DNA from: Methanobacteriota archaeon | GTDB taxonomy: Archaea > Thermoplasmatota > Poseidoniia > Poseidoniales > Poseidoniaceae | Direction of reading: 5' to 3' | Assembly: GCA_038130705.1 (NCBI GenBank) | Contig: JAYPOA010000003.1 | Location: 1 to 62,530, forward strand | DNA length: 62,530 nucleotides | Part shown: piece by piece, positions 1 through 62,530 of the stretch | Numbering within the stretch: the stretch's first letter is position 1 | Layout of the letters: the number at the start of each line of letters is the position of its first letter | Made by a program: the position numbers and the translations under genes | Notes under the pieces: generated by a model | The model's database searches: none | Seen by the model: the letters and a program-made list of their open reading frames with translations, nothing else | What the model was told of the DNA's origin: nothing

Positions 1-3
1 CAT

Positions 4-735
4 GTGAATGGTTCTGATTCTATTGATTTAGAGAGTGAACCTGTGGAGTGGAAAATAAGAATCACTACTGCAGTAATCGATGAAGGTGAGGAGCCGTGGT
101 TCCCACCATCTGATGAAGTAAAAAACGCCGCTGGGGTATTCTATTGGTTAATGGGAGGAATAATGATTATTCCATTCATATTTTTCTTAATACAGATACA
201 GAGGGATAAACAATTTGCTGAAGAGTTTGCGAGCAAGAAAAATCGCTTGCAGTGGTTAAGTGAAAGATTAGACAAGGGTGAAGATATTGGTGCTGACCTG
301 TCTAGGGCTCTCAGAACAATGTCATCTCTTGAATGGGAAGACTCTATCAGGACTTGGGGAGACCCTGAATTGAGGCACATTACAAACGGTATAGACCTCG
401 CATTATGGACATTGGACAGAAGGCTTTCAGATTCCGACGGAGTACCAATTTTGGTAGGAATAATGGCAATCGAAAACGAATGGAGTGTAGCAGCAATAAG
501 ATTTGAAGCACCCGAGGGTGAAGCATGGTCTGTGACTTCTGTGGAGCCAAAACTATTGTTCCGAAATGATGAGGTTTTCCTTGACACGATTGCTGCTGGG
601 TCAAGAATTTTCATAAAACTCGATCTTAAAGGAAATGCATCATCATTAGATGTCCATGTTTCAGGTATGATGAACTATGAACCAATAGCTGCGAAGCCAA
701 GTAATACACTAAACATTCACTACGAGGAAGAATAA
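4..735 (+). CDS. hypothetical membrane protein (may be 5'-truncated by the window edge)
   Basis: 243-aa ORF opening at GTG 4. It has one hydrophobic helix (VFYWLMGGIMIIPFIFFLIQI) and no family motif I recognise. Antisense ORFs 141..614 and 380..604 are treated as shadows. Confidence 0.45.
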   Translation: MNGSDSIDLESEPVEWKIRITTAVIDEGEEPWFPPSDEVKNAAGVFYWLMGGIMIIPFIFFLIQIQRDKQFAEEFASKKNRLQWLSERLDKGEDIGADLSRALRTMSSLEWEDSIRTWGDPELRHITNGIDLALWTLDRRLSDSDGVPILVGIMAIENEWSVAAIRFEAPEGEAWSVTSVEPKLLFRNDEVFLDTIAAGSRIFIKLDLKGNASSLDVHVSGMMNYEPIAAKPSNTLNIHYEEE

Positions 736-1860
736 TCAGTTTCTTCTCTCCTCTGCGTCGTCAATTATCTTGTCGATGATGTCACTTTTTCCATTAAGTG
801 AATCTCGGAGTTTTTCTAATTCATTCTTGGTTGACTTATCTAATTTATTTGGCATGAATAACTTGCACAAAATTACCACATCACCTCTGCCAACTCCACG
901 GCTTGAGGGCAATCCTCTTCCATAAATTGTGATAGTGTCGCCAGAATTTGTCCCACTCGGAACCTTGATTTTCAAATCTTCATCATCAATATGTGGTATA
1001 CTTATCTCAGTTCCTAAGGCAAGGTCTGCGAAACTGAGTGGTAATGACATAATAAGGTCCATTCCGTTCCTTTCGAACCATGTGTGTTCCTCAATCATTA
1101 GTTCGATAAACAAGTCTCCTGAAATTCCATTACCATTTGGTGCAGGGTGCCCCTTACCTCGCATTCTCAACCTGAGACCATCATTTGCACCCTTCGGTAT
1201 ATCGAATCTAAGGGTTTGATTATCAGTAACAACACCGTCACCTGAACATGATTTACATCTTGATTTAGCAATTTTACCTGAGCCACTACATTTGTTACAG
1301 GGCGCTATCGAGTCGGAAAGAAATGGACCAATTTGTTGTCTAACTCTCACCTGTCCGTTACCTCCACAATCACCACACGAATCCGTCACACCATCTTTTG
1401 CTCCTGTACCAGAACAATCTTTACACTCAATAGGTAAATCTGCTTCGATTTCGTCTTTACCCCCTTTGAGTACTGATTTTATGGATATTGGATGACGAAT
1501 CAAAATATCATGACCTTGCCTTTGCGAGGACCTTCGCCTTCCTCCACCAAAAATATTTGAGAAAAAATCACCACCTAAGATGTCATCGAGATTGATGTTA
1601 AATCCTTGGAAGCCTCCTGGACCAAATGGTGAACCGCCAGGACTATTGTGACCAAATCGGTCATAATTTCTACGTTTTTCAGGGTCGGACAAAACTGCAT
1701 AAGCCTCTTGAATTTCTTTGAACATTTCATCAGCATCTGGTGAATCATTTTTGTCAGGATGATACTTTCTTGCTAGAGAACGGAAAGCCTTTTTCAGTTC
1801 CGTATCATTAGCATCCTTAGAAACTCCTAATACTTCGTAGTAGTCTCTTTTATCGCTCAT
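736..1860 (-). CDS. dnaJ: molecular chaperone DnaJ (Hsp40)
   Basis: J-domain with HPD motif ([12 protein letters not shown]...ARKYHPDKN). Gly/Phe-rich linker ([14 protein letters not shown]). Four CxxCxGxG zinc-finger repeats ([32 protein letters not shown]). C-terminal substrate-binding region. Confidence 0.95.
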
Positions 1861-1913
1861 GCATACACTTCCGATTGTTTATTGGGGAGGGTAGGGGGTT
1901 TTTCATTACAACG

Positions 1914-2858
1914 CTAAAGATTGCTTCCGCAATTTGAACAAAATCTCTCTCCAATTGGATTTGGAGTACTACAAATTTTGCAAATTGGTTGTGGCTGGAA
2001 ACTTGGATCTGATGCAACAGCTTTAGAATTCCCGCTTGAAGGCAAACCATAGGCCAGCTCTTCCATAGTGGGTTCTCTGGAAATGGATGGCTGTTGTTCT
2101 TGTTCTAAATTTATAGTCTCCATACCAGCATCTGTAAATGATTGTATTTCCATCGGTCTAGGATTTTTCCTATCTGTAGAAATTGGAGTTACAGGAGCAA
2201 TGGGTCTTTGTGCAATTACAGGAGCTTCTTGACTCCTAACTTCCAATGACTCCTTGACTTTTCCATCTCTGGCAATTTGACTGTCCTTCCCTCTCAGCCT
2301 AGATATCCAATCAAGTAGCCTATCCATGGGCGAAGGTTGTCTAACAGCACCATACGTCGCTGCCACTCCAGACTCATCAAATTGTTCATCTCCTGAAAGT
2401 CTATCTTGAGCCATCCTTACTCGGTCAGAATCAATTAACATCTCGACCTCTACCTCGCCTTGTATCTCTTGTGAGGAAACATACTTGCCACTGGTAACCG
2501 ATGAAACTTGACCTTGAAGATTAATCATAGCTTCTTCAGATAGAGAAGAATCCATTTGGACATTCTTATCCCAAACTCCACCTTCTTCTGCTTTGAAATG
2601 GTGTGAAACGGACTTCACAGCTTTCGAACGACGCCATTCATGGTCCCTGATGATTGTTGTTCTTCTGTAGAGGAATATTCCAACAAACAAACAAATTACG
2701 TGTAGCGTAATATCTAGAGTACCAGATATGTCCAACATCTTACCAAATGGGGAAACGAAAAGGCGTAATGTGTTGAGAATTAGTATGGGCATAAACAACA
2801 GGACTACACCAGTATATTGTCTTGCCATATCAAATCGATGACTTGCTTTACCAATCAA
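1914..2858 (-). CDS. membrane protein with C-terminal zinc-ribbon
   Basis: 314-aa ORF with two N-terminal hydrophobic helices (VVLLFMPILILNTL; LHVICLFVGIFLY), a low-complexity middle and a terminal CKICSTPNPIGERFCSNCGSNL (CxxC-x10-CxxC). Confidence 0.6.
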   Translation of the reverse strand: MIGKASHRFDMARQYTGVVLLFMPILILNTLRLFVSPFGKMLDISGTLDITLHVICLFVGIFLYRRTTIIRDHEWRRSKAVKSVSHHFKAEEGGVWDKNVQMDSSLSEEAMINLQGQVSSVTSGKYVSSQEIQGEVEVEMLIDSDRVRMAQDRLSGDEQFDESGVAATYGAVRQPSPMDRLLDWISRLRGKDSQIARDGKVKESLEVRSQEAPVIAQRPIAPVTPISTDRKNPRPMEIQSFTDAGMETINLEQEQQPSISREPTMEELAYGLPSSGNSKAVASDPSFQPQPICKICSTPNPIGERFCSNCGSNL

Positions 2859-2868
2859 GGTTTCCTAA

Positions 2869-3885
2869 TTATGTTCTATCTGATGGTGGTTTTCCTGAGC
2901 GTATTAATCCATCAAAAAGTCCGATTGTAAATGCTGTATGCAAAATAAGCAAGCACAGAGGAATACCATAAATTGAGGTGAATCTCTGAGTTTTTGTTTT
3001 TGCTCCATTGCCGTATATCAAACTAACAACAATTAGCACTCCCAAATATACTGAGGGTGCAAGCCACCATTGGTTCATTGCAAAAATTAAAATTAATCCA
3101 ACTATTGGCAATATCTCCCTTACATCAAACCTGCTTGGATGCTTTAGTAGGACTTTTGTGCGCCAAAATCCATATCGATGAGACATTTTCCACCAGTTTG
3201 TTAGGTTGGTTCTCTTGTGCATGTATACACAACTCACATCAGAACGCCACAAATCCCATCCCTTGGATATCATTCTCATTGACAAATCACTATCTTGGCT
3301 TGTAATGAAACGATTATCCCAACCATTAACATCTCGTAGAGCCTTTACATTATGTAAACAAAACGCCGGTACTTTGGTCCTTTGCCTCCCTTTGAATTTG
3401 TTAAATTGCCCACCGCCGGAACCGATTGGTGAGGATAAAGCACCCTCAATCCAATACTCTACATTGGTTACAGGAATAACAGATTCAGTTCTACAACCTA
3501 TAGCCCCTACTTCATAACCCAGTTCCTTTTCTAGTTCCATTAAGTCTTGAACTCTTAATTCTACATGGTCTGATGAGATATATGAATGGCCTATTATTTC
3601 TAAGAGATGAGTTACATCTTTTGAAATATGTTCCAAAGCAAGATTTCGTGCTTGTGCAACCCTTTTCTCTACATTGTGTAGGATTTTGATTTTATCATCA
3701 TATTCCTGTAAGATTTTGAGTGTATGATCTGTAGAACCTCCATCCACTATTATTATGTCAATCGGTACTGTTTGAGAAAGGAGACTTTCGACACACTTCG
3801 CAATGTGTTTCTCCTCATTGAGCACGGGAACAACTGCACAAACCCGTATCTCCATATCACGACCGATTTCAAATTGATTTGTCAA
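2869..3885 (-). CDS. family-2 glycosyltransferase with C-terminal membrane helices
   Basis: GT2 signature VVPVLNEEKHIAKCVESLLSQT...IIIVDGGSTDHT, an acidic QDSDL motif, and C-terminal TM helices. A more likely start is the ATG at about 3855 (MEIRVCAVVPV), which removes the overlap with the divergent gene. Confidence 0.85.
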   Translation of the reverse strand: MTNQFEIGRDMEIRVCAVVPVLNEEKHIAKCVESLLSQTVPIDIIIVDGGSTDHTLKILQEYDDKIKILHNVEKRVAQARNLALEHISKDVTHLLEIIGHSYISSDHVELRVQDLMELEKELGYEVGAIGCRTESVIPVTNVEYWIEGALSSPIGSGGGQFNKFKGRQRTKVPAFCLHNVKALRDVNGWDNRFITSQDSDLSMRMISKGWDLWRSDVSCVYMHKRTNLTNWWKMSHRYGFWRTKVLLKHPSRFDVREILPIVGLILIFAMNQWWLAPSVYLGVLIVVSLIYGNGAKTKTQRFTSIYGIPLCLLILHTAFTIGLFDGLIRSGKPPSDRT

Positions 3886-3929
3886 ATTTACCTGTTAAGT
3901 TAATTTCATATGGTGGTTTGAGCCACTAC

Positions 3930-4436
3930 ATGGAGAGATTGAGACTATCTGGAATTGGTGAAGGTCTTTCTACGATTGTGTCATCAAAACTGACGGGAGC
4001 GGACATTCCAGAGCGTGTCTTTGAATCTGTTCAGAATATATTTCCAGATTTCACCTGTGGCCTACCTGCCTCCCCTAAGTTCCCTACAACTCAATCTGAT
4101 TCAATCGCTTGTGAGAATGTATCATTAGAGAATTTCATTACTTTATTGCACAAGCAATCGATTTTGGATACTGCGCTTGATTGCATGTCAAAAAAATTGG
4201 GACCAGAAGGCACGACTTTTGCGATTTCACGTCAGGCTGCTCTTGTTGGGAAGGTTTCTTTTCCACTTCCAAATGAGTCACCACTTGGGGGAGAAATAAT
4301 CATTCAATTAATTGGTAACGATGTTAAGGATTGGTTAGAAGCAGCCACATGGCACGAAGGAAGAGACAATGTTCCAAGGAGAGTTGGAGATGACCTATCT
4401 ATGGATGCTAATGCTGATTCGGTAACATGGCACTGA
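3930..4436 (+). CDS. UPF0201/DUF54-type putative RNA-binding protein
   Basis: FAISRQAALVGKVSFPLPNESPLGGEI...DWLEAAT matches the conserved HKQAAxVGxxSF...ESPLGxI...DWLAP core of archaeal UPF0201 proteins as I remember it. Start placed at internal ATG 3930, because the longest ORF (3879) overlaps the GT2 start. The 3' end overlaps the convergent Nudix gene by 29 nt. Confidence 0.55.
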   Translation: MERLRLSGIGEGLSTIVSSKLTGADIPERVFESVQNIFPDFTCGLPASPKFPTTQSDSIACENVSLENFITLLHKQSILDTALDCMSKKLGPEGTTFAISRQAALVGKVSFPLPNESPLGGEIIIQLIGNDVKDWLEAATWHEGRDNVPRRVGDDLSMDANADSVTWH

Positions 4437-5346
4437 TAGCCTCAGCGATTTCTTTATCAGGGCCCAGCCAATTTACCTGATTAGATTTTTCACACCATTT
4501 AATTTCGTCATGTACGGATAATTTCAATTCCCCAGATACAATCTTACAAATCATTACGTGAAGACGTACCACCACATCATCATGGTCAAAAATCCATTTT
4601 CCTACATCCTCATGTACTGTGACATCTAATTCTAATTCCTCTTTGATTTCACGAATCAGGCATTCTTCAGCAGTCTCTCCTTGCTCAAACTTCCCTCCAG
4701 GGAATTCCCACCAACCTGCGTGTTTCTCTGATGGAGCTCTTCTTGCAGCGAGGAATTTTCCGTTTGAGATAATTGCTCCAGCGCCAACGTCTATACATGG
4801 TGGTCGTAACATTCTATCCAGACATTGTATTACGAGGCCTTCAGCATCACTTTGATTCAATGGAAGATGTAGAAAACAACAGGGGATTTGTCGTTCATTT
4901 GCCTCTAATGTGCGATATAGCGTCTCATTACAAATATAACTTCCAGCATCATCACTGATAACTGGACGGTCAATCATCGATTCTACATCCCAATCTTCGA
5001 TATTTATTGTAGAAAATATATCACCATTCCCAGAGATTGTTGTATTTTTCACCAAACGGCCTGAATTATCAGCTATCGAAAAATCAAGGACATCCCTTGC
5101 TTTAATCTCAATTCTAGGTTGAGTTGCTTTCTCGGCCAATCCAAGATGTAGAACAGCAGAATAATCGGCATCATTGATTAGATTAGATACAGTGTTCGCA
5201 CCTTTCTCATCTACTGTCAGAATCTTTGTGATTATTGTATGTCCTCTTACACTTTTGCCATTTATGCTTCGAGCAATAATTTCTGAGATATTCGATTCAT
5301 GCAATCCAAATGGTTCAAATCCGGTTACAAGGACCTGTGGTTGCAT
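4408..5346 (-). CDS. fusion protein: pyroglutamyl-peptidase I (Pcp) domain + MutT/Nudix hydrolase domain
   Basis: Pcp motifs: VLVTGFEPFG, PRIEIKARD (Glu), DAGSYICNETLY (Cys), CCFLHLP (His). Nudix box: GGKFEQGETAEECLIREIKEELELDV, preceded by AARRAPSEKHAGWWEFPGG. Start set at ATG 5346 (MQPQVLVTG). The 87 extra codons of the longest ORF (to 5607) overlap the divergent ORF 5420..5746. Confidence 0.8.
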   Translation of the reverse strand: MQPQVLVTGFEPFGLHESNISEIIARSINGKSVRGHTIITKILTVDEKGANTVSNLINDADYSAVLHLGLAEKATQPRIEIKARDVLDFSIADNSGRLVKNTTISGNGDIFSTINIEDWDVESMIDRPVISDDAGSYICNETLYRTLEANERQIPCCFLHLPLNQSDAEGLVIQCLDRMLRPPCIDVGAGAIISNGKFLAARRAPSEKHAGWWEFPGGKFEQGETAEECLIREIKEELELDVTVHEDVGKWIFDHDDVVVRLHVMICKIVSGELKLSVHDEIKWCEKSNQVNWLGPDKEIAEAISAMLPNQH

Positions 5347-5419
5347 ATCATCGTCCAAAAGTAATACCTCAATCAAAATTTTGTCGTCAGGTTGACAAAT
5401 GGTAACATACACGGGTTGA

Positions 5420-5746
5420 TTGATGGATATCGAGGATGATGAAATCGAGATTGTGGTTTCCTCCGATAAACCAGTTGATTCCGTCGCTATTGGGAAAACA
5501 ATTTGGAATGAAATTACTGGTGGAGTTGGAATTTGGGGCACATTTCGTCCAATTATAGCAGTAACCCTTTCATTAATTCCGTTCCTCTTCCTTGGGCAGC
5601 ACTTCAACAGAAATCATCAAAGAGGGTTTGATTATTTTCTTCTACAAATCCCGTTAGCTTTCACATTAATATTGTGGGTAGGACTTTACATTTGGTCAAT
5701 TTTCGATGCTTGGAGAGAAGCAAGCATAATTGTTTCAGAAGCTTAA
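5420..5746 (+). CDS. small two-TM membrane protein
   Basis: 108-aa ORF with an acidic N-terminus and two hydrophobic helices (IIAVTLSLIPFLFLG; IPLAFTLILWVGLYIWSIF). Sits divergent from the Pcp-Nudix gene with a spacer of about 73 nt once that gene starts at 5346. Confidence 0.5.
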   Translation: MMDIEDDEIEIVVSSDKPVDSVAIGKTIWNEITGGVGIWGTFRPIIAVTLSLIPFLFLGQHFNRNHQRGFDYFLLQIPLAFTLILWVGLYIWSIFDAWREASIIVSEA

Positions 5747-6501
5747 GTCCAGATTTGATTATTGGTTTTGATTTCACCACTCGCCATTCCTGCTAAATCT
5801 GATTTATCATCAGCATCAAATTCATCAGGCAGGCTACCTGAGATGAAATTTCCAACATTGTTGGATTCGATAGCCCAGTACATAACTGAATCTTCATTAC
5901 TCGAATGGCCTTTGTGGTCTGGGTCCTCATGATCAATCGGTGAGGTATAGACAAGATTCACCAAACCAAGTAAGTGTCCTGCTTCATGGACAGTTACCGC
6001 TCTTTCTACTTCCTCGGCAGAGGGTCTTCCAAGGAATCCTTCTGATTCATCTACTGAATCCTTGAATATCGCTATTGTTGATGCATCTACAGCAACACCA
6101 AGAACTGAATCATCTGTATATGTCCCTTTAGGAAAGAGAAAATACCAATGCAGGGTGTCATCATCCATTGCATCACCACCCAAGTCCCATCTTTCATCTC
6201 TGACATTATCACTGGTCCATTTTGTGTCGAAAGAAAAATCGACAATCTTTGGTTTGATGATTATTCCTTCAGGTTTGTCACAAACTTCGTTTAATCGATT
6301 TTTCACTAAATTCATCGCAATTGGTTCATAATTATCTTCATACAAGAAGTGTATTTCCATTTTTTTGAATTGACTATCTTGCAAACAAGCAAGTGTGAGG
6401 CCTCCGGGTATACCCCTCTCCTCGGGGAATAAATCATCTTCACCGAAACATCCACTCAATCCGTATGTAAGTAAGATGAATGCCATGAATAACCAGCGCA
6501 T
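5743..6501 (-). CDS. secreted lipoprotein-type zinc metalloprotease (metzincin-like)
   Basis: Signal peptide with lipobox-like LSGC (MRWLFMAFILLTYGLSGCFG). Zinc site VHEAGHLLGL, followed by His-rich DHEDPDHKGH and a Met-turn-like SVMYW. Confidence 0.65.
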   Translation of the reverse strand: MRWLFMAFILLTYGLSGCFGEDDLFPEERGIPGGLTLACLQDSQFKKMEIHFLYEDNYEPIAMNLVKNRLNEVCDKPEGIIIKPKIVDFSFDTKWTSDNVRDERWDLGGDAMDDDTLHWYFLFPKGTYTDDSVLGVAVDASTIAIFKDSVDESEGFLGRPSAEEVERAVTVHEAGHLLGLVNLVYTSPIDHEDPDHKGHSSNEDSVMYWAIESNNVGNFISGSLPDEFDADDKSDLAGMASGEIKTNNQIWT

Positions 6502-6509
6502 AATTTCAC

Positions 6510-6932
6510 CTAAAATTCGTCGGGTATATTTGTTGGACTAAACAGTTGCCCAGGCCCAGTAGCTTGCGCTAATTGTGTCCTCACAAGATGCTCCCATGCA
6601 CGCATTACACCCAAGGCGTCGCTTACAAGCATTTGTTCTTCTTCTAGAGTTACACGAATTAATGTGTCTAGAATATCCATTCTGTCTTTATCTGTAAGCG
6701 ATAACGCTTTTTCCAAATCGAAACTGTTCTCACTTTGTGATATCTCTACATCGATTTCCCATTGTTTAGCCAAGTTATCTGGGATTGAATCTGCATGCTC
6801 CTTCAGTTGCGAAAATAATCGATTTGTCCACCTAGAAATCACCATGCTTGATTCTATAATCGGCATATTCAGTTGTTTGATTAAATTGACAAGACGCTCT
6901 TGCAGAACAACCATTGAGTCAGTACCTGTCAC
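6510..6932 (-). CDS. hypothetical soluble protein (no signal peptide)
   Basis: 140-aa ORF with helical-looking composition, wedged 17 nt after the 1,788-aa gene and 8 nt before the metalloprotease gene on the same strand. Confidence 0.5.
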   Translation of the reverse strand: MTGTDSMVVLQERLVNLIKQLNMPIIESSMVISRWTNRLFSQLKEHADSIPDNLAKQWEIDVEISQSENSFDLEKALSLTDKDRMDILDTLIRVTLEEEQMLVSDALGVMRAWEHLVRTQLAQATGPGQLFSPTNIPDEF

Positions 6933-6949
6933 GGCTAATCAACTCTGAA

Positions 6950-9900
6950 TTACTTAGACTGCATTTCCATGTACTGATGGCCGTAAGCAGCCCATTGTTC
7001 CATGGTCCAACCCTCGGGTAATCCTGTTGAAGGCAACGGAGGGGTTGGTGGTGCTGTTGGCGCAGGGGCTACAGGAGCTGATTGAACCACTGGAGCTACT
7101 GCTGGTGAACTACCTTGCAGTCCTTCAATTGATGGTACTTCTTTTCCATCAAGAGACTCTATCACCTCTTCAGTATGGTCTGTTTCATCAACTTCATCTC
7201 CTCTCCTTATCCTTCGAATTTGAACCATAGTCCAAACTGCATATGACATTGCACAGAGGGCAATTAAGTACATTATTACCGATAATTGTGAATTCGCAAC
7301 TTGATTGGCTAAAGCAGTGCCGTCTCTCTGAACCTCTTCTTTAATCAGTAAAGGAGCGATAGATATGCGCTCCTTTTCTACACCGGAATCCAATAGAAGT
7401 AGGCGGTATTCAATAGTCTCTCCAACTGAAAATTCTGCAATTGTTTCAAGTTTCAACTGAGCCTTCGAACCAGATGAAATTTGGATCTCTTTACTGTCGA
7501 CGGTTTTCCAGTTCTGATCTCCAACTAATTCCTGCAGAACAAAGGTGACATTTCCTGATGCGCCATTGTTCTTTGTTTCAATAGATAGGGAAACTGATTC
7601 ACCAGGGTTAGGTGTTGGATTTGACCACGTCCAGAAAGTTTCTGCTGAACGGAGACTTATGTCTGGTCCAGTAAGTGTTAATCCCCATGATGCAAGTGGG
7701 TTATCGATGTTATTATTTTCACTATTAAATGGGTTACCTGAAGCATCTGATCCAGTTACCCAAACGTCGATATTGTATGATGGGAGTAGTTGTGTAGCGC
7801 CCTTGTCCGTAAGATCTATCAATCCTGTCCAGAAGTATTGATCTTCGAATGGCGTAGTGTCTGGGAGTGGTGCGGAACCTCGACTAATCTCTGCTTCTCC
7901 AGCACGAACGAGATAGTGTAAAACTGCAGGATTATCATCCGAGAATCCTTGATCATCTCTTGTTTCAAGCATTACTTGTAATTCATTAGCAACTGAAATC
8001 GAAATGTCCTGACCGGGTTCTAAACCAGCTAACGTAATCGCATTTATTGATGGTCTATCGCCATCTACTGCTAAACGTAATCTTGGTTTGTATTCGGATT
8101 GGTCTTCAGCAATTCCAGGTAAATCAGTTAGTTTAGCCTGCAAGTCTAAATGACCGCTTCTAACATACGGAACAAGTAAATCGATAGAGAAATATCCACC
8201 CTCACGACTTGTTGTGGTCCACTCATGTTCGTAATCACCAAGAGAAATAGTGAATGCACCGGATGGCGCAGGCATCTCATCCTCCGAGAATAGCACTCTT
8301 CCACTAAATCTCAATGCTTGACCAGCACCTATCAAAGTCTCATCAAATTCTGGATTGTAGTGGTTAGTCCCATCTCTCAACTCGACGGCAAGAATATGAC
8401 CAGGTTGCGTATCAAACCTCAGATCATTATCTAAACTCCAGAGGTCATTACCTAATCCTGCTTTGTGGATATTACACGGAATAGATTCATCTAATCCACA
8501 CGATTTATCCTCAATCCAAACCTTTGGTATGAATGTTGAAAGACCATCTGTGTCCCAAACTTCTGGGAAATCCCATGTTAACTGGAATCTTATCGATAGA
8601 ATCATTCTCGATTCATTTGTAGGATCTAGTAGAATTCCAGAATATAGATTTGAAACTGCAAGACCTGGACCACCACTTTCAAGGTGGAGATTAGGCATAC
8701 CATCTTCGTCCTTCGAAATATGTCCAAATATAGATGTCTCGTCATCATCATAATCCTCTGCCAATGCTAATTGGAAATAATTTACATCCCACCAACCATT
8801 GATGTCAGATACCATGATTGTTGCTGTGTAGGCAATACCCGGGTGGAGTGGTTCTTTGTCATCGTGACCTAATATGGTAGAATTATCAATATCCATATCT
8901 GGTTCGAATTCTTCTCTTATCTCATACCACGATAAGGATGCGTCCCAATCAGGGGCAACATCTCCAGGTCTTTGACCACACAATTCAAAGCCTGTTATAT
9001 CACAAACTGGTCCACCACCCATCGCTATAACATTCCCTTGACCATCTTGTCCTGATACATAGAATGCAACCTTATCCTTATGATATAGCATAGAATCATC
9101 AATTAAGCTGTTGAATACATTCATACCACCCGGTCTAATCTCAGGAGTTGTCATAATCTTAGTTCTGTATTCAATAGGTTCTGGAAGGCCATTGAAATTG
9201 GAGTCGTCGCATTTTTCGTGCTCCCCAGCTTCACAACCAATCCAATAGTGCAATTCAACTGTTTGCGGAGGGTCAACTGAATCTTGAATTATAACTTCAA
9301 CGGCTTGTCCACCTGGTGATGGTGGACCCTTATGCATCTCAGATTCCTTTAATGGAGTTGCTGAAATGACCAGTGGCGCATTACCATCAAAGATTAATTT
9401 GATTGAGTTATATCCGGGATTGACGTAATCGGAACCATTGGTCATATTTACCGCCGAGACATATAAAACCATGCCACCAGGAGCAGATTCAGTTGGCGAC
9501 ATAAAGGTCAAATTGTATTGACCAAAACCTGGATTTGATTCAGTGTGTAATAACATTGGATCGCCGATTGGATCGCCATCATAAGTTACATTTTGGCCAA
9601 TTACCTGTAATTCAAACTCTCCTGCTAGTGGGAATAATGCAGAATTTTCGAAATTTATACCTCCGAGAATTGTGAGATTGTATCCACCTCTGACCCAGTC
9701 ACCTGAGTATAGTTGTCTTCCAGTTTCTTCCCAAACTCTCATCCCATTCAGTTGTATGTCGTTTTCTACATTTAGTGAAAGAGTGTCAGTGGTCCAAGAT
9801 TGGATTTGCGGTCCAAGGTCGTCGCTAACCGATACCACTGCTTCCATTTTCCTTTCGTCGTCCCATGACCAATCTACTCTGAGGGGTATAACTACAGATA

Positions 9901-12316
9901 GTATTCCGTCCACGCTTAGTGAAGAAGTGCAATTGCCTACATCGAATTCTACAATGCCGTCACCATCGCTCTCGATTGAGCAAGTATCACCTCTTATCCA
10001 TTTGAAAGCTGGATTAGGCCCATTGGAATTGTTCAGCCCGATTGTGGCTTCAGTTACTCTGTCGACGAGGTCACCATGAGCCATTCTAACCACTAGGTTG
10101 CGATATATACCATCAGGAGCTACAAGGTTTCCTTCAAGGCTGGCGTCGAGGACCCTTGTTTTGAGTCTGTATTCTATGTCAAGGTCGGAAAGTTTTACTC
10201 TTCCGGGGGAATTAGCCTTCACACCAATTGGTATCTCGACCGTACCGACTCCATTATCAGGTATCAAATTGTTAAATGCTTGAACGAGGGTTGGCGGGTC
10301 CGAAACCACAACTCCAACAGGTGAATTATCTGATGCTACTACTGAACTTTCGTTAAGGAATAAAATCGAATCCCATTCCCAGGTATTATCTGCACCGATA
10401 TCGAGTTTAGGACCATCAGGATAGCCTTCTTCGTACCACAAAATCATCTTGTCGATTTTCGGTGTTGAGGTTTCATCGGTAGTTGACATTAGCACTGAGT
10501 AAAGAATTTCATTACCTCCACCCTGAGTAGAGAAGGAAACTTCTTGATTGTTCAAAGCGTCTTCCCAAGTACTTCCATTATCATTCGAAACCTTGACTGT
10601 AACTTCTGATGTTGATGGTTCATCAGATGTCCAAACGGCTCTTACCTTTCCAACATTGGTACCAGTCGAAACCCTTTGACTAGTCCAATCACCTGTTGTC
10701 GAATAAGTAGTTGCATATTCGAGACTCATCCACCATGATACTGCTGAAGAACCAATCAGTTGCATTTTCCACACAAGCTCAGTTCCTGGATGCATGAAAT
10801 GTATTGTTTGGTTTGTTTCTACAGCCTCCCAATGAGTACCATTGTCAGCGCTTACCCAATAATCAACTCTGTCACCCTGAGTTGTAGCAGTCCAATGATT
10901 TTTGACATTGACCGCTACTATATCCTCATCAGAAGTAATAGTTTCACCTATCCAAGTAGTAGTTCCTGGTGCGGGATTGGTCGGATATGTTAGTCCAGTA
11001 CCAAATTCTCTGTAATACAACGTTTTTGAACTCCATGTGGAGTACCCAGTATCAACTGTTAGAATTCTTTCACCGTCGTAGAACATTCCGAGTCCCTTAG
11101 CGGTAATGTCTCGAGTACCAGCTTGTGGCACCAAAGATGTAGAGGTGCCAGAGATAGCCCAAGCGCTCATTTCGTCTGTATCCTGCCAATAGTTGCCTTT
11201 CATGCAACGCATGTAGAATAGATTATTGTGAACTGTAAGTCCATGAACTGAACTGGATGTTTTACCACATTCAACTGCGGAGGACATGAATGAATAGACG
11301 GTAGATCCCCTAGTGTATTGACCATTATTTCCAAAATCGTATGAGATAATGCTCCTCTGTTCGCCATGAACAACCCAAATTTCGCCAGTAACTCTATCAT
11401 AAGAAATACCACTGTAATCACCATAAGTTCCTGCAGGGCTTAAGTCATAGGAATCTAAACACTTCCAAGTCCAGTCATCTGAGACATCAATTTTCAAGAC
11501 TCGCAAATATTGAGTTGGCACAGAGGTTGAATAGAAGTACCGATAGGTAGTAAAAATTCCATACAGAATTTCATCGTCCGTGATAGTCCAATCCTTGAAA
11601 CCATATCCCTTGTAATATGTTGATGTTGGGTCTTGAGGAAGTGCACATGAGCCTTGCTGTAAGTCAACAATAATATCTCTTGATACATTGTTTGGGTGAA
11701 CTCTGTGAACTACTTTATCGAAATTTGTTCCAGAGAATGTTGATAAAAACAACCAATCGTGATTTCGCAAAATTGCACCTTGGCCTTGTGCCATTAAATT
11801 ATTTCCAGAAATTCGCACTTGGTTACTGAACCTTGTTTCAGTTGAGTTTGAAGTGTGGGGTTGCCTGACTGCATAACTTCCATTATCGAGCCAAGCAGTG
11901 GTTCCTGGATTTTCTTGCTCAGATAAACTATGTGAATTCATTTGTGTTTCGAAATCTGAAAAACCAAGTGTTAGTTCGCCACTTCTAGCATCTGCTGAGT
12001 TCGAATCACCATCCATCCATTCTTCATAGGTATCGGTTGTAACCTGAGACCAACCTGTTGAAGATGCACCGGAAAGAGTTACTTCTACGTCTAATATCTC
12101 TGCTCCTTTAGGAATTGCAACCTTTGTTGTTTTATCAGCTCCTCCCTGATAGAGAGCAATATTTTCTACACTTCCGTCCGAAAAGGTGTAAATGTGACGT
12201 GTTGCAGTATTTGCAGAAGCCTCACTGAGAACCATTTCTGAGAATGGACTCATAGGTGTAAGGACCATTATGAATACCATTATACCAAGCGCAAATCGAG
12301 AACTTGCTTTTTTCAT
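6950..12316 (-). CDS. giant (1,788 aa) secreted surface protein with C-terminal TM anchor and Pro/Ala-rich Trp-containing tail
   Basis: Uninterrupted 5.4-kb ORF. N-terminal signal peptide (MKKASSRFALGIMVFIMVLTPMS). Two tandem modules of about 90 aa with Asp-box-like motifs (VSADNGTHWE, VSNDNGSTWE). Many N-x-S/T sequons. C-terminal helix LSVIMYLIALCAMSYAVWTMV, then RRIRRG and a 90-aa tail. Confidence 0.85.
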   Translation of the reverse strand: MKKASSRFALGIMVFIMVLTPMSPFSEMVLSEASANTATRHIYTFSDGSVENIALYQGGADKTTKVAIPKGAEILDVEVTLSGASSTGWSQVTTDTYEEWMDGDSNSADARSGELTLGFSDFETQMNSHSLSEQENPGTTAWLDNGSYAVRQPHTSNSTETRFSNQVRISGNNLMAQGQGAILRNHDWLFLSTFSGTNFDKVVHRVHPNNVSRDIIVDLQQGSCALPQDPTSTYYKGYGFKDWTITDDEILYGIFTTYRYFYSTSVPTQYLRVLKIDVSDDWTWKCLDSYDLSPAGTYGDYSGISYDRVTGEIWVVHGEQRSIISYDFGNNGQYTRGSTVYSFMSSAVECGKTSSSVHGLTVHNNLFYMRCMKGNYWQDTDEMSAWAISGTSTSLVPQAGTRDITAKGLGMFYDGERILTVDTGYSTWSSKTLYYREFGTGLTYPTNPAPGTTTWIGETITSDEDIVAVNVKNHWTATTQGDRVDYWVSADNGTHWEAVETNQTIHFMHPGTELVWKMQLIGSSAVSWWMSLEYATTYSTTGDWTSQRVSTGTNVGKVRAVWTSDEPSTSEVTVKVSNDNGSTWEDALNNQEVSFSTQGGGNEILYSVLMSTTDETSTPKIDKMILWYEEGYPDGPKLDIGADNTWEWDSILFLNESSVVASDNSPVGVVVSDPPTLVQAFNNLIPDNGVGTVEIPIGVKANSPGRVKLSDLDIEYRLKTRVLDASLEGNLVAPDGIYRNLVVRMAHGDLVDRVTEATIGLNNSNGPNPAFKWIRGDTCSIESDGDGIVEFDVGNCTSSLSVDGILSVVIPLRVDWSWDDERKMEAVVSVSDDLGPQIQSWTTDTLSLNVENDIQLNGMRVWEETGRQLYSGDWVRGGYNLTILGGINFENSALFPLAGEFELQVIGQNVTYDGDPIGDPMLLHTESNPGFGQYNLTFMSPTESAPGGMVLYVSAVNMTNGSDYVNPGYNSIKLIFDGNAPLVISATPLKESEMHKGPPSPGGQAVEVIIQDSVDPPQTVELHYWIGCEAGEHEKCDDSNFNGLPEPIEYRTKIMTTPEIRPGGMNVFNSLIDDSMLYHKDKVAFYVSGQDGQGNVIAMGGGPVCDITGFELCGQRPGDVAPDWDASLSWYEIREEFEPDMDIDNSTILGHDDKEPLHPGIAYTATIMVSDINGWWDVNYFQLALAEDYDDDETSIFGHISKDEDGMPNLHLESGGPGLAVSNLYSGILLDPTNESRMILSIRFQLTWDFPEVWDTDGLSTFIPKVWIEDKSCGLDESIPCNIHKAGLGNDLWSLDNDLRFDTQPGHILAVELRDGTNHYNPEFDETLIGAGQALRFSGRVLFSEDEMPAPSGAFTISLGDYEHEWTTTSREGGYFSIDLLVPYVRSGHLDLQAKLTDLPGIAEDQSEYKPRLRLAVDGDRPSINAITLAGLEPGQDISISVANELQVMLETRDDQGFSDDNPAVLHYLVRAGEAEISRGSAPLPDTTPFEDQYFWTGLIDLTDKGATQLLPSYNIDVWVTGSDASGNPFNSENNNIDNPLASWGLTLTGPDISLRSAETFWTWSNPTPNPGESVSLSIETKNNGASGNVTFVLQELVGDQNWKTVDSKEIQISSGSKAQLKLETIAEFSVGETIEYRLLLLDSGVEKERISIAPLLIKEEVQRDGTALANQVANSQLSVIMYLIALCAMSYAVWTMVQIRRIRRGDEVDETDHTEEVIESLDGKEVPSIEGLQGSSPAVAPVVQSAPVAPAPTAPPTPPLPSTGLPEGWTMEQWAAYGHQYMEMQSK

Positions 12317-12405
12317 TTAAGGACCCCTTAAATCGGTGAGGTGTGACATGATTATTGAAGTATGCGGATAATGGTCACTCGAATAATCTTCCAATTAAAG
12401 ACAAA

Positions 12406-15400
12406 TCAAGACTCCCTACTATCATACCTCAGAGGTGATGAATCACCTCTCAGACCGTCTTCTTCATCGTCCTTTACTTCGAACCAGTCCACCAACCAAT
12501 CCCCGTCAGTATCCCAATTAAGCGGATCGCTTCCTTCTGCTATGTGGTCATCATCGAGGTCTAACATATACCAACCAAGTATTTTCTCACCATATTCAAT
12601 GGTAGGTGCTCTGTTAGTGTTACCTTGGTAATAGATGTCCCACAAATCAGTCAGGTCACCTGAGCTAAGTATGATGTCATCGGAAGGAACGATGGTCAAG
12701 AAATCGCTATCTTGATCATCAAGAATTAAAACATAACTTTCGTCGTTTATGTTCTTCTTCACCATACCGAGATAATTAGTTGAGTCTTCATCAATTTCTC
12801 CAAGTCCAAGCAGGTAGGACCGGAATTGCCACCATTCGGTGATCAGGCTGCTATTCCAAGTTTCCCCTGATAACCTAACTGCACTTGGTGAGTCCAAATT
12901 TGGATTGGTTATAGCATAAAATTCCATGAAATTTGTGTACGGAGAATACTCGCACGTGGCACCACTGCAATCCCAATTTCCGTCTTGGTCAGGGTCTTCA
13001 TTCGCATCGAGAGGGTCTCTGGGGTCAAATGTTGCCCAAGTTAGACCCAAATCTGGCCTTGAATAATTTCCATCTTCCAATGAAAGTGGTCTACAAGATG
13101 CTGTTGAAGACGTACACGGCAAGCCATTGCCAATGTCAATCCATTGAACTTCGACATATCTTTGAGATGAGAAATTGTCGTTTGTTTCGTTCCATCCTTT
13201 TTCATATTCATACCAATCAGGTAACATGTCCCCGTCGGTATCGTCGTCCATTGGGTTGGATCCATACTTGAACACCTCTCTACCATCTGACATGTTCCAA
13301 TCCCTATCGTGAGATTGAACAACTCCGTTAACAACTACAGTGTTAAATGTGATAGCATCGGAATCTGAATCGTTTGAATCCGGTCTGGTTCCGTTCAAAT
13401 ATTCCATGATATTTGTGAATGGTAAATCACCTATACCGTTTTGAATAACTACTCCAGATGGGGTAAATTGACGATCTTCCCATGTACCTTGGGTTGCAGG
13501 GATGTCGAAACTCGTACGCCCGTACCAACCATCACTATCTCCATCATAATCCACGTCAAAAGGATTAACGGGATTGGTAGACCAGTGATTCTGAGTAGTC
13601 TGGTCAGGTAAACCATAGACTGCATAACAGAACTCCCACCCATCATCAATTCCATCAAGGTCAGAGTCTGAATTTGTTGGGTCGCTAATTCCGAAAAGTG
13701 TCCTATTGAAATTGTCGGAATCGATTTCATTAATCAAATCCATTCTCAGGATGGACAATGAGTCCTTATTCCTAAAGGTGTTGAAAATCGCTCTTCTCGC
13801 CTCGAGTACGGTGCTACCTTCCTCAACATAAGCGGATATTGCATCATCACCAAATCCTATTAATCCTGAACCTGTTGATAATCTTTGACTGTATTTTCCA
13901 TAGACCCTTGACTCATATTCTCGTTTATTTGTGAATTGTTCATCCAAAGAAATGTTACCATCTCTATCACAATCCACAGAATCTTGGTCGCTGTCCAGCC
14001 ATTGGTCTGTATCGATAAGGGGGTTCATTGACCATCTGTTGTTTTCTAAATCCCAACTTGTGAACCAATATTCAAATCCATCAATCATGCCATCGTCATC
14101 TGTATCTGACAATGTTGGATCGCTTATCCCCATTATTGTGGAAATGAAATTGTTAGGAATTCCAGTTGATTGCCATTCAGAAAAGTCTGCAAGGTGTCTC
14201 TTGCCTCTTTGCCCTTTTTCGAGGATCATTGTGTAAACTCTTTGTGCTTTTTGGGATGGATCATTCAAGTCTCCATCGATGTGCATCAAAGGTGAATCAA
14301 TTGGATGATTACCACCATTTTCTGGATTGGTAGTGAGCAATGAAAACTCTTGCCCATCGGTTAATCCATCTTCATCAGAATCAAATGAACCATCGCCTGG
14401 AACAAGTGGATTCAAAGTCCAAACCTGGGCTGAATCATTCCACGTTGTGAACATTAGTTCTAATCCATCAAGGAAACCATCTCCATCCGTATCAGGATTG
14501 TTAGGGTCGGCAGTCCAACCTGAAATGTTGACCAAATCTTGAGCTATGAATGACCCAAATGATTCAGAATTGGTTATACCTGGCCATTGCTGAATTGTAT
14601 ATCCAAGACCTGCAGTAGTTACAAACCATTGTGGAGAGGAGCGGTTCTGATTGGTTTCAGAAAGGCCAGGTGCAATACTATTGTATTCCTCCCAATTGCT
14701 CATTCCATCGTCATCTGCGTCTTCCCATCTGTCATCTGAATCGAGTGGATTTAGTGTCCAAATTCCATCAAACATATTCCATCTCGCATACCAAATTTCC
14801 CAACCGTCTGGCATACCATCAGAATCACTATCTGAATTGGTAGGGTCACCAGTTAGAATGCCATCAGAAAATGTGTCTTCCGGCATCCCATTGTCAGAAA
14901 TATTTTGGAATAAGTCCGTACTGAAGCCATCGGGAATTTCCTCTCCTTCAAGTGTCATATTCTGTGAAAACAAGTTATCCTTGATATTATACTCTAACCA
15001 ATTTACAAACGCTTCATTTTCCTCTATTACACCATTATGATTTATGTCAAATCCGTCTCCATCTGGATTTTCGAAAGCGTCGCTACCGTTCAACGGATTG
15101 ATTCCCACACGGCTCACATCCCAAGTGCATGCGCCTCTGGCCTCCCATCCATCAGGGAGTGAGTCTCCATCAGAATCCTTGTTATTTGGATCTGGGTCAG
15201 CCCATAATGCAACAGCAGATTCTGTCTCTAAGTGGCTTTCCAATAAATCTCCAATCAAACCAGATTGTTTAATCAAGCTCCACTGATACTCGCACAGATT
15301 GGATAATCCGTCACCGTCAGCATCCCAGTTTGCATCCGCAGGGTCATTTGGATCCATTGTCCAGTTGTTTGACCCGGTAAATGTGCTCCCAATCCATCTT

Positions 15401-18111
15401 CTGTGTTCTAATTCCCAGCCATCAGGCATTCCATCTCCATCGGAATCCCGGTTTGTAGCATCGGTCCCAGAATCAATACCTAATGAAGAAAGATAGGTAG
15501 TGTTTACAGATTCTGCAATAGTTTCGTCACAGATGTGTATGTAATCATATTGATTTGTGTAATGACACCAGAGCGGGGTCGTTTCGTGGAAAATTCCGAA
15601 GTATTCTGAACCGTCGCTTACTCCATCGCCATCGGTGTCGACGTTTCTTGGATCGGTCGCATTGTAACCTGCATTAGTTCTTGCAGTATATCTGAACTCA
15701 TCGAGGTTCCTCCATAATCTTTCGTTGATTGGATCGCTATCTAGATTTACGCCATCACCATCTGCATCAAGAAGAGCATCCCAAGGATCTGTTGGGTCAA
15801 GCCCGTATCTTACTTCCCAACCGTCTAACATACCGTCGGAATCAGAATCGTTTGCCATTGGATGCATCAGTTCTAGGTTTGAGTATTTTCCTGGGCCTAT
15901 TCCTGTAAAAATTGTTTCAATTCCTTCGACATTTTGAACACCTATTGCGGAAATCATTCCGGGCACCCATTCTTGATTTGTCATCCCATAAACGGCGTTA
16001 TATCCTCCGTTTAATGTCCATAATCCCCATGCAGAACCAATCAATAATTCAGAATCAGTTGGTAATATCGAAATTATATCATTAGTTCCACGAACTGTAA
16101 AACCGTTTACACCTGGATGTTCTAAGTCGCCACTATGTGTTATGGCACCGGATAGGATGTCGAGTTTATGGAGACCTGAGGGGGTTCCTATCCAAACAAC
16201 TTGTCCTGGAGAGTCAGTCGGTCCGTCAACAACTAAGGCGTTTACCTGCGCAGGATTTCCTCCACCAAATGCACCTACAGCTCTCAATGATTCGATATTA
16301 GAGGCTATAGTTGTGGGTTCTGGAGAGAAGTAAAACTTCCAGTTAGGCACTGCTGCATCTCTAGCACTTGAAGTTTCAACTGTCATTAGACCTACATCAG
16401 TTCCAACATAAAGCATGAGCGAGCCATCGCTTACTTCCGAATGGGATATTTGTGTTGCAGTAGCGTTACCGCTGTTCATTGCATTTGCGATTCCCTGGCC
16501 TATATCGTATTTGATTACTGAAACTGTGTTTACTTGGAAAACTGAACCAAATCCTCCTTGTCCAAGAGATAATATATACTCATCAGAACCATCCGAAACT
16601 AGCTGTGTACCAGCAGTGTATCTGCCAGAGTAATAATCCCAAGAAGTGATTTCTGAAATGTTACCATCAGACAAAGGAGCGAACCAAACTCCTTTCTCTG
16701 TAACCAAAACAAGATGGTCGGAAAGTAAAATCATGTCATGCAAGTCGTGCCCTTGAGGAAGTTCGTGGTGCAAGGCGAGGTTTTCCTCAAAATTTAGTAT
16801 TGAAATACCCAATTTGGTTCCTACCCACAACTCATCACCCACAGACATAATTTCCCTGACATCATGATTGTAAATCGAAATTTCATTGGAATTTATCTCT
16901 TGATACAGCATGTATTCTTTGTAACTGTCCGCAGTCGAGTCAAGCCCCACAGATCTCATGCCAGCTTTCACAGTATTGCCATCATCCAAATGGGTGAGAT
17001 ATTCTTCCAAAGTCGATAACTGTTCACCGACAGCTAATGCTTCCTCAGAACGAGCCGCGTCTTCACTAATTATCCCATCTCTGTTTGCATCCCAACCATC
17101 ATTGTCGAGATCTATCAATGCGTTTGAGCGATTTAATGGGTCAAGTCCAAAATGTATTTCCCAGCCGTCTTTTATATCGTCGCCACTTGATGGGAATAAC
17201 CTTCGATTTTTCACCCCATCCCAATTGTACCTGTCACTATCTTCATCCAAGGGGTTGGTGCCCAACCAGATGTATTCATCGATTACGTTTGAGGTTCCAT
17301 TTCTAGCACAAGCAGAAAGCAAATTTGGGAAATATGTGTAATTGTTATCAGAGGAGATAAATGGCCAATCATAAAGTGCCGCTGAGCCAGGTCCAGGAGA
17401 ATAGCACCTCAATCCATCTAATTCATTTGTCCAGTTTGCTGGTGAATTAAATTGGTATTCCTCTGACGAAGTTAGCATTTCGTTGATGGTCAGGAAACCA
17501 TCACGATTAACATCAAATCCATCGTCATCTAAGTCTAAATCTGCATCGCTTGCATTTAACGGGTCGAAATAGAGACATGTGAACCTCTTTTCATCGGAAT
17601 CAAATCCACCCAGTCTTTCACACATGTGTGCTTCAAATCCGTCTGGCATTCCGTCTCCGTCAGTATCGGATTTACGAGGGTCGAGATAGATTCTATCACC
17701 GGATTCATCTATAATCCCTGTTAATCCTCGTTGGAAACTTGGACTTGTACATTCAGCAGGATACGGCCAACAGTATTCTTCAGTAGAATTCATTCCGTCC
17801 AAATCAACGTCAACATAAGCATCAGATGCGTTATCTCTATCTAATCCCTTCATTATTACTGCTCTACCATCAGGCGATGAAAAATTGATATATTCACCGA
17901 ACAGATTTTCGTGGACATCTGGTATTTTATCGCCATCAGAATCTGTGGCAGGTGGCCTTTCTCCCTCAGTAAAGTTTGGGTTTGTCGTACCTACATTTGA
18001 GATTGCAGGTAATTGTGAAACTAAGAACAAACCTGAAACGACCATTATTGTCATCAAAAGTGTTGACTGTGAGCGACGCATACTTACCACCATGGGCGCG
18101 GTCGCACCCAA
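12406..18111 (-). CDS. giant (1,901 aa) secreted Ca-binding protein: thrombospondin type-3-like repeats flanking a propeller-like core
   Basis: N-terminal hydrophobic signal/anchor (STLLMTIMVVSGLFLVSQL). More than 20 DxDxDGxxDxxE repeats (DTDGDGMPDGFE, DSDGDGMPDGWE, DTDGDGFLDGLE, DSDEDGLTDGQE and others). EF-hand-like loops (DVNRDGFLTINE, DINHNGVIEENE, DCDRDGNISLDE). The central region has repeated hydrophobic-Gly-Thr turns (LWVGTKLGISILN, LYVGTDVGLMTV, VWIGTPSGLHKLD, LIGSAWGLWTLN). Confidence 0.9.
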   Translation of the reverse strand: MGATAPMVVSMRRSQSTLLMTIMVVSGLFLVSQLPAISNVGTTNPNFTEGERPPATDSDGDKIPDVHENLFGEYINFSSPDGRAVIMKGLDRDNASDAYVDVDLDGMNSTEEYCWPYPAECTSPSFQRGLTGIIDESGDRIYLDPRKSDTDGDGMPDGFEAHMCERLGGFDSDEKRFTCLYFDPLNASDADLDLDDDGFDVNRDGFLTINEMLTSSEEYQFNSPANWTNELDGLRCYSPGPGSAALYDWPFISSDNNYTYFPNLLSACARNGTSNVIDEYIWLGTNPLDEDSDRYNWDGVKNRRLFPSSGDDIKDGWEIHFGLDPLNRSNALIDLDNDGWDANRDGIISEDAARSEEALAVGEQLSTLEEYLTHLDDGNTVKAGMRSVGLDSTADSYKEYMLYQEINSNEISIYNHDVREIMSVGDELWVGTKLGISILNFEENLALHHELPQGHDLHDMILLSDHLVLVTEKGVWFAPLSDGNISEITSWDYYSGRYTAGTQLVSDGSDEYILSLGQGGFGSVFQVNTVSVIKYDIGQGIANAMNSGNATATQISHSEVSDGSLMLYVGTDVGLMTVETSSARDAAVPNWKFYFSPEPTTIASNIESLRAVGAFGGGNPAQVNALVVDGPTDSPGQVVWIGTPSGLHKLDILSGAITHSGDLEHPGVNGFTVRGTNDIISILPTDSELLIGSAWGLWTLNGGYNAVYGMTNQEWVPGMISAIGVQNVEGIETIFTGIGPGKYSNLELMHPMANDSDSDGMLDGWEVRYGLDPTDPWDALLDADGDGVNLDSDPINERLWRNLDEFRYTARTNAGYNATDPRNVDTDGDGVSDGSEYFGIFHETTPLWCHYTNQYDYIHICDETIAESVNTTYLSSLGIDSGTDATNRDSDGDGMPDGWELEHRRWIGSTFTGSNNWTMDPNDPADANWDADGDGLSNLCEYQWSLIKQSGLIGDLLESHLETESAVALWADPDPNNKDSDGDSLPDGWEARGACTWDVSRVGINPLNGSDAFENPDGDGFDINHNGVIEENEAFVNWLEYNIKDNLFSQNMTLEGEEIPDGFSTDLFQNISDNGMPEDTFSDGILTGDPTNSDSDSDGMPDGWEIWYARWNMFDGIWTLNPLDSDDRWEDADDDGMSNWEEYNSIAPGLSETNQNRSSPQWFVTTAGLGYTIQQWPGITNSESFGSFIAQDLVNISGWTADPNNPDTDGDGFLDGLELMFTTWNDSAQVWTLNPLVPGDGSFDSDEDGLTDGQEFSLLTTNPENGGNHPIDSPLMHIDGDLNDPSQKAQRVYTMILEKGQRGKRHLADFSEWQSTGIPNNFISTIMGISDPTLSDTDDDGMIDGFEYWFTSWDLENNRWSMNPLIDTDQWLDSDQDSVDCDRDGNISLDEQFTNKREYESRVYGKYSQRLSTGSGLIGFGDDAISAYVEEGSTVLEARRAIFNTFRNKDSLSILRMDLINEIDSDNFNRTLFGISDPTNSDSDLDGIDDGWEFCYAVYGLPDQTTQNHWSTNPVNPFDVDYDGDSDGWYGRTSFDIPATQGTWEDRQFTPSGVVIQNGIGDLPFTNIMEYLNGTRPDSNDSDSDAITFNTVVVNGVVQSHDRDWNMSDGREVFKYGSNPMDDDTDGDMLPDWYEYEKGWNETNDNFSSQRYVEVQWIDIGNGLPCTSSTASCRPLSLEDGNYSRPDLGLTWATFDPRDPLDANEDPDQDGNWDCSGATCEYSPYTNFMEFYAITNPNLDSPSAVRLSGETWNSSLITEWWQFRSYLLGLGEIDEDSTNYLGMVKKNINDESYVLILDDQDSDFLTIVPSDDIILSSGDLTDLWDIYYQGNTNRAPTIEYGEKILGWYMLDLDDDHIAEGSDPLNWDTDGDWLVDWFEVKDDEEDGLRGDSSPLRYDSRES
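12409..15852 (-). repeat. C-terminal array of TSP3-like calcium-binding repeats (protein-level repeats, diverged at DNA level)
   Basis: Recurrent D-x-D-x-D-G-x-x-D-x-x-E/W-E motifs from about residue 754 to the end of the 1,901-aa ORF, by my manual residue count. Confidence 0.8.
17062..17946 (-). repeat. N-terminal array of TSP3-like/EF-hand-like calcium-binding repeats
   Basis: DSDGDKIPDVHE, DVDLDGMNSTEE, DTDGDGMPDGFE, DLDDDGFDVNRDGFLTINE and DLDNDGWDANRDGIISED, at about residues 56-350. Confidence 0.75.
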
Positions 18112-18266
18112 TATTCTTTACACGCAAACCAACCTTAATAGAGTGATGGAACAATGTTCAGACAGTAACTCTCCTGACTTGTTGTTTTTTGCTGTGAAAA
18201 ATAGCAATTAACTGAGGAATCATAGGTTAATTCAAAGGCCATACGCGATGGCCTCAGTTAGTTCAC

Positions 18267-19085
18267 ATGTCTCTATCGTTCACTCACTTGGGAACTGGGA
18301 GTAGAGGAAACTCTACACTAGTCGAATGTGGGGACAAAATGGTTCTCATAGACCAAGGGTTTAGTGGTAAACAACTAGAGTCAAGGCTGGCGAGGATGAA
18401 TGTGAAACCCACCGAAATTGATGGGATTTTGATTACACACCATCACTCAGACCATGGCGGTGGAGCAAAAATTGCTCAGAAAAGATGGGATATCCCTGTT
18501 TTTTGCAATGATAGAACTGCTACGGCTTTAAATCTTGATTTGAGTAAAGTTAGTTTATTTGAGAATTTAGATGCGATAGAATTTGGAAATGACCTAGCAA
18601 TACTACCCGTTCCAGTGCCACATAGCGGAGCTGATAATGTTGCATTTATCGCCTCCCATAATGGAGAAAGGGGTGCTGTAATCACTGATTTGGGATCTTG
18701 GACAGAAGAGTTGGTCACTCACGTGGCAGGTTGCCAACACATCTCAGTCGAGGCAAATTATGACCACAATCGCCTCATGAATGGCCCATATCCAATGAAA
18801 CTCAAAGATAGAATTTCGAGCAGAGGCGGACACTTATCTAACGACCAAACAGGTCAGTTTTTATCAAGAGTTGTGGATAGTGAAACCAGATCTGTAGTCC
18901 TAACACACCTTTCAGAGAAAAATAATGCACCTCACTTGGCTGAATCCGTTGTACTGTATCACATACAAGAACAATTTGAGGGGGACATCCAAATATCGTT
19001 ACAGGACGGTCCAGAATTCACCCACCATATTGGACAAAGCGAATCGGAAAAGGTTGCCCAAGAAGGAATTTTTCTTCGAGGATAG
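18267..19085 (+). CDS. metallo-beta-lactamase-fold hydrolase
   Basis: THLGTGSRGNSTLVE...VLIDQG and the HxHxDH motif ILITHHHSDHGGG. The size (272 aa) is typical of YycJ/PhnP-like MBL proteins. Confidence 0.85.
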   Translation: MSLSFTHLGTGSRGNSTLVECGDKMVLIDQGFSGKQLESRLARMNVKPTEIDGILITHHHSDHGGGAKIAQKRWDIPVFCNDRTATALNLDLSKVSLFENLDAIEFGNDLAILPVPVPHSGADNVAFIASHNGERGAVITDLGSWTEELVTHVAGCQHISVEANYDHNRLMNGPYPMKLKDRISSRGGHLSNDQTGQFLSRVVDSETRSVVLTHLSEKNNAPHLAESVVLYHIQEQFEGDIQISLQDGPEFTHHIGQSESEKVAQEGIFLRG

Positions 19086-19141
19086 CCCTATTTTAATGTC
19101 AAATTGGTCAAACCATAAGAGGGGGGAATTATCTCTTCAAC

Positions 19142-20185
19142 ATGATGAGAGGCACTACTTGTCGACGCGACGACCTCGCTGTCAGCGAAGTTATTGGCGT
19201 AGTTATGCTTCTTGCTATGGTAGTTACAATGATGGGCGGGGTTTTTCTCGTTTTGACTCCATACGTTAATGATTTCCAAGACAACACCTCATGGGCTAAT
19301 GCAAACGGCATAGCTGAAAGGTTAGACTCAAGGATAGATGTTGTCGCATCTTCTGCTAACAACACTGGATTACGCACAACAATCAATTCATTATCGAGTT
19401 CTGTCGTGCCTGTATTGAATGCAGAAATATGGACCATGAGTGCTGATTTAACTTGGAATGAAGAGGTAAATGTAGCCTATATCAACCAAACAACATTTTC
19501 AATTTACGCCGTTAATGAATCAGCGGTTAAGGCAAAAATTTGGACACCTGAATCTGTAGAATTTGTCGATTTTTCTCCAAGTGAAGAGCCGGTAATAATA
19601 TCGCATAACACAACATTGCAAGGAACGTATATCGTAACTATTTACAACATCCACGACATCGAAATTCACAAGTATGCTCACGCATCATTATCTGGTCTCT
19701 TGGTCAATACTAAAGTCCAAACTGGTGAACACTCAATTGGAATAATTAACGATGCAAGATTTGACAAATTTTCAAACGAGCCTTGGAAGGTAACATCTTC
19801 TCCTGATATGAAGATAGAAGAATTGTTTGACGGTACGATGCGATCTAGTATGTCATTAAGGAACATACAGGTAATAGGGGCTGTGCCTGATGGAAGAGAT
19901 GCAACCTTTGACATTAGTTCAAGAGGCCCTGTACAAATTTTTAGTGGAGATGCATGGAATTTCCGTTACACGTATAATTCCGAATTAGGGCCAACGATTA
20001 CACCCCAAATGAGTGAAGGATGGTTAATCGATTACCAGTTGCATAAAGTGTCTGATACTTTGGATGAATACAGAGGAATTAGACCATGGCAGCGAGAAAG
20101 TGGTTTCGATGGCTTGACAATAGATCATGACGGCAAGATGATTGATTTAGAAATCGACCTTCAACTAGTGGAGGTTAGCAGATGA
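19142..20185 (+). CDS. archaeal type IV pilin-like protein (class III signal peptide), 347 aa
   Basis: N-terminus RRDDLAVSEVIGVVMLLAMVVTMMGGVFLV matches the DUF1628-type archaeal pilin N-terminal pattern. Several N-x-S/T sequons (DNTSW, NNTGL, NQTTF, NESAV, HNTTL). Stop overlaps the next start (ATGA). Confidence 0.7.
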   Translation: MMRGTTCRRDDLAVSEVIGVVMLLAMVVTMMGGVFLVLTPYVNDFQDNTSWANANGIAERLDSRIDVVASSANNTGLRTTINSLSSSVVPVLNAEIWTMSADLTWNEEVNVAYINQTTFSIYAVNESAVKAKIWTPESVEFVDFSPSEEPVIISHNTTLQGTYIVTIYNIHDIEIHKYAHASLSGLLVNTKVQTGEHSIGIINDARFDKFSNEPWKVTSSPDMKIEELFDGTMRSSMSLRNIQVIGAVPDGRDATFDISSRGPVQIFSGDAWNFRYTYNSELGPTITPQMSEGWLIDYQLHKVSDTLDEYRGIRPWQRESGFDGLTIDHDGKMIDLEIDLQLVEVSR

Positions 20186-22230
20186 TAAACTCTAATTTAC
20201 ACAGGGACGAGGAAGCAGTAAGTGCGGCAGTCGCCACCGTACTACTGTTCGGAGGAGTAATTTCCATAATCGGATTAATGCTTTTGTCTCTTGTACCAGT
20301 AATACAAGAATTAGAGGGTTCGCTCAAAAGAAGTGACATGCAATCGCAGATGGAAATAATGAATCATGAGGTTAATCTACTATCAGAATCAGGTCTCCCT
20401 GGAGATTCATCTGAGGTAGAATTGATACCAGTTGATGGGACTTTAAGATGGGATAGAATTCGAGGTGGAATGTGGTATTCTGCATCTTGGTATGAAGATA
20501 CAACATTTAGAATCCGAGGCGCATTAGATTTGAATCGTGAGGTTGAGATCAGGCATCCGGAATCCCACGTACAAGCAATCTGCTACGAGGACATGAGATT
20601 AGGCCCTGATAGGCACTTTCTGTTCACGCCAAATAATAATGCAGACTTTGTTTTAGTTACACCAAAACATGGGCTATCGATTCCCCTGGGCCCGGTCATA
20701 GTCGAGCAATCAGGAAATGAATATCCAATATCAATAGGAGAAGTATTGCGATTAACCACCGACAGCGTGATTTCCTCATCACACGACTTGAGCGGTTTGG
20801 AATTATATGGAAATGGGGGGGCTACCTTAGTCCCACCTGTCAAAACCAACCCTGTTTCTGGAATGGGACAGAACTGGGCCATACCTATTCCTTCAGGAAA
20901 TACAACAGTAGAAGTAATGTCAAAATCAGATATGTTAGTACAATACTCAATTGATGGCACTCTTAAATCCCAAGTTGTAATACAACCAGAAGGTATTCAA
21001 TACGCAAACTCATGGGTCAAAGAATTTCAAACGACATCTGATACTCTTTTAGAAATCATAACAGATGTCGATGCTCAAGTAATGATTATCCATGAAGGGA
21101 TTGGCCAGACAATGATTATGGGTCAAGAAAATAGTTTCATATCGAAAAATTTCATTGCACCGAAATCTGAAGGGAATATCACATTTTTCAATCCAAATGA
21201 AAACTCTGCCACAGTAACATGGCGCAATGGTGGTTACTCAATACCCGGGAATCAAACCATTACAATTGAATGGCCACCGGTCGGAATAGAAAATTCGACA
21301 ATCCTGAAAAGTGATGAGGATATAATGGTAAAGTGGAGCATCGAAAATAACGGAGCATTTGTCTTACCAGCAATCGATACTGGACAATTAACTGGGATGA
21401 AATATATTGAAGATTCTGGAGATTCAATAACGAATGAAACATCTGCTCATGGAGACTACATGACAAAACATATTCTAAACGGAGATAACGGAATAGTTAT
21501 CCTCGAAGATGATGGAGACACTCGATGTATTTCCATTGACAAAACTGCATCTGGATGGATTTCAACTATCCTCCCATGGGACACAATGAACGGGATTCCA
21601 GAAGGCCAAATAGTCAAAGCATGGCAATCCGGAAAACATCCGGCAAGTATCGAAATCACGCTAATTGGTAGTTTTGATAATTCTAATTACGCAGTTTTGT
21701 CTACGGCTTGGGCATTCCACATCTCAAGGTTAACCTATGAATTTGACACATCCATTACCGGATTAGAAGTTGCCTGGAGTTCTGGAGCGATTGTTACCAA
21801 TCACCCAGAGATGCAACCTACAATACTTGAAGGACCCACTGATAGACAGGGTCCAGGGCCTCGATTTAGTGTCACAGTACCATCTCTTCATCCAACATCG
21901 ACATCAGTTGAAGGTAGTGGCTACATGAATTTGAACATGGAATTAACAATGCGCCAAAGTTTAGCATCTTGTACAGCACACGATGTGCGAAGAGGCTGGA
22001 TCGGCCCATATGGAGATGCTATCGCCTCTTGGTCTAGCGAAGGCCTTGAGTCTTCTAATGACTGGATTGTCAATCCGGGCAAATTCGACCAATTGAAAGA
22101 CTACACGGGATGGGTCCCAGTACCAAGTCACGGACCGAGTGAATCAATTTGGCACACAGCAGGTGAACCAATTCAATTCAACCTACAAATCAGTAGTATT
22201 GATGTGGAAATTGCGGAGGTGGGATCATGA
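20182..22230 (+). CDS. large pilin-like protein (class III signal peptide-like N-terminus), 682 aa
   Basis: N-terminus HRDEEAVSAAVATVLLFGGVISIIGLMLLSLVP. 4-nt start/stop overlaps with both neighbours. Confidence 0.65.
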   Translation: MINSNLHRDEEAVSAAVATVLLFGGVISIIGLMLLSLVPVIQELEGSLKRSDMQSQMEIMNHEVNLLSESGLPGDSSEVELIPVDGTLRWDRIRGGMWYSASWYEDTTFRIRGALDLNREVEIRHPESHVQAICYEDMRLGPDRHFLFTPNNNADFVLVTPKHGLSIPLGPVIVEQSGNEYPISIGEVLRLTTDSVISSSHDLSGLELYGNGGATLVPPVKTNPVSGMGQNWAIPIPSGNTTVEVMSKSDMLVQYSIDGTLKSQVVIQPEGIQYANSWVKEFQTTSDTLLEIITDVDAQVMIIHEGIGQTMIMGQENSFISKNFIAPKSEGNITFFNPNENSATVTWRNGGYSIPGNQTITIEWPPVGIENSTILKSDEDIMVKWSIENNGAFVLPAIDTGQLTGMKYIEDSGDSITNETSAHGDYMTKHILNGDNGIVILEDDGDTRCISIDKTASGWISTILPWDTMNGIPEGQIVKAWQSGKHPASIEITLIGSFDNSNYAVLSTAWAFHISRLTYEFDTSITGLEVAWSSGAIVTNHPEMQPTILEGPTDRQGPGPRFSVTVPSLHPTSTSVEGSGYMNLNMELTMRQSLASCTAHDVRRGWIGPYGDAIASWSSEGLESSNDWIVNPGKFDQLKDYTGWVPVPSHGPSESIWHTAGEPIQFNLQISSIDVEIAEVGS

Positions 22231-22697
22231 GAGGAAAGTTAGTTAGAGACAATTCTGGTGCGAGTACAGAACTTGGATACATCTTCACATTCATGTTAGG
22301 TGTAATTTTCCTTTCGATGTTCAGCGTATGGGCCTTTGGCTTAGAAACTTCAACCAGAGAAAAATGGAACAGTACTGCTGTTGATGTGAATATGGCAGAC
22401 ATTGCGGGCGCAGTTGAAAGGGCGGACGCTGCAAGTAGAGAGGATGTAAATTCAAGATATGCGGAGAGTGTTGAGTGGAGGCTGACAGAAGCTGATGAAT
22501 CCCTTTTCACACTCGTTTTAGATGATGAAGGGCTACATCTCGACCACACTGAGAATTCTTTGGACAGAGACGTATCGATATCAGGGACTGGTGCGGGCAC
22601 TTATGATGGTGAACTCACATTATCCGGAACAACCTATATTTGGGTTGTATACGATGATGGTGTAACCTACATTACTAAAGATAGGCCTGACTTTTAA
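22227..22697 (+). CDS. small pilin-like protein (class III signal peptide-like N-terminus), 156 aa
   Basis: N-terminus RDNSGASTELGYIFTFMLGVIFLSMFSVWAF resembles the G-(A/V)-S-T-x-(L/V)-G-Y-hydrophobic pattern of archaeal pilin-like DUF proteins. Translationally coupled to the upstream ORF. The antisense ORF 22190..22600 is rejected. Confidence 0.6.
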   Translation: MRGKLVRDNSGASTELGYIFTFMLGVIFLSMFSVWAFGLETSTREKWNSTAVDVNMADIAGAVERADAASREDVNSRYAESVEWRLTEADESLFTLVLDDEGLHLDHTENSLDRDVSISGTGAGTYDGELTLSGTTYIWVVYDDGVTYITKDRPDF

Positions 22698-25229
22698 TCA
22701 ACGACCCATCACTGCATTATGAACCATCATTTGCACTTCACGCATTCGAGTTTGTGCTCCCAGTTCTCTAAATACTGACAAAGCTCTTTGGAGGTATTCC
22801 ATACGTCGTTGCCTGTCTGGTGCCACTCCACCCAGCCTCGCTAATAGTTCTCCAATTTGCATACGTAAGTCGTTAGCTTCTGAAATAATCAGAGCCTCTC
22901 TGTACCGTTCAAGAGCATCTTCGATTCTACCACTGTCTTGAAGAACTTCACCCAGGAGTATTGACACCTCAACTAATGCGAGTGGGTCTCCTGCTTCACC
23001 CATAGTTTCTAAAGCTCCAGTATAGTGATGCAATGCTAAATCAGCGTCTCCTGTTTTGGCATAAAATCTACCCAAAACAGCACGTGCTCTGGCATGTAGA
23101 ATCAAATCCTCAGTGTCAACAGTACGCTCGTATGATGAAAGTGCATGATCTCTAGCCCTGTCTTCTTTCCCTAGGTCTAATAGGGACCTTGCTAGAACAA
23201 TTTGTGCTGGTATTAAGTCTTCAGAGTCATTTGAAGAAAGGATTTTTTCGACTTCAGAGTATGCATCAAGTGCTTTTTCTTTGTCCCCCCTTCTCCTGAG
23301 GATATATCCCATGTTGTTGTAAGATCTCGCCGCGCCAAGTGCATTATTTTGCGCAATAAATAATTCCAAAGCTTTAGTGTGCATTTCTAAACTTGAATCT
23401 GGCTCTCCTCTCTTCAGCGCAATGTCTGCGAGATTGGAGAGAATATCGGCAATGATTTCATCCAAGCCTGCTTTTTCAGCAAGTGGTTTAGCCTTATTGA
23501 ATGCTTCTTCAGCTTCATCGAACCTACCCAATAATGAAAGAACTTCGCCCCGAAGCCTGTCGATTTTACATGCACTTTCAGGAGCGATAGAATCTAATTC
23601 GATTGCTACCAACAGATGTAATAATTCTATGTGACCTTCCTTAATCAGATCACGTCCACGTTCAATCACGATTTCAACAGCATTTTCATGTCTTGAAGAT
23701 GATATCAAATGGTATATCTTCTCCATTGCTACTGAACTACTGTCAGTCTGATTTTCGTACCATGATACTGCTTTGTTGTGTAATTCTTCTTTTGATTGGC
23801 GATCTAGACTTTGGAGTAAGAATTCCCTAATTAAGTCGTGAACATCGTAGGTATCAGAGTCGGCTTGCCTTGCAAGTCCTGATTCTACTAACTGGTCTAA
23901 TTCATCAACGCTCAATCCTTGTACCGTAATTGCTTCAAGAGGAATTGGCTCTCTGTACACAGATAATGCACCTAAAAGCCTCTTCTGCTCACCAGATAAT
24001 TTTGAAAATATTTCGATATTGACGTAATTCTCAAGGGTTTCATGGAAGGCTCCGGCGGATGCTCCTCTGTTGATTAATTCAATAATTAATGGGTGACCTC
24101 TACTCAGGGAATGTATGTAAAGTAATTTTTCTTCCTCTATATTATCAAATGCAGTCAGAAGTGACCTTGTAGAATCCTGGTCCAATCCTTCCAATGGCAG
24201 AACGAGCGAAACAATTTTGCCTTCAGCATCTTTTAGCGGAACAACTTCTTTGAAAGACCTAGAAAATAATACCAGACCTATTTCACCTTCATATTCAACT
24301 AGTCCTCTTGATATTGCTTGAATGGTTTGGTGTAATGAGATGTCGCTTACTTTGTGATAATCATCTATTACAATAAGGGAAGGAGAATTTGACAATGCAT
24401 CTAAGATTAATCTCGCAGCATCTGTTGGTTGAGGAACAGGAGTTGCTGAAATGTAATCTGCCAACATAGAATCGCCGAGGCTCGACAACCAATCCGCAAT
24501 AGTTTCAAAGAATGCCCTACTACCATCCCAATCCTGACAACGATGGTATAGAAGGTTCCTCTGATGTGTAAATGATTCAATCAGTTTCGCAGCCATAGTG
24601 GTCTTACCGATTCCAGCAATACCCGGGACCATAAGAGTAGTAGGCCTTGCTTCGAGTAAATTTACCATGTTCTCTAATTCCTTTGAACGCCCGTAAAAGT
24701 GTCTTATTCTTGGTAAATCACTAAGACTTGATACCAACTGCTTTTCAACATGCTTAGTCAAATCACGCTCAACTAAATCAGCAGAAAGTGACCTTACATC
24801 AAGAATCGAATTATCATCAAGGTACCTAATTACGTCTACTGGACGCATTGAAAATGGCAATTGGTCCTGTATTTCACCCAATGTTGAACTGATTGTTTGT
24901 CCACCTGGTAGGATTGCTCTTAATTTGAAATCACGCAATCTCTTCCATGTTTCATCAGCTAGAGAAATCCCTGATTCTGTAAGAAAATATGCCTTTCTCT
25001 TTCGACTAACACCCTGAACGTGAGCTTGTCTTTCCACTAACAATCCTTGGTCTTTAAGTCCTGCAATAGCACGAGGAACGTTAGACCTTGCTATGGCTAC
25101 TGCGTTTGCAATTCCCATTTGCGAAAGAGAAAAAGGTACTTCAACAGAGCTCATGAAGTCTGAAAAATCAGACAGGTGAAGTAGAATCCTCTCCTGTACA
25201 CCTGGTTTGGGCCCCGATACCATCATCAC
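22698..25229 (-). CDS. STAND-type regulator: N-terminal winged-HTH + AAA/Arch-ATPase NTPase + C-terminal TPR array
   Basis: wHTH-like N-terminus (FSLSQMGIANAVAIARSNVPRAIAGLKDQGLLVE). Walker A VPGIAGIGKTT (nt 24600..24629). Walker B LIVIDDYH. C-terminal TPR-like repeats (NNMGYILRRRGDKEKALDAY, GRFYAKTGDADLALHHY, and others). Confidence 0.85.
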   Translation of the reverse strand: MMMVSGPKPGVQERILLHLSDFSDFMSSVEVPFSLSQMGIANAVAIARSNVPRAIAGLKDQGLLVERQAHVQGVSRKRKAYFLTESGISLADETWKRLRDFKLRAILPGGQTISSTLGEIQDQLPFSMRPVDVIRYLDDNSILDVRSLSADLVERDLTKHVEKQLVSSLSDLPRIRHFYGRSKELENMVNLLEARPTTLMVPGIAGIGKTTMAAKLIESFTHQRNLLYHRCQDWDGSRAFFETIADWLSSLGDSMLADYISATPVPQPTDAARLILDALSNSPSLIVIDDYHKVSDISLHQTIQAISRGLVEYEGEIGLVLFSRSFKEVVPLKDAEGKIVSLVLPLEGLDQDSTRSLLTAFDNIEEEKLLYIHSLSRGHPLIIELINRGASAGAFHETLENYVNIEIFSKLSGEQKRLLGALSVYREPIPLEAITVQGLSVDELDQLVESGLARQADSDTYDVHDLIREFLLQSLDRQSKEELHNKAVSWYENQTDSSSVAMEKIYHLISSSRHENAVEIVIERGRDLIKEGHIELLHLLVAIELDSIAPESACKIDRLRGEVLSLLGRFDEAEEAFNKAKPLAEKAGLDEIIADILSNLADIALKRGEPDSSLEMHTKALELFIAQNNALGAARSYNNMGYILRRRGDKEKALDAYSEVEKILSSNDSEDLIPAQIVLARSLLDLGKEDRARDHALSSYERTVDTEDLILHARARAVLGRFYAKTGDADLALHHYTGALETMGEAGDPLALVEVSILLGEVLQDSGRIEDALERYREALIISEANDLRMQIGELLARLGGVAPDRQRRMEYLQRALSVFRELGAQTRMREVQMMVHNAVMGR

Positions 25230-25251
25230 ATCTCCAAATATATCCGCTCAC

Positions 25252-28200
25252 TTATTGTTGTGGGGGGCGATAATTTGGATCGGCGACCCATTGGTTAGAA
25301 TTCGCATCCCATATCCAGCCTGGATGTTGAGGTTGTGATACCGGAACAGGAGCTGGAGCAGGAGCAGGGGTTGCTTGTGCAGTTGCAGCGACCTTAGCCT
25401 TAGCCCATGCGTATGGGTCTTTTTCCTGTTCTTGAAGTTCTGATAGTTCCATTTCATCATCAATTTCTTCAAATTCAACGAAGAAATATGCACCAATACC
25501 TGCGAGCACTATGACTGCAATGATAACGAGCACTGTAATCAACCAAGTAGACATACCTTCGGATTCTGGGTCACCGGATTGTAGAGAAATATCTACACCA
25601 TCATCCATACCTATTGTTTGAGAGTCACTCTGCTCGAAGAAAATGTCATAGTTACCATCATCTCCTAATTGGGATGATGTTATCTCCATTTTCCACGTTC
25701 CGTCAGGCTTAACAGTGGTTGTATTGAGATAAATTTCACCTTTCACTTTCTTCGCAGTAACCTGAGAACCAGGTAAGCCAGTTCCCCTGAATTCAGCAGA
25801 GTCTTCAAACACAACAACTCCTGTATCGATTCTTTGAGCGCTGAATTGAACTCCCTTAACCATGAAGCTTACCGGGTATGATACAGCAAGGGAATCGTGA
25901 ATATCTCTTGCTTCAACTATTACGTTAATTAGGGACCAGTCAGAAATTTCTGACGAAATCAGATACTTCGAATTCATAGGATTGTAGGTTAGTACTCCGT
26001 CTGGAGAGATCAGAATGTGGTCAAAGTAGTCGTCATCTTCAACAGTTGCTGGACTATCGTAAATATTCCAAGTGAAGTGCTGAGTTGAAGGGCCAATGCC
26101 ATCTGAATCGTTAAAGAAATCCAGCAGATTGATATTTGCACTCTCACATCTATCGAAACTTGAGGATTTTTCGTCACAGAATATTGTCATTGTATCCGGC
26201 CAGTTGTCTTCGTTAACGAATAAAGGAGCAACATTGTCCGCCGCAGTCGGGTTATCGATGATTATTCGAACGCTTTCGATATTTGAATAATCAATCCCAT
26301 CATACGCTTTTACCCTTAGTTCGTATTGTTGGTCATGAATTAGGTTGCTTGTATCCCAATAGGTTGCCCAAGCACCATTTGATGCAAATGATGTAATCGG
26401 GTCTGGACCGTTGTTTAATTCAATACCACTAGCAAGGTCGATTACACTAATCTCGAGCCTGGTAACTTGTCCATCATTATCCCTAGCAACACCACTGATC
26501 AGTGTTTCTTCGTCAGCCCTTATGACGTCATTAGGGAGTGGGTCGCTAATTTGAACGATAGGGATTCTGTTATCGTTATCAATAGTAATTGTAACAACAT
26601 CAGGAGTACATATATCTATTACCTCACGACAATAATTCGAATCACTCGCCCAGACAGTGAATGTATAATCTCCACTTGGAAGGGCTGAGAAATTCCAAGA
26701 GTCAGCCCAAGTAGGGGCACCTCCACTTTCAGCAGCGTAGTTTGCAGAGTAATTATTTGGACCCACAACTGAAAACCAAATATCTGCAATATCGCTTCCT
26801 TGAACTCCTTGGTAATTATCTGATGCAGTACCACTAAAGAGGACTTCTTGGCCATCGTGTGTTGAACCATCAACAGGAGTTTCTAGATTGATTGTTGGTG
26901 GATTAATATTCAATTTGAATACTCTTGTAACCACAGTAGATTCATCTATACCATCAGTAGATCTTACTCTGAAAGTAACATCGTCTTCAAAGTGGTTTGC
27001 CATATCCCATTCAAAACTCCATGTCTTGTAAGGCCAATTTGTCATTGTAACTTCACCATTTGCTCCAGAAGTGTCGGTAGCTTGGTACCAATCCTGACTT
27101 CCATGTGGCTGAATTTCTACTTTCTTCACCACTCCAAATTGACTTAAGTATGAATCATAATCACTAAAATAAGGTCCTGAATTGCCATCGTGTGCTGAAC
27201 CTGAGAGGACTACATTCCTTGCAAATGAGGTCCCATCATTCTGTGAGACCATTACAGAAGGTGCCATGTTTGATAGGTGAACTACCTCATCCACCATCCC
27301 TGTTAGATCGAAATCATGAGATGATGTGCCTTTACCGAATCGAGAAGCTTCAACTGAGTAACTTGGCATCTCCCTTCCTCCAGATTGACAATCTGAGTCT
27401 TGGCCGTCTTTCAGCGTGTCTCCATCATTATCGATGTAATCGCCACATGAATTTTCTCCAGGGTCTGTCACATCATGGTCCCAGTTAGTGTCTATGTGGA
27501 AATCTGAAGGCAGTGAAATCCACGGAGTGTAACCATATGCGTCAGTTGTCAAATTGTAGAGTGAACGCCCTGCTGCATCTTTGATTTTGACTAATGCTTC
27601 ACTCACTTGTGAGTTATCTGCCTTGACTTGATACCTTACTAGTTCAGCTTGCTCTACTTGTACACCCCATGCTGTATTTTGGTTCTGAACATGTATCTTT
27701 GAGCGATCAAAGTTTTGAACGTCAGAAAAGGTAAAAGTCGTGGCATTTTCCTTAAGCTCCATAGACAATGGCATCCCCATAGGTGGCCAATCAGCAGTAA
27801 GTGGAACCAAAAGACACTCTGAAATATCAGTATCACATTCTGCACCAAGCCATGAAAGTTGGACTGGATACAATGTATTGTTACCTGGGTCAGGAACTAT
27901 CTCGCTTTGGATTGAAACACGCGATTCGGTTACGTTGTAAACTTGGGATGCTCCACTGTAAGTATTGTCGTTGAAGTATGCGATTGAACCATACTTGCTC
28001 CCATAATTGTCATCATAATGCGAAATGTTGGCTGCAAAAGCCCCTGCGGTAACTATGCTGTTGCCCTGTGCATTGACGATTCCACCTTTGATTCTGAATC
28101 CATCGCCTATGCTATTTGTGACAATGTTATTGATGAAAGTTGCAGATGACATGTAAACGTGGAAAGCAGGGCAGGGGAAATCTCCGCCGTACATTGCTTG

Positions 28201-29535
28201 AGAGGTACATGTTCCTGAATTGTTAGAAATCTGGTTGTTTGCAAAATAAAGTCTTGATTTGGTTGGGCTTGGGACATTCCAACCCTGGTCTTTGTGGTGA
28301 TATTCGCCAATCAACACTGGTTCCTTTCCAGTGTCAAGGATTGTATTATTTTCTGCAGAGACATCTGATTCCCCGTATATCCAGAATCCATTCCATCCGC
28401 CAATTGGCCCTATTGTATTTTCATTTGCTGTGACGTATGACGACCTGATTCCAAATCCTGATCCTTCAGCGGCTCCTGAAATCGTGTTTCTATTTGCAAC
28501 TACAATTGCTTCGTCGTAAGCTGTAATTCCTGCACCCTCTGCGGTTGTTATCGAATTGTCTTCTATGAAGAAGGTGTATTTTGTAGTACCAGTAGTTAGG
28601 TGAGAGTTTGTGTCAATTGCGTTACATTTGATGTCCATAGAAGAATTTGTGAGGTAGCCACTTGAAGACCTCAAAAATGCACCATATGAGTTTTGAGACA
28701 CTGTAATTGCATCCATCCTTACGAACGAATCCTCAAGGTATATCGCAGATCTACCGCCACCTTGAGAGCCACAATCGGTTTCCGCACCTGTAAATGCGGA
28801 ATTCAAAATTTGCATTACAACTAGTCCTGCCCCAGCACCATATGCTTGGATTGCAGCTCCTTGGAAACCTTCTTCGTCGACACCAACTTCGAAAGTTCCT
28901 CCATCCAGTGTGGGAGATGCTCCGTTGATGGCTAGAACGTTTGTTGTGTTGATATCCGTGAAGCTCGGGTTAGCTACGGAAAGAGATGCACCATCGAATA
29001 CCAGTGCACCGTACTTCCAATTGCCCTGCCCTGTGATGTCCACAGGGATTCCATATGCACCATCTATCACAATGTGATTCATCCTTGTAGCCGCCTGATC
29101 TATTGTTGAATCGATGTAAATTCCTGAACCACAGGACTGGTCAGGATTCCAAAGTCCTGTAAAGTAACAGCGTGCTGTTAGGTTACCACCAGGAGCATTT
29201 CCCCAGATGAATCGAATCGGAGAACCTGTGCTTGCTTGTGTAGCACCACAAGACGAGTCCCCTGCACAAATCGACCCCTGAATATTGATGTTCTTGTCAT
29301 AGGGAACATTGATTGTAGTGCCTGCGTTGATAATTAGTTTAGCACCGCCAGCGATGAGTAAATCGCCATCTAAGTTGTGAACACCCATCCAGGTTTCTGT
29401 TCCAGTAATGGTTCCAGAACTGGTTTCGTTTATTGCCGTTACAGGTGGAATGGTTGTTGCCATCGCCACGAATAGTGACATCATGAAAATACTAACAATT
29501 CCAATGCTTTTTGTCCTCTGTGCTAAAACCGACAT
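25252..29535 (-). CDS. giant (1,427 aa) secreted right-handed beta-helix (PbH1-like) surface protein with Ig-like domains, C-terminal TM anchor and Pro/Ala-rich Trp tail
   Basis: Signal peptide (IGIVSIFMMSLFVAMATT). Repeated N-N-x-I/V turns (ENNTILDTGKEPVLIG, NNQISNNSG, NNIVTNSIGDGFRIKGG, GNSIVTAG). One TSP3-like loop (DYIDNDGDTLKDGQDSDC). Ig-like modules. TM WLITVLVIIAVIVLAGIGAYFFV and a 74-aa tail. Confidence 0.85.
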   Translation of the reverse strand: MSVLAQRTKSIGIVSIFMMSLFVAMATTIPPVTAINETSSGTITGTETWMGVHNLDGDLLIAGGAKLIINAGTTINVPYDKNINIQGSICAGDSSCGATQASTGSPIRFIWGNAPGGNLTARCYFTGLWNPDQSCGSGIYIDSTIDQAATRMNHIVIDGAYGIPVDITGQGNWKYGALVFDGASLSVANPSFTDINTTNVLAINGASPTLDGGTFEVGVDEEGFQGAAIQAYGAGAGLVVMQILNSAFTGAETDCGSQGGGRSAIYLEDSFVRMDAITVSQNSYGAFLRSSSGYLTNSSMDIKCNAIDTNSHLTTGTTKYTFFIEDNSITTAEGAGITAYDEAIVVANRNTISGAAEGSGFGIRSSYVTANENTIGPIGGWNGFWIYGESDVSAENNTILDTGKEPVLIGEYHHKDQGWNVPSPTKSRLYFANNQISNNSGTCTSQAMYGGDFPCPAFHVYMSSATFINNIVTNSIGDGFRIKGGIVNAQGNSIVTAGAFAANISHYDDNYGSKYGSIAYFNDNTYSGASQVYNVTESRVSIQSEIVPDPGNNTLYPVQLSWLGAECDTDISECLLVPLTADWPPMGMPLSMELKENATTFTFSDVQNFDRSKIHVQNQNTAWGVQVEQAELVRYQVKADNSQVSEALVKIKDAAGRSLYNLTTDAYGYTPWISLPSDFHIDTNWDHDVTDPGENSCGDYIDNDGDTLKDGQDSDCQSGGREMPSYSVEASRFGKGTSSHDFDLTGMVDEVVHLSNMAPSVMVSQNDGTSFARNVVLSGSAHDGNSGPYFSDYDSYLSQFGVVKKVEIQPHGSQDWYQATDTSGANGEVTMTNWPYKTWSFEWDMANHFEDDVTFRVRSTDGIDESTVVTRVFKLNINPPTINLETPVDGSTHDGQEVLFSGTASDNYQGVQGSDIADIWFSVVGPNNYSANYAAESGGAPTWADSWNFSALPSGDYTFTVWASDSNYCREVIDICTPDVVTITIDNDNRIPIVQISDPLPNDVIRADEETLISGVARDNDGQVTRLEISVIDLASGIELNNGPDPITSFASNGAWATYWDTSNLIHDQQYELRVKAYDGIDYSNIESVRIIIDNPTAADNVAPLFVNEDNWPDTMTIFCDEKSSSFDRCESANINLLDFFNDSDGIGPSTQHFTWNIYDSPATVEDDDYFDHILISPDGVLTYNPMNSKYLISSEISDWSLINVIVEARDIHDSLAVSYPVSFMVKGVQFSAQRIDTGVVVFEDSAEFRGTGLPGSQVTAKKVKGEIYLNTTTVKPDGTWKMEITSSQLGDDGNYDIFFEQSDSQTIGMDDGVDISLQSGDPESEGMSTWLITVLVIIAVIVLAGIGAYFFVEFEEIDDEMELSELQEQEKDPYAWAKAKVAATAQATPAPAPAPVPVSQPQHPGWIWDANSNQWVADPNYRPPQQ

Positions 29536-29588
29536 AACATCGCCTCTAATCTTGGGATTAACAACACCAACTTAACACATTGGTATAG

Positions 29589-29602
29589 ATTTCAATTGAA
29601 AT
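29589..29602. promoter_or_regulatory. 14-bp palindrome ATTTCAATTGAAAT in the AT-rich promoter region of the 1,427-aa beta-helix gene
   Basis: Read directly, about 55-65 nt upstream of start 29535. It lies inside the longest non-coding stretch of the window (29536..29728), which also has AATATCAT twice (29622, 29674). Confidence 0.25.
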
Positions 29603-29728
29603 ATATCAAATAGAGCATAAGAATATCATATATTTGTTAAATAAAAAATAACATTGTATCATTTTTGAACAATAATATCATTTATTTATTCACCGAAAAA
29701 CAAGACCCAGTAGTCCGTTTTAGCGAAA

Positions 29729-30955
29729 TTAACAGGTCACGCTATCCTGTATTTCATTCAGCCATTTCATCCCATTTATCACGCCGTAACCTGACTTTTG
29801 GTCGTGAAATATGACTCCATCTTCAGATAGTGTTGAATTCATCAATGCATATTTTACTTCATGAACACAGTCAATATTTTTGTTTTTGAGATGAGGTTCT
29901 GATTCAAGAATTAATGCTAATAGTCCGCTAACTAAAGCTGTGGAGTCGCTCGTTCCTGTTGAGGTGTAATATTGATTGTTATCTCCAGTAGAGATTAAGT
30001 CAACACCAGGTGCAATAATTTCCGGTTTCATATTGGGATGCTGTCTCTCCTGACCTTCAAAATCAGTGCTTTCACCAAGAGAAGATCCGCTCCAAACATT
30101 CCCATCTTTTTGCGAGGCACCCACAGTGATGACTTCAGGGACATTTGATGGAGTTGTAACCCTGCCATCATCCTCATCTCCCCCGTCATTACCAGCAGCA
30201 GCTACAACAAAGATTCCCTTGCTTAATGCAACCTTAACAGCATTTACTGTAGGTCCATTTCTTGGCGCATCAGGGTCATTTACGCCACCTAAGGATAGGG
30301 AAATGATATCTGCACCAAATGTTTCCCAGCACCACTCTATTGCGTTGGCAACAACCTGTTCACTGCCAGTGTTTTCACCTTCACCATCATCTCCTAAAGC
30401 AGCAGCCATTCCAAGGACAATATTAGGCGCCGCGCCTACCATGTAACCATCCGCTGCAACAATGCCTGCCATCATAGTACCGTGGGCTAAAGAGCCTCTG
30501 TCCACGGGTTCAGAAGAACCTGTTGTAAAATCTCTGAAAACTAGTTGCAAATTTTCAAAATCTGAATGAGCAGTATCGATCCCGGTATCGACCATGCAAA
30601 GTCTTACACCTTCGCCAGTAAGTCCAATTTCTTGTAAATCTCTTGCACCTGAATCTTCGTATGCCCACTCAGATGTTGGTGGTGGTATCTCGAGCCAGAA
30701 GAATTCGGATTTTAGAAGTGCCCAAAATAAAATTGTCAAAATGACAAAAATTCCGGCATTAGCAATTTTTTGTTTATTACGCCTTCTAACAGGTACTGTT
30801 TGAACAGGTAAAGGGGCCCATCCAACTACTTCTGACCTCCATCCATCTTGGTGTCCATTTGTAGAGGGATCTACAGCTGAAACTATTCTGAAGTCGGTGG
30901 GTTCTGGCATGAAATCAACATTATCGAGTTGATTATCATCGCCCCACATGAACAT
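29729..30955 (-). CDS. membrane-anchored subtilisin-like serine protease (S8)
   Basis: Catalytic triad contexts CMVDTGIDTAHSDF (Asp), SLAHGTMMAGIVAADG (His) and STGTSDSTALVSGLLAL (Ser). One N-terminal TM (AGIFVILTILFWALL) precedes the catalytic domain. Confidence 0.9.
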   Translation of the reverse strand: MFMWGDDNQLDNVDFMPEPTDFRIVSAVDPSTNGHQDGWRSEVVGWAPLPVQTVPVRRRNKQKIANAGIFVILTILFWALLKSEFFWLEIPPPTSEWAYEDSGARDLQEIGLTGEGVRLCMVDTGIDTAHSDFENLQLVFRDFTTGSSEPVDRGSLAHGTMMAGIVAADGYMVGAAPNIVLGMAAALGDDGEGENTGSEQVVANAIEWCWETFGADIISLSLGGVNDPDAPRNGPTVNAVKVALSKGIFVVAAAGNDGGDEDDGRVTTPSNVPEVITVGASQKDGNVWSGSSLGESTDFEGQERQHPNMKPEIIAPGVDLISTGDNNQYYTSTGTSDSTALVSGLLALILESEPHLKNKNIDCVHEVKYALMNSTLSEDGVIFHDQKSGYGVINGMKWLNEIQDSVTC

Positions 30956-30977
30956 TGATTATCCTTACATCTATTGA

Positions 30978-31015
30978 AGATATGTCTCGAACTACATAAT
31001 TGTCGAGACATATCT
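30978..31015 (-). promoter_or_regulatory. 13-bp perfect inverted repeat (AGATATGTCTCGA / TCGAGACATATCT, 12-nt loop) between the aglB-fusion stop and the subtilase start
   Basis: Read directly. It occupies half of the 76-nt intergenic spacer. On the transcribed (minus) strand it is preceded, not followed, by a T-rich run, so its role as terminator, processing site or operator is open. Confidence 0.4.
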
Positions 31016-31031
31016 CAATAAAAATTTACAA

Positions 31032-34000
31032 TCAGAACCTACTCGATGATCCCTTTCTTGCTACCTTGTATCCACCATATAATGCCAAGATTGTGAGCAT
31101 AAATATGACTACAGTGATCCACGGGGATTCTTCACCATCTGCAACGTTTGAGAATTTTCTCGAGAAGTCTACAGGTTCAACTGTGGAGTCAAGTGGTGTA
31201 TCTATGACATCCAATCTAACTCTCAGGTGTGCTGTTCCAGGAGGCAGATCTGAATATGGGAATTCAGCCCATTCTACATCTTGCGCTGCAATTCTGATTG
31301 TGGTTTGTTGGGTCGGATAGTCAGTACCTTCTTGAGATGCTTCAAGGTATACAATCACGTCTCCAGTTGACAAGAATCCAGTGTTTTCGATAGGCACTCT
31401 AAATATTCCATCCTGATTAGCAAACGCATCTGCATTTCTCGGCTCGATGCTCTCAATCAATATTGCCAAGTCAGCAACAGCAATCACAACCTCAGTCGAG
31501 GCAGTCTGGACTTCAAAGTCGCCTTCACTGGTGGCTTCGAATGCAACATCACAATCATCCAATGTGGAATTTGTCGGCGCATGAACAGTGAATGACTGAC
31601 TTCTGTCATTATTCGCTGCGATAGTTATGTTCGACAATTTGGGCGTGACATCCCATCCTGCGTCTACACATTCCTGAGGTATAGAGGATGTTATGGAAAC
31701 GGTGTCATCTCCATTTCCAAGGTTGTCAACTCTCAGAGTTACTATAACAGTTCCACCATCAGCAACACCGACAGATTCTGGTGCGTCTTCAAGAGTAATG
31801 TTGTATATTTGCGGTACTCTAACGACTACTGTTTCTTCGCTTAATCCACCATCTGCTGTAAATCTCATTTTTACAGTGTGTCCGTCATCATAGGTGATCG
31901 ACTGGTTCTGCAGTGGAAGAGTAATTCTAACATCAACTTGGGTCGTTAGTACCTGATTTTCATCAGAATTATTCTGGCCAATTCCCATTGTGACATTGAT
32001 GCTGTCAACCCAGTTTCCATCTGCATCCTTAAATTCAACTGCCCAGTACTCGGAGTCTTGAGTTAAGTCCAGTGATCCAGATGTACTGAACATATCTTCA
32101 ATTTCTGTTCCATCGTATGTAAGGTTTAGAGTCAACTCTATTACTTCATAATCATTAGAATCAGATTCTTTTGCATTTAACTCGGTTAAGTCATCAACGG
32201 AATAATCTGCCCCAGAATTGATTGAACCTATACTAACAATTAGGTCCGAGTCAACCTTCTTTGTAAATTGCATTTCCTTGTCAAGTGCTGTGTCCTGATC
32301 GATATCAACCACAATACCAGATGAATAAGGCATTGTTAGGTTAAGGTCGTGCTGTACTGTATCAAATTCACTTTCGAGGTCCACACAAGATTCGGCACCT
32401 TCACATGACGGAAGGACAATGTTAACTTCGCCATTGCTATCAAATGCTACATCCCATTCGATTTCTTCTCCAAGAGATATAGTAACGAATACGTCTTCAC
32501 CTACATCTCCTGCTGTCAGAACATTGTTCTGAATGTCAGTCCATGTGCTTGTTAATGCTAATCGGCCACCCTTTCTCATTTCGAGATCTAAGGAAGCACC
32601 TTCCTGAACTGATGCCTCTAATAATCCAACAGCGATTCCTCCACCGTTGTCATCGGTGTCTGTTCCTTCAACAAACACAATCCAGTTACCTGGCATGATA
32701 TTGTCAGACCATGATAAGGTGTCATCAGCATAAACCAGATTAGTAATTACAACCGGGTCTCTGACGATTCCAGATGCAGGATATAATGTCACTTTTGCGT
32801 TCTCTAACCTCATTGCGGTGGGTACGCTGTCAGTTACGTTACCTGACACAGAAACAAGACCTGCTGTTAACTCTAAGTCTCTGCTTTCGTGTGTATCATT
32901 CACAACATAAGCATAAGTTGTGTTGTTTTCGGTGACATATGTTGCTGAATCGAATCCTAATTTTTCGGCATGAATATCATAATCATCTCTGATTGGAACG
33001 AAGACAGACCAAACACCTTCAGCATCTGTCTGTAATGTCCAGTTCCATCCTTTAACAGCTGTGACATTAACTGTAACATTTTCGACTCCTTCTCCCAAGG
33101 ATGGCAAATCATCGTCATTCAAGTCCCAGAATATCTTTCCACCAATCAACACGTATTTGTTAATCTCAACAACACCAACATTCCAGCTACCGTTGTCTAG
33201 GTTATCGGAGAGGTAAACTCCTTCTTCCAATATCCACTGTTCGAGAGTCTCTGTTCTTTCAAGGTGTAATGTCCAATCACCTGGCATTAGAACTTCGGAG
33301 ATGTTTCCGAAGTTATCAGATGGTCCGAGGCTCACATTTCCTAAACCTTCGTTGCTCACTGCAGTAATTCTGGTCGCAGTTACATTAACACCAGTAAACA
33401 TCTCTTTGAGTTGCATTGTTACAGGCATTGCGGTTTGTGTTTGCCAAGAAATATCTCTAACAGCACCAGTGATGTTCAAAACTCCTCTGAAGATTTCTGT
33501 CTCATTGCTGTCCTCAGCAGTGAAGTCTGCTACCTCTACGTACCAGAATCCAGCTGCAACATATTTGGCAAAGGAACCGTTTTCGTCTGTGTTTAGTGGA
33601 TGGAAATCATCCCCTGCTTCATTTCTTAGCCAGACTGTTGAGTTCGCAAGTGGCATGCCATTCTCAGATGTCACGTTACCTGTTACAAGATATTCTGGAA
33701 TTATTGGAATTGATAGAGGCTCACCAGATGGCCCCAATCCTATGTTCAAATTCGGTATGAAATCAGACTGTAAGTAATAGTCAGTTGCATTTTCATCAGT
33801 TGGAAGAGTTGGTGACAACTCGATAGAATATTGACCCACTGACAATTCTACAGTTACTTCTCCAGTTGCCATGTCATAGTCATCTGGTATTACAGTAGCA
33901 TTGATACCGATATCGCTCATAGAAACGATGTCAAATGATGGCATTATTGCGCTTCCATTTTCCCATGTTCCGTCTGTAGTATCAAGGAATATTCTGAAAG

Positions 34001-37000
34001 TAACAGATACGTTGTCAGGTTTTGCAATCAAATCAACTGGTTCCATTTCATATCCTGAATTGTTTTTCAACACTGGCTCAACATTCATTAATTCATTTGA
34101 AACTGTGTAAGTCCAGTTACCCTTGTTTAGATTGAATGTAAATGTTCCAGAGCTGTCAAGTTGTGACCTCCATTCTAATCCATCATCGTTAGTTGCAATG
34201 ATTTCTATCTCTTGAGACCCTGGGATTTCATTACTCCAAACAGCACCTGATCCGTTTGTTATTGAATCTCTAATGTATACTGTACCCTCAACATTTCCTG
34301 TGTTGAGCAAGTAAATATTACCACTTTCAAGGTTTGATGCATTTTCTACAAGAATTCCTCCTGCGTAGGTAGACGAGCCAGAGAATCTGTCCGCTGTGAC
34401 GTGGAATACCATGTTTTCTGGTAATCTCATTGAGAAATTACCATCAAAATCTGATATTGTGTCGATAATTATTGTGCCTGAACGAGCTTCTATCTTCACG
34501 TTGCTTGCTGGCTCAATAGTGGCGTTAGATGGGTCATTCAGATAAATATCTGTTAGATTCGATAATGATTCACCGTTGTCAAGTAGAATCTCCCCCTCTG
34601 CTCTGACGCTGTACAAAGTAGCGTTAATCCAAACGCTAACTGAGTAAGTAAGGTCTAATTCGATGTCATCTGATTCTATATCAAATTCATTCCAAAGGAC
34701 ATATTCTTCATCTCCCTCATCAGAAACAATCCAACTTCCTGTGAATAATTCAACATTAACTACTCCATTTTCGTCAGAAACTGCAGTTTCTATAATCGGT
34801 AACAAGTCTGTGCTTTCTGTATTGGTGAAAGTCAGTGTTCTGTTAGATAGATCTAATCCTGAATTTCCAGCATCCAAATTAATCGTCAAATCCTGCTTTT
34901 GCGGTATGAACGCAGCGAGAGAAATATTCTCAGAATCTTGACCTACTGTAAAGTTCATTGACATCTCATACCAACCATCTCCATCAACGTCAACTCTCCA
35001 TTGGTACTCACCTGCAGCGATTGGACCGTAACTGAAGTTTCCTTCTTCATCAGTGATGATTTCTGCAATTGGCACATTTTCATCAATATCCAAATCAAGA
35101 AGTTCAATCGTCTGATTAGGTAGTGGTTCTGGCGCTCCGGTTTCAGATGACTGTGTCAATAGAGTATCAGCAAAGATAGAACCTGGTAGTACCATGTCGA
35201 GGTTATTAGTTGGAGTTAGTCCAACTTCAACTGGGTCTGGAAGTAATACTTCTTTTCCATTTGGCATGATAGCAATCATGTTGTAAGTACCTGGTAAAAT
35301 TCCGGTCTTGTAGAATGATCCTGGAGCAACCATATCACCAGAGAAAGTTCCCTCACCAATGAACAAACCAGTACCGTTTGCAGTTCCAACTCCCTCAAAC
35401 AGACCTGTTCCTTCGAAGGTTTCTCCGTCAAGATACTTGACAACAGTAACTGGGCCTTCGGCGGTCATTCTTCCAGTGGCATTTATTTCTCCCATGAAGT
35501 AATAAGTGTCAGCCTCATTTGTTAGACAAACAACATGAGTTGAGGTTACTGTTTCATTATCTACAGTCTCATTGAAACTTGGTAGCTCTGGATTTGCCGA
35601 TTCATTTGAGTATTCACAAGATGGAATCGTGTGCTCATACTCAACTGACGTTGCAACTATTGTTCCTGCGCCACTGAATGTTGCACTCGCTGTGTACGAC
35701 CTTCCATCATCAACAATTCTTGTGAAATTACCAGTGAAACCTCTGACAATAGCAGGGTTACCTTGCGTATCAAATGAACCATTATTAGTGAATAATACTT
35801 CACCGGTTCCTTGGATAATTCTAGAATTACCATCTTCAGTTGTAAATGAACCACTGGAGGTTGATAATGTGTAATTGGAAGTCATGCTCCAAATGTTCTT
35901 CAAGATAAAGTCAATACCATCTAATGCTTGACCTTCGAAAGATTCGTTACCAGTCCAGGTGACGGTTCCAGAAATTCCACTAGAATCAACAGCAATATCG
36001 AAGGTATCATCAAATGTTGCTAATCTGTCAGCTTGTTGTCCTGTGATATTGTAAGTTACTTCACCCATCCATGTCATGTTGGATACCTTTCCAAGAAGGG
36101 CAGTTAGTACGTTGGTTTCACGGTCTTCGTTCACATCAACAGTCAAATCTCCAAGACCACTTGAGTATTCGTTTGCTTGGAAACTGTCCTTAGCAAGTGC
36201 GTCATCAAACACACCTGCATATGCAGATGCTCTGATTTTTCCTGCTGGTGCTATGAAACACCAGTTTCCATTTTCATCAGTATCTGTATTACCGATTGGA
36301 ATCCAGTATGTATCGCTGTCAAGGTCGGTCTCATCCTCTCCCGAGAAAGCGTCTCTTTCAATTAGAATTCTGACATCAGAGAGAGGCTGTCCATTATCAG
36401 ACATTGTAACCTGTCCACAAATTTCTGCTCCTGCATAATACTTCATCACCTTAACAAGGGTATTTGATGAACCAAGACCATCGTTTGGATCTTCTGCATT
36501 ATACCAGTTTGCAATTACCATGTGGTTCATCATTGCACCAGGCATTGGCAATGCGTTGGTTAGTATTGAATTTGGAGTACCTGATTGTCCCCAGTGTTGT
36601 CCTGGTTGTTCAGTTGTTGCAAATCCAAGGTTCGGAGAACCGTACCCGATGTAGGTTCTTGCAAGCATAGTATCGAAGAATGCAGGCTTGTGGTCTACTC
36701 TGACGTCTACCAACTGTAGAGGGTCAAAGTCTTGACCAGCCTGCTGATTTAGGATATCCTTCTTCATTTCTTCATCGAATTCCTCTCTGGTCATTTCATC
36801 GTTGAATTGGCCTCTTGAAGTCATGTAAACCTCATCCATGAAGGTTGAGAAGTCCTGACCTGATAGAATTGAAACAGGTGCGAAAATTCCAGTTGGGTTG
36901 CCACCGCTATATTCGGAGTTGTAGCTTCCACCACGAGGGTATAACTTTGTATCAACTGCTAGATATCTGATTTCATGGTCTCTGGTAATCATATCACCAG

Positions 37001-40000
37001 GTGCTCCCTCATAATCCTGAACTGAATAGACCCTGTTGTTTGATAGGTCAGCGAACATTGTGTGTAGCGTATCTGAATCCAGAGATGAAGTTAACAACTG
37101 TGTAATCAAAGCAATTCTAGCGTTTGTGCGGTGGATACCTGTACTTACCGAATCGTATTCTTCAATCAGGTCTGAAGTGTACCAATAATCTCCAGCGATG
37201 TAATAGGTCGCTTCTGTCTTTGTGTCAGCAGGTGACCTGACATTGTTGTTGAATACTGATTCAGCATTTGCGAAATTTAGGTACGCATCACCACTACAGA
37301 TTTCTACTTGTCCTTCATCAGGTATACACGGAATTATTTCTCCATCCTCGTATACTTTGTACATCATTGGTCCGTCTGTATCGACAATTCCGTCGACGAT
37401 ATTGTAACCTTGAGCTAGCACAACATCTCCATTTGTGTGAGTTACTTCATATAGTCTCTCAATAACATCTTCAGAGTCTAAATTGGTTTGAATCTTTACG
37501 AATTCAGATACCTGCTCATCCGAGAGGTACTTACCAATTGTTTGTACGAACGAGTTAGTGTGAACGTTGTTATCGTCATTAGCCAAGTTGTAACTCAAAT
37601 CTGCTTGTGACAATCTCCAGATGAACATCGCAGCGAGGTCATCTTGGTTTCTTGACAATAGCATGTTACCTGCTGCAGAAATACCAGACTGGAAGTTATC
37701 TGCTACTGAAGGGTGGTCTCCAGTTTCAAGTGCTTGGAAACCATAATCCCACCATGATACGAATGCTGGCTTATCGGAATACTTCATCAAACACACGCTT
37801 CCTGAAGAGTCCCAGTCACCTGAGACATCATCACACGCTGATTTTGTTGTGACCCCGACGTGATGTACGTCTTGGTTGGCTAACCATTCGTATGCTAAAT
37901 TCCAACCTCTATCGTTAAATCCTGATCCAAATGAACCAAGATACCATCTTGAATTGTCATCGTATGATGAATCATCGAGTAATGAGAATCCGAAATCGTT
38001 CCATCTTAGGATATCTGGAGCTATGTTGTAAATTGTTTCATCCATGTTTGATTCATGAACAGTTGATGAAGGCATTGCTGCGTCTAATCCATAAGTAGCA
38101 TGCTGAGAGAATATCAACATCAAAACAAGACCAATTGCGCTGAATTGTGGAGTTCTCCAAACAGCTTTTCTTGCGTTAGAGATTCTCTCTCCTGGGGTTC
38201 TAATTCCCATTCTTCTCCACTTCTTCGCCATTTCACCGGCACCGCTTGCTCTCCATAGTCCTGTGATACCCCAAGCTCCCATGACAGCCATTGCAGGTGC
38301 TGCGTTGAAGAGGAATCTTCCAGCTGACCAAGCCATGTAGGATGCGACAAGAACCCACATACCCAAAATTAAGTGAGGCTGATTTTTCTTTACGATTCCA
38401 TCCCACAAAGCGATGAATCCCATTACAATCGCAATAACGAAGACGATTGGCCCGAATGATGCGAATAATTGACCTCTACTCGGAGCACTTGCTTCAGCAA
38501 TTGTTCCGAAAATCTTGTTCTTTGTGAAGTATCCTGAACCAGTGGTAAGTACTTCCCATGCGTTGGAGAGTTCCGCCAGTTGCAGTAAGTACAAAGCCAA
38601 ACCAAATACGAAACCACCTGTGAATAAAGAACCTAGGACCAATAGCCATGGTTTATCTCTAAATCCAGTTGTAATCCAAGCGATTGCTAATGTGAACACA
38701 GCAATGAATACAAGCGGTTGTAGACCGGTTGAATTCCAAACTAAATCCAACTGTGGGTGTGCATAGAACGGAATTACCATGACAAATATTGTACCTAATA
38801 ACAGCAAATTGATTGTTGAAATTGTGGTGCTGTCTTTCTTTCTCAACAAGTTCATTGCAACCTGAACTACGTATGCAAGGAAGATAATTGCAGGACCGTA
38901 TACGAATCCCTTCCAACCCAATGCTACGATACCAAAACATACACCAGCCGCTATGGCATTCATTGATGCAGTTCTCTTTTCTTTCATAACAACCCCGATG
39001 GCGTTGTATATTCCAGACGGCCAAGCGTTAGTCGTACGAGATAGTCTTTCATCTCCGCCGTGCTTAATTGCACGTAGATAGAACATGAATGCCGCAGTCA
39101 GGAACAGCAACACAAACGAGTCGTGGTCAGCCATAGCCCAAGTTGATTTTTGAACGTGGGTCGGCATGAATGCGATTAACCAAGCAGCAAGAACTCCAGC
39201 GCCTTTGCCGAAGTGGTCCTTTGCTATTCCAGCCATAGGGAACACAATTAGTGCACCAAAAATTGCTGGTAGAGCCAGCATTGAATACCAAACAGCCTCG
39301 TCAGATGACAAACCAAGGTTAGTCAAGAGCATTGCACCCATTGCCATCGACCATGAGAATAGAGGTGGTCTTGGGTTGATGCCTCCAACAGGATAATTTC
39401 TGTCAGCATCCCAAATTAGATGTGCATTTTCTACGATGATATAGTCTACTACTCTCTTCATGTACCACGGGTCAGAACCTCCAGTTAAGTCCCATGATTC
39501 TAAGCCGGAGGAATTCATAGATGGTACGAAATACCACTGAATTCTAATCGCTAAACCTGTGAGGAATGCCAGGAAGACCATGATTCCTGCCCAATGGTTG
39601 GACCAGAACACCTTGGCCTGACTTGGCTCGTGTGATTCACGGTTTTTCCATCCTCCGTATTGCTCGTGCGTGGCAAACCAATAGATTACGACACCTATGA
39701 AGAAGGTTATACCAAACCAAATCCATACAGCCCATGTTCCTTCAAGTCTGTCGCTTTCCCAATGAGCTGACTCATACAATGACGAAACGATGTATAACAA
39801 CCACATTGAACCGATAAACAAGGTTCTTGTGTACCACTTCTCAGCGGCCATCCAGGCACAGACTAATGCAACAACACCGGTAAGGGCTGCAGGCCAGAAC
39901 CCAATATATCCGTGATAATTGTCTAAACCAGAGATTCCAAGAATGTTAAGATCACTCAGTGTACCGAAATAATACAGAGTCAGAATGTGGGTTAAGGCCC

Positions 40001-40691
40001 AAACTCCAAGTCCAATTTGAAGTGGAAGTGTTGCTTTGTTCCACTTCCCATCTACAGGTTTGATGTAGCCAAACCATCCAACATCAGTCGCAGGAGTAAG
40101 TACTCCTCTCAAGAGGACAGCTGCGAGTAATCCGAGTACGGAAAAGATACTCCAGGTACTAAAGAAGACGTATCCAACTGCCTCTTGCCATGCTCCGTTT
40201 CTTACATACTCTTCACCTTCAATTACAAGGAGATTAGTTTGCGTATCGGCAAAGTTTGCTGCTGAAACAACAGCAGTCCACAAACCGACCATGCTGAATA
40301 CAAGAACAGTGTTCCATTCGTGCCTACCGCTGTTGTCGAGAAGATATCCGCCAAACATGGTCACCAAGAAAATCATGGCGACGAAGTTGGAATCTGCAAG
40401 ACTTGCAACAACGTTGGAAAGTATCAGTGAAACAATCAATACAGCGAGGGAAACAGATGCTGTAGGGAATGTTATGATTTCTTTCTCACGCAGATAGCGT
40501 GGAGTCATTGCCAAAATTGCACCCAAGGCAATCATGGCAAATGGTGTCATCTCATTCATTTCCAGAACTAAACCGAAATCTAGTCCATAATCCGCTAACA
40601 GAGCCAACAAAATCGCGATGGGTGCTAATAGCCACCCAAGCATAGGTTCTGGGGCTCCAATTTTACTGTCGTTTTCTGTCGACATTTTCAT
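31032..40691 (-). CDS. aglB: giant (3,219 aa) oligosaccharyltransferase AglB/STT3 fusion: extra polytopic N-domain + STT3 core + ~1,800-aa beta-sandwich repeat extension + C-terminal TM
   Basis: WWDYG at nt 37740..37754 (FVSWWDYGFQ). EL1 acidic motif GGSDPWYMKR. TIxE-type motif GTIAEASAP. Many TM helices. The extension has repeated CarboxypepD_reg-like patterns (CGQVTMSDNGQPLSDVRILIE...TDENGNWCFIAPAGKIRASAY; TGNVTSENGMPLANSTVWLRN...TDENGSFAKYVAAGFWYVEV). CARDB-like modules lie near the end. Terminal helix WITVVIFMLTILALYGGY. Confidence 0.9.
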   Translation of the reverse strand: MKMSTENDSKIGAPEPMLGWLLAPIAILLALLADYGLDFGLVLEMNEMTPFAMIALGAILAMTPRYLREKEIITFPTASVSLAVLIVSLILSNVVASLADSNFVAMIFLVTMFGGYLLDNSGRHEWNTVLVFSMVGLWTAVVSAANFADTQTNLLVIEGEEYVRNGAWQEAVGYVFFSTWSIFSVLGLLAAVLLRGVLTPATDVGWFGYIKPVDGKWNKATLPLQIGLGVWALTHILTLYYFGTLSDLNILGISGLDNYHGYIGFWPAALTGVVALVCAWMAAEKWYTRTLFIGSMWLLYIVSSLYESAHWESDRLEGTWAVWIWFGITFFIGVVIYWFATHEQYGGWKNRESHEPSQAKVFWSNHWAGIMVFLAFLTGLAIRIQWYFVPSMNSSGLESWDLTGGSDPWYMKRVVDYIIVENAHLIWDADRNYPVGGINPRPPLFSWSMAMGAMLLTNLGLSSDEAVWYSMLALPAIFGALIVFPMAGIAKDHFGKGAGVLAAWLIAFMPTHVQKSTWAMADHDSFVLLFLTAAFMFYLRAIKHGGDERLSRTTNAWPSGIYNAIGVVMKEKRTASMNAIAAGVCFGIVALGWKGFVYGPAIIFLAYVVQVAMNLLRKKDSTTISTINLLLLGTIFVMVIPFYAHPQLDLVWNSTGLQPLVFIAVFTLAIAWITTGFRDKPWLLVLGSLFTGGFVFGLALYLLQLAELSNAWEVLTTGSGYFTKNKIFGTIAEASAPSRGQLFASFGPIVFVIAIVMGFIALWDGIVKKNQPHLILGMWVLVASYMAWSAGRFLFNAAPAMAVMGAWGITGLWRASGAGEMAKKWRRMGIRTPGERISNARKAVWRTPQFSAIGLVLMLIFSQHATYGLDAAMPSSTVHESNMDETIYNIAPDILRWNDFGFSLLDDSSYDDNSRWYLGSFGSGFNDRGWNLAYEWLANQDVHHVGVTTKSACDDVSGDWDSSGSVCLMKYSDKPAFVSWWDYGFQALETGDHPSVADNFQSGISAAGNMLLSRNQDDLAAMFIWRLSQADLSYNLANDDNNVHTNSFVQTIGKYLSDEQVSEFVKIQTNLDSEDVIERLYEVTHTNGDVVLAQGYNIVDGIVDTDGPMMYKVYEDGEIIPCIPDEGQVEICSGDAYLNFANAESVFNNNVRSPADTKTEATYYIAGDYWYTSDLIEEYDSVSTGIHRTNARIALITQLLTSSLDSDTLHTMFADLSNNRVYSVQDYEGAPGDMITRDHEIRYLAVDTKLYPRGGSYNSEYSGGNPTGIFAPVSILSGQDFSTFMDEVYMTSRGQFNDEMTREEFDEEMKKDILNQQAGQDFDPLQLVDVRVDHKPAFFDTMLARTYIGYGSPNLGFATTEQPGQHWGQSGTPNSILTNALPMPGAMMNHMVIANWYNAEDPNDGLGSSNTLVKVMKYYAGAEICGQVTMSDNGQPLSDVRILIERDAFSGEDETDLDSDTYWIPIGNTDTDENGNWCFIAPAGKIRASAYAGVFDDALAKDSFQANEYSSGLGDLTVDVNEDRETNVLTALLGKVSNMTWMGEVTYNITGQQADRLATFDDTFDIAVDSSGISGTVTWTGNESFEGQALDGIDFILKNIWSMTSNYTLSTSSGSFTTEDGNSRIIQGTGEVLFTNNGSFDTQGNPAIVRGFTGNFTRIVDDGRSYTASATFSGAGTIVATSVEYEHTIPSCEYSNESANPELPSFNETVDNETVTSTHVVCLTNEADTYYFMGEINATGRMTAEGPVTVVKYLDGETFEGTGLFEGVGTANGTGLFIGEGTFSGDMVAPGSFYKTGILPGTYNMIAIMPNGKEVLLPDPVEVGLTPTNNLDMVLPGSIFADTLLTQSSETGAPEPLPNQTIELLDLDIDENVPIAEIITDEEGNFSYGPIAAGEYQWRVDVDGDGWYEMSMNFTVGQDSENISLAAFIPQKQDLTINLDAGNSGLDLSNRTLTFTNTESTDLLPIIETAVSDENGVVNVELFTGSWIVSDEGDEEYVLWNEFDIESDDIELDLTYSVSVWINATLYSVRAEGEILLDNGESLSNLTDIYLNDPSNATIEPASNVKIEARSGTIIIDTISDFDGNFSMRLPENMVFHVTADRFSGSSTYAGGILVENASNLESGNIYLLNTGNVEGTVYIRDSITNGSGAVWSNEIPGSQEIEIIATNDDGLEWRSQLDSSGTFTFNLNKGNWTYTVSNELMNVEPVLKNNSGYEMEPVDLIAKPDNVSVTFRIFLDTTDGTWENGSAIMPSFDIVSMSDIGINATVIPDDYDMATGEVTVELSVGQYSIELSPTLPTDENATDYYLQSDFIPNLNIGLGPSGEPLSIPIIPEYLVTGNVTSENGMPLANSTVWLRNEAGDDFHPLNTDENGSFAKYVAAGFWYVEVADFTAEDSNETEIFRGVLNITGAVRDISWQTQTAMPVTMQLKEMFTGVNVTATRITAVSNEGLGNVSLGPSDNFGNISEVLMPGDWTLHLERTETLEQWILEEGVYLSDNLDNGSWNVGVVEINKYVLIGGKIFWDLNDDDLPSLGEGVENVTVNVTAVKGWNWTLQTDAEGVWSVFVPIRDDYDIHAEKLGFDSATYVTENNTTYAYVVNDTHESRDLELTAGLVSVSGNVTDSVPTAMRLENAKVTLYPASGIVRDPVVITNLVYADDTLSWSDNIMPGNWIVFVEGTDTDDNGGGIAVGLLEASVQEGASLDLEMRKGGRLALTSTWTDIQNNVLTAGDVGEDVFVTISLGEEIEWDVAFDSNGEVNIVLPSCEGAESCVDLESEFDTVQHDLNLTMPYSSGIVVDIDQDTALDKEMQFTKKVDSDLIVSIGSINSGADYSVDDLTELNAKESDSNDYEVIELTLNLTYDGTEIEDMFSTSGSLDLTQDSEYWAVEFKDADGNWVDSINVTMGIGQNNSDENQVLTTQVDVRITLPLQNQSITYDDGHTVKMRFTADGGLSEETVVVRVPQIYNITLEDAPESVGVADGGTVIVTLRVDNLGNGDDTVSITSSIPQECVDAGWDVTPKLSNITIAANNDRSQSFTVHAPTNSTLDDCDVAFEATSEGDFEVQTASTEVVIAVADLAILIESIEPRNADAFANQDGIFRVPIENTGFLSTGDVIVYLEASQEGTDYPTQQTTIRIAAQDVEWAEFPYSDLPPGTAHLRVRLDVIDTPLDSTVEPVDFSRKFSNVADGEESPWITVVIFMLTILALYGGYKVARKGSSSRF
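36420..39600 (-). other. STT3/AglB catalytic core region within the giant ORF (about residues 365-1424)
   Basis: Boundaries come from my manual residue count. STT3 TM1 is at about residues 365-388, followed by the SDPWY loop. WWDYG is at residues 980-984. The first prealbumin-like repeat begins at about residue 1425. Confidence 0.6.
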
Positions 40692-40740
40692 TTCCCTCTG
40701 TTTTTTTGTCCAGCCTTATGGCTGTAGCGTTGTGGCGACC

Positions 40741-40752
40741 AAAGGGCCCTTT
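40741..40752. promoter_or_regulatory. 12-bp palindrome AAAGGGCCCTTT next to an ATAAAAAG TATA-like box upstream of the aglB-fusion gene
   Basis: Read directly, about 50-60 nt upstream of start 40691 in the 137-nt purD-aglB spacer. Confidence 0.2.
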
Positions 40753-40828
40753 TTATGCGTTCCCTACGGGTATTTCCACTGCAACCCTCAGGATATTATT
40801 AAAAACGCATTACTGAAGACTTGTTTTT

Positions 40829-42145
40829 TCAATTTTTATTTAGGGCCCTATGACCGATATCTCGTCGATAATGTGAGCCGGACAACTCTATTTGCTCGAT
40901 TAAAGAATACGCCACATTTGCGGCTTCTTGTAAATTCGAGCCGATTCCTGTACAAGACAGAACTCTTCCTCCGTTAGAAACTAAAATCTCATTCTCCAGT
41001 TTTGTACCTGCGTGATTGACCCAACCTTTTTCTGAATTCTCTGGAAGATTTTCAATTAATCTGCCCTTTTCAACCGAACCAGGATAATTTTCGGCAGCGA
41101 GTACAACTGTCATTGCATGATTGTTTGAGAATTGAACATTTACCTCAGACAATGTGTCTGTTGAAGCCGCTTGAAACATCTCACCTAAATCAGAATCTAT
41201 CAATGGCAGTGTTATTTGACATTCGGGGTCTCCAAATCTAACATTGAATTCAACGACATATGGGTCACCGTGAGAATCTATCATCAATCCACAGTATAGC
41301 ACACCCCTGTACGGAACTCTTTGTTTGGAAAGATAAGAATGCATAGGTTTCACAACTCGTTCAACAGTTTTCTGATGCACTTCATCAGTGTAAACTGGTG
41401 CTGGCGCATAAGCTCCCATTCCACCCGTGTTGCGTCCTTTGTCACCTTCGAATTCTCTCTTATGGTCTTGACTAGCTGGTAAGCAAACAAATCCACTACC
41501 ATCCATAACAACCAACATACTTGCTTCCTCACCAGGCAAAAAATCCTCTAGGAGAACTTGCCCGTCCGAATTTATTGATTGTTGGATAAATTCCTTTGCT
41601 TCAATTCGATTTTCTGTAACAACTACACCTTTACCCCCTGCGAGGACATCTCTTTTTATGACCCAAGGGTTTGATGAAAATTCATCGAGAGCAGCATCAA
41701 TATCTGATGCACTATCCAGTACATGGAATTTTGCAGTTGGGACGCCATTTGCCTCCATTACTCGCTTTGCGTGCAATTTACTTCCTTCCAATCTTGCTAA
41801 ATTAGCAACTGGTCCGAAGCAAGGAATATCCATTTTTGCCAGATGGTCAGCTAATCCCTCGCAGAGTGGAGCCTCAGGACCAGCGATAACGAAATCAACA
41901 TCCAGTTGAAAGGCAAGATGGACAAGGTCTGAAACCTCAGAAAAATTATGATTTGTCGCAATATTTGCAGTTCCGGCATTACCTGGAGCGCAATGAATCT
42001 CTGACACTGATTCACTGGAGGAAAGACCGAGACAGATGGCGTGTTCCCTTCCTCCGCCACCGACTACTAATACTGACAATCCAGACATATCGCTTCCATC
42101 TATACGAGGCAAATAAGTCCATCTGAACGAATTTGTTCCATTCAA
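40829..42145 (-). CDS. purD: phosphoribosylamine-glycine ligase (GAR synthetase)
   Basis: LSVLVVGGGGREHAI N-terminus, ATP-grasp region and conserved C-terminal GGRVL...IG. A likely true start is the internal ATG at 42088 (MSGLSVLVVGGGG). Confidence 0.95.
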   Translation of the reverse strand: MNGTNSFRWTYLPRIDGSDMSGLSVLVVGGGGREHAICLGLSSSESVSEIHCAPGNAGTANIATNHNFSEVSDLVHLAFQLDVDFVIAGPEAPLCEGLADHLAKMDIPCFGPVANLARLEGSKLHAKRVMEANGVPTAKFHVLDSASDIDAALDEFSSNPWVIKRDVLAGGKGVVVTENRIEAKEFIQQSINSDGQVLLEDFLPGEEASMLVVMDGSGFVCLPASQDHKREFEGDKGRNTGGMGAYAPAPVYTDEVHQKTVERVVKPMHSYLSKQRVPYRGVLYCGLMIDSHGDPYVVEFNVRFGDPECQITLPLIDSDLGEMFQAASTDTLSEVNVQFSNNHAMTVVLAAENYPGSVEKGRLIENLPENSEKGWVNHAGTKLENEILVSNGGRVLSCTGIGSNLQEAANVAYSLIEQIELSGSHYRRDIGHRALNKN

Positions 42146-42154
42146 TTCAAAGGC

Positions 42155-42784
42155 TTGGTTGTGTACAAAGAATTCATGGGCGACTTCAATACCTTCGAGT
42201 TGATGTTATTCACATTGTGGATTTACCTTCCTGGATTTTTGGTTAATACCTTTGCAATGATGTGGGGCAAGTGGCTTCCAAAAACGGGATATGGGCCATG
42301 GCCAATCGATGGTGGAAAAATACACAAAGATGGAAATCGAATTTTAGGTGATGGGAAAACTTGGAATGGACTAATCGGAGGCTCAATCACAAGTGGATTA
42401 CTTTGTGTCATAATGGTAAGTATGCCAGAAAATTGGATTTTCATTTCCCCCGTAAATGATTCCTCTGGTTGGGCTGCTAATGCATTTTTGCTGGGAACAT
42501 TCTTAGGATTTACAAGTCTAATTGGCGACTCAACTGGATCATATTTCAAAAGAAGAAAGGGGATGAAGCGAGAAGGAGATGTGTCAAGCAAAGCACCGCT
42601 GTTGGACACTCTTCCTTTTGCAGTTTCAGTATTCATTTTCGGTCAGATTTTCCTTACCGAATCTGCTCACGGCAGTAGAGAATTGATTGTACCAATGCTT
42701 TTGTTGGTGATAATCACTCCAATTTTGCATAGGTCCTTTAATCTGATAGGATACAAAATTGGCTGGAAAGATGTGCCTTACTGA
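42155..42784 (+). CDS. carS: CDP-archaeol synthase
   Basis: WIYLPGFLVNTFAMMWGK, PIDGG, GDGKTWNGLIGG, IGDSTGSYFKRRKG and PLLDTLPF are characteristic of the archaeal CarS/DUF46 family. The start may be internal (about 42176 or 42203). Confidence 0.85.
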   Translation: MVVYKEFMGDFNTFELMLFTLWIYLPGFLVNTFAMMWGKWLPKTGYGPWPIDGGKIHKDGNRILGDGKTWNGLIGGSITSGLLCVIMVSMPENWIFISPVNDSSGWAANAFLLGTFLGFTSLIGDSTGSYFKRRKGMKREGDVSSKAPLLDTLPFAVSVFIFGQIFLTESAHGSRELIVPMLLLVIITPILHRSFNLIGYKIGWKDVPY

Positions 42785-42829
42785 ACTTTGTAGCGTTTCA
42801 TTCATTTGCTATGAGTAAATCCCACAACC

Positions 42830-44482
42830 ATGCGAAGAGCAATTCTAATGTCTATGTTGATATTAATTAGCCTGCACTCAGTATCGGCAACTGAATATGA
42901 TTCGAACCAAAATCTAAGTGCAAATGGTAGCCTCTCAGGCAATCACACTGTATCAAACGGAGCGACTTTAGAAATTAGTGGGAATTACAATATTGAAGAT
43001 GGCTCTAATTTTGTAGTCGAAGAGGGCTCAACAATGATAGTCAGTGGAGAGATGAATGCTAATGCTCCACCTCAATTGAACATTGACCCACAAACCGAAA
43101 TGGTTGTACCAATCGGTAACCTTGGACCTGAAGGAATAATGAGAATTATCTTTGCAGAAGAGGTTTATTACAACATTACAATTGAAATCAATAATGAATC
43201 ATTTGAATGGAAAGGTGAAACTTTCAATTACACTATGGACATGGATGTAGATAACATAACAGTTAATTTCACACACACTGGATTTTGGTTGATTGCGATA
43301 TCTGAAATTCAATTATCGCCAACTGGAAGTACTCCAGAAATCAGAACTCCCGATGTCCTAACTGGTAACGGAACGTCATACGTTATTCCTGACCGAAACA
43401 AAGCTTGGACAATCGACGTATACGGAGATTTAGAGGTTACAGGCAACATCTATGGCGCTGAGATAAATTGCTTTGGAAATTGTACCATAACAAATGCTGA
43501 CTTGACGAGTACTGGGCCAATAAATGTCTACGGATCATTGGTTATTACTGGCTCATCCCTCTCGGGAGGAATTTCTGACGAAGACGTCATTGTATGGGAT
43601 GATGCAGAAATCACTTGGGATAGTAGTACCGGTACTGGTGGAACAACCGACAATTGGATAAGATTACTCAGCAGTAGAACTATTGGAGTTCAAAATAGCC
43701 ACGTCACATTCAGAGGTTATGGGTTGGGCTATGATGCAGTTGACTCTTCACAGATTACTGATAATTCAACAGGTAACTTCGCAAATTATGGAGACCATGT
43801 CATTGAAATCGGTTACAATGAACGTGTAAGAATCATCGAATGGCAAGATGGAAATGGCGACATCCACCAAGAAAGTGCTAGCGGTGAATTAGTCCTATCT
43901 ACTCCTTGGGGAATTTACACAAAGAACATCGCTGATTTACCTCGTGTAAATCACTTCGACATGGAAATTGACCTACCTCTGCTAAGTTTTGACAGCCTGG
44001 CTGAATCTGATGATGAAAATAGTGTCAATAGCAGATTAGGAGTAATGGCAACTGTTTCAAACCAGGGCTCAGCACCTGCTACTTTCTTAGTAGATTGTTT
44101 CTCAAATGGTGTTGAAGCAAACGTTGGAGTAAATGTTCCTTACACAGTGGGAGCTGGCGAAACTATCGAAATCCCAATGAATTGGGATTCGGCGGTAGAA
44201 GGAGATCTAACCCTTGAGTGCAGTATTTTTGTACCGTATCAACTGTACTCCATCGAAGTATTAGACCCTACAGCAAGCTCAGCAAGCACTGGTGTTGTAT
44301 CATGGGAAGAAGTTGAAGATGAGAGTTCAAGTATGATAATACCCCTAGCAATGGGCATTGTGTTGGCCGTTGTGTGCTACGTAGGATTCATGATTTATTC
44401 TCGGTCTAAAGATGAAATTGACTTCGAGGGTGATTCGGATGTTGTTCCTGAATCTGACGATGAAGTCGGAACTATTGAATGA
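42830..44482 (+). CDS. secreted surface protein with CARDB-like domain and C-terminal TM anchor
   Basis: Signal peptide MRRAILMSMLILISLHSVSA. Beta-helix-like G-N/S-rich repeats. CARDB-like segment (VMATVSNQGSAPATFLVDCF...GETIEIPMNWD). TM IIPLAMGIVLAVVCYVGFMIY and an acidic tail. Confidence 0.7.
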   Translation: MRRAILMSMLILISLHSVSATEYDSNQNLSANGSLSGNHTVSNGATLEISGNYNIEDGSNFVVEEGSTMIVSGEMNANAPPQLNIDPQTEMVVPIGNLGPEGIMRIIFAEEVYYNITIEINNESFEWKGETFNYTMDMDVDNITVNFTHTGFWLIAISEIQLSPTGSTPEIRTPDVLTGNGTSYVIPDRNKAWTIDVYGDLEVTGNIYGAEINCFGNCTITNADLTSTGPINVYGSLVITGSSLSGGISDEDVIVWDDAEITWDSSTGTGGTTDNWIRLLSSRTIGVQNSHVTFRGYGLGYDAVDSSQITDNSTGNFANYGDHVIEIGYNERVRIIEWQDGNGDIHQESASGELVLSTPWGIYTKNIADLPRVNHFDMEIDLPLLSFDSLAESDDENSVNSRLGVMATVSNQGSAPATFLVDCFSNGVEANVGVNVPYTVGAGETIEIPMNWDSAVEGDLTLECSIFVPYQLYSIEVLDPTASSASTGVVSWEEVEDESSSMIIPLAMGIVLAVVCYVGFMIYSRSKDEIDFEGDSDVVPESDDEVGTIE

Positions 44483-44483
44483 A

Positions 44484-45824
44484 TCAGCACTCTGATGCTG
44501 GCTCACTAGCTTGGCTTCCCTCGTTCGAATCCCAGAAGAATTCGATACGGGAATCAGAGGTAGTATAGGTTTCTCCAAGTTCATTGATTATTTTCACTTC
44601 AAAGGTGTAGCAACCATCTCCACTGTAGAAATCGTCTCTGTCAAGGATTGACATATCGTTAGAATAAGTCCCAGGCATTTGTACCCAACTGTAAGAAAAC
44701 TCTCCTAACCCTGGAACTATTCCTTCTTCAGCTGAAATTAGATCATAACTATATGTCTCAGAACTACCTTTTAGGACTTTCAGACCAACTGTCCAATCAG
44801 ATTCGATGGGTTTTGGCTCTACTCCTGTGAACATGTTGTTGTCAAAACCGAAAGACGCATCAGGGTCTCCCATTCCGATTATCATTTCAACATTGATACC
44901 AGTGTAGGTCTTTTCTCCAGTTTCTGTATCGGTGGTAAACTTTTCATTGATTCTTACGAATCCAGTATCGACTTCCCTGTTCATCAAGTGACTGAAATCA
45001 AACGTTGCTTCACCACCTTCGGAGGTAACTTTGACTTCATAAGTTAGGAGTTTACTCTCAGCCATATCTTCAGAGTTCCCGACCCAGAAATCAACAAGTG
45101 GTACTGAATGGCTCCCTCTATCAACATTTATTGAAGATTCGTGGCTGGCACTAACTGAACCATCAACAAAGATTTCCACAGTGTAATCCATACCTGTTGG
45201 GCCAAAGAATTTGAGGTCAAGTTCGTTGTTAGAACCATCTAACTCCACGCTGGCGATTGTCACTCCGCCTCCCGCTACGATAAACATTGTACCAACCGAT
45301 GCCGCAATGTATACTACTACAAGTGCTATTGCTGAAAAGGACGCTTTAAAAGTGGTATAGGAATTTGATAATTTATTGGAACCCGCATAAAGACCCCATC
45401 CTACTAAAATGATAGTAAAAGATAGGAATCGGTCAACTATAGTAGCGTATATCCATCCATCTTGTAATACTTTGAATAGACTGAATAACACGAAAATTAC
45501 AGCTGCTATTTGCATTCCGATGATTATTTTTTTGTCAACGTCAGTCCACTTTTCCGCCTTATCGACAAAGTCACCCCCGATCGAAGTCGCGTTATTGACT
45601 GGTTTCGGAGACGGGTCGGGTTTCTTTTCTACAGGTTTCTTTTCCGGCTCTGCCTTTACTGGCTTCGGATCTGGTTTTGTCTTGCTCTGCTTTTCCGCAG
45701 ATTTTTTACCCATTTCGTATGCACTGATAATTGCCGATGGGTCATTTACTACCTTTGAACCTACATTGTCACCTTGATGTACAGAATCTTTGTATTCGTT
45801 TGCTTTATCCAAAAGTCCACTCAT
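44484..45824 (-). CDS. membrane protein with Lys/Pro-rich N-terminal region and extracytoplasmic beta-rich C-domain
   Basis: 446-aa ORF. Disordered KPDPKPVKAEPEKKPVEKKPDPSPKPV stretch, four hydrophobic helices, then a beta-rich domain. Confidence 0.65.
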   Translation of the reverse strand: MSGLLDKANEYKDSVHQGDNVGSKVVNDPSAIISAYEMGKKSAEKQSKTKPDPKPVKAEPEKKPVEKKPDPSPKPVNNATSIGGDFVDKAEKWTDVDKKIIIGMQIAAVIFVLFSLFKVLQDGWIYATIVDRFLSFTIILVGWGLYAGSNKLSNSYTTFKASFSAIALVVVYIAASVGTMFIVAGGGVTIASVELDGSNNELDLKFFGPTGMDYTVEIFVDGSVSASHESSINVDRGSHSVPLVDFWVGNSEDMAESKLLTYEVKVTSEGGEATFDFSHLMNREVDTGFVRINEKFTTDTETGEKTYTGINVEMIIGMGDPDASFGFDNNMFTGVEPKPIESDWTVGLKVLKGSSETYSYDLISAEEGIVPGLGEFSYSWVQMPGTYSNDMSILDRDDFYSGDGCYTFEVKIINELGETYTTSDSRIEFFWDSNEGSQASEPASEC

Positions 45825-45916
45825 AACATCACCACTGCTAAATCATCACGATAACTTATGCGTTATCAATACAACCCTTTTACGAGGCTGATTATGTATC
45901 ATTTGGTAAGTTGTTT

Positions 45917-46888
45917 TTACAAACCAGGTGCAGACTCTAGCCATTTGGCTTCGTCATCATCATCGTCTTCATCAGACCTACGTTTAGCGATTACAGCCGC
46001 TGCAAATCCAAGCATTGCCAACGAAGGAATCAATTCGAAACCTGGCAGGTAAACTCCACGAACATAAATGGTAATCATTTGCGACATAGAGTTACATCCG
46101 CCAGTTTCATACCTACAAGAGAATTCTGAAATCGCTTCGAATTCAAGAGTGTAATATTCGTCAGTCCAACCTTGGTTCTTTGGAGTTCTGACCATGACTC
46201 TGACCTTTTGTGGAGCAGCCATGCCGTCGATTTCAACAGCTACCATTGGTATTGATATTTGGAAACCGCTTTCTTCAAGCTTGTCTCTTGACGCATCAGT
46301 AACTCCGACTTTGAACTTGTCAGCCCAATTTCCTTGGTTGTAAACCTTGAACTCAAAATTGTGGTCTGTCTTTGGAGATAGTTGTAGGAAAGGTTCTGTT
46401 GCTTCTACTTGTAATCTGCTGAATTGAAGAATGTTGATAATCATCTGAACTTGAGACTCGGCAATGTTTGGAGGTGGTGCACCATTCGCTTCCACGACGG
46501 TAGCGGTTACGATTAGGTTTCTACCTGACATTGTCATTCTCTGATCTGCCCTGACCGTGGTCTGGAACTCAGATTCTGCATTAGGTCCGAGAGAAATTGT
46601 TCCCGGCGCAGCTACAACTAGCCCGTCGGCTGATACTTGAATTTGGATTCTTTCAGCGTATGTGTTTGGGTTTGTAACCTTACAATTAGCGAATCCAGTT
46701 AGTGTTGCTCCTGGATAAACAGGTACGTCCACCGCACCACTTGGGTTTGGTGATAAACACTGTAAATCAACCGCAGGAACAGATAACTGGGCCTGTGCAG
46801 GAGTAGCCATCACGAGAATGCTAGCCATGTATACCGCAAGTAAGAACAAAGAACGTCTCAAAGCCTTCATACCTTCACCTATATCCAA
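45917..46888 (-). CDS. secreted two-domain surface protein with PGF-CTERM-like C-terminal anchor
   Basis: Signal peptide MKALRRSLFLLAVYMASILVMATPAQA (probable start ATG 46870). Two beta-sandwich-like halves. C-terminus YLPGFELIPSLAMLGFAAAVIAKRR, followed by an acidic 20-aa extension. Confidence 0.7.
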   Translation of the reverse strand: MDIGEGMKALRRSLFLLAVYMASILVMATPAQAQLSVPAVDLQCLSPNPSGAVDVPVYPGATLTGFANCKVTNPNTYAERIQIQVSADGLVVAAPGTISLGPNAESEFQTTVRADQRMTMSGRNLIVTATVVEANGAPPPNIAESQVQMIINILQFSRLQVEATEPFLQLSPKTDHNFEFKVYNQGNWADKFKVGVTDASRDKLEESGFQISIPMVAVEIDGMAAPQKVRVMVRTPKNQGWTDEYYTLEFEAISEFSCRYETGGCNSMSQMITIYVRGVYLPGFELIPSLAMLGFAAAVIAKRRSDEDDDDDEAKWLESAPGL

Positions 46889-47014
46889 CCCACATTCTCG
46901 ACCCTCATAACCATTTTGGGAACTTGCCTTTACGAAATGGACATCAGTGAGTCTTTCGATTAAACCACATATTGATATGATATCTCTATTTCGGTGAGGC
47001 TAAGAGGAATAGAA

Positions 47015-47461
47015 ATGGACGAGAAAAATCTCATCATTGCAGAAGCACACTGTGACGGACCGTGTGGGGTCTACGACCCTTCAAGCGCACGAATTGCTGG
47101 AGAAGCAGTTCAGTCAATGACTAACAAAATGCTGGCATTAACCTGCCCATCCACAGATGACGGCCCAGCAATGGCGACATACCTGAACACAATGTCAAGA
47201 TATGCGGCCATTAAGGAAGAAGAAGCACAGAAGTGCAAGGATGAACTCCTTGTCCTGTGGACAGACTTTTTCAAGCCACAACACCTTGAGGCTAACCCAA
47301 ACTTACACGATACGTTTTGGAAAGCAGCTAAACTATGCTCAGCATGTAAGGTAGAGGTTTCTGCAGAACACGCACAAGAACTCATGGATGCAATCGAAGA
47401 TATCCACGGAATGTTCTGGGCGACCAAGGGACGTGAAGTTACTTGGATAAGAGCATCATAA
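47015..47461 (+). CDS. sodN: nickel superoxide dismutase precursor
   Basis: Ni-hook HCDGPCGVYDP directly after an 11-aa leader (MDEKNLIIAEA). GAGGA Shine-Dalgarno-like motif about 8 nt before ATG 47015. The ORF track opens earlier, at GTG 46994. Confidence 0.9.
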   Translation: MDEKNLIIAEAHCDGPCGVYDPSSARIAGEAVQSMTNKMLALTCPSTDDGPAMATYLNTMSRYAAIKEEEAQKCKDELLVLWTDFFKPQHLEANPNLHDTFWKAAKLCSACKVEVSAEHAQELMDAIEDIHGMFWATKGREVTWIRAS

Positions 47462-47739
47462 GTGTAAAAATCTCTGGGGATTCAATGTGGCCGTCGTTGC
47501 TAGACGGCGATATAATTGAGTTTACTACAATTACTGACCAAGTAATAAAATTGAATGACATTATTGTATTTAATCACCCTCTCAAGCGTGAAGTTATCTG
47601 TGTAAAGAGAGTGAAGCAAATCTCAGAAAACAGGTATTTTGTCCAAGGAGATAATCCAGACCCTACCTCATCAGAAGATTCTCACAATTTTGGTCTAATC
47701 GATAGAAAAAATATAATCGCTATTTTGCAAAATGAATAG
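47443..47739 (+). CDS. sodX: S26-type signal peptidase-like Ni-SOD maturation protease
   Basis: Ser/Lys dyad contexts ISGDSMWPSL and VKRVKQI, plus GDNPDPTSSEDSHNFGLI. The position immediately after sodN is the classical arrangement. Apparent TTG start overlaps sodN by 19 nt. Confidence 0.8.
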   Translation: MDKSIISVKISGDSMWPSLLDGDIIEFTTITDQVIKLNDIIVFNHPLKREVICVKRVKQISENRYFVQGDNPDPTSSEDSHNFGLIDRKNIIAILQNE

Positions 47740-47747
47740 AGGAAAAA

Positions 47748-47822
47748 GGTGGACCCGGAGGGACTTGAACCCACGACCGCCCGGTTATGAGCCGGGTGCT
47801 CCACCAACTAAGCTACAGGTCC
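47748..47822 (-). tRNA. tRNA with CAU anticodon (elongator Met, or Ile2 if C34 is modified)
   Basis: Reverse complement reads GGACCTG-TA-GCTT-AGTTGGTG-GAGC-A-CCCGG-CTCATAA-CCGGG-CGGTC-GTGGG-TTCAAGT-CCCTC-CGGGTCC-A(CC). This folds as a cloverleaf with a 7-bp acceptor, 4-bp D stem, 5-bp anticodon stem and a T arm with one U-U mismatch. No intron. Confidence 0.85.
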
Positions 47823-47833
47823 GACTTGGCGAG

Positions 47834-49150
47834 TCAACAAGTTGGTAGTCTTGACTGTGACGGTTTAATTACCTCTCTCGCAACGTGCTCGCATTCATCC
47901 CTGACATCCTCCGGAATGAAAATCAGAGCGAGTTCTGATGATAGTACAAGGCTCTGAATTAGAGGAGAATGCTCCACGACATCTCTGCCATCTTCCAAGA
48001 TTATGCCCTGACTGTATGGCTTATACCCTTTCTTCCTGATACTTGAGATAATTATTTCCTCCTCCCCGTATCCTGAATTAGCGATGATTGGCATGATTTT
48101 TTCTATTACCACTGAACTCATTTCTTCAGTCAAATCTGAGATCCTTATCGATTTGTGGTAATCTTTGCGTGATACAAGTTTGTCAGCATATTTTGCTAAT
48201 TCGTCGTCTGTTGATTCAGACCAATCCATCAAGACTGAGTTGATATCAGCATCAGTCAATTTCACGTAATCCTTGACAGATAATTCATCATTGCACAACA
48301 TATTCCAAAGTGAATTACTGAGTTCTAATTTTCCGTCATCGGCGAGTTTTCTCGCTCTGGACAAAACACGAATTAGGTACTCTTGTGTTAACTGATTAAC
48401 TTTGTGAAAGTAGACCTGATTGTACATGTGATATCTTGTTACCAAATAGGCTTCAATCGCAGGCAAACCCCACTTTTTTGCATACAATCTTCCATCCTCA
48501 TTTACCCTTAGCGCTCTGATAACGCGAGATGAATCAAATCCACCTATTTGAGCACCAGTATTCGCCTGGTCTCTAATCATGTAGTCCATCCGATCAACAT
48601 CCAACTGGCTACTGATAATTTCTTTCAGGAATGGAGGAATTTCTTCGCCATTGGATTCAGACTTTCCAGAATACAATGCAAACAATCTTTCTGTTCTGTC
48701 ATCACCTAAGATTTCTCTTAGTACCTTACCAATGTCTGTTTCTGTTGATTCTAGAATCTTTTTTCCCCAGTCCTCATGAGAATGAAATGTAGCAAATACC
48801 TTGTCAGACTCTAAGAGGTGTGAAAATGGCGGGTGTCCGATATCATGAAGTAGAGCCCCTATGGATACTAATTCCGCATCTTCTTTCGAAATAATACCGG
48901 GTTGAACTTCAGATAGATGCTCACATAATTTCCCAGCTAAATGGTATGCACCTAGACTGTGAGAGAACCGATTATGGGTTGCAGCAGGGAATACATAATG
49001 ACAAGTTGCCAATTGTTGTATATTCCTCAACCTTTGAAATTCCTTAGTATCAATTAGTCTGGAGATATGACTTGGGATAAGGATGTCGCGATGAATTTCA
49101 TCTCTAATCACCCTGTCCCTCATGATTGTCCGTTTCGTCTCTATTATCAA
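47834..49150 (-). CDS. HD-domain phosphohydrolase (SAMHD1/dGTPase-like, COG1078-type)
   Basis: RFSHSLGAYHLA and LLHDIGHPPFSH metal-binding motifs. FQRLRNIQQL near the N-terminus. 438 aa. Confidence 0.85.
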   Translation of the reverse strand: MIIETKRTIMRDRVIRDEIHRDILIPSHISRLIDTKEFQRLRNIQQLATCHYVFPAATHNRFSHSLGAYHLAGKLCEHLSEVQPGIISKEDAELVSIGALLHDIGHPPFSHLLESDKVFATFHSHEDWGKKILESTETDIGKVLREILGDDRTERLFALYSGKSESNGEEIPPFLKEIISSQLDVDRMDYMIRDQANTGAQIGGFDSSRVIRALRVNEDGRLYAKKWGLPAIEAYLVTRYHMYNQVYFHKVNQLTQEYLIRVLSRARKLADDGKLELSNSLWNMLCNDELSVKDYVKLTDADINSVLMDWSESTDDELAKYADKLVSRKDYHKSIRISDLTEEMSSVVIEKIMPIIANSGYGEEEIIISSIRKKGYKPYSQGIILEDGRDVVEHSPLIQSLVLSSELALIFIPEDVRDECEHVAREVIKPSQSRLPTC

Positions 49151-49198
49151 GTCCTTTCCCTACAAAAGTGATATTGAATTAGATGATTTGGAAAGTGT

Positions 49199-51010
49199 AT
49201 GAGCGAAGCCACTGGGCCGGTTGAAACGGCCGAGGAGAGCAAAATTGAAACAGATAAAACACAAATGGATATTGATAGTGTTTTCAACAAATACGATGAA
49301 AATTCGGATGGTAAAATTCAGCATAACGAGTATGTTGAAGTTCACGGTTCCGACACAGGAGGCGGGGTTTCTGGAGTTCTTGACCGATTGTTAGATGACA
49401 GTCCCGAATTAAGAGGGCAGAGGCTTTGGGTGATGTTTTCAATATCAATTGTTTTAGTTGCAGCCCTGAATGCATATGCGATGGTCCGTGAACCTGAACT
49501 CGTTGCTATTGAAGACTTAGTTGAGCATTCAAACGAAGTCGTATCGATTAGAGGGAGTGTAGTTTCATGGGTCGAAGACCCATATTCATCGGGTGAAGAC
49601 AGAGTGAATATATTGGTTGAAGATTCGACTGGTGTCGCTCAATTAAGATGGTACAATTTTGCTGAAATTCCGATGCTTGGCACCGTCATAAAGGTGACGG
49701 GGGACGTGATTGTTTACAATGGCAAGATATGGATTCAAGCCATTGGAAGTGGGGCAGTTTCTTGGGATGAAGCAGATGTTCCAGAAGCACCTGAACTAAC
49801 CATTTCAGCAATAGCAAAAGCACCAGAAGACTTCATGGGTGACACTGTAACTGTTTCCGGATACATTTCGAAACCTGTTAACCCTGATTCAACATTCACA
49901 TCTCTAACATTGAGGGACCACCCATCTTACGGGATGCAAGAATATCAAATGAACATGATTATACATTCTGCTCCTGGTCAGTGGCTTGAATCGGGTCAGA
50001 AGGTTGAGGTCACTGCAACATTGGATTACTCAGAGAAATATCTTCAGTGGTCAATGCACGTTCAGGGCCCTGAAATCAGAGTTGTTCGTAGCCATGAACC
50101 AGTTCCAACAAAAATTGGTTGGTCTAATTATCAAACGTGGTCATACAACTCTGGCGCTTTGGTTATCCTTGAAGGGATGATTGATGATGATGAAATAATC
50201 GAGCCTAATGGAGAACTGAGAGCTTGCTTGTTGAATACTCCAGACCTAACTGGATACCAAGGAGATCTTGTTACCTATGGTGGTAGACTTGTTTGGTCTA
50301 CATCTTATGCCGGGTGGTGTGTAGATTCTGCCAGTTCTTCTTCTGTTCAACTTCTTGACATAACTGATGCAGAGAACATCCTTGGATATCTTTCTATGAA
50401 CCCAAAATCTACTCTCGACGAAGTAGACAATAATACGAGATATCTGATTTCAGGCGTAGTTTCTGGCTCTTACCTAATGAGCGAAAGCGGTGATACAAAA
50501 ATAGCCATCGCGGACGCAGTATATCCTAATACATTGACAAAAATGGACGCTTATATTCCAGTCGGACAACATTCAGGATGGCTTGAAGACGGACAAGATA
50601 TCGTCGCTAATGTATCAATTTCATGGAATAGTAACTCAAACGAATTTCAACTTAATGTGCACGAACTTGTCCTAACTGGAGATACGCCTGACCCTAATCC
50701 GTATGATTTAGCAGACGGGGCACCACAATTTTATGACCTGAATAAGATAACCAGTATCGTAGGTAATGTTGTTGAAATTGATGGGGTAACATATCTGCAG
50801 AAGGAAGGCGGTGAGCAAAAGATTGTGATCGATATCGACCCGAGTTCAATAGGTTTGAATTCATTCCATGAAAATTTGACTTTGAAGTGGGTTGGTCGGT
50901 TGATAGAAATGCCGAACGATGTGACCCTTTCCCACTACTACGTCCTCAGCTCAGCCGATGTCATAGACTTGGACGGCAATGGGATTGCGGACGATGCTGA
51001 GGATTTCTGA
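49199..51010 (+). CDS. membrane protein with N- and C-terminal EF-hand loops and about five OB-fold-like modules
   Basis: Canonical 12-residue Ca loops DENSDGKIQHNE (N-terminal) and DLDGNGIADDAE (C-terminal). One TM (LWVMFSISIVLVAALNAYAMV). Repeated pattern like VVSIRGSVVSWVED...ILVEDSTGVAQLRWY...GTVIKVTGDVIVYNGKIWIQA. The OB assignment is inference. Confidence 0.6.
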   Translation: MSEATGPVETAEESKIETDKTQMDIDSVFNKYDENSDGKIQHNEYVEVHGSDTGGGVSGVLDRLLDDSPELRGQRLWVMFSISIVLVAALNAYAMVREPELVAIEDLVEHSNEVVSIRGSVVSWVEDPYSSGEDRVNILVEDSTGVAQLRWYNFAEIPMLGTVIKVTGDVIVYNGKIWIQAIGSGAVSWDEADVPEAPELTISAIAKAPEDFMGDTVTVSGYISKPVNPDSTFTSLTLRDHPSYGMQEYQMNMIIHSAPGQWLESGQKVEVTATLDYSEKYLQWSMHVQGPEIRVVRSHEPVPTKIGWSNYQTWSYNSGALVILEGMIDDDEIIEPNGELRACLLNTPDLTGYQGDLVTYGGRLVWSTSYAGWCVDSASSSSVQLLDITDAENILGYLSMNPKSTLDEVDNNTRYLISGVVSGSYLMSESGDTKIAIADAVYPNTLTKMDAYIPVGQHSGWLEDGQDIVANVSISWNSNSNEFQLNVHELVLTGDTPDPNPYDLADGAPQFYDLNKITSIVGNVVEIDGVTYLQKEGGEQKIVIDIDPSSIGLNSFHENLTLKWVGRLIEMPNDVTLSHYYVLSSADVIDLDGNGIADDAEDF

Positions 51011-51012
51011 AG

Positions 51013-52521
51013 GTGGTAAATATGGAGGCTTTTTTCGCTGAAATGGGATGGATGCTATTCGCATTATTCCTCGGCGTATGCATTGGCTCCCTCACTGGTT
51101 TAATTCCTGGTTTCCACGTAAATAACGTAGCGTTAATTCTTCTTGGAATATCCCCTGCACTATTAGCTATAGGAATCCCACTTTCAGCCGCTGCTGGAAT
51201 CATCGTCTCAACAGGCATAGTTCATACGTTTCTGAATTACATACCATCTGCACTGATAGGTGCTCCCGGCGCAGATACAGCATTGTCGTTACTTCCCGGC
51301 CATAGGATGTTATTATCCGGCAATGCTCCTCGTGGCGTTGCATATTCCGCAAGGGGTAGTCAACTTGGATTATTCCTATCACTACCACTGATTGTTGCTG
51401 CAAGAATTGCATTTGGCCCTGAACTTGGTTTTTATGACCATCTCCGCAGTGCCCTACCATTCGTTCTTTTGTCGATATCCATACTCCTAATCGCAACAGA
51501 AACCACAAGACTTGATTTTCCAGAATGGGTACAGAAGGCAACAGGTGGCAAATTGGGCAATGATTCAAGATTTGCAGGATACATTGCAGCCACATCGTTC
51601 TTCCTTCTTACAGGATTGTATGGCTGGGGCATTTTCAACCTCCCAGTAACCTCACCTGTTGGCATGCCTGGTGCTGGATTACTACTTCCTGCGCTGGGAG
51701 GATTATTCGGTATAGCAAATTTGCTTGACATTTATGCAACCACCTCTGAGATACCGCCTCAGAAGGAAGATTGGGAACTTCCCGCTACTGGGCCACTTGT
51801 TGTTCCATGTTTCCTTTCATCTTGCGCTGGTGCAGCCATGGGAGTTTTGCCAGGAATGACCGCCGCTCAAGCGACGGTTCTGGTCATGGGAGGCAGAAAT
51901 GTTGCGGCTAAGATTCAGGGCAAAGAAGGATATGGGCTTGACTGGGAGACGAGGAAACTAACTGAGATGACCGATGAAGAATTGCTTGCATTGGCTCGTG
52001 CGGAAGCCGCAGGAGAAGGAGAGAGCCCTCACACTAAGCAGGACCTCGAAATCATCGCTCTACTCTCTGCGACAAATACAGCTGTGACGGTTATGGTTCT
52101 TGGTTTCCTATACATCATAGGAAGGTCAAGGTCAGGTGCAACTCTTGCTTTAAAGCAAATGTACCCTATTGACACATGGAGTGGACTTCACCCCACCACT
52201 GATTTCATCAGACTTATCGCAATCACAATTGCTGCCGGCATTATTGCGGTTCCACTCATGAGACATGTAGGAAGAGGGATATTGCAACTTCACGAGGCTG
52301 TACCTCTACAGTCAATGGTGCTTGGAGTAGTTATTTTCATTGTAGTATTGGTGTGGCTCTCCTGTGGCTGGGTTGGCATGATTGTCTTAATTGTTGGAAC
52401 AATCCTTGGACTAATTCCACCAAGAATTGGAATCAGACGCTCTCATGCGATGGGTATTATCATTGTACCAATTATGATCTACACCTTTGCGCAAAAATAC
52501 GATGCTTTTGGATTTTTATGA
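51013..52521 (+). CDS. TctA-like (DUF112) polytopic membrane transporter
   Basis: GSLTGLIPGFHVNNVALILL and IGAPGADTALSLLPGHRMLLSGNAPRGVAYSARGSQLG mirror the TctA GxxxGLLPGlG / PGdaa...LDGypm..G motifs. About 12 hydrophobic helices. Starts 2 nt after the upstream gene. Confidence 0.6.
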   Translation: MVNMEAFFAEMGWMLFALFLGVCIGSLTGLIPGFHVNNVALILLGISPALLAIGIPLSAAAGIIVSTGIVHTFLNYIPSALIGAPGADTALSLLPGHRMLLSGNAPRGVAYSARGSQLGLFLSLPLIVAARIAFGPELGFYDHLRSALPFVLLSISILLIATETTRLDFPEWVQKATGGKLGNDSRFAGYIAATSFFLLTGLYGWGIFNLPVTSPVGMPGAGLLLPALGGLFGIANLLDIYATTSEIPPQKEDWELPATGPLVVPCFLSSCAGAAMGVLPGMTAAQATVLVMGGRNVAAKIQGKEGYGLDWETRKLTEMTDEELLALARAEAAGEGESPHTKQDLEIIALLSATNTAVTVMVLGFLYIIGRSRSGATLALKQMYPIDTWSGLHPTTDFIRLIAITIAAGIIAVPLMRHVGRGILQLHEAVPLQSMVLGVVIFIVVLVWLSCGWVGMIVLIVGTILGLIPPRIGIRRSHAMGIIIVPIMIYTFAQKYDAFGFL

Positions 52522-53193
52522 TCAATCATCCAAAATGATATGCTCATTGTGTAGCGCATAATGCCACAACCCACCCAAACGCAATATGTTGTATGCAGAT
52601 CTATCTACTCTATTGACGATGTTTACCACGTCAAGTCGGGCGGCTTTACCACCCATCGTTTGAGAATCTAGGCTTGATAATGCAACAATGGCTTTCTTTC
52701 TAGCAAGCTTCACATTTGCCCATAGAGCCTTTACTTCATCTTCTGGAACTTCTATAATTTTAATCAAACAAGAACTAATTATGTCGATTAATTTGTCTAA
52801 AGACGAGTGCATCTCAAGAACTGATTCAACGATTACCTCTGGTAATTCATCTGCATTTTCATCAAGAGATCTGTCAGATTTTGCGATATCTCTAGCGTGT
52901 CTAACCAATCTTTCAACAGTATCAACGGCTCTAAGATAGCATGCAACGATTCGCAAATCACCCATCAATGGTTGGTTAATTGCCAAAATTAATAGCAAAT
53001 CATTTGTTAAGTCCCAATTTATTTCTCGAGCTTTTGCCCTTACCTTCTTTACTTCAGAATAAACTTCTGAATCTAACTTTGTAAAAGCATTGATAGCATC
53101 CGAGTAAGCGTTCTTTGCCTCATCAAAATAAATTTGTAATTCATTCCTAATCGTCTTTAGTCTTTCATCTAATCCCGTTCTAATTGGTGGCAT
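52522..53193 (-). CDS. phoU: phosphate transport system regulator PhoU
   Basis: 223 aa. PhoU repeat signature NQPLMGDLRIVACYLRAVDTVERLVRHARDIA. Sits immediately downstream of pstB. Confidence 0.85.
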   Translation of the reverse strand: MPPIRTGLDERLKTIRNELQIYFDEAKNAYSDAINAFTKLDSEVYSEVKKVRAKAREINWDLTNDLLLILAINQPLMGDLRIVACYLRAVDTVERLVRHARDIAKSDRSLDENADELPEVIVESVLEMHSSLDKLIDIISSCLIKIIEVPEDEVKALWANVKLARKKAIVALSSLDSQTMGGKAARLDVVNIVNRVDRSAYNILRLGGLWHYALHNEHIILDD

Positions 53194-53202
53194 TTTTTCA
53201 CC

Positions 53203-54018
53203 TCAACCAAATCTTCCTGTAATGTATCTGTTCGTCAATTCCAAATTTGGATCTGAAAATATCTTGTCGGTTTTTCCGAATTCTACCATCCTTCCAAGAT
53301 ACATAAACCCAGTGTAATCGCTTACTCTTGCAGCTTGTGACATGGAGTGAGTGACTATAACTACCGTGAAATCTTTCTTTAACTCTAAAATTAATTCTTC
53401 AATTGCTGCAGTTGCAATTGGGTCTAAAGCGCTACATGGTTCGTCCATCAGAATAATATCTGGTTCAATAGCGATTGTTCTAGCAATACAAAGTCTTTGT
53501 TGCTGCCCTCCTGAAAGAGAGGTTCCTAAGTCGTGTAATCGGTCTGAAACTTCTGACCATATTGCAGCCCTTTTGAGACTCTTTTCGACAATATTATCCA
53601 ACTCTTCTCTTGTCGGCTTATGGTGTAATTTAACGCCGTATCCAACGTTATCATAAATTGATTTTGGGAAGGGGTTAGGTCTTTGAAACACCATACCAAT
53701 GTTCTTACGAATTTGAACTAAATCAGCATCTTTAGCAGTGATTTCAACATCCCCATGCATGATTTTTCCTTCATAATGACAAATTGGAATTAAATCATTC
53801 ATACGATTAATCGTCCGTAAAAGAGTACTTTTTCCACATCCAGAAGGACCGATTAGGGCTGTGACACAATTCTTTGCAATTGGAAGTGAAATTCCGTACA
53901 ATGCCTGCTTATCAGCATACCAGAGGTCTAAGTCCTCGATCATCAAATCCGTTTTACCATCTATTTCTAGTTCCCTTGTAGAATCAGGAACAATTTCTCC
54001 ACCTATTTCTTCGCTCAT
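53203..54018 (-). CDS. pstB: phosphate ABC transporter ATP-binding protein PstB
   Basis: Walker [23 protein letters not shown] signature [16 protein letters not shown], Walker [13 protein letters not shown]. 4-nt overlap with pstA. Confidence 0.95.
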
Positions 54019-55730
54019 GAGTTTAGCCTCTTTCTGAAATGTTGTCTTAATACGATTGCAATACTATTCATTGCAATTAGAAGTACGATTAGTGCAATAC
54101 TTGCGGCAGCCGCCATCGAATGCCAAGAGTGCCCTGGTTCAGAGGTCCAGAAATATATCTGAAGTGGAATTACTGTGTAGTCTGCGTTACCTCCGAAAAT
54201 TGCAGCAAGAGGTTCTGGGTCAAAGTACATCACTGTAGCAGCGCCAACTACCATCAATGGTGCGGCTTCGCCCATAATTCTACTCATTGCAAGAATGCTT
54301 CCAGTCATCATACCAGGCATTGCTGATGGCAAAACGTGGTCTTTTGTTACTTCCCACTTTGTGCAACCGACTCCGTAGGCAGATTCTCTCAAAGACCTTG
54401 GAACACTTCTAAGCGCCTCTTGGCCTGCTAAAACAATAATCGGCATCGCCATGACACCCATCGTCAATCCGGCAGCTAATACTGAAGGACCAAGCCCCCA
54501 TCCAATACCTCCTTGTTTTACAAATATGGCCAATCCAAACATACCAAAAACAATCGAAGGGACACCGGCAAGGTTAGTTACCAATGCTTGAATTAGTTTC
54601 GTCATTCTTGTGGGAGAAGCATATTCTTCCAAATAAATCGCCGCGCCGATTGAAATAGGGATTGAAACTATCATAGCTATCGACATGACATATATTGTAC
54701 CGTAAAATGCGGCTCTAATACCTGATGAATACGGCAAAAATATATCTTGATATCTCTCAGTTAAGAATGGTATATCTATTGAAATTGGGATGAATAGGGT
54801 AGAGGCGACCAGCGCTAACCTTGACCACATCAGCAAACCATCCCTGTTACTAATTGAGTGCTTTAGCCTAGATGTTTCGCTCAATTCACGTCCTATGCTC
54901 ATCATCCGTTCTATACCCTGAAGCATTCTAAGTATGAGTATTGCAGATAATATCCATGCTAACGCACCAAAAAAAGAGGATACATTTAGGCCACCTGCTA
55001 ATACAATTGTCAAAACTGCGATAACATATAGTGAATATTTTAACATCGTTTCTTTACCGATTAATTTACTGAATTTTATTAAAACATTCTCAGAAGGATA
55101 ACTGTAAATTATGACCATAGAAAACATCAACAGATAGCCAATAAGTTCGAGAATTTTGAAAACCGGCTCCCCATCCGCAAATAGAACATTGATTTCGTAT
55201 GAAATCACAAATGTGTCAACAAGCGGATAACCTGTTTCATCAGCAGCTGGAACTGGACCAGAGATTTGCTCTACTGAGACTGGGACATTTATTGTTGAAA
55301 TTATGTAAAAACTGGTCTTTTTCCCAACAACAACTGAATTCTTATCAATTCCCTGTTCTGTTATGTTGAAGCTATTTGTGAGATACCTCTCATCTGTAAC
55401 ATCTATGGAAACCTCTTCAGAGTATTTTTTGCCATTATACTCCCATGATAATTTAATTATAACTGGTTCGGAAACATCATTTCCATTTTCGTCAACGGTC
55501 GGGTTTGACCATTTCATAACATGTTCAGATTCCGGGATAAATTCAGTTGCTGGTTCGATTTCTCCAACTTCGCCGTCAATCACCGTAGGCGCAGCTATTT
55601 GCCATACCAAAACTCCTAGAAATAAGAGGCCGATTAGTCCCGCTCCGGCTAATCCAGTTGAACCTATTTTTTCGTTAAATTCCCTAAGACCTCTGCTCTT
55701 TTTCTTCAAGGAGTCAATATCTTTCATCAA
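54015..55730 (-). CDS. pstA: phosphate ABC transporter permease PstA (long form with N-terminal extracytoplasmic insert)
   Basis: Conserved core [32 protein letters not shown]...[10 protein letters not shown]. 571 aa, with an insert of about 170 aa after TM1. 4-nt overlap with pstC. Confidence 0.9.
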
Positions 55731-57073
55731 TAAGCCTCCCTGTATGTTGAAAGAATTTTATTTCCAAGTAAATTCAAACTTAGAGTTATTACAAATAGGT
55801 ACAAACCTACTGCAAAAATAGTGTAATAACCTATCTCCCCAAATGGTAAATCCCCTCCAACTCTCTGTGCAATATATGCTGTCATTGTCTGAGCCGGCAA
55901 GAACATATTGGATGTGTAAACAGCGATAGTCCCTACGGCTAAAGTGACGGCCATCGTTTCTCCAACTGCACGTGAAAGTGCTAGAATTATACTTGCAATT
56001 ATACCAGAAAGTGATGCTTGTATCATTACTTTTACAGTTGTTTCAATCCTTGTGGCACCTAATGCTAGCGATCCTTCTCTCAATTCATTTGGAACCGCTC
56101 GTAGCGCATCTTCCGACATAGAAGCAACTAGAGGTAGAATCATTACGCCAACAACGATTGCTCCATTGATAGGGTTGAATACATCAGGAGGATCATTTAT
56201 CCAACCATTAGCATAAGCATATTCTCCTAATTCCACAACTAGTGGACCTATGTAGATAAATGCAAAAAATCCGTAAACAACTGATGGTATGCCTGCTAAG
56301 ATTTCTAATGTTGGTTTTACGATAGCAACTAATCTTGGATGTGCATATTCTGATAAATAAATTGCACAACCCACGCCAAGAGGAACTGCTATCAACAATG
56401 CGCCAAAGGCCACCTGGATAGTAGTCAATAAAAGACTGTTAACACCAAATGACAATTGGTCACACAATTCTCTTCTTTCTGGACAACCACCTGATGGAGT
56501 CCATTGATTGGTAAGCAAAAATTCACCAAAAGCACCACCGTAATCGTATGTCAACGCATCAAAAAATGTCAAAAATATAAATAACAAAGTTATGATTCTT
56601 AGATTATTTGATTTGGATACCTTACCACCATTCTTATTTTTGAACTGAGTAGAAGCAATTCCTCTCCAAGTAAAAAATAGTATTATTATAGAAATAGCCA
56701 ACAATTGGCTTTGAAGCAATATCAGAGTAAGGAATGAAAATAATCCCAGAAATCGAATAACCCAACGATTTGGAAAAAGAATCTCTTCGGGAATTGAATT
56801 CAGAATTTTTCCGGATTTTTTGCTGTAATATTCTGATACAAAACATCCGATAAGAATTATTCCTGCAATACCTGAACTAGATGAGATCCCTGAAAAATCA
56901 AATTTCATTGATAGCCAGCCGCGGCTGGCTGCCACATCTTGGAAAAATGTAATCGTTTCAAATAACAATGTCTGAATAATTCCCAATGTTATCAAGATAA
57001 CAGAGGTACTTAACAAGAATAAGACCGTTCTAGCTTTGTCAGTTGTGAAGGATGATGCCGATATCATATTCAT
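55727..57073 (-). CDS. pstC: phosphate ABC transporter permease PstC (with N-terminal extension)
   Basis: FLLTNQWTPSGG...LLTTIQVAFGALLIAVPLGVGCAIYLSEYAHPRL and EILAGIPSVVYGFF. 448 aa. Confidence 0.9.
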   Translation of the reverse strand: MNMISASSFTTDKARTVLFLLSTSVILITLGIIQTLLFETITFFQDVAASRGWLSMKFDFSGISSSSGIAGIILIGCFVSEYYSKKSGKILNSIPEEILFPNRWVIRFLGLFSFLTLILLQSQLLAISIIILFFTWRGIASTQFKNKNGGKVSKSNNLRIITLLFIFLTFFDALTYDYGGAFGEFLLTNQWTPSGGCPERRELCDQLSFGVNSLLLTTIQVAFGALLIAVPLGVGCAIYLSEYAHPRLVAIVKPTLEILAGIPSVVYGFFAFIYIGPLVVELGEYAYANGWINDPPDVFNPINGAIVVGVMILPLVASMSEDALRAVPNELREGSLALGATRIETTVKVMIQASLSGIIASIILALSRAVGETMAVTLAVGTIAVYTSNMFLPAQTMTAYIAQRVGGDLPFGEIGYYTIFAVGLYLFVITLSLNLLGNKILSTYREAY

Positions 57074-57077
57074 CCCT

Positions 57078-58100
57078 TCAAAACTTTTCTAAGTTATCAT
57101 GCATCAGCATGTTCAATAATGCTTCGGCAAAATTCACACCGTATGCGCACAAACGTCTGATTGATTCAGAGATTCTAAACTCACATAGCAACCTCTCTGC
57201 TGATGCACGACCTACCCACAAATCTCCCTCCGAATGTTCTATATCATCACTTAATTTTGCCAAACCTAATTTAGCAGAGTGAATAATTGATATGTCTTTT
57301 GAGTACATATTGTGAACTATCGTCTTTAATTGGGATGCCCAAATCGGGATTGCACTCAGAGGCATTTCCTCTTTTTTCATCTTAATTACATTCGAATGTT
57401 CTCTAACTAATAATGCAAGCCTAGAAGCGTGATCACCCATTCTTTCGAGTACCCTCGCTATGTTAGCGTGCTCCATCGCAGTGAAGCGGTCAATTGCTAA
57501 CCTCTTTTCTACAGACGGCGATTTAAGAGAAGCTGCAACTTGTCTCTCTAAAAGCAACCTTCTGGCATCAATTTGTCTTTCTCTATCTTCAATATCGTTC
57601 AAGAGTAAAACATCCTCTCCAGAAATTATTTCTAAGGAATCGGCCACTAGACTTGATATTAACAGATACATCCGATTTATAGAAACCTGAAGTTTCAACT
57701 CTGAAGGATTCAATATAGATACAATTTTGATCTGTTTAGATGTATCTTCTTCAATTTCCATACCTCTCGTGTCACGCAAAAATTCTCTTACGTTAGATCG
57801 AGTTTTTCTAGAAATATCTCGGTCGCAAGTTATTCTGATAACGTCTGCCCCTGACAAATATGAGCCAATCATTAAATCGGATAGACCAGATTCATATGCG
57901 CAACAGTCTAGAGATATTTCGGTCTTAGCCGCAGAACCTTGCAATGGAGATATACGTAAATCTCCCGAAGCAAGTTCTTCAAGCTTCACCACGTCTCCTT
58001 TGTTTAAATTATTCGAATTAATCCATTCTTTAGGAAGAGATACAATCATGGTTGAGCCACCAGTAATTTGCAGTTTACGAAACTCGCTTTCCTGGCTCAC
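57078..58100 (-). CDS. AbrB/SpoVT-domain + PhoU-domain phosphate uptake regulator (paralog 1)
   Basis: N-terminal swapped-hairpin motif LQITGGSTMIVSLPKEWINSNNLNKGDVV. PhoU-like helices (DIEDRERQIDARRLLLERQV; NIARVLERMGDHASRLA). GTG start preceded by AGGTGA. 4 nt upstream of pstC. Confidence 0.85.
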   Translation of the reverse strand: MSQESEFRKLQITGGSTMIVSLPKEWINSNNLNKGDVVKLEELASGDLRISPLQGSAAKTEISLDCCAYESGLSDLMIGSYLSGADVIRITCDRDISRKTRSNVREFLRDTRGMEIEEDTSKQIKIVSILNPSELKLQVSINRMYLLISSLVADSLEIISGEDVLLLNDIEDRERQIDARRLLLERQVAASLKSPSVEKRLAIDRFTAMEHANIARVLERMGDHASRLALLVREHSNVIKMKKEEMPLSAIPIWASQLKTIVHNMYSKDISIIHSAKLGLAKLSDDIEHSEGDLWVGRASAERLLCEFRISESIRRLCAYGVNFAEALLNMLMHDNLEKF

Positions 58101-58174
58101 TATTCACTCACCTGATTCTCCCTATTTCAACATGGATGTATAGGACACTGACATAGAATATTGATAGATATATA

Positions 58175-58188
58175 GCAATATATATTGC
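58175..58188. promoter_or_regulatory. perfect 14-bp palindrome GCAATATATATTGC in the divergent pstS / abrB-phoU-pstCAB intergenic region
   Basis: Read directly from the sequence. It lies between the two divergent starts (58100 and 58258), next to TATA-like GATAGATATATAGC. Function (TATA/BRE or operator) is not established. Confidence 0.3.
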
Positions 58189-58257
58189 ACTTTATTATCT
58201 AATGTTGAACCATATTTAGGGGGGAGCCTTCAAACCAACCAATAGGAGATTACCTAT

Positions 58258-59367
58258 ATGAGAATTAGAAAAAATGGAATGGCATGGACAATTGTCCTTA
58301 CCTTAATGATAGCAGGAATCGCTGGCTGTATCGGTGGCGATGATGAAGAAGTAGAACAGAAGACCATAAACATCGCAGGTAGCAGTACTGTGTTTCCAGT
58401 TGCGAGTGCATGGGGCCAGGCTTACAGCGCAGCAAACAGTGATTACACTGTAACTGTCGCTGGAGGAGGATCAGGAGCAGGTGCTTCTAAAGTATGTAGC
58501 ACGGACACAGATTCTGTAAACATTGGTGACATGAGTAGAGATTGGAAAGATTCCGAAGCAACAGTAGGTGCTGACGGTTACACCTGGTCCTGCGCTAACT
58601 CAGACGTAACTGTAACTCAATTGGTTGTAGCAATCGATGGCCTATCGGTTGTTGTAAAAAAAGGTGGAGCGGCTGACAACTGTATCTCCGACATGGGAGG
58701 GCTTTCTATGGCTCAGCTAAGATGGATATACTCCGACTGGAGTGAAACAGATTTGGAGACTCACGAAAAAGGTGGATTAGTAATGTCGTCTGTGACACCA
58801 AACAATGATAATGATTCAAAGAGAGAATGGAGTGACCTAAAAGACTCCGCTGCTTGTGAAGATCAAGAAATTAAACTGTGGGGCGCTGACTCCGACTCGG
58901 GCACATATGAGTACTTTGGGGAGCAAGTATTCTGTAAGAGTTGTTTCGCAGATGGAGACCCTGTTTCCGAAGGATTTGACCAAGCAAGAGGATACCAGAA
59001 TTCTGCTGATGACAACCAAATCGTAAACGGAATTACATCTGATGAGTACGCACTCGGATACTTTGGATACGCTTACTATGAAGAAAACGCAAACGTTCTT
59101 TCTGTAGCTGCTATCGCCAATAATGACACCCACGGTGTCGAAGACGCAGGCGGAGCAGTGACTCCAGAAGCATCCACAGTTGCAGATGGTTCCTATGCAC
59201 CATTGTCAAGATACATTTACATGAATGTAAACAACAATGATTGGGACTTAGTCAGAGGATTCATTGAATATGGATACTCTGAAGCAGGAATGGACCACGT
59301 TTCAGATGTAGGTTATGTTGCACTACCAGCTAACATGATTACTGACATGAAAGCTAGAATTGGTTAA
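58258..59367 (+). CDS. pstS: phosphate-binding lipoprotein PstS
   Basis: Lipobox-like IAGC (TIVLTLMIAGIAGCIGG). PBP motifs INIAGSSTVFPVASAW and VAGGGSGAGASK. AGGAG about 9 nt before the ATG. Confidence 0.9.
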   Translation: MRIRKNGMAWTIVLTLMIAGIAGCIGGDDEEVEQKTINIAGSSTVFPVASAWGQAYSAANSDYTVTVAGGGSGAGASKVCSTDTDSVNIGDMSRDWKDSEATVGADGYTWSCANSDVTVTQLVVAIDGLSVVVKKGGAADNCISDMGGLSMAQLRWIYSDWSETDLETHEKGGLVMSSVTPNNDNDSKREWSDLKDSAACEDQEIKLWGADSDSGTYEYFGEQVFCKSCFADGDPVSEGFDQARGYQNSADDNQIVNGITSDEYALGYFGYAYYEENANVLSVAAIANNDTHGVEDAGGAVTPEASTVADGSYAPLSRYIYMNVNNNDWDLVRGFIEYGYSEAGMDHVSDVGYVALPANMITDMKARIG

Positions 59368-59400
59368 GCAAGGATACAATCTTGTCCAAATTTTTGCCTG

Positions 59401-59431
59401 CAGGGGCCTCGGCCCCTGTGGGCATTTTTTT
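59401..59431. terminator. GC-rich hairpin plus T-tract between convergent pstS and abrB-phoU paralog 2
   Basis: CAGGGGCC-TC-GGCCCCTG (8-bp perfect stem) followed by TGGGCATTTTTTT on the + strand. It sits in the 62-nt spacer between the stops at 59367 and 59430. Confidence 0.6.
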
Positions 59432-60467
59432 ATTTTCGAAAAATCATGTCATCGTGCGATTTTAGGTTTAGAAGTATCTCGCCAAAATCTCTAGCATAAG
59501 CGCACAACCTTCGCACAGATTCAGATATCTTGAATAGCAAAAAATCATGTTTTGTCATCTTTCTTCCTTCGATTAATTTCTCTTCATAAGAGGATATTTG
59601 AATTTGGGCCTCCTTAAGTTCCTGTCTAGATTCCTCAATCTCGAATGAATTTCTTGTACGAATATTGATCATTAATTTCTTTATGGAATCTTGCCAGTTA
59701 TTTAGTTGTAAAATTGGTGCTTTATCAGCATCTAACTGTAGGTCTTCAGATTCCATTACCAAATGAGCCATGTGTGCCGCATGGTCCATCATTCGTTCTA
59801 GTGAAGTTGCCAAATTTGAATGCTCTACAGCCTGATTTCTAGCCAAATTAAGTGATGAGGCTACGAGATGGGAATCTAAAGCAATACTTACCTGCCTTTC
59901 AACAAGATACAGTAAAGCATCAACCTCTGATTCTCTATCGTCAATATCATTAAGCAAACTTTTTTCATTGCCTTTTGAAATGGATATTAGGTCCCTTGTA
60001 GCAGAAATTAACAAAGAATACATTCGATTGATACTGGCAATTAATGGCATCTCTGCAGCACTGATTAGGCATATCAACTCAACTCTACCATCTTCAACAT
60101 TCATCATTTCAAATCCCCTAGTATTTCGTAAAAATCTTCTAATTTGTTGCTGGACGACCCTATCTATATCGCTGGAAAATACTATTCTGATTTTGTCTGC
60201 TCCAGCCAAATATGCTCCCATTAGGTGATCATGTAAAGAATTCGAAGGTATAATTCCACAATTAATGATAATAGTTTTCTCGGAGTTTTGCAACATGTTA
60301 AGAGGTGTTAGTCTCAAGGCACCGCTTGGTCTCCAATCCACCCTAATGCCATCGCGTGGTTTCAATGACATTTCGTCAATCCACGTTTTAGGCAAACTTA
60401 CTGTGTAAGTGGAACCTCCGGTCAATTGGACTTTTCTTACCTCGATTCTTCCAGGATCTGCAACCAT
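59430..60467 (-). CDS. AbrB/SpoVT-domain + PhoU-domain phosphate uptake regulator (paralog 2)
   Basis: VQLTGGSTYTVSLPKTWIDEMSLKPRDGI. Same architecture as 57078..58100 and a closely similar C-terminus (ISESVRRLCAYARDFGEILLNL versus ISESIRRLCAYGVNFAEALLNM). Confidence 0.85.
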   Translation of the reverse strand: MVADPGRIEVRKVQLTGGSTYTVSLPKTWIDEMSLKPRDGIRVDWRPSGALRLTPLNMLQNSEKTIIINCGIIPSNSLHDHLMGAYLAGADKIRIVFSSDIDRVVQQQIRRFLRNTRGFEMMNVEDGRVELICLISAAEMPLIASINRMYSLLISATRDLISISKGNEKSLLNDIDDRESEVDALLYLVERQVSIALDSHLVASSLNLARNQAVEHSNLATSLERMMDHAAHMAHLVMESEDLQLDADKAPILQLNNWQDSIKKLMINIRTRNSFEIEESRQELKEAQIQISSYEEKLIEGRKMTKHDFLLFKISESVRRLCAYARDFGEILLNLKSHDDMIFRK

Positions 60468-60492
60468 TCAAATCAAATATCGCACTATTTAC

Positions 60493-60504
60493 ATCTATAT
60501 AGAT
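60493..60504. promoter_or_regulatory. perfect 12-bp palindrome ATCTATATAGAT between divergent abrB-phoU paralog 2 and PiT
   Basis: Read directly. It lies about 26-37 nt from the minus-strand ATG (60467) and about 45-56 nt from the PiT ATG (60549). It shares a CTATATA core with the pstS-region element. It could be a bidirectional TATA box. Confidence 0.3.
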
Positions 60505-60548
60505 TACATGGGCATTAGGTGATATACTGATTTCTATGAGAACAATAT

Positions 60549-62530
60549 ATGGAACCAGTAACTATGGTTGTTATCGGCTTAGCTTTGATTGTTTGTGCTT
60601 ACATGGCATGGAACATAGGTGCGAATGACGTTGCTAACGCAATGGGAACCTCAGTTGGATCGAAAGCACTAACCCTAAAACAAGCGGTAATTATTGCTGC
60701 TATTTTCGAGTTCGCTGGTGCTTTCCTCGCCGGTGACGCAGTCACTAAAACGGTCAGAAAAGGTATCTTGACTGTTGATTTCTCGACGGTCACTCCAGCT
60801 ATTTCCCAAGACATCGCTTTTGGATTCATAGCCGCTATGATGGCTGCTGCAGTTTGGTTGACTATTGCCACGAGGATGGGCCTTCCAGTATCTACAACAC
60901 ACTCGATTATTGGAGGAATTATTGGTGTTGGATTGGTATTAGAGGTCGACCACAATGCCAAATATATAGATTGGGAAGTCGTTCAAAAAGTGGTAATGAG
61001 TTGGGTTGCTAGCCCCTTGATGGGTGGACTTCTCGCCTTCTTTTCATACTGGATTATCAAAAAGACCATCCTTGATGCAGAAAACCCCGAACAAAGGTCG
61101 ATGTGGCTGGCGCCTATTCTTGCGTTCCCAACTTTCTTTGTATTGGGCCTGGCACTACAATTCAAGGCACTGAAGGGATTTTTTGCGAGAGCGGAATCAA
61201 ATGGCTGGATTGCAGACAAGACAGCATGGCTTCCCGCTAAAGAAAATGGAGTATGGGATCCATTTGCGGATGCAGCATGGCTCCCAATCAATTCACTAAT
61301 TCTTGCAGCAGTTATCGGCGCAATGGGTTCGTTCGGACTTTATTTGGTCTTGAAGAAAATAGACATTAACGAAGAAAGCAAAGGTTTCAAGGGAGTTGAG
61401 AGAATTTTCGTATGGTTACAGATAATCACTGCAGCATATGTAGCATTCGCACACGGTGCAAATGACCGTTCCAATGCAATTGGCCCAATGGCTGCTGTTT
61501 GGCAAGTATTGTCGAATGATACTGGTATGCTAATGGAGCAAGCTGAAATTCCGCTTTGGTTGGTATTATTGGGATCGGCAGGTATCGCAATTGGTGTAAT
61601 GACCTGGGGATGGAGAGTTATGGAAACCGTTGGTAAGAAAATTACAGAAATCACTCCAACACGTGGATTCGCAGCAGAATTTGGAGCTGCAACTACAATC
61701 TTGGTTTTCTCAATGCCATTCTTGGCAGTTCCGGTATCCACAACTCACACCCTGGTAGGAGCCGTCGTTGGTGTTGGTCTCGCTGGAGGAGCAAAAGCAG
61801 TAGATTTCAGAGTATTCGGAAAGATTGCTGCATCTTGGGTTGCAAGCGTTCCAGTAGCCGCATTCGGTGCGGCAACAATTTACATCGCATCTGGAGGAGA
61901 TAACCTCAAGATGATTATTCTGTTACCTATTGCATTCGCTGCAGTAGGATTCGCAATGTGGAAAACACGTGGAGGAGAGATTCATGTGGAAGAGGCGTTA
62001 TCGGATGCTGGAAGTTCTGATGACCAAGGAGCGACACCATTTGAGTTATTCCACAAGCACGCTGTTGCGGTTGAAGCAACTGTTGGCCATATGTTAGAAG
62101 CTGTAAACAAAACCGCTAATGGTGAAGATGCAAGTGATGAAATCAAAGCTACAGTTGATGCTGAATTGGACGCAGACAATATCAAAACCCAACTGAGAGA
62201 CATGATGGAAGAAACTAATTTTAGACTAATTGTTTCAATGGATGATTTCTTGAGGATGTTAGCAAGGCAAGATCGAATTGCTGACTACGCACAGAATGTT
62301 GCTGAACAATTGAGTTTCAGAGAATTATACGATAACAAGGAAGCAAGAGAAATGCTAATTGAAATGGCTAATGCAGTATCTGCTACAGTAGCAATATACG
62401 AAGACACTGTTGAGGCTTTGAGAGATTTGTCCCTTGGCGGAGAAACCAAGGTCGCTAAGAAAAAGGTAATGCAACTGATTAAGGACGTTAACTTGAAAGA
62501 GCATGAAGCAGATGAAGTAGAAGCAAAAGC
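60549..62530 (+). CDS. PiT-family inorganic phosphate transporter fused to a C-terminal DUF47/PhoU_div-like domain (3'-partial, runs off window)
   Basis: Not in the ORF track because it has no stop in the window. My translation from ATG 60549 is open to 62530. It contains both PiT signatures (WNIGANDVANAMGTSVGS; AHGANDRSNAIGP) and STTHSIIGG / STTHTLVGAVVGVG. After about residue 478 comes a soluble helical domain with DUF47-like repeats (VDAELDADNIKTQL...RQDRIADYAQNVAEQL...LKEHEADEVE). Confidence 0.9.
   Translation, partial: MEPVTMVVIGLALIVCAYMAWNIGANDVANAMGTSVGSKALTLKQAVIIAAIFEFAGAFLAGDAVTKTVRKGILTVDFSTVTPAISQDIAFGFIAAMMAAAVWLTIATRMGLPVSTTHSIIGGIIGVGLVLEVDHNAKYIDWEVVQKVVMSWVASPLMGGLLAFFSYWIIKKTILDAENPEQRSMWLAPILAFPTFFVLGLALQFKALKGFFARAESNGWIADKTAWLPAKENGVWDPFADAAWLPINSLILAAVIGAMGSFGLYLVLKKIDINEESKGFKGVERIFVWLQIITAAYVAFAHGANDRSNAIGPMAAVWQVLSNDTGMLMEQAEIPLWLVLLGSAGIAIGVMTWGWRVMETVGKKITEITPTRGFAAEFGAATTILVFSMPFLAVPVSTTHTLVGAVVGVGLAGGAKAVDFRVFGKIAASWVASVPVAAFGAATIYIASGGDNLKMIILLPIAFAAVGFAMWKTRGGEIHVEEALSDAGSSDDQGATPFELFHKHAVAVEATVGHMLEAVNKTANGEDASDEIKATVDAELDADNIKTQLRDMMEETNFRLIVSMDDFLRMLARQDRIADYAQNVAEQLSFRELYDNKEAREMLIEMANAVSATVAIYEDTVEALRDLSLGGETKVAKKKVMQLIKDVNLKEHEADEVEAK

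Follow-up and report, generated by a model that had tools for sequence, protein, structure and literature searches.

What covers the cells of marine Poseidoniales, and how is that cover controlled? The order is among the most abundant archaea of the surface ocean; to our knowledge its members are uncultured, their cell envelope is uncharacterised and has not been imaged, and we know of no transcription factor studied in them. The question is raised by an 18-kb run of minus-strand genes in a Poseidoniales (Marine Group II) archaeon, which a preliminary description had read as part of a dedicated surface, adhesion or matrix system of about 35 kb. We analysed the run within a stretch of 62,530 nucleotides, hereafter the window.

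Gene organisation and conservation of the locus

The run comprises a giant AglB/STT3 oligosaccharyltransferase (OST) fusion (31032..40691, 3219 aa), a membrane-anchored S8 subtilase (29729..30955, 408 aa), a beta-helix/Ig protein (25252..29535, 1427 aa) and a wHTH-STAND-TPR protein (22698..25229, 843 aa), all on the minus strand. The ORF list bears out the previously given spacers of 76, 193 and 22 nt, and Pfam confirms all four gene identifications (STT3, Peptidase_S8, Beta_helix, and AAA_16 together with TPR_12). The same strand carries purD (40829-42145) 137 nt upstream of aglB, so that the co-directional run consists of five genes rather than four. Judging from alignment with orthologues, S8 probably starts from its second ATG (30949) and STAND probably one or two codons into the GTG-started ORF.

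To see whether the block is conserved as a unit, we compared 7 metagenome loci, 80 GTDB species representatives and one published MAG. The four genes show identical order and orientation in every related Poseidoniales locus examined, down to 40% AglB identity: in L001-L007, in L009 (the most divergent lineage, which keeps the genes), in the loci of all 80 GTDB species representatives to the extent that the contigs cover them, and also in MG2_1279-1283 and genes 305-308 of SIMO Bin 19-2. The block also stays intact where its flanks change, namely where the pilin-like operon is lacking at the STAND end, where carS is inverted and where genes have been inserted upstream of purD. Specifically, the pilin operon is missing in the MGIIb-type loci L009 and Bin 19-2, and the latter has only one giant gene, neither a second giant nor a zincin-like ORF being found downstream. 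The flanking housekeeping genes purD and carS and the MBL hydrolase gene are as syntenic as the block itself. Collinearity also holds for the pilin-like operon, the MBL gene and the gene of the 1901-aa protein in the wider region, and in MGIIa-type genomes it extends over the whole 5.7-40.7 kb region. Because purD and carS are equally syntenic, gene order alone is no proof of functional coupling.

The enzyme part of the giant AglB

The STT3 membrane core and the external catalytic/peripheral domain occupy residues 356-1420 of AglB (36432..39626, minus strand). Pfam STT3 (PF02516) matches residues 406-802 with 62.1 bits against a cut-off of 24.5, and the protein also carries CarboxypepD_reg (85.5 bits). 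We found more than 120 orthologue clusters, named Poseidoniales/STT3, with lengths of about 3140-3245 aa, 44-93% identity and 99-100% coverage; the TM core is the most conserved segment (55-97% identity). As demonstrated by the alignments, D407 corresponds to D47 of yeast Stt3, D522-H523-D524 to D166-N-E168, and W980-W-D-Y-G984 to the yeast WWDYG motif, which is also found in second-tier giant AglBs; all of these residues are invariant in 26 orthologues. The motif T730-I-A-E733 (TIxE/SVSE) was read from the sequence and probably lies in EL5, with T730, A732 and E733 invariant in the same 26 proteins, while the DK/MI motif (Ser/Thr pocket) was not identifiable by eye in residues 1000-1420, where the AF2 model is of low confidence. 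Foldseek ranks A. fulgidus AglB and yeast or mammalian STT3 in its first 12 places (E 9.5e-6 to 7e-3, probability 1.00), and from rank 13 onward the probability is at most 0.09; since the AF2 model of residues 1-1200 has a mean pLDDT of 57.6, this GT-C fold match is supportive only. Judged by its sequence, the giant AglB is a length-conserved protein in which the acidic, TIxE and WWDYG motifs of an STT3-type oligosaccharyltransferase are intact.

The protein shares the STT3 domain, the acidic motifs and WWDYG with A. fulgidus AglB-L (3WAK/7E9S) and yeast Stt3 (6C26). It stays below the cut-off of the archaeosortase-A-associated model TIGR04154 (archaeo_STT3; 163.8 against 450 bits). Characterised AglBs are roughly 600-1000 aa long, whereas the window AglB reaches 3219 aa and adds to the enzyme a polytopic N-domain of 355 aa, an ectodomain of 2,200 aa and another membrane anchor at the C-terminus. 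Unlike the aglB genes of agl clusters, it lies outside any glycosyltransferase cluster: no glycosyltransferase, flippase or sugar-nucleotide gene is located beside it, the neighbours being purD, carS, the S8 gene and the beta-helix gene, and the nearest GT2 gene (2869-3885) is 27 kb away. In the fully annotated MAG Bin 19-2, there is only one strong GT66 match.

Terminal extensions of the giant AglB

Residues 1-355 (39627..40691, minus strand) form a Poseidoniales-specific polytopic extension with about 7-9 predicted helices, as indicated by hydropathy and AF2 (pLDDT 70-88 over residues 14-290). Many of its residues are invariant across 26 orthologues, no Pfam family matches it, and the AglBs of other Thermoplasmatota, 2100-2775 aa long, lack it, with a match that begins at query residue ~360. 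An origin of the extension as a duplicate of the STT3 TM core was considered and rejected (hhalign probability 0.4%).

On the C-terminal side, residues 1421-3185 (31137..36431, minus strand) constitute a sequon-dense extracellular array of CarboxypepD_reg/prealbumin/NOMO-like beta-sandwiches, in which an iterated HMM finds at least five repeat copies, in addition to Pfam and NCBIfam 'choice_anch_T' matches. The array is followed by a second membrane anchor, predicted by hydropathy at residues 3189-3211, and the tail ...K.AR.GSSSRF-COOH (31035..31136, minus strand), whose last two residues, [RK]F, are conserved throughout the 26 sequences compared. All told, the ectodomain comprises ~2,200 aa of beta-sandwich domains with its own C-terminal membrane anchor. 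The array contains 52 N-X-S/T sequons in 1765 aa, a density of 2.95 per 100 aa, while the head has 0.2 per 100; the value of the array is the highest sequon density of any protein stretch among the window ORFs and falls within the range of the most heavily glycosylated S-layer proteins. The density of the extension is 2.06-3.13 per 100 in 26 orthologues, and the whole AglB is enriched at z=+5.2. The giant AglBs outside Poseidoniales likewise keep the sequon density, are doubly anchored and end in a C-terminal TM and a basic tail; those of other Thermoplasmatota have none of the neighbour genes described here.

The giant proteins of the region had been called sequon-rich as a group. This applies to the AglB extension (z=+5.2) and weakly to the 1901-aa protein (z=2.3), but neither to the 1788-aa protein nor to the beta-helix protein, which has 15 sequons against 15.2 expected. 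The beta-helix protein is therefore no obvious preferred OST substrate, whereas the OST's own tail is enriched. We propose that AglB would glycosylate its own tethered ectodomain in addition to other exported proteins, and that the ectodomain may contribute to the surface coat as a glycan-covered arch or rod; one chain would then serve as enzyme and as major structural glycoprotein.

The proposed rod resembles two kinds of known proteins. Like NOMO of the BOS complex, it is a string of CarboxypepD_reg-type beta-sandwiches with a C-terminal TM anchor, and the Pfam NOMO1-like model matches it weakly (22.4 against 27 bits, sub-threshold) and matches several orthologues as well; unlike NOMO, it is fused to an OST and sequon-dense, and we do not claim homology. 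Like the S-layer glycoproteins Sulfolobales SlaA and Haloferax SLG, it is large, exported, beta-rich and tethered to the membrane C-terminally; it differs from them in being covalently part of an OST. No S-layer family of Pfam or NCBIfam matches either the AglB extension or the beta-helix protein.

The membrane-anchored subtilase

The S8 protein (Peptidase_S8, PF00082, 139.9 bits) begins with a cytoplasmic tail of ~60 aa (N-in), followed by a TM segment at residues 62-88 and a catalytic domain from residue ~106, and lacks a prodomain. The Asp-His-Ser triad and the oxyanion Asn (VDTGID, HGT, GTSD, AAGNDG) are at least 90% conserved in 51 orthologues, as is the cytoplasmic motif PEP.D.RI.SA.D....G.Q..WR.EV.GW.P. 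Its best PDB matches are prodomain-less intracellular subtilisins, and the best NCBIfam model is that of mycosin, at 128.8 bits below the cut-off of 278.75; the window contains no T7SS genes. The protein resembles mycosins and intracellular subtilisins in having the S8 triad and lacking an I9 prodomain, and resembles membrane-anchored subtilases in that a single TM anchor keeps the catalytic domain next to the membrane. Mycosins are anchored C-terminally, whereas this protein has an N-terminal anchor with a conserved cytoplasmic tail. Its predicted topology and motifs show a subtilase with an intact active site, held ~20 residues from the outer membrane face. Such an enzyme could cut membrane-proximal sites of surface proteins, possibly including its neighbours, for maturation or shedding.

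The beta-helix protein, the STAND protein and a candidate operator

The beta-helix protein (Pfam Beta_helix, 35.1 bits; Big_7, 37.3 bits) is a type I membrane protein with a signal peptide, a right-handed beta-helix head, about six Ig-like domains, a TM segment at residues 1324-1358 and a conserved cytoplasmic tail of ~70 aa. Foldseek searches with its AF2 model (pLDDT 79.8) mainly return Ig/FN3 receptor and adhesin stalks, the HPI S-layer of D. radiodurans coming no higher than rank 43. Orthologues of 1399-1518 aa were found in Poseidoniales only. The tail motifs DPYAWAKAK and QHPGW[IL]WD..[ST]N.WV.DPNY are conserved across 67 of them, the former being missing in L009, and the 1788-aa protein has a cytoplasmic tail built in the same way.

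The neighbouring STAND protein contains AAA_16 (36.1 bits against 32.6) with an invariant Walker A motif, GIAGIGKT, and TPR_12 (110.5 bits); TPR_MalT reaches 41.3 bits, under its cut-off of 45, and the NCBIfam MalT and AfsR models are far below theirs. No TM segment was found in the protein, which is accordingly read as a soluble, cytoplasmic regulator. At its N-terminus it has a predicted DNA-binding domain of the winged-helix type (HTH_Crp_2/PadR/MarR-like, all sub-threshold). HTH residues 31-90 are 90-98% conserved; over its full length, the protein is conserved as strongly as purD. Its orthologues are fixed at 840-841 aa and restricted to Poseidoniales. Bacterial MalT and AfsR share its arrangement of a P-loop STAND NTPase, a TPR array that may be of the MalT (SUPR) type and a DNA-binding domain. 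MalT has a C-terminal LuxR-type HTH and AfsR an N-terminal SARP; the present protein differs in its N-terminal winged helix, in lacking a C-terminal LuxR-type HTH and in its archaeal host.

The 193-nt spacer between the S8 and beta-helix genes contains four TGATA(Y) direct-repeat boxes (29676-29680, 29657-29661, 29624-29628 and 29604-29608, minus strand), which are invariant in 5 aligned lineages. Pairs of boxes 19-20 nt apart, usually two pairs at 33 or 23 nt from each other, occur in 65 of 66 distinct spacers, with the last box 74-83 nt before the beta-helix ATG. The G of TGATA is invariant, and the pairing and the 19-20-nt spacing are strictly kept while the flanks drift. Across 44 loci of 22.5 kb, 77 of about 96 paired-TGATA matches sit in this spacer; in the 62.5-kb window the pairs are unique even with one mismatch, and only one promoter within +/-10 kb has them. 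L009 has no boxes and a spacer of just ~35 nt, while its HTH recognition region is unchanged. Arrays of direct repeats are used by oligomerising STAND regulators of the MalT kind, and the boxes resemble MalT boxes as a short direct-repeat array upstream of a promoter. We regard them as a candidate operator of the beta-helix/STAND unit.

We propose that the two proteins form a trans-membrane sensing pair. The beta-helix ectodomain would sense a surface or polysaccharide cue, and its cytoplasmic tail would be read by the TPR sensor of the STAND protein; NTP-dependent oligomerisation could then bring the HTH domains onto the repeated boxes, as in MalT. The STAND protein may thereby autoregulate the beta-helix/STAND unit and perhaps control other envelope genes elsewhere in the genome. 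The proposed ligand would be the tail of a membrane protein, while that of MalT-type regulators is a small sugar. We infer both links, of the HTH with the boxes and of the TPR array with the tail, solely from adjacency and conservation.

Transcription units and expression

Six aligned lineages, reaching down to AglB identities of 40%, conserve the AglB promoter/leader region (40692..40828, minus strand), which has an invariant TATA-like box, TAAAA (40751-40755), 64 nt before the ATG. In the AglB-S8 spacer (30956..31031, minus strand), a TATA-like element lies ~30 nt ahead of the S8 start, and a strong hairpin is predicted at 30971-31022 (RNA fold -28.9 kcal/mol, z=-5.5). Among 58 distinct spacers of orthologues, many fold into hairpins too, with sequences that vary, and 36% reach z<-2. 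Counting the elaborate, conserved promoter/operator region ahead of the beta-helix gene, the block contains no fewer than three separate predicted promoter regions. The four genes thus appear not to be one operon, since AglB, S8 and the beta-helix gene each have their own promoter-like region; the STAND gene alone looks co-transcribed, with the beta-helix gene, across a 22-nt spacer that carries GGAG.

A metatranscriptome had been suggested as a check, and published data show that all four homologues are transcribed in situ, above the flanking purD and MBL genes (PMC9723583). In one low-coverage MAG of another family, the values for samples FN66/FN71 are 0.350/0.382 for AglB, 0.177/0.156 for S8, 0.159/0.183 for the beta-helix gene and 0.192/0.185 for STAND, against 0/0.084 for purD and 0.013/0.050 for MBL (PMC9723583, supplementary file 4). 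The levels of S8, beta-helix and STAND are near-identical, and that of AglB is twice the other three. When that genus is active, aglB is raised (log2FC 2.05), as is the beta-helix gene (1.91), the latter non-significantly with an adjusted p of 0.27 (PMC9723583). Public runs containing the window sequence itself behaved like DNA.

Alternative explanations

The block is best explained as a core-genome cell-envelope locus, vertically inherited across the order Poseidoniales and made of separately promoted units. On balance we lean towards a more specific form of this reading, in which the locus encodes a self-glycosylating OST/surface-coat protein together with a receptor-regulator pair. The chief competitor, which we consider possible but less probable, is that the four genes are neighbours by descent only, with independent jobs in collinear, streamlined genomes: AglB would be a general OST, S8 one of many nutritional extracellular MGII peptidases, the beta-helix protein an adhesin or a polysaccharide-binding or -degrading enzyme, and STAND a regulator of something unrelated. 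The equal synteny of purD, carS, MBL and the 1901-aa gene, the separate promoter-like regions, the twofold AglB transcripts and the absence of these neighbours from other Thermoplasmatota giant AglBs all speak for it. Against this, the block remains intact across flanking rearrangements, the transcript levels of S8, beta-helix and STAND are near-identical, and one would hardly expect a purely nutritional protease to be tethered ~20 residues from the membrane and to keep a conserved cytoplasmic tail; for the beta-helix and STAND genes at least, coupling is favoured by their 22-nt junction and by the dedicated candidate operator. That the TGATA repeats belong to another transcription factor, or are repeated TATA/BRE-like promoter elements, appears unlikely. 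They are A/T-rich, the proximal box lies where a TATA box could sit, and L009 keeps the identical HTH recognition region without them; yet neither the invariant G nor the strict pairing and spacing amid drifting flanks fits this easily, and a near-invariant wHTH is encoded in the very unit they precede, in keeping with the direct repeats used by MalT-like regulators.

The larger proposal of one co-transcribed ~35-kb adhesion/matrix system, in which AglB glycosylates the neighbouring giants and the regulator controls everything, seems improbable to us. The collinearity of the whole 5.7-40.7 kb in MGIIa-type genomes, the several large surface proteins encoded there and the likeness of the 1788-aa and beta-helix tails are consistent with it, but the pilin operon and the MBL gene run on the opposite strand, the region has several promoters, L009 and Bin 19-2 lack the pilin operon, and the latter has a single giant gene. 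In addition, a single promoter within +/-10 kb bears the paired boxes, neither the beta-helix nor the 1788-aa protein shows sequon enrichment, and AglB is apparently the sole OST and would therefore serve the whole exported proteome. As for an accessory or horizontally acquired surface island, we found nothing in its favour and give it practically no credence: the genes lie at the same place in all lineages, the GC content of 0.40-0.45 does not differ from that of the flanking genes, and no integrase, tRNA or repeat boundaries delimit the block (the sole tRNA lies at 47748-47822). Of the dedicated surface system first envisaged, the conserved collinear block stands, while the single operon and the island do not; the idea of one integrated system is supported only in part. 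We found no described system of this composition in the literature.

Implications for the Poseidoniales cell surface

The favoured reading of a core envelope locus corrects the first one, in that the genes are vertically inherited core equipment and not a niche-specific adhesion island. A bolder version, which we put forward tentatively, is that the Poseidoniales OST is itself the main structural surface glycoprotein, a rod or arch of about 20 beta-sandwich domains that is anchored twice, glycosylates itself and builds the glycan coat, combined with tail-reading signalling by a wHTH-STAND regulator that oligomerises on the TGATA direct repeats. If so, a shorter form of this coat would extend across other Thermoplasmatota, covering cells without a recognisable S-layer gene; the S8 and 1788-aa tails might also be read by the STAND TPR array, and the design would be a previously undescribed kind of archaeal trans-membrane signalling. 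The beta-helix/STAND pair and its phylogenetically footprinted candidate operator offer a concrete regulatory circuit that is testable in vitro. If the sole OST is indeed fused to a glycan-covered ectodomain, N-glycosylation would have a new organisation here, with enzyme and major substrate in one polypeptide. This would point to what covers Poseidoniales cells, and would be relevant to virus attachment, particle adhesion and grazing.

Organization and conservation of the block

The block (22698–40691) comprises four minus-strand genes that encode, in transcription order, a giant AglB/STT3 fusion (31032–40691, 3219 aa), an S8 subtilase (29729–30955, 408 aa), a beta-helix/Ig protein (25252–29535, 1427 aa) and a STAND regulator (22698–25229, 843 aa). 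The ORF list agrees exactly with the strand and the spacers of 76, 193 and 22 nt reported in the preliminary description, and Pfam confirmed each of its domain identities: STT3 and CarboxypepD_reg in the giant protein, Peptidase_S8 in the subtilase, Beta_helix and Big_7 in the third protein, and AAA_16, numerous TPR families and, weakly, an N-terminal winged HTH in the STAND protein. The housekeeping gene purD (40829–42145) shares this strand and lies 137 nt upstream of AglB, making the co-directional run five genes long. No RNA family was found in the block with Rfam.

Homologues of the giant protein carry the names Candidatus Poseidoniales or Poseidoniaceae, and the giant AglB has more than 120 homologue clusters of 3138–3245 aa, with 99–100% coverage and identity down to 44%. 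In the loci fetched at 93, 64, 57, 44 and 40% identity, the purD, AglB, S8, beta-helix and STAND genes keep identical order and orientation. Using an alignment of STAND proteins to scan the GTDB species representatives, we obtained 505 encoding stretches; the best 80 of these 505 loci were inspected and are all collinear over the length that each contig covers, in the order AglB, S8, beta-helix, STAND, pilin-like operon, MBL hydrolase and 1901-aa gene. The block order is identical in genes 303–310 of SIMO Bin 19-2, a published low-coverage MGIIb MAG from another family (PMC9723583), and the eggNOG seeds of these genes trace an identical run, MG2_1279–1285, in the first MG-II genome. The three-gene archaeal type IV pilin-like operon (19142–22697, plus strand; DUF7289/DUF7266/Pilin_N), which converges on the STAND gene, is present in the best 80 of the 505 loci; at this position it is absent from Bin 19-2 and from L009, the most divergent related locus, yet the block remains intact in both. 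L009 also carries rearranged genes upstream of purD, and the block is still kept.

The preliminary description had asked whether the block is a unit or a variable accessory island. The block GC (0.40–0.45) equals that of its flanks. The block is conserved as a unit in every examined locus, which marks it as core and vertically inherited and refutes the island reading. Gene order alone is weak functional evidence, because the neighbouring housekeeping genes show the same degree of synteny. In the deepest comparison, STAND is as conserved as PurD (67% versus 63% identity), followed by the AglB TM core (55%), the beta-helix protein (53%), the S8 protease (48%) and the distal AglB extension (34–35%).

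The giant AglB carries conserved catalytic motifs and a sequon-rich array

In the giant AglB, D407 aligns to yeast Stt3 D47, D522-H-D524 to D166-N-E168, and WWDYG (980–984) to the corresponding yeast motif, and TIAE (730–733) fits the TIxE motif; all four elements are invariant in 26 orthologues. The AF2 model of residues 1–1200 is poor (pLDDT 57.6), so it permits a coarse fold match only and says nothing of the topology of the N-extension. With this model, Foldseek placed A. fulgidus AglB and eukaryotic STT3 in all of the first 12 ranks (probability 1.00, E 9.5e-6 to 7e-3), and every lower-ranked match has a probability of at most 0.09. The N-extension is polytopic (355 aa) and contains many invariant residues; in isolation it gave no Pfam match, and hhalign (probability 0.4%) led us to reject an origin by internal duplication of the STT3 TM core.

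The distal part is an array of about 1,765 aa of CarboxypepD_reg/prealbumin-type beta-sandwiches, followed by a second TM anchor (3189–3211) and a conserved terminus ending in GSSSRF. Specifically, the array holds 52 sequons (N-X-S/T), or 2.95 per 100 aa versus 0.2 per 100 in the remainder of the protein. This array density is the highest among the ORFs of the window (whole-protein z=+5.2 against shuffles), and it is conserved in 26/26 orthologues. An exhaustive search of representatives revealed a second tier of AglBs in other Thermoplasmatota (2100–2775 aa, 30–37% identical), which lack the N-extension but, like the Poseidoniales proteins, have a sequon-rich extension and a membrane anchor at the end. 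Two second-tier loci lack the S8, beta-helix and STAND genes, and each has another giant surface-protein gene nearby: in L008 (1–9762) an 8356-aa ORF and a 1077-aa Ig/PKD protein, co-directional and just upstream of AglB, and in L010 (1–5810) a divergent 4565-aa transglutaminase/CarboxypepD_reg/PKD protein about 4 kb upstream. In the annotation of Bin 19-2, the giant aglB is the only strong GT66 match. In the searchable literature, neither a giant AglB fusion nor a gene set like this one turned up, in keeping with the preliminary description, which knew of no described system with this composition. The sequon density and double anchoring are consistent with an oligosaccharyltransferase that probably doubles as a self-glycosylated, structural surface-coat protein.

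A receptor-like protein, a MalT-like regulator and a direct-repeat spacer

The AF2 model of the beta-helix protein (pLDDT 79.8) places a beta-helix head atop approximately six Ig-like domains. Foldseek returned receptor and adhesin stalks; generic Ig/FN3 stalks dominated, and the head domain gave no informative match. The protein has a signal peptide, one TM (1324–1358) and a cytoplasmic tail of about 70 aa. Across 67 orthologues this tail keeps the motifs DPYAWAKAK (missing in L009) and QHPGW[IL]WD..[ST]N.WV.DPNY while the intervening linker drifts; the isolated tail has no Pfam match. The preliminary description had counted this protein among the sequon-rich giants, but its sequon count shows no enrichment. 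The 1788-aa protein (6950–12316, minus strand), with no Pfam matches, is likewise a type I membrane protein (TM 1676–1698), and its tail runs through a basic segment, an acidic segment and a P/A-rich linker to a final LPEGWTMEQWAAYGHQY. This design is that of the beta-helix protein tail (QHPGWIWDANSNQWVADPNY), and the two ends may represent a docking motif that large surface proteins have in common on the cytoplasmic side.

The STAND protein is soluble, with an intact Walker A motif, a wHTH conserved at 90–98% and a TPR region resembling MalT and AfsR. Its orthologues have a fixed length of 840–841 aa, and the matches listed in the homologue search are all orthologues with at least 65% identity. 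In the related locus L003 (25400–27733), the reading frame of the STAND orthologue is lost beyond residue ~733, which leaves 777 aa with an unrelated C-terminus; on this 1.16-Mb pilon-polished contig the cause is probably a frameshift in the assembly and not a true truncation. Additionally, one contig of a DNA metagenome (run X1) joins window positions 22292 and 25009, skipping 2716 nt or nearly the whole STAND gene; with an anchor of only 24 nt, the join probably reflects misassembly or strain variation.

Four TGATA(Y) boxes, all invariant in five lineages, lie in the 193-nt S8/beta-helix spacer. Box pairs, 19–20 nt apart, occur in 65 of 66 distinct orthologous spacers, the distance between pairs being 33 or 23 nt by clade, and the final box lies 74–83 nt before the beta-helix ATG. 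The pairs are unique in the window with one mismatch allowed, and across 44 loci of 22.5 kb, 77 of ~96 paired matches sit in this spacer; L009 has no TGATA boxes. We also considered this AT-rich repeat spacer as a replication origin and rejected it, as the window has no orc1/cdc6 gene or skew switch and the distance from repeats to start codon is fixed.

The S8 protease is a juxtamembrane enzyme

The S8 protein retains its catalytic triad and oxyanion motifs. A basic stretch precedes its single TM (62–88), which places the N-terminus in the cytoplasm, and the catalytic domain, which lacks a prodomain, begins about 20 residues past the TM. The cytoplasmic N-tail contains the motif PEP.D.RI.SA.D....G.Q..WR.EV.GW.P, conserved at 90% or more in 51 orthologues, and in isolation the tail has no Pfam match. 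The best NCBIfam model is mycosin, below the cut-off, and exact look-up returned no record for the window protein. The protease is plausibly a processing enzyme, and its neighbours are possible targets.

Promoter regions and transcription

Upstream of AglB (40692–40828), an invariant TAAAA box lies 64 nt before the start, followed by a leader with a CAGCC....GGCTG stem that is conserved down to 40% AglB identity. A TATA-like element is located about 30 nt before the S8 start. Together with the beta-helix spacer boxes, these elements indicate at least three promoter regions; STAND is the only block gene without one of its own. In the window, the AglB/S8 spacer (30956–31031) folds as a strong hairpin (-28.9 kcal/mol, z=-5.5), and hairpins of unrelated sequence occur there in many lineages (z<-2 in 36% of 58 spacers, L001–L090), which may act in processing, termination or stability.

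The homologues in Bin 19-2 are transcribed in situ. Normalised coverages in samples FN66 and FN71 (PMC9723583, supplementary file 4) were 0.350 and 0.382 for AglB, 0.177 and 0.156 for S8, 0.159 and 0.183 for the beta-helix gene, and 0.192 and 0.185 for STAND; purD gave 0 and 0.084, and MBL 0.013 and 0.050. When the Bin 19-2 genus was active, aglB was up (log2FC 2.05), as was the beta-helix gene (log2FC 1.91, not significant) (PMC9723583). Runs X8, X9 and X13 (possible RNA) and one DNA run showed flat, DNA-like contig coverage over 22000–41500, so that X8, X9 and X13 carry no operon information.

Other genes in the window

The 1901-aa protein (12406–18111, minus strand) contains 19 D.D.DG-type motifs (TSP3-like, Ca-binding) and is mildly enriched in sequons (z=2.3). 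The 252-aa ORF (5743–6501, minus strand), earlier called a lipoprotein metzincin, has a lipobox-like LSGC and HEAGH but lacks the full HExxHxxGxxH motif. Next to carS lies a 550-aa ORF (42830–44482, plus strand) that matches no Pfam family and combines a TM near its C-terminus (498–526) with 11 sequons (2.0 per 100 aa). This ORF diverges rapidly (29–89% identity where purD has 63–93%), its orthologues give faint CARDB matches, and it is a candidate for another surface glycoprotein. The window also encodes a pyroglutamyl-peptidase/NUDIX fusion (4408–5607, minus strand), a nickel superoxide dismutase (46994–47461, plus strand), beside which related loci have an S24/S26-like peptidase, and its only tRNA, tRNA-Met (CAT) (47748–47822, minus strand).

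Probable functional make-up of the locus

The proposal of one integrated system is only partly supported: the unit order is conserved, but transcription probably starts from three or more promoter regions. The evidence best fits an envelope locus of the core genome that combines two functional cores. Of these, the first would be the oligosaccharyltransferase, probably also serving as coat; in the second, the receptor-like beta-helix protein and the MalT-like regulator would act via the dedicated direct-repeat operator, the TPR region recognizing the cytoplasmic tail and the HTH binding the boxes.

Follow-up and report, generated by a model that had tools for sequence, protein, structure and literature searches.

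The closest described systems for the protein considered here include the archaeal AglB enzymes, represented by A. fulgidus AglB-L (3WAJ/5GMY) and Haloferax volcanii AglB, and the eukaryotic OST, a multi-subunit assembly of STT3, ribophorin I/Ost1, ribophorin II/Swp1, OST48/Wbp1, DAD1/Ost2, Ost3/6, Ost4, and Ost5. Archaeal S-layer glycoproteins form an outermost two-dimensional lattice; they are abundant and glycosylated, and each carries a signal peptide as well as an anchor at the C-terminus, either PGF-CTERM or a helix. The gene reported here, found in a window of 62,530 nucleotides (the whole stretch of archaeal DNA that was analyzed), encodes an AglB that is, to our knowledge, about three times the size of any characterized AglB, STT3, or PglB.

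31032..40691, minus strand: whole gene, encoding the 3,219-aa giant AglB (ORF list and translation)

This gene is a real, intact N-glycosylation enzyme of the AglB/STT3 type with two extra parts. The AglB/STT3/PglB oligosaccharyltransferases belong to the GT-C class and to CAZy GT66. Translation gives an uninterrupted frame from ATG to stop, in agreement with the single 9.66-kb ORF claimed in an earlier sequence-only reading of the window, and the features quoted there (GGSDPWYMKR, GTIAEASAP, WWDYG, and a terminal hydrophobic helix followed by KVARKG, aa 3191-3214) were all located where it had put them. Because orthologues begin at query Met3, translation may actually start from the ATG at 40685. 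The chain, of about 350 kDa before glycans, has 24 predicted membrane helices, of which 10 belong to an N-terminal domain, 13 to the STT3 domain, and 1 to the end of a C-terminal extension. Overall, the AglB of Poseidoniales (Marine Group II) probably has a lineage-specific, roughly 24-helix "mega-AglB" format in which the added parts play the roles proposed below.

The catalytic core comprises the following features.

38082..39596, minus strand: STT3/AglB membrane domain, aa 366-870, about 13 helices (Pfam, NCBIfam, 3WAJ alignment)
39453..39482, minus strand: EL1 acidic motif GGSDPWYMKR, aa 404-413, in which D407 corresponds to the first catalytic Asp
39120..39128, minus strand: second acidic motif D522-H523-D524, invariant in 120/120 orthologues
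38493..38504, minus strand: EL5 TIxE motif T730-I-A-E733, within GTIAEASAP, aa 729-737
36420..38081, minus strand: external catalytic domain, aa 871-1424, which holds WWDYG and is depleted in sequons
37740..37754, minus strand: WWDYG, aa 980-984, invariant in 120/120 orthologues

Profile searches bear out the proposal that residues ~365-1424 are STT3/AglB, rather than rejecting it: Pfam STT3 (PF02516) matches aa 406-802 with an E-value of 9e-17 and 62.1 bits against a cut-off of 24.5, and the profile of the whole protein, searched against PDB sequences, finds AglB/STT3 entries only (including 3WAJ and 6C26), the best being A. fulgidus AglB-L 3WAJ, aligned from its residue 4. The count of about 13 helices comes from a hydropathy scan and a reading of the sequence. 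The NCBIfam model TIGR04154 (archaeo_STT3), which describes the archaeosortase A system-associated subfamily, matches aa 370-859 (E 6e-48), but its 163.8 bits lie below the curated threshold of 450 bits; judged by this score, the giant AglB is a relative of the subfamily and not a member, and because the score is so far under the cut-off, it is taken to be a divergent AglB. GGSDPWYMKR pairs with GGNDPWYYYR of 3WAJ and is invariant in the 120 orthologues but for one change at K412, D522-H523-D524 pairs with NDHH of 3WAJ, and T730, A732, and E733 are invariant in all 120, position 731 being I or V. The external catalytic domain matches the AglB C-terminal domains 3VGP and 3VU0 and gives a weak AglB_core-like Pfam match at aa 929-1016, and W980WDYG984 aligns with the WWDYG of archaeal and eukaryotic STT3 structures (3VGP, 3VU0, 8I9P). 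Even the most divergent members show no change in these catalytic motifs. Downstream, neither DxxKxxx(M/I) nor MxxIxxx(I/V/W), the DK/MI motif that makes up the Ser/Thr pocket together with WWDYG, was confidently placed, and the PDB alignments end about 40 residues past WWDYG.

Residues 366-1424 thus have the sequence features of a complete AglB with D407, D522/D524, E733, and WWDYG invariant, and its activity is predicted. On the established AglB/PglB/STT3 mechanism, D407, D522/D524, and E733 would hold a divalent cation and activate the acceptor Asn, and WWDYG would bind the +2 Ser/Thr. The glycan would then move from a dolichol-phosphate-linked donor to N-x-S/T sequons at the outer face of the cytoplasmic membrane.

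The two additions are not a peculiarity of one genome. At least 120 full-length orthologues were found at 44-93% identity and 99-100% coverage; 120 are collinear, with lengths of 3138-3245 aa (3186±14 aa across the family), and a relative occurs in 538 species-level genomes. At 64 of 80 genomic loci, the frame stays open for 3,100 codons or more. Contig ends truncate 14 of the other 16, and internal interruptions occur at two loci, one in a single-cell genome (L020) and the other at L035. For each part of the protein, dN/dS against locus L001 is 0.028-0.057. Throughout the order, purifying selection on the N-terminal domain and the C-terminal extension is strong, and both retain their collinear arrangement and their length; every Poseidoniales relative examined keeps the N-domain, STT3 core, and extension in one ORF, which answers the question of whether orthologues would retain all three. 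From the intact frames, constant length, and low dN/dS it is concluded that the architecture holds throughout Poseidoniales. The sequence-only reading had cautioned that such fusions might already be routine and annotated in this lineage, and this caution applies: the fusion is routine in the order, and the proteins are labeled "STT3 domain-containing," Stt3 (JGI, NCBI), or "hypothetical." No description of the architecture in MGII/Poseidoniales was found in the literature, the sole mention being of aglB transcripts. In that study, metatranscriptomes from samples with high activity of MGIIb genus O1 were enriched in aglB of an MGIIb genome bin (PMC9723583), and we infer that this transcribed aglB is the giant gene.

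The first addition precedes STT3 TM1.

39597..40691, minus strand: N-domain, aa 1-365, an orphan 10-helix membrane domain with both ends predicted to be cytoplasmic

An additional polytopic domain of about 350 residues with 9-10 helices had been proposed here, and both the topology analysis and an AlphaFold2 model, which contains 10 helices (pLDDT 72.6, pTM 0.69), agree with it. The model was built from 19 sequences and is of moderate confidence. A Pfam search gave no family for the N-domain, either in the window protein or in 19 orthologues, and a Foldseek search of the PDB with the model gave no fold match (best E 0.66, TM at most 0.23); since the model is only moderate, a fold relationship may have been missed. 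Derivation by duplication was rejected, in that hhalign gives a probability of 0.7% for a copy of the STT3 membrane part (a duplicated GT-C module) and 0.25% for an internal 5+5 repeat. Among 1.84 billion representatives, 79 matches to the N-domain were found, solely fused to this enzyme. Candidate stand-alone N-domain proteins turned out to be fragments ending in translated sequencing adapter (LLYTSPSPRD), at contig ends, or at a frameshift, and one short match (P0250) continues into GGSDPWYMKR.

The loops of the N-domain carry at least 10 Lys and Arg residues inside versus 2 outside. Its cytoplasmic loops are its best-conserved parts (0.74-0.88) and include SGRHEW (121-126), AE(K/R)WxTR (283-289), and YGGWxNRExHEPSxAR (345-360); dN/dS for the domain is 0.028. 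Judging from this topology, the N-terminus would be cytoplasmic, and the ten added helices would bring the chain back to the cytoplasm, so that STT3 TM1-13 keep their normal orientation. The N-domain may be an accessory membrane module with a cytoplasmic functional face, most plausibly a docking site or scaffold for partners that deliver the lipid-linked glycan or the protein to be glycosylated.

The second addition, aa 1425-3219, follows the catalytic domain.

36207..36419, minus strand: first prealbumin-like β-sandwich, aa 1425-1495, directly after a variable linker (aa ~1397-1412)
35292..35981, minus strand: Gly-rich block, aa ~1571-1800, with a GxGxF run, invariant C1692 and C1722, and invariant sequons
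32892..35291, minus strand: array of about eight prealbumin/CnaB-like β-sandwiches, aa 1801-2600, the most sequon-dense stretch
31122..32891, minus strand: extracellular region next to the membrane, aa 2601-3190, poorer in sequons, in which choice-of-anchor-T/NPCBM_assoc/CARDB-like signals are weak
31035..31121, minus strand: C-terminal membrane helix (aa 3191-3210, hydropathy), then a basic tail, predicted to be cytoplasmic, with RF at its end

Four lines of evidence agree on the prealbumin/CarboxypepD_reg-like modules that had been recognized in this extension. PF13620 CarboxypepD_reg reaches a whole-protein sum of 85.5 bits (cut-off 32.3), with single domains at 21-31 bits; CarboxypepD_reg and SpaA pieces fall within aa 1801-2600. 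That array is all-β in the AlphaFold2 model (pLDDT 70-89), and Foldseek places it with CnaB/Ig arrays at a probability of 1.0, finding B. anthracis TIE (E 3.5e-10), pilins, SdrD, and NOMO; the best Foldseek matches of the extension are TIE, PitA, RrgB, BcpA, SdrD, and an ice adhesin. Between domains, hhalign probabilities are 61-95%. The first β-sandwich, modeled as strands with pLDDT 72-83, has weak CarbopepD_reg_2 and NOMO matches and an hhalign probability of 84% to D7. A recent tandem-repeat origin of the extension was rejected, as the gene contains no DNA tandem repeats and the similarity between domains is remote only.

The CARDB-like modules of the earlier proposal fared less well: weak signals of this kind are present, but a firm assignment was not obtained. 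CARDB itself has no match in the window protein, and PF07705 is precomputed for three orthologues only; NPCBM_assoc matches weakly within aa 2601-3190 (E 0.31), PF10633 is precomputed for the membrane-proximal region of some orthologues, and NCBIfam choice_anch_T matches aa 2916-3064 with an E-value of 1.2e-10 at 41 bits, below its cut-off of 70. The Gly-rich block of about 230 aa fits neither of the named folds; it has no family match in the Pfam search and an AlphaFold2 pLDDT of 22-47, and its sequence is highly conserved.

All members, down to the most divergent, keep the terminal helix, the basic tail, and the final (R/P)F. An archaeosortase-type signal was looked for, and no PGF/PEF-like or PGF-CTERM motif lies ahead of the last helix. 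Approximately 2,320 residues would lie outside the cell after the STT3 helices, and the last helix would re-enter the membrane, leaving the basic tail inside. The surface stalk suggested at first thus stands as an extracellular β-sandwich array of about 1,800 aa with a second anchor and falls as a free stalk: with each end predicted to lie in the membrane, the extension would form a loop or arch with two anchors, probably an acidic array of about 15 β-sandwich domains tethered at both ends. By a rough estimate, such an array would make a surface layer of about 20-35 nm.

The density of N-x-S/T in the extension, also noted at the outset, is confirmed by shuffling. The window protein has 52 sequons in the extension versus 21.3±4.2 in 2,000 shuffles (maximum 35; z ~7), and the excess is directional, with family-wide means of 44.7 for N-x-S/T and 19.1 for the reversed S/T-x-N; it is present in distant members too. 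About ten positions are invariant (N1538, N1548, N1606, N1772, N1922, N2023, N2245, N2301, N2371, and N2452). The catalytic ectodomain, on the other hand, has 0 sequons versus 5.0 expected (family mean 1.2 versus 4.5 expected), and the other large surface proteins of the window are without comparable enrichment. This pattern suggests heavy N-glycosylation of the extension itself, which has a mean of about 45 sequons, some ten of them at invariant positions; the glycans may be attached by its own active site or by those of neighboring copies. Rather than a variable adhesin, it may be a part of the glycoprotein envelope with fixed geometry that surrounds the enzyme as a spacer or canopy. The functions given for the N-domain and the extension, self-glycosylation and an S-layer-like role among them, are proposed ones.

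An unlikely alternative is that the giant chain is a precursor, cut in the linker at aa ~1397-1412, possibly by a protease encoded next to it, to release an anchored envelope protein of about 1,800 aa. The neighboring genes are the following.

40829..42145, minus strand: purD (GAR synthetase), upstream neighbor (Pfam GARS_A, GARS_N, GARS_C)
29729..30955, minus strand: membrane-anchored (type II) S8 subtilase, downstream neighbor (Pfam Peptidase_S8, E 1.4e-40)
25252..29535, minus strand: 1,427-aa surface protein, downstream neighbor, with signal peptide, β-helix, Big_7, and C-terminal helix (Pfam and translation)

The upstream purD, kept in 70/80 loci, has no functional link to the giant gene and stands where the run of envelope genes begins, and the 1,427-aa surface protein is kept in 67/80 loci. 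The S8 subtilase, whose N-terminal basic stretch and helix form its type II anchor, lies directly downstream of the giant gene in 69/80 loci, and the linker is rich in indels, with an insertion of about 70 aa in one orthologue (P0233). On this reading, an AglB of normal size plus the N-domain would stay in the membrane, the released part would be a glycosylated, S-layer-like, C-terminally anchored protein, resembling archaeal S-layer glycoproteins in its Ig-like arrays, N-glycans, and C-terminal anchor, and translation as a single chain would ensure 1:1 production and immediate glycosylation. However, no cleavage motif was identified in the chain, adjacency alone is weak evidence, and the subtilase could instead work in protein degradation, for which MGII is known. 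The two sides of the junction show the strong conservation expected of a folded interface, and split versions of the gene were seen neither among the 80 loci nor in the 1.84-billion-representative search.

It is likewise improbable that the extension and extra helices are a substrate-handling platform, acting within one chain like the non-catalytic subunits of the eukaryotic OST (ribophorins, OST48/Wbp1, and small membrane subunits) to keep secreted proteins that are nascent or unfolded, or else the lipid-linked donor, close to the active site. The layout fits, with a catalytic STT3, extra helices, and β-rich external domains held by a C-terminal helix; Foldseek and Pfam reach NOMO-type β-sandwich rods of the ER lumen, and the strong constraint on length and sequence suits a defined assembly. 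Nevertheless, the N-domain resembles no OST subunit in sequence or fold, even though the PDB library searched includes OST complexes; 1,800 aa far exceeds what a platform needs; and the dense, conserved sequons suggest that the extension is a product and not a tool.

A more daring version of the envelope reading, to which we give only a slim chance, makes the N-domain, covalently coupled to AglB, either the flippase of the dolichol-phosphate-linked glycan or the protein that recycles its carrier once spent, and makes the extension the principal envelope protein of Poseidoniales. Neither Pfam nor Foldseek matched the N-domain to the known families of lipid-linked-oligosaccharide flippases (MOP/Wzx-type AglR, ABC-type PglK). 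It should be noted that a missing family match excludes membership of such a family, not flippase activity.

Very unlikely is an adhesin fused to the enzyme, in which the extension would be a stalk for particle or cell attachment like Gram-positive pilins or MSCRAMM B-repeats. The top Foldseek matches are indeed pilins and adhesin stalks, and attachment to particles is believed to occur in MGII archaea (PMC6461757). Against this, a tip or ligand-binding domain was not recognized, membrane anchors are present at both ends, the length is fixed (1751±13 aa, with no variation in repeat number), dN/dS is ~0.04, and DNA repeats are absent; in these respects it is the reverse of a typical, variable adhesin. 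Finally, an assembly chimera or mis-joined gene call, in favor of which nothing was found, has next to no probability, being refuted by the 64 intact frames from independent assemblies (among them a 1.53-Mb pilon-polished contig, JAYQHX010000002.1, contigs of 618-661 kb, and the single-cell genome AH-287-P07), by conserved sequences at the junctions, and by purifying selection on the parts flanking both junctions.

The fused, doubly anchored enzyme is the preferred reading. A strictly conserved, membrane-embedded AglB of some 3,200 residues, whose own ectodomain is rich in sequons, is a tangible candidate for one of the main constituents of the envelope. The N-domain forms a clean orphan membrane family confined to this lineage, and its obligatory coupling to AglB gives a starting point for testing how the lipid-linked donor or substrate arrives at the enzyme. 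Should the flippase or recycler reading with its envelope role be true, the missing lipid-handling partner of archaeal N-glycosylation would have been found, and the archaea most abundant in the surface ocean would build, supply, and decorate their cell coat with a single gene.

Compared with known systems, the extension shares with archaeal S-layer glycoproteins such as that of Haloferax volcanii an acidic composition, Ig-like arrays, many N-glycosylation sites, and a C-terminal anchor. Those proteins have a signal peptide and are encoded by separate genes, whereas the giant AglB is without a PGF-CTERM or sortase motif, and the likeness, seen from sequence alone, consists in its C-terminal helix and sequon richness. 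NOMO (of the BOS complex), pilins (SpaA, RrgB, BcpA), SdrD B-repeats, and TIE have the repeat fold and beads-on-a-string layout of the extension, and NOMO, too, has one membrane helix at its C-terminal end. None of them is joined to an enzyme, pilins form covalent polymers linked to the cell wall, and the modules of the giant AglB are, unlike tandem β-sandwich stalks, old and diverged.

The eukaryotic OST places STT3 amid extra helices and non-cytoplasmic β-rich domains on C-terminal helices, as does the giant AglB. However, the latter is one polypeptide, its added parts are without homology or fold match to OST subunits, and its external part is several-fold larger. Fusion can therefore recruit accessory membrane and external modules to a catalytic subunit, which parallels the eukaryotic OST in logic, not in ancestry. 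The archaeal AglB enzymes include the best sequence match in the PDB. The giant scores well under the archaeo_STT3 cut-off, and the DK/MI motif is unplaced in it, where the alignments stop short; the STT3 membrane domain and external α/β catalytic domain are common to both, as are the EL1 Asp, the DxD-type motif, TIxE, and WWDYG, and residues 366-1424 (about 1,060 aa) have the size of the longest ordinary AglBs. To this core, the giant AglB adds 365 residues with 10 helices before TM1 and about 1,795 residues after the catalytic domain, ending in a 24th helix.

The giant AglB, an oligosaccharyltransferase of the AglB/STT3 kind with two extra parts, is encoded by one real gene under constraint. 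As the sequence-only reading had claimed, a single unbroken 9.66-kb frame runs from ATG to stop over 3,219 codons (31032..40691, minus strand); because the orthologues begin at Met3 of the window's protein (consensus MSxxN), translation may actually start from the ATG at 40685 instead of 40691 (window 40685-40691). The gene holds no DNA tandem repeats except one 52-bp chance-level array, no RNA family or tRNA was found to overlap it, and the short ORFs of the opposite strand sit entirely within its protein-conserved frame. When one genome was scanned for each species, 538 genomes proved to have a relative. Among the best 80 loci from these, 64 keep all parts in one open frame at least 3,100 codons long; of the other 16, 14 run off a contig end and 2 are interrupted internally. 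The three loci from single-cell genomes provide one of each, and intact frames occur on contigs as long as 618 kb to 1.53 Mb, one of which is named as pilon-polished. Stops or frameshifts at the junctions would have meant separate genes; the sequence is conserved at both junctions, with indels confined to a short linker at aa ~1397-1412. In comparison with the closest relative (L001), the N-terminal domain (aa 1-365) has a dN/dS of 0.028, the STT3 membrane part (aa 366-870) 0.029, the catalytic ectodomain (aa 871-1424) 0.047 and the C-terminal extension (aa 1425-3190) 0.044. Across 120 orthologues, the protein measures 3186±14 aa and the extension 1751±13 aa. The names given to the orthologues (Candidatus Poseidoniales, Poseidoniaceae or Thalassarchaeaceae) are those of Marine Group II archaea, and the adjoining CDP-archaeol synthase gene is consistent with an archaeon. 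One full-length copy (3,186 codons, contig NZEQ01000036.1, L034) comes from a genome bin labelled Verrucomicrobiales bacterium and is almost certainly on a Poseidoniales contig in the wrong bin.

The core of the protein is, judged by its profile matches and motifs, a real AglB. Pfam STT3 matches above its cut-off at aa 406-802, upholding the earlier call, and NCBIfam archaeo_STT3 matches from aa 370 with a score far under that subfamily's cut-off. Solved structures matched by the single sequence or the whole-protein profile were Archaeoglobus fulgidus AglB-L (3WAJ/5GMY), short AglB C-terminal domains (3VGP, 3VU0) and eukaryotic STT3, and no others. The three motifs lie where they had been placed: GGSDPWYMKR at aa 404-413, GTIAEASAP at aa 729-737 and WWDYG at aa 980-984 (nt 37740..37754). 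Across the query and 119 full-length orthologues aligned with MAFFT (120 sequences in all, the orthologues 44-93% identical to the query), D407 (the first catalytic Asp), D522-H-D524, T730-x-A-E733 and WWDYG are invariant, and the catalytic residues and motifs are retained in the most divergent members found. Alignment to the PDB AglBs, which ends ~40 residues past WWDYG, does not place the DK/MI Ser/Thr-pocket motif. Residue 4 of 3WAJ aligns with position 358 of the whole-protein profile, so that everything ahead of about aa 365 is extra.

This extra N-terminal domain had been credited with 9-10 hydrophobic helices, and an AlphaFold2 model built from 19 diverse orthologues (pLDDT 72.6, pTM 0.69) shows ten membrane-spanning helices plus one small hairpin. 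The even helix number and the distribution of K+R in the loops (at least 10 putatively inside vs 2 outside) would put both ends in the cytoplasm, leaving STT3 TM1 in its normal orientation. Conservation is highest in three cytoplasmic loops (SGRHEW, AE(K/R)WxTR and YGGWxNRExHEPSxAR). No Pfam family matches the domain in the window protein or 19 orthologues, and Foldseek against the PDB gave no match (best E 0.66, TM <=0.23). By hhalign, the domain is neither related to the STT3 membrane region nor internally duplicated. Only 79 of 1.84 billion representative proteins matched in a profile search, all of them giants of ~3,150-3,200 aa or their fragments; the fragments end at translated adapter, contig ends or a frameshift, one runs on into GGSDPWYMKR, and one cluster has 3,276-aa members. 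Since every match is a giant or a piece of one, the domain is, as far as profile searching can tell, an orphan membrane family existing solely as the front end of the giant AglB.

The prealbumin/CarboxypepD_reg-like modules proposed for the extension were recovered by several routes. Pfam pieces occur at about six places (CarboxypepD_reg, SpaA, NOMO, SdrD_B, Big-type), and AlphaFold2 of aa 1425-2600 places a β-sandwich at 1425-1495 and some eight others at 1801-2600 (pLDDT 70-89). The best Foldseek matches of this model are tandem Ig/CnaB arrays, namely B. anthracis TIE (E 3.5e-10), SpyCEP, pilins, SdrD, an ice adhesin and NOMO. Several modules are mutually related by hhalign (probability 61-95%) and are, on this similarity, probably old, diverged copies. 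CARDB-like modules are weakly supported: CARDB is found in a few orthologues, and in the last ~590 external residues of the query the choice-of-anchor-T and NPCBM_assoc signals stay below threshold. Within the extension, sequence conservation peaks in a Gly-rich block (aa ~1571-1800, window 35292-35981; TFEGTGLFEGVGTANGTGLFIGEGTFSG) with a GxGxF run, invariant C1692 and C1722 and invariant sequons; it has no family match and no confident AlphaFold2 fold (pLDDT 22-47), and may be a novel module. At its C-terminus the protein has, as predicted, a hydrophobic helix and then KVARKG. The basic cytoplasmic tail closes with RF or PF (window 31035-31061) in all members, even the most divergent; this may be a conserved C-terminal signal. 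As the membrane anchors both ends, the outside stretch of ~2,320 residues is a tethered loop and no free stalk. Double anchoring, fixed length and very low dN/dS disfavour an adhesin.

The extension had also been described as dense in N-x-S/T sequons, which the counts bear out.

Sequons observed and expected
Extension, window protein: 52; expected 21.3±4.2 (2,000 shuffles, maximum 35)
Extension, 120 orthologues: mean 44.7 (range 33-56); 18.3 from composition, 19.1 for reversed S/T-x-N
Extension, seven further members from the N-domain search (four among the weakest full-length matches): 31-64; expected 13-20
Catalytic ectodomain (aa 901-1424), window protein: 0; expected 5.0 (P about 0.001)
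Catalytic ectodomain, family mean: 1.2; expected 4.5
Three other large surface proteins of the window: 17, 30 (a 1,901-aa protein, mildly enriched) and 15; expected 15, 19.7 and 15.7

Some ten of the sequon positions show no or almost no variation. Together with the excess in the extension and the deficit in the ectodomain, this is strong indirect evidence of opposite selection, for N-glycosylation of the extension and against that of the catalytic ectodomain.

The order purD, giant gene, membrane-anchored S8 subtilase, β-helix/Ig surface protein recurs in 67-70 of the 80 best related loci, and the last three form a conserved envelope trio (67-69 of the 80 best Poseidoniales loci).

Features around the giant gene
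6950-18111, minus: two more very large ORFs (1,788 and 1,901 aa) with essentially no family assignment (TSP3 repeat, sub-threshold only)
19142-22697, plus: three consecutive genes (DUF7289, DUF7289, DUF7266) inside a run of large surface-protein genes; they may encode pilin-like proteins
22698-25229, minus: 843-aa STAND-type NTPase (AAA_16/nSTAND6) among envelope genes, HTH-like segment N-terminal, TPR repeats C-terminal
25252-29535, minus: 1,427-aa surface protein (signal peptide, β-helix, Big_7, C-terminal helix)
29729-30955, minus: type-II-anchored S8 subtilase, downstream of the giant gene
30977-31016: 14-bp inverted repeat, GAGATATGTCTCGA / TCGAGACATATCTT, loop 12 nt, after a T-run
46994-47461, plus: nickel superoxide dismutase
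47748-47822, minus: tRNA-Met
52522-59367: phosphate-uptake cluster (PhoU, ABC ATPase, two permeases, PhoU/MazE-like protein, PBP-like binding protein)

Placed just past the stop codon of the giant gene and ~20 nt ahead of the subtilase start, the inverted repeat may serve between these genes as a terminator or a regulatory hairpin.

Going by what is established from PglB and AglB structures, the core would act like other AglBs, with D407, D522/D524 and E733 serving the cation-assisted activation of the acceptor Asn, WWDYG gripping the +2 Ser/Thr and the donor being dolichol-phosphate-linked. Most simply, the extension would be a heavily glycosylated envelope element of fixed length, decorated by the giant AglB itself or its neighbours, and the N-terminal domain may be read as an accessory module at the cytoplasmic face. 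Two other rival readings are that the giant chain is a precursor cleaved by the adjacent subtilase, or a platform for substrate handling as in the OST complex. The sequence-only reading had the architecture largely right; the functions that it proposed are putative.

Hundreds of giant AglB proteins are already in databases, labelled "hypothetical", "STT3 domain-containing", "glycosyltransferase family 39" or "asparagine N-glycosylation enzyme membrane subunit Stt3". The caveat that such fusions might be routine in the lineage therefore holds, but the architecture itself still appears undescribed: we found no published description in mainly freely accessible literature, and an earlier mention in subscription journals is possible. 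Glycosylation and the S-layer go unmentioned in the two large comparative-genomics papers on Poseidoniales, as does this architecture in a recent review of archaeal N-glycosylation. In one metatranscriptome study, aglB is among the genes that were more abundant where MGIIb genus O1 was highly active in the sample (PMC9723583). The giant AglB appears new to the literature and is a clear new form of a known kind of enzyme, with one conserved block without family match and one orphan membrane domain.
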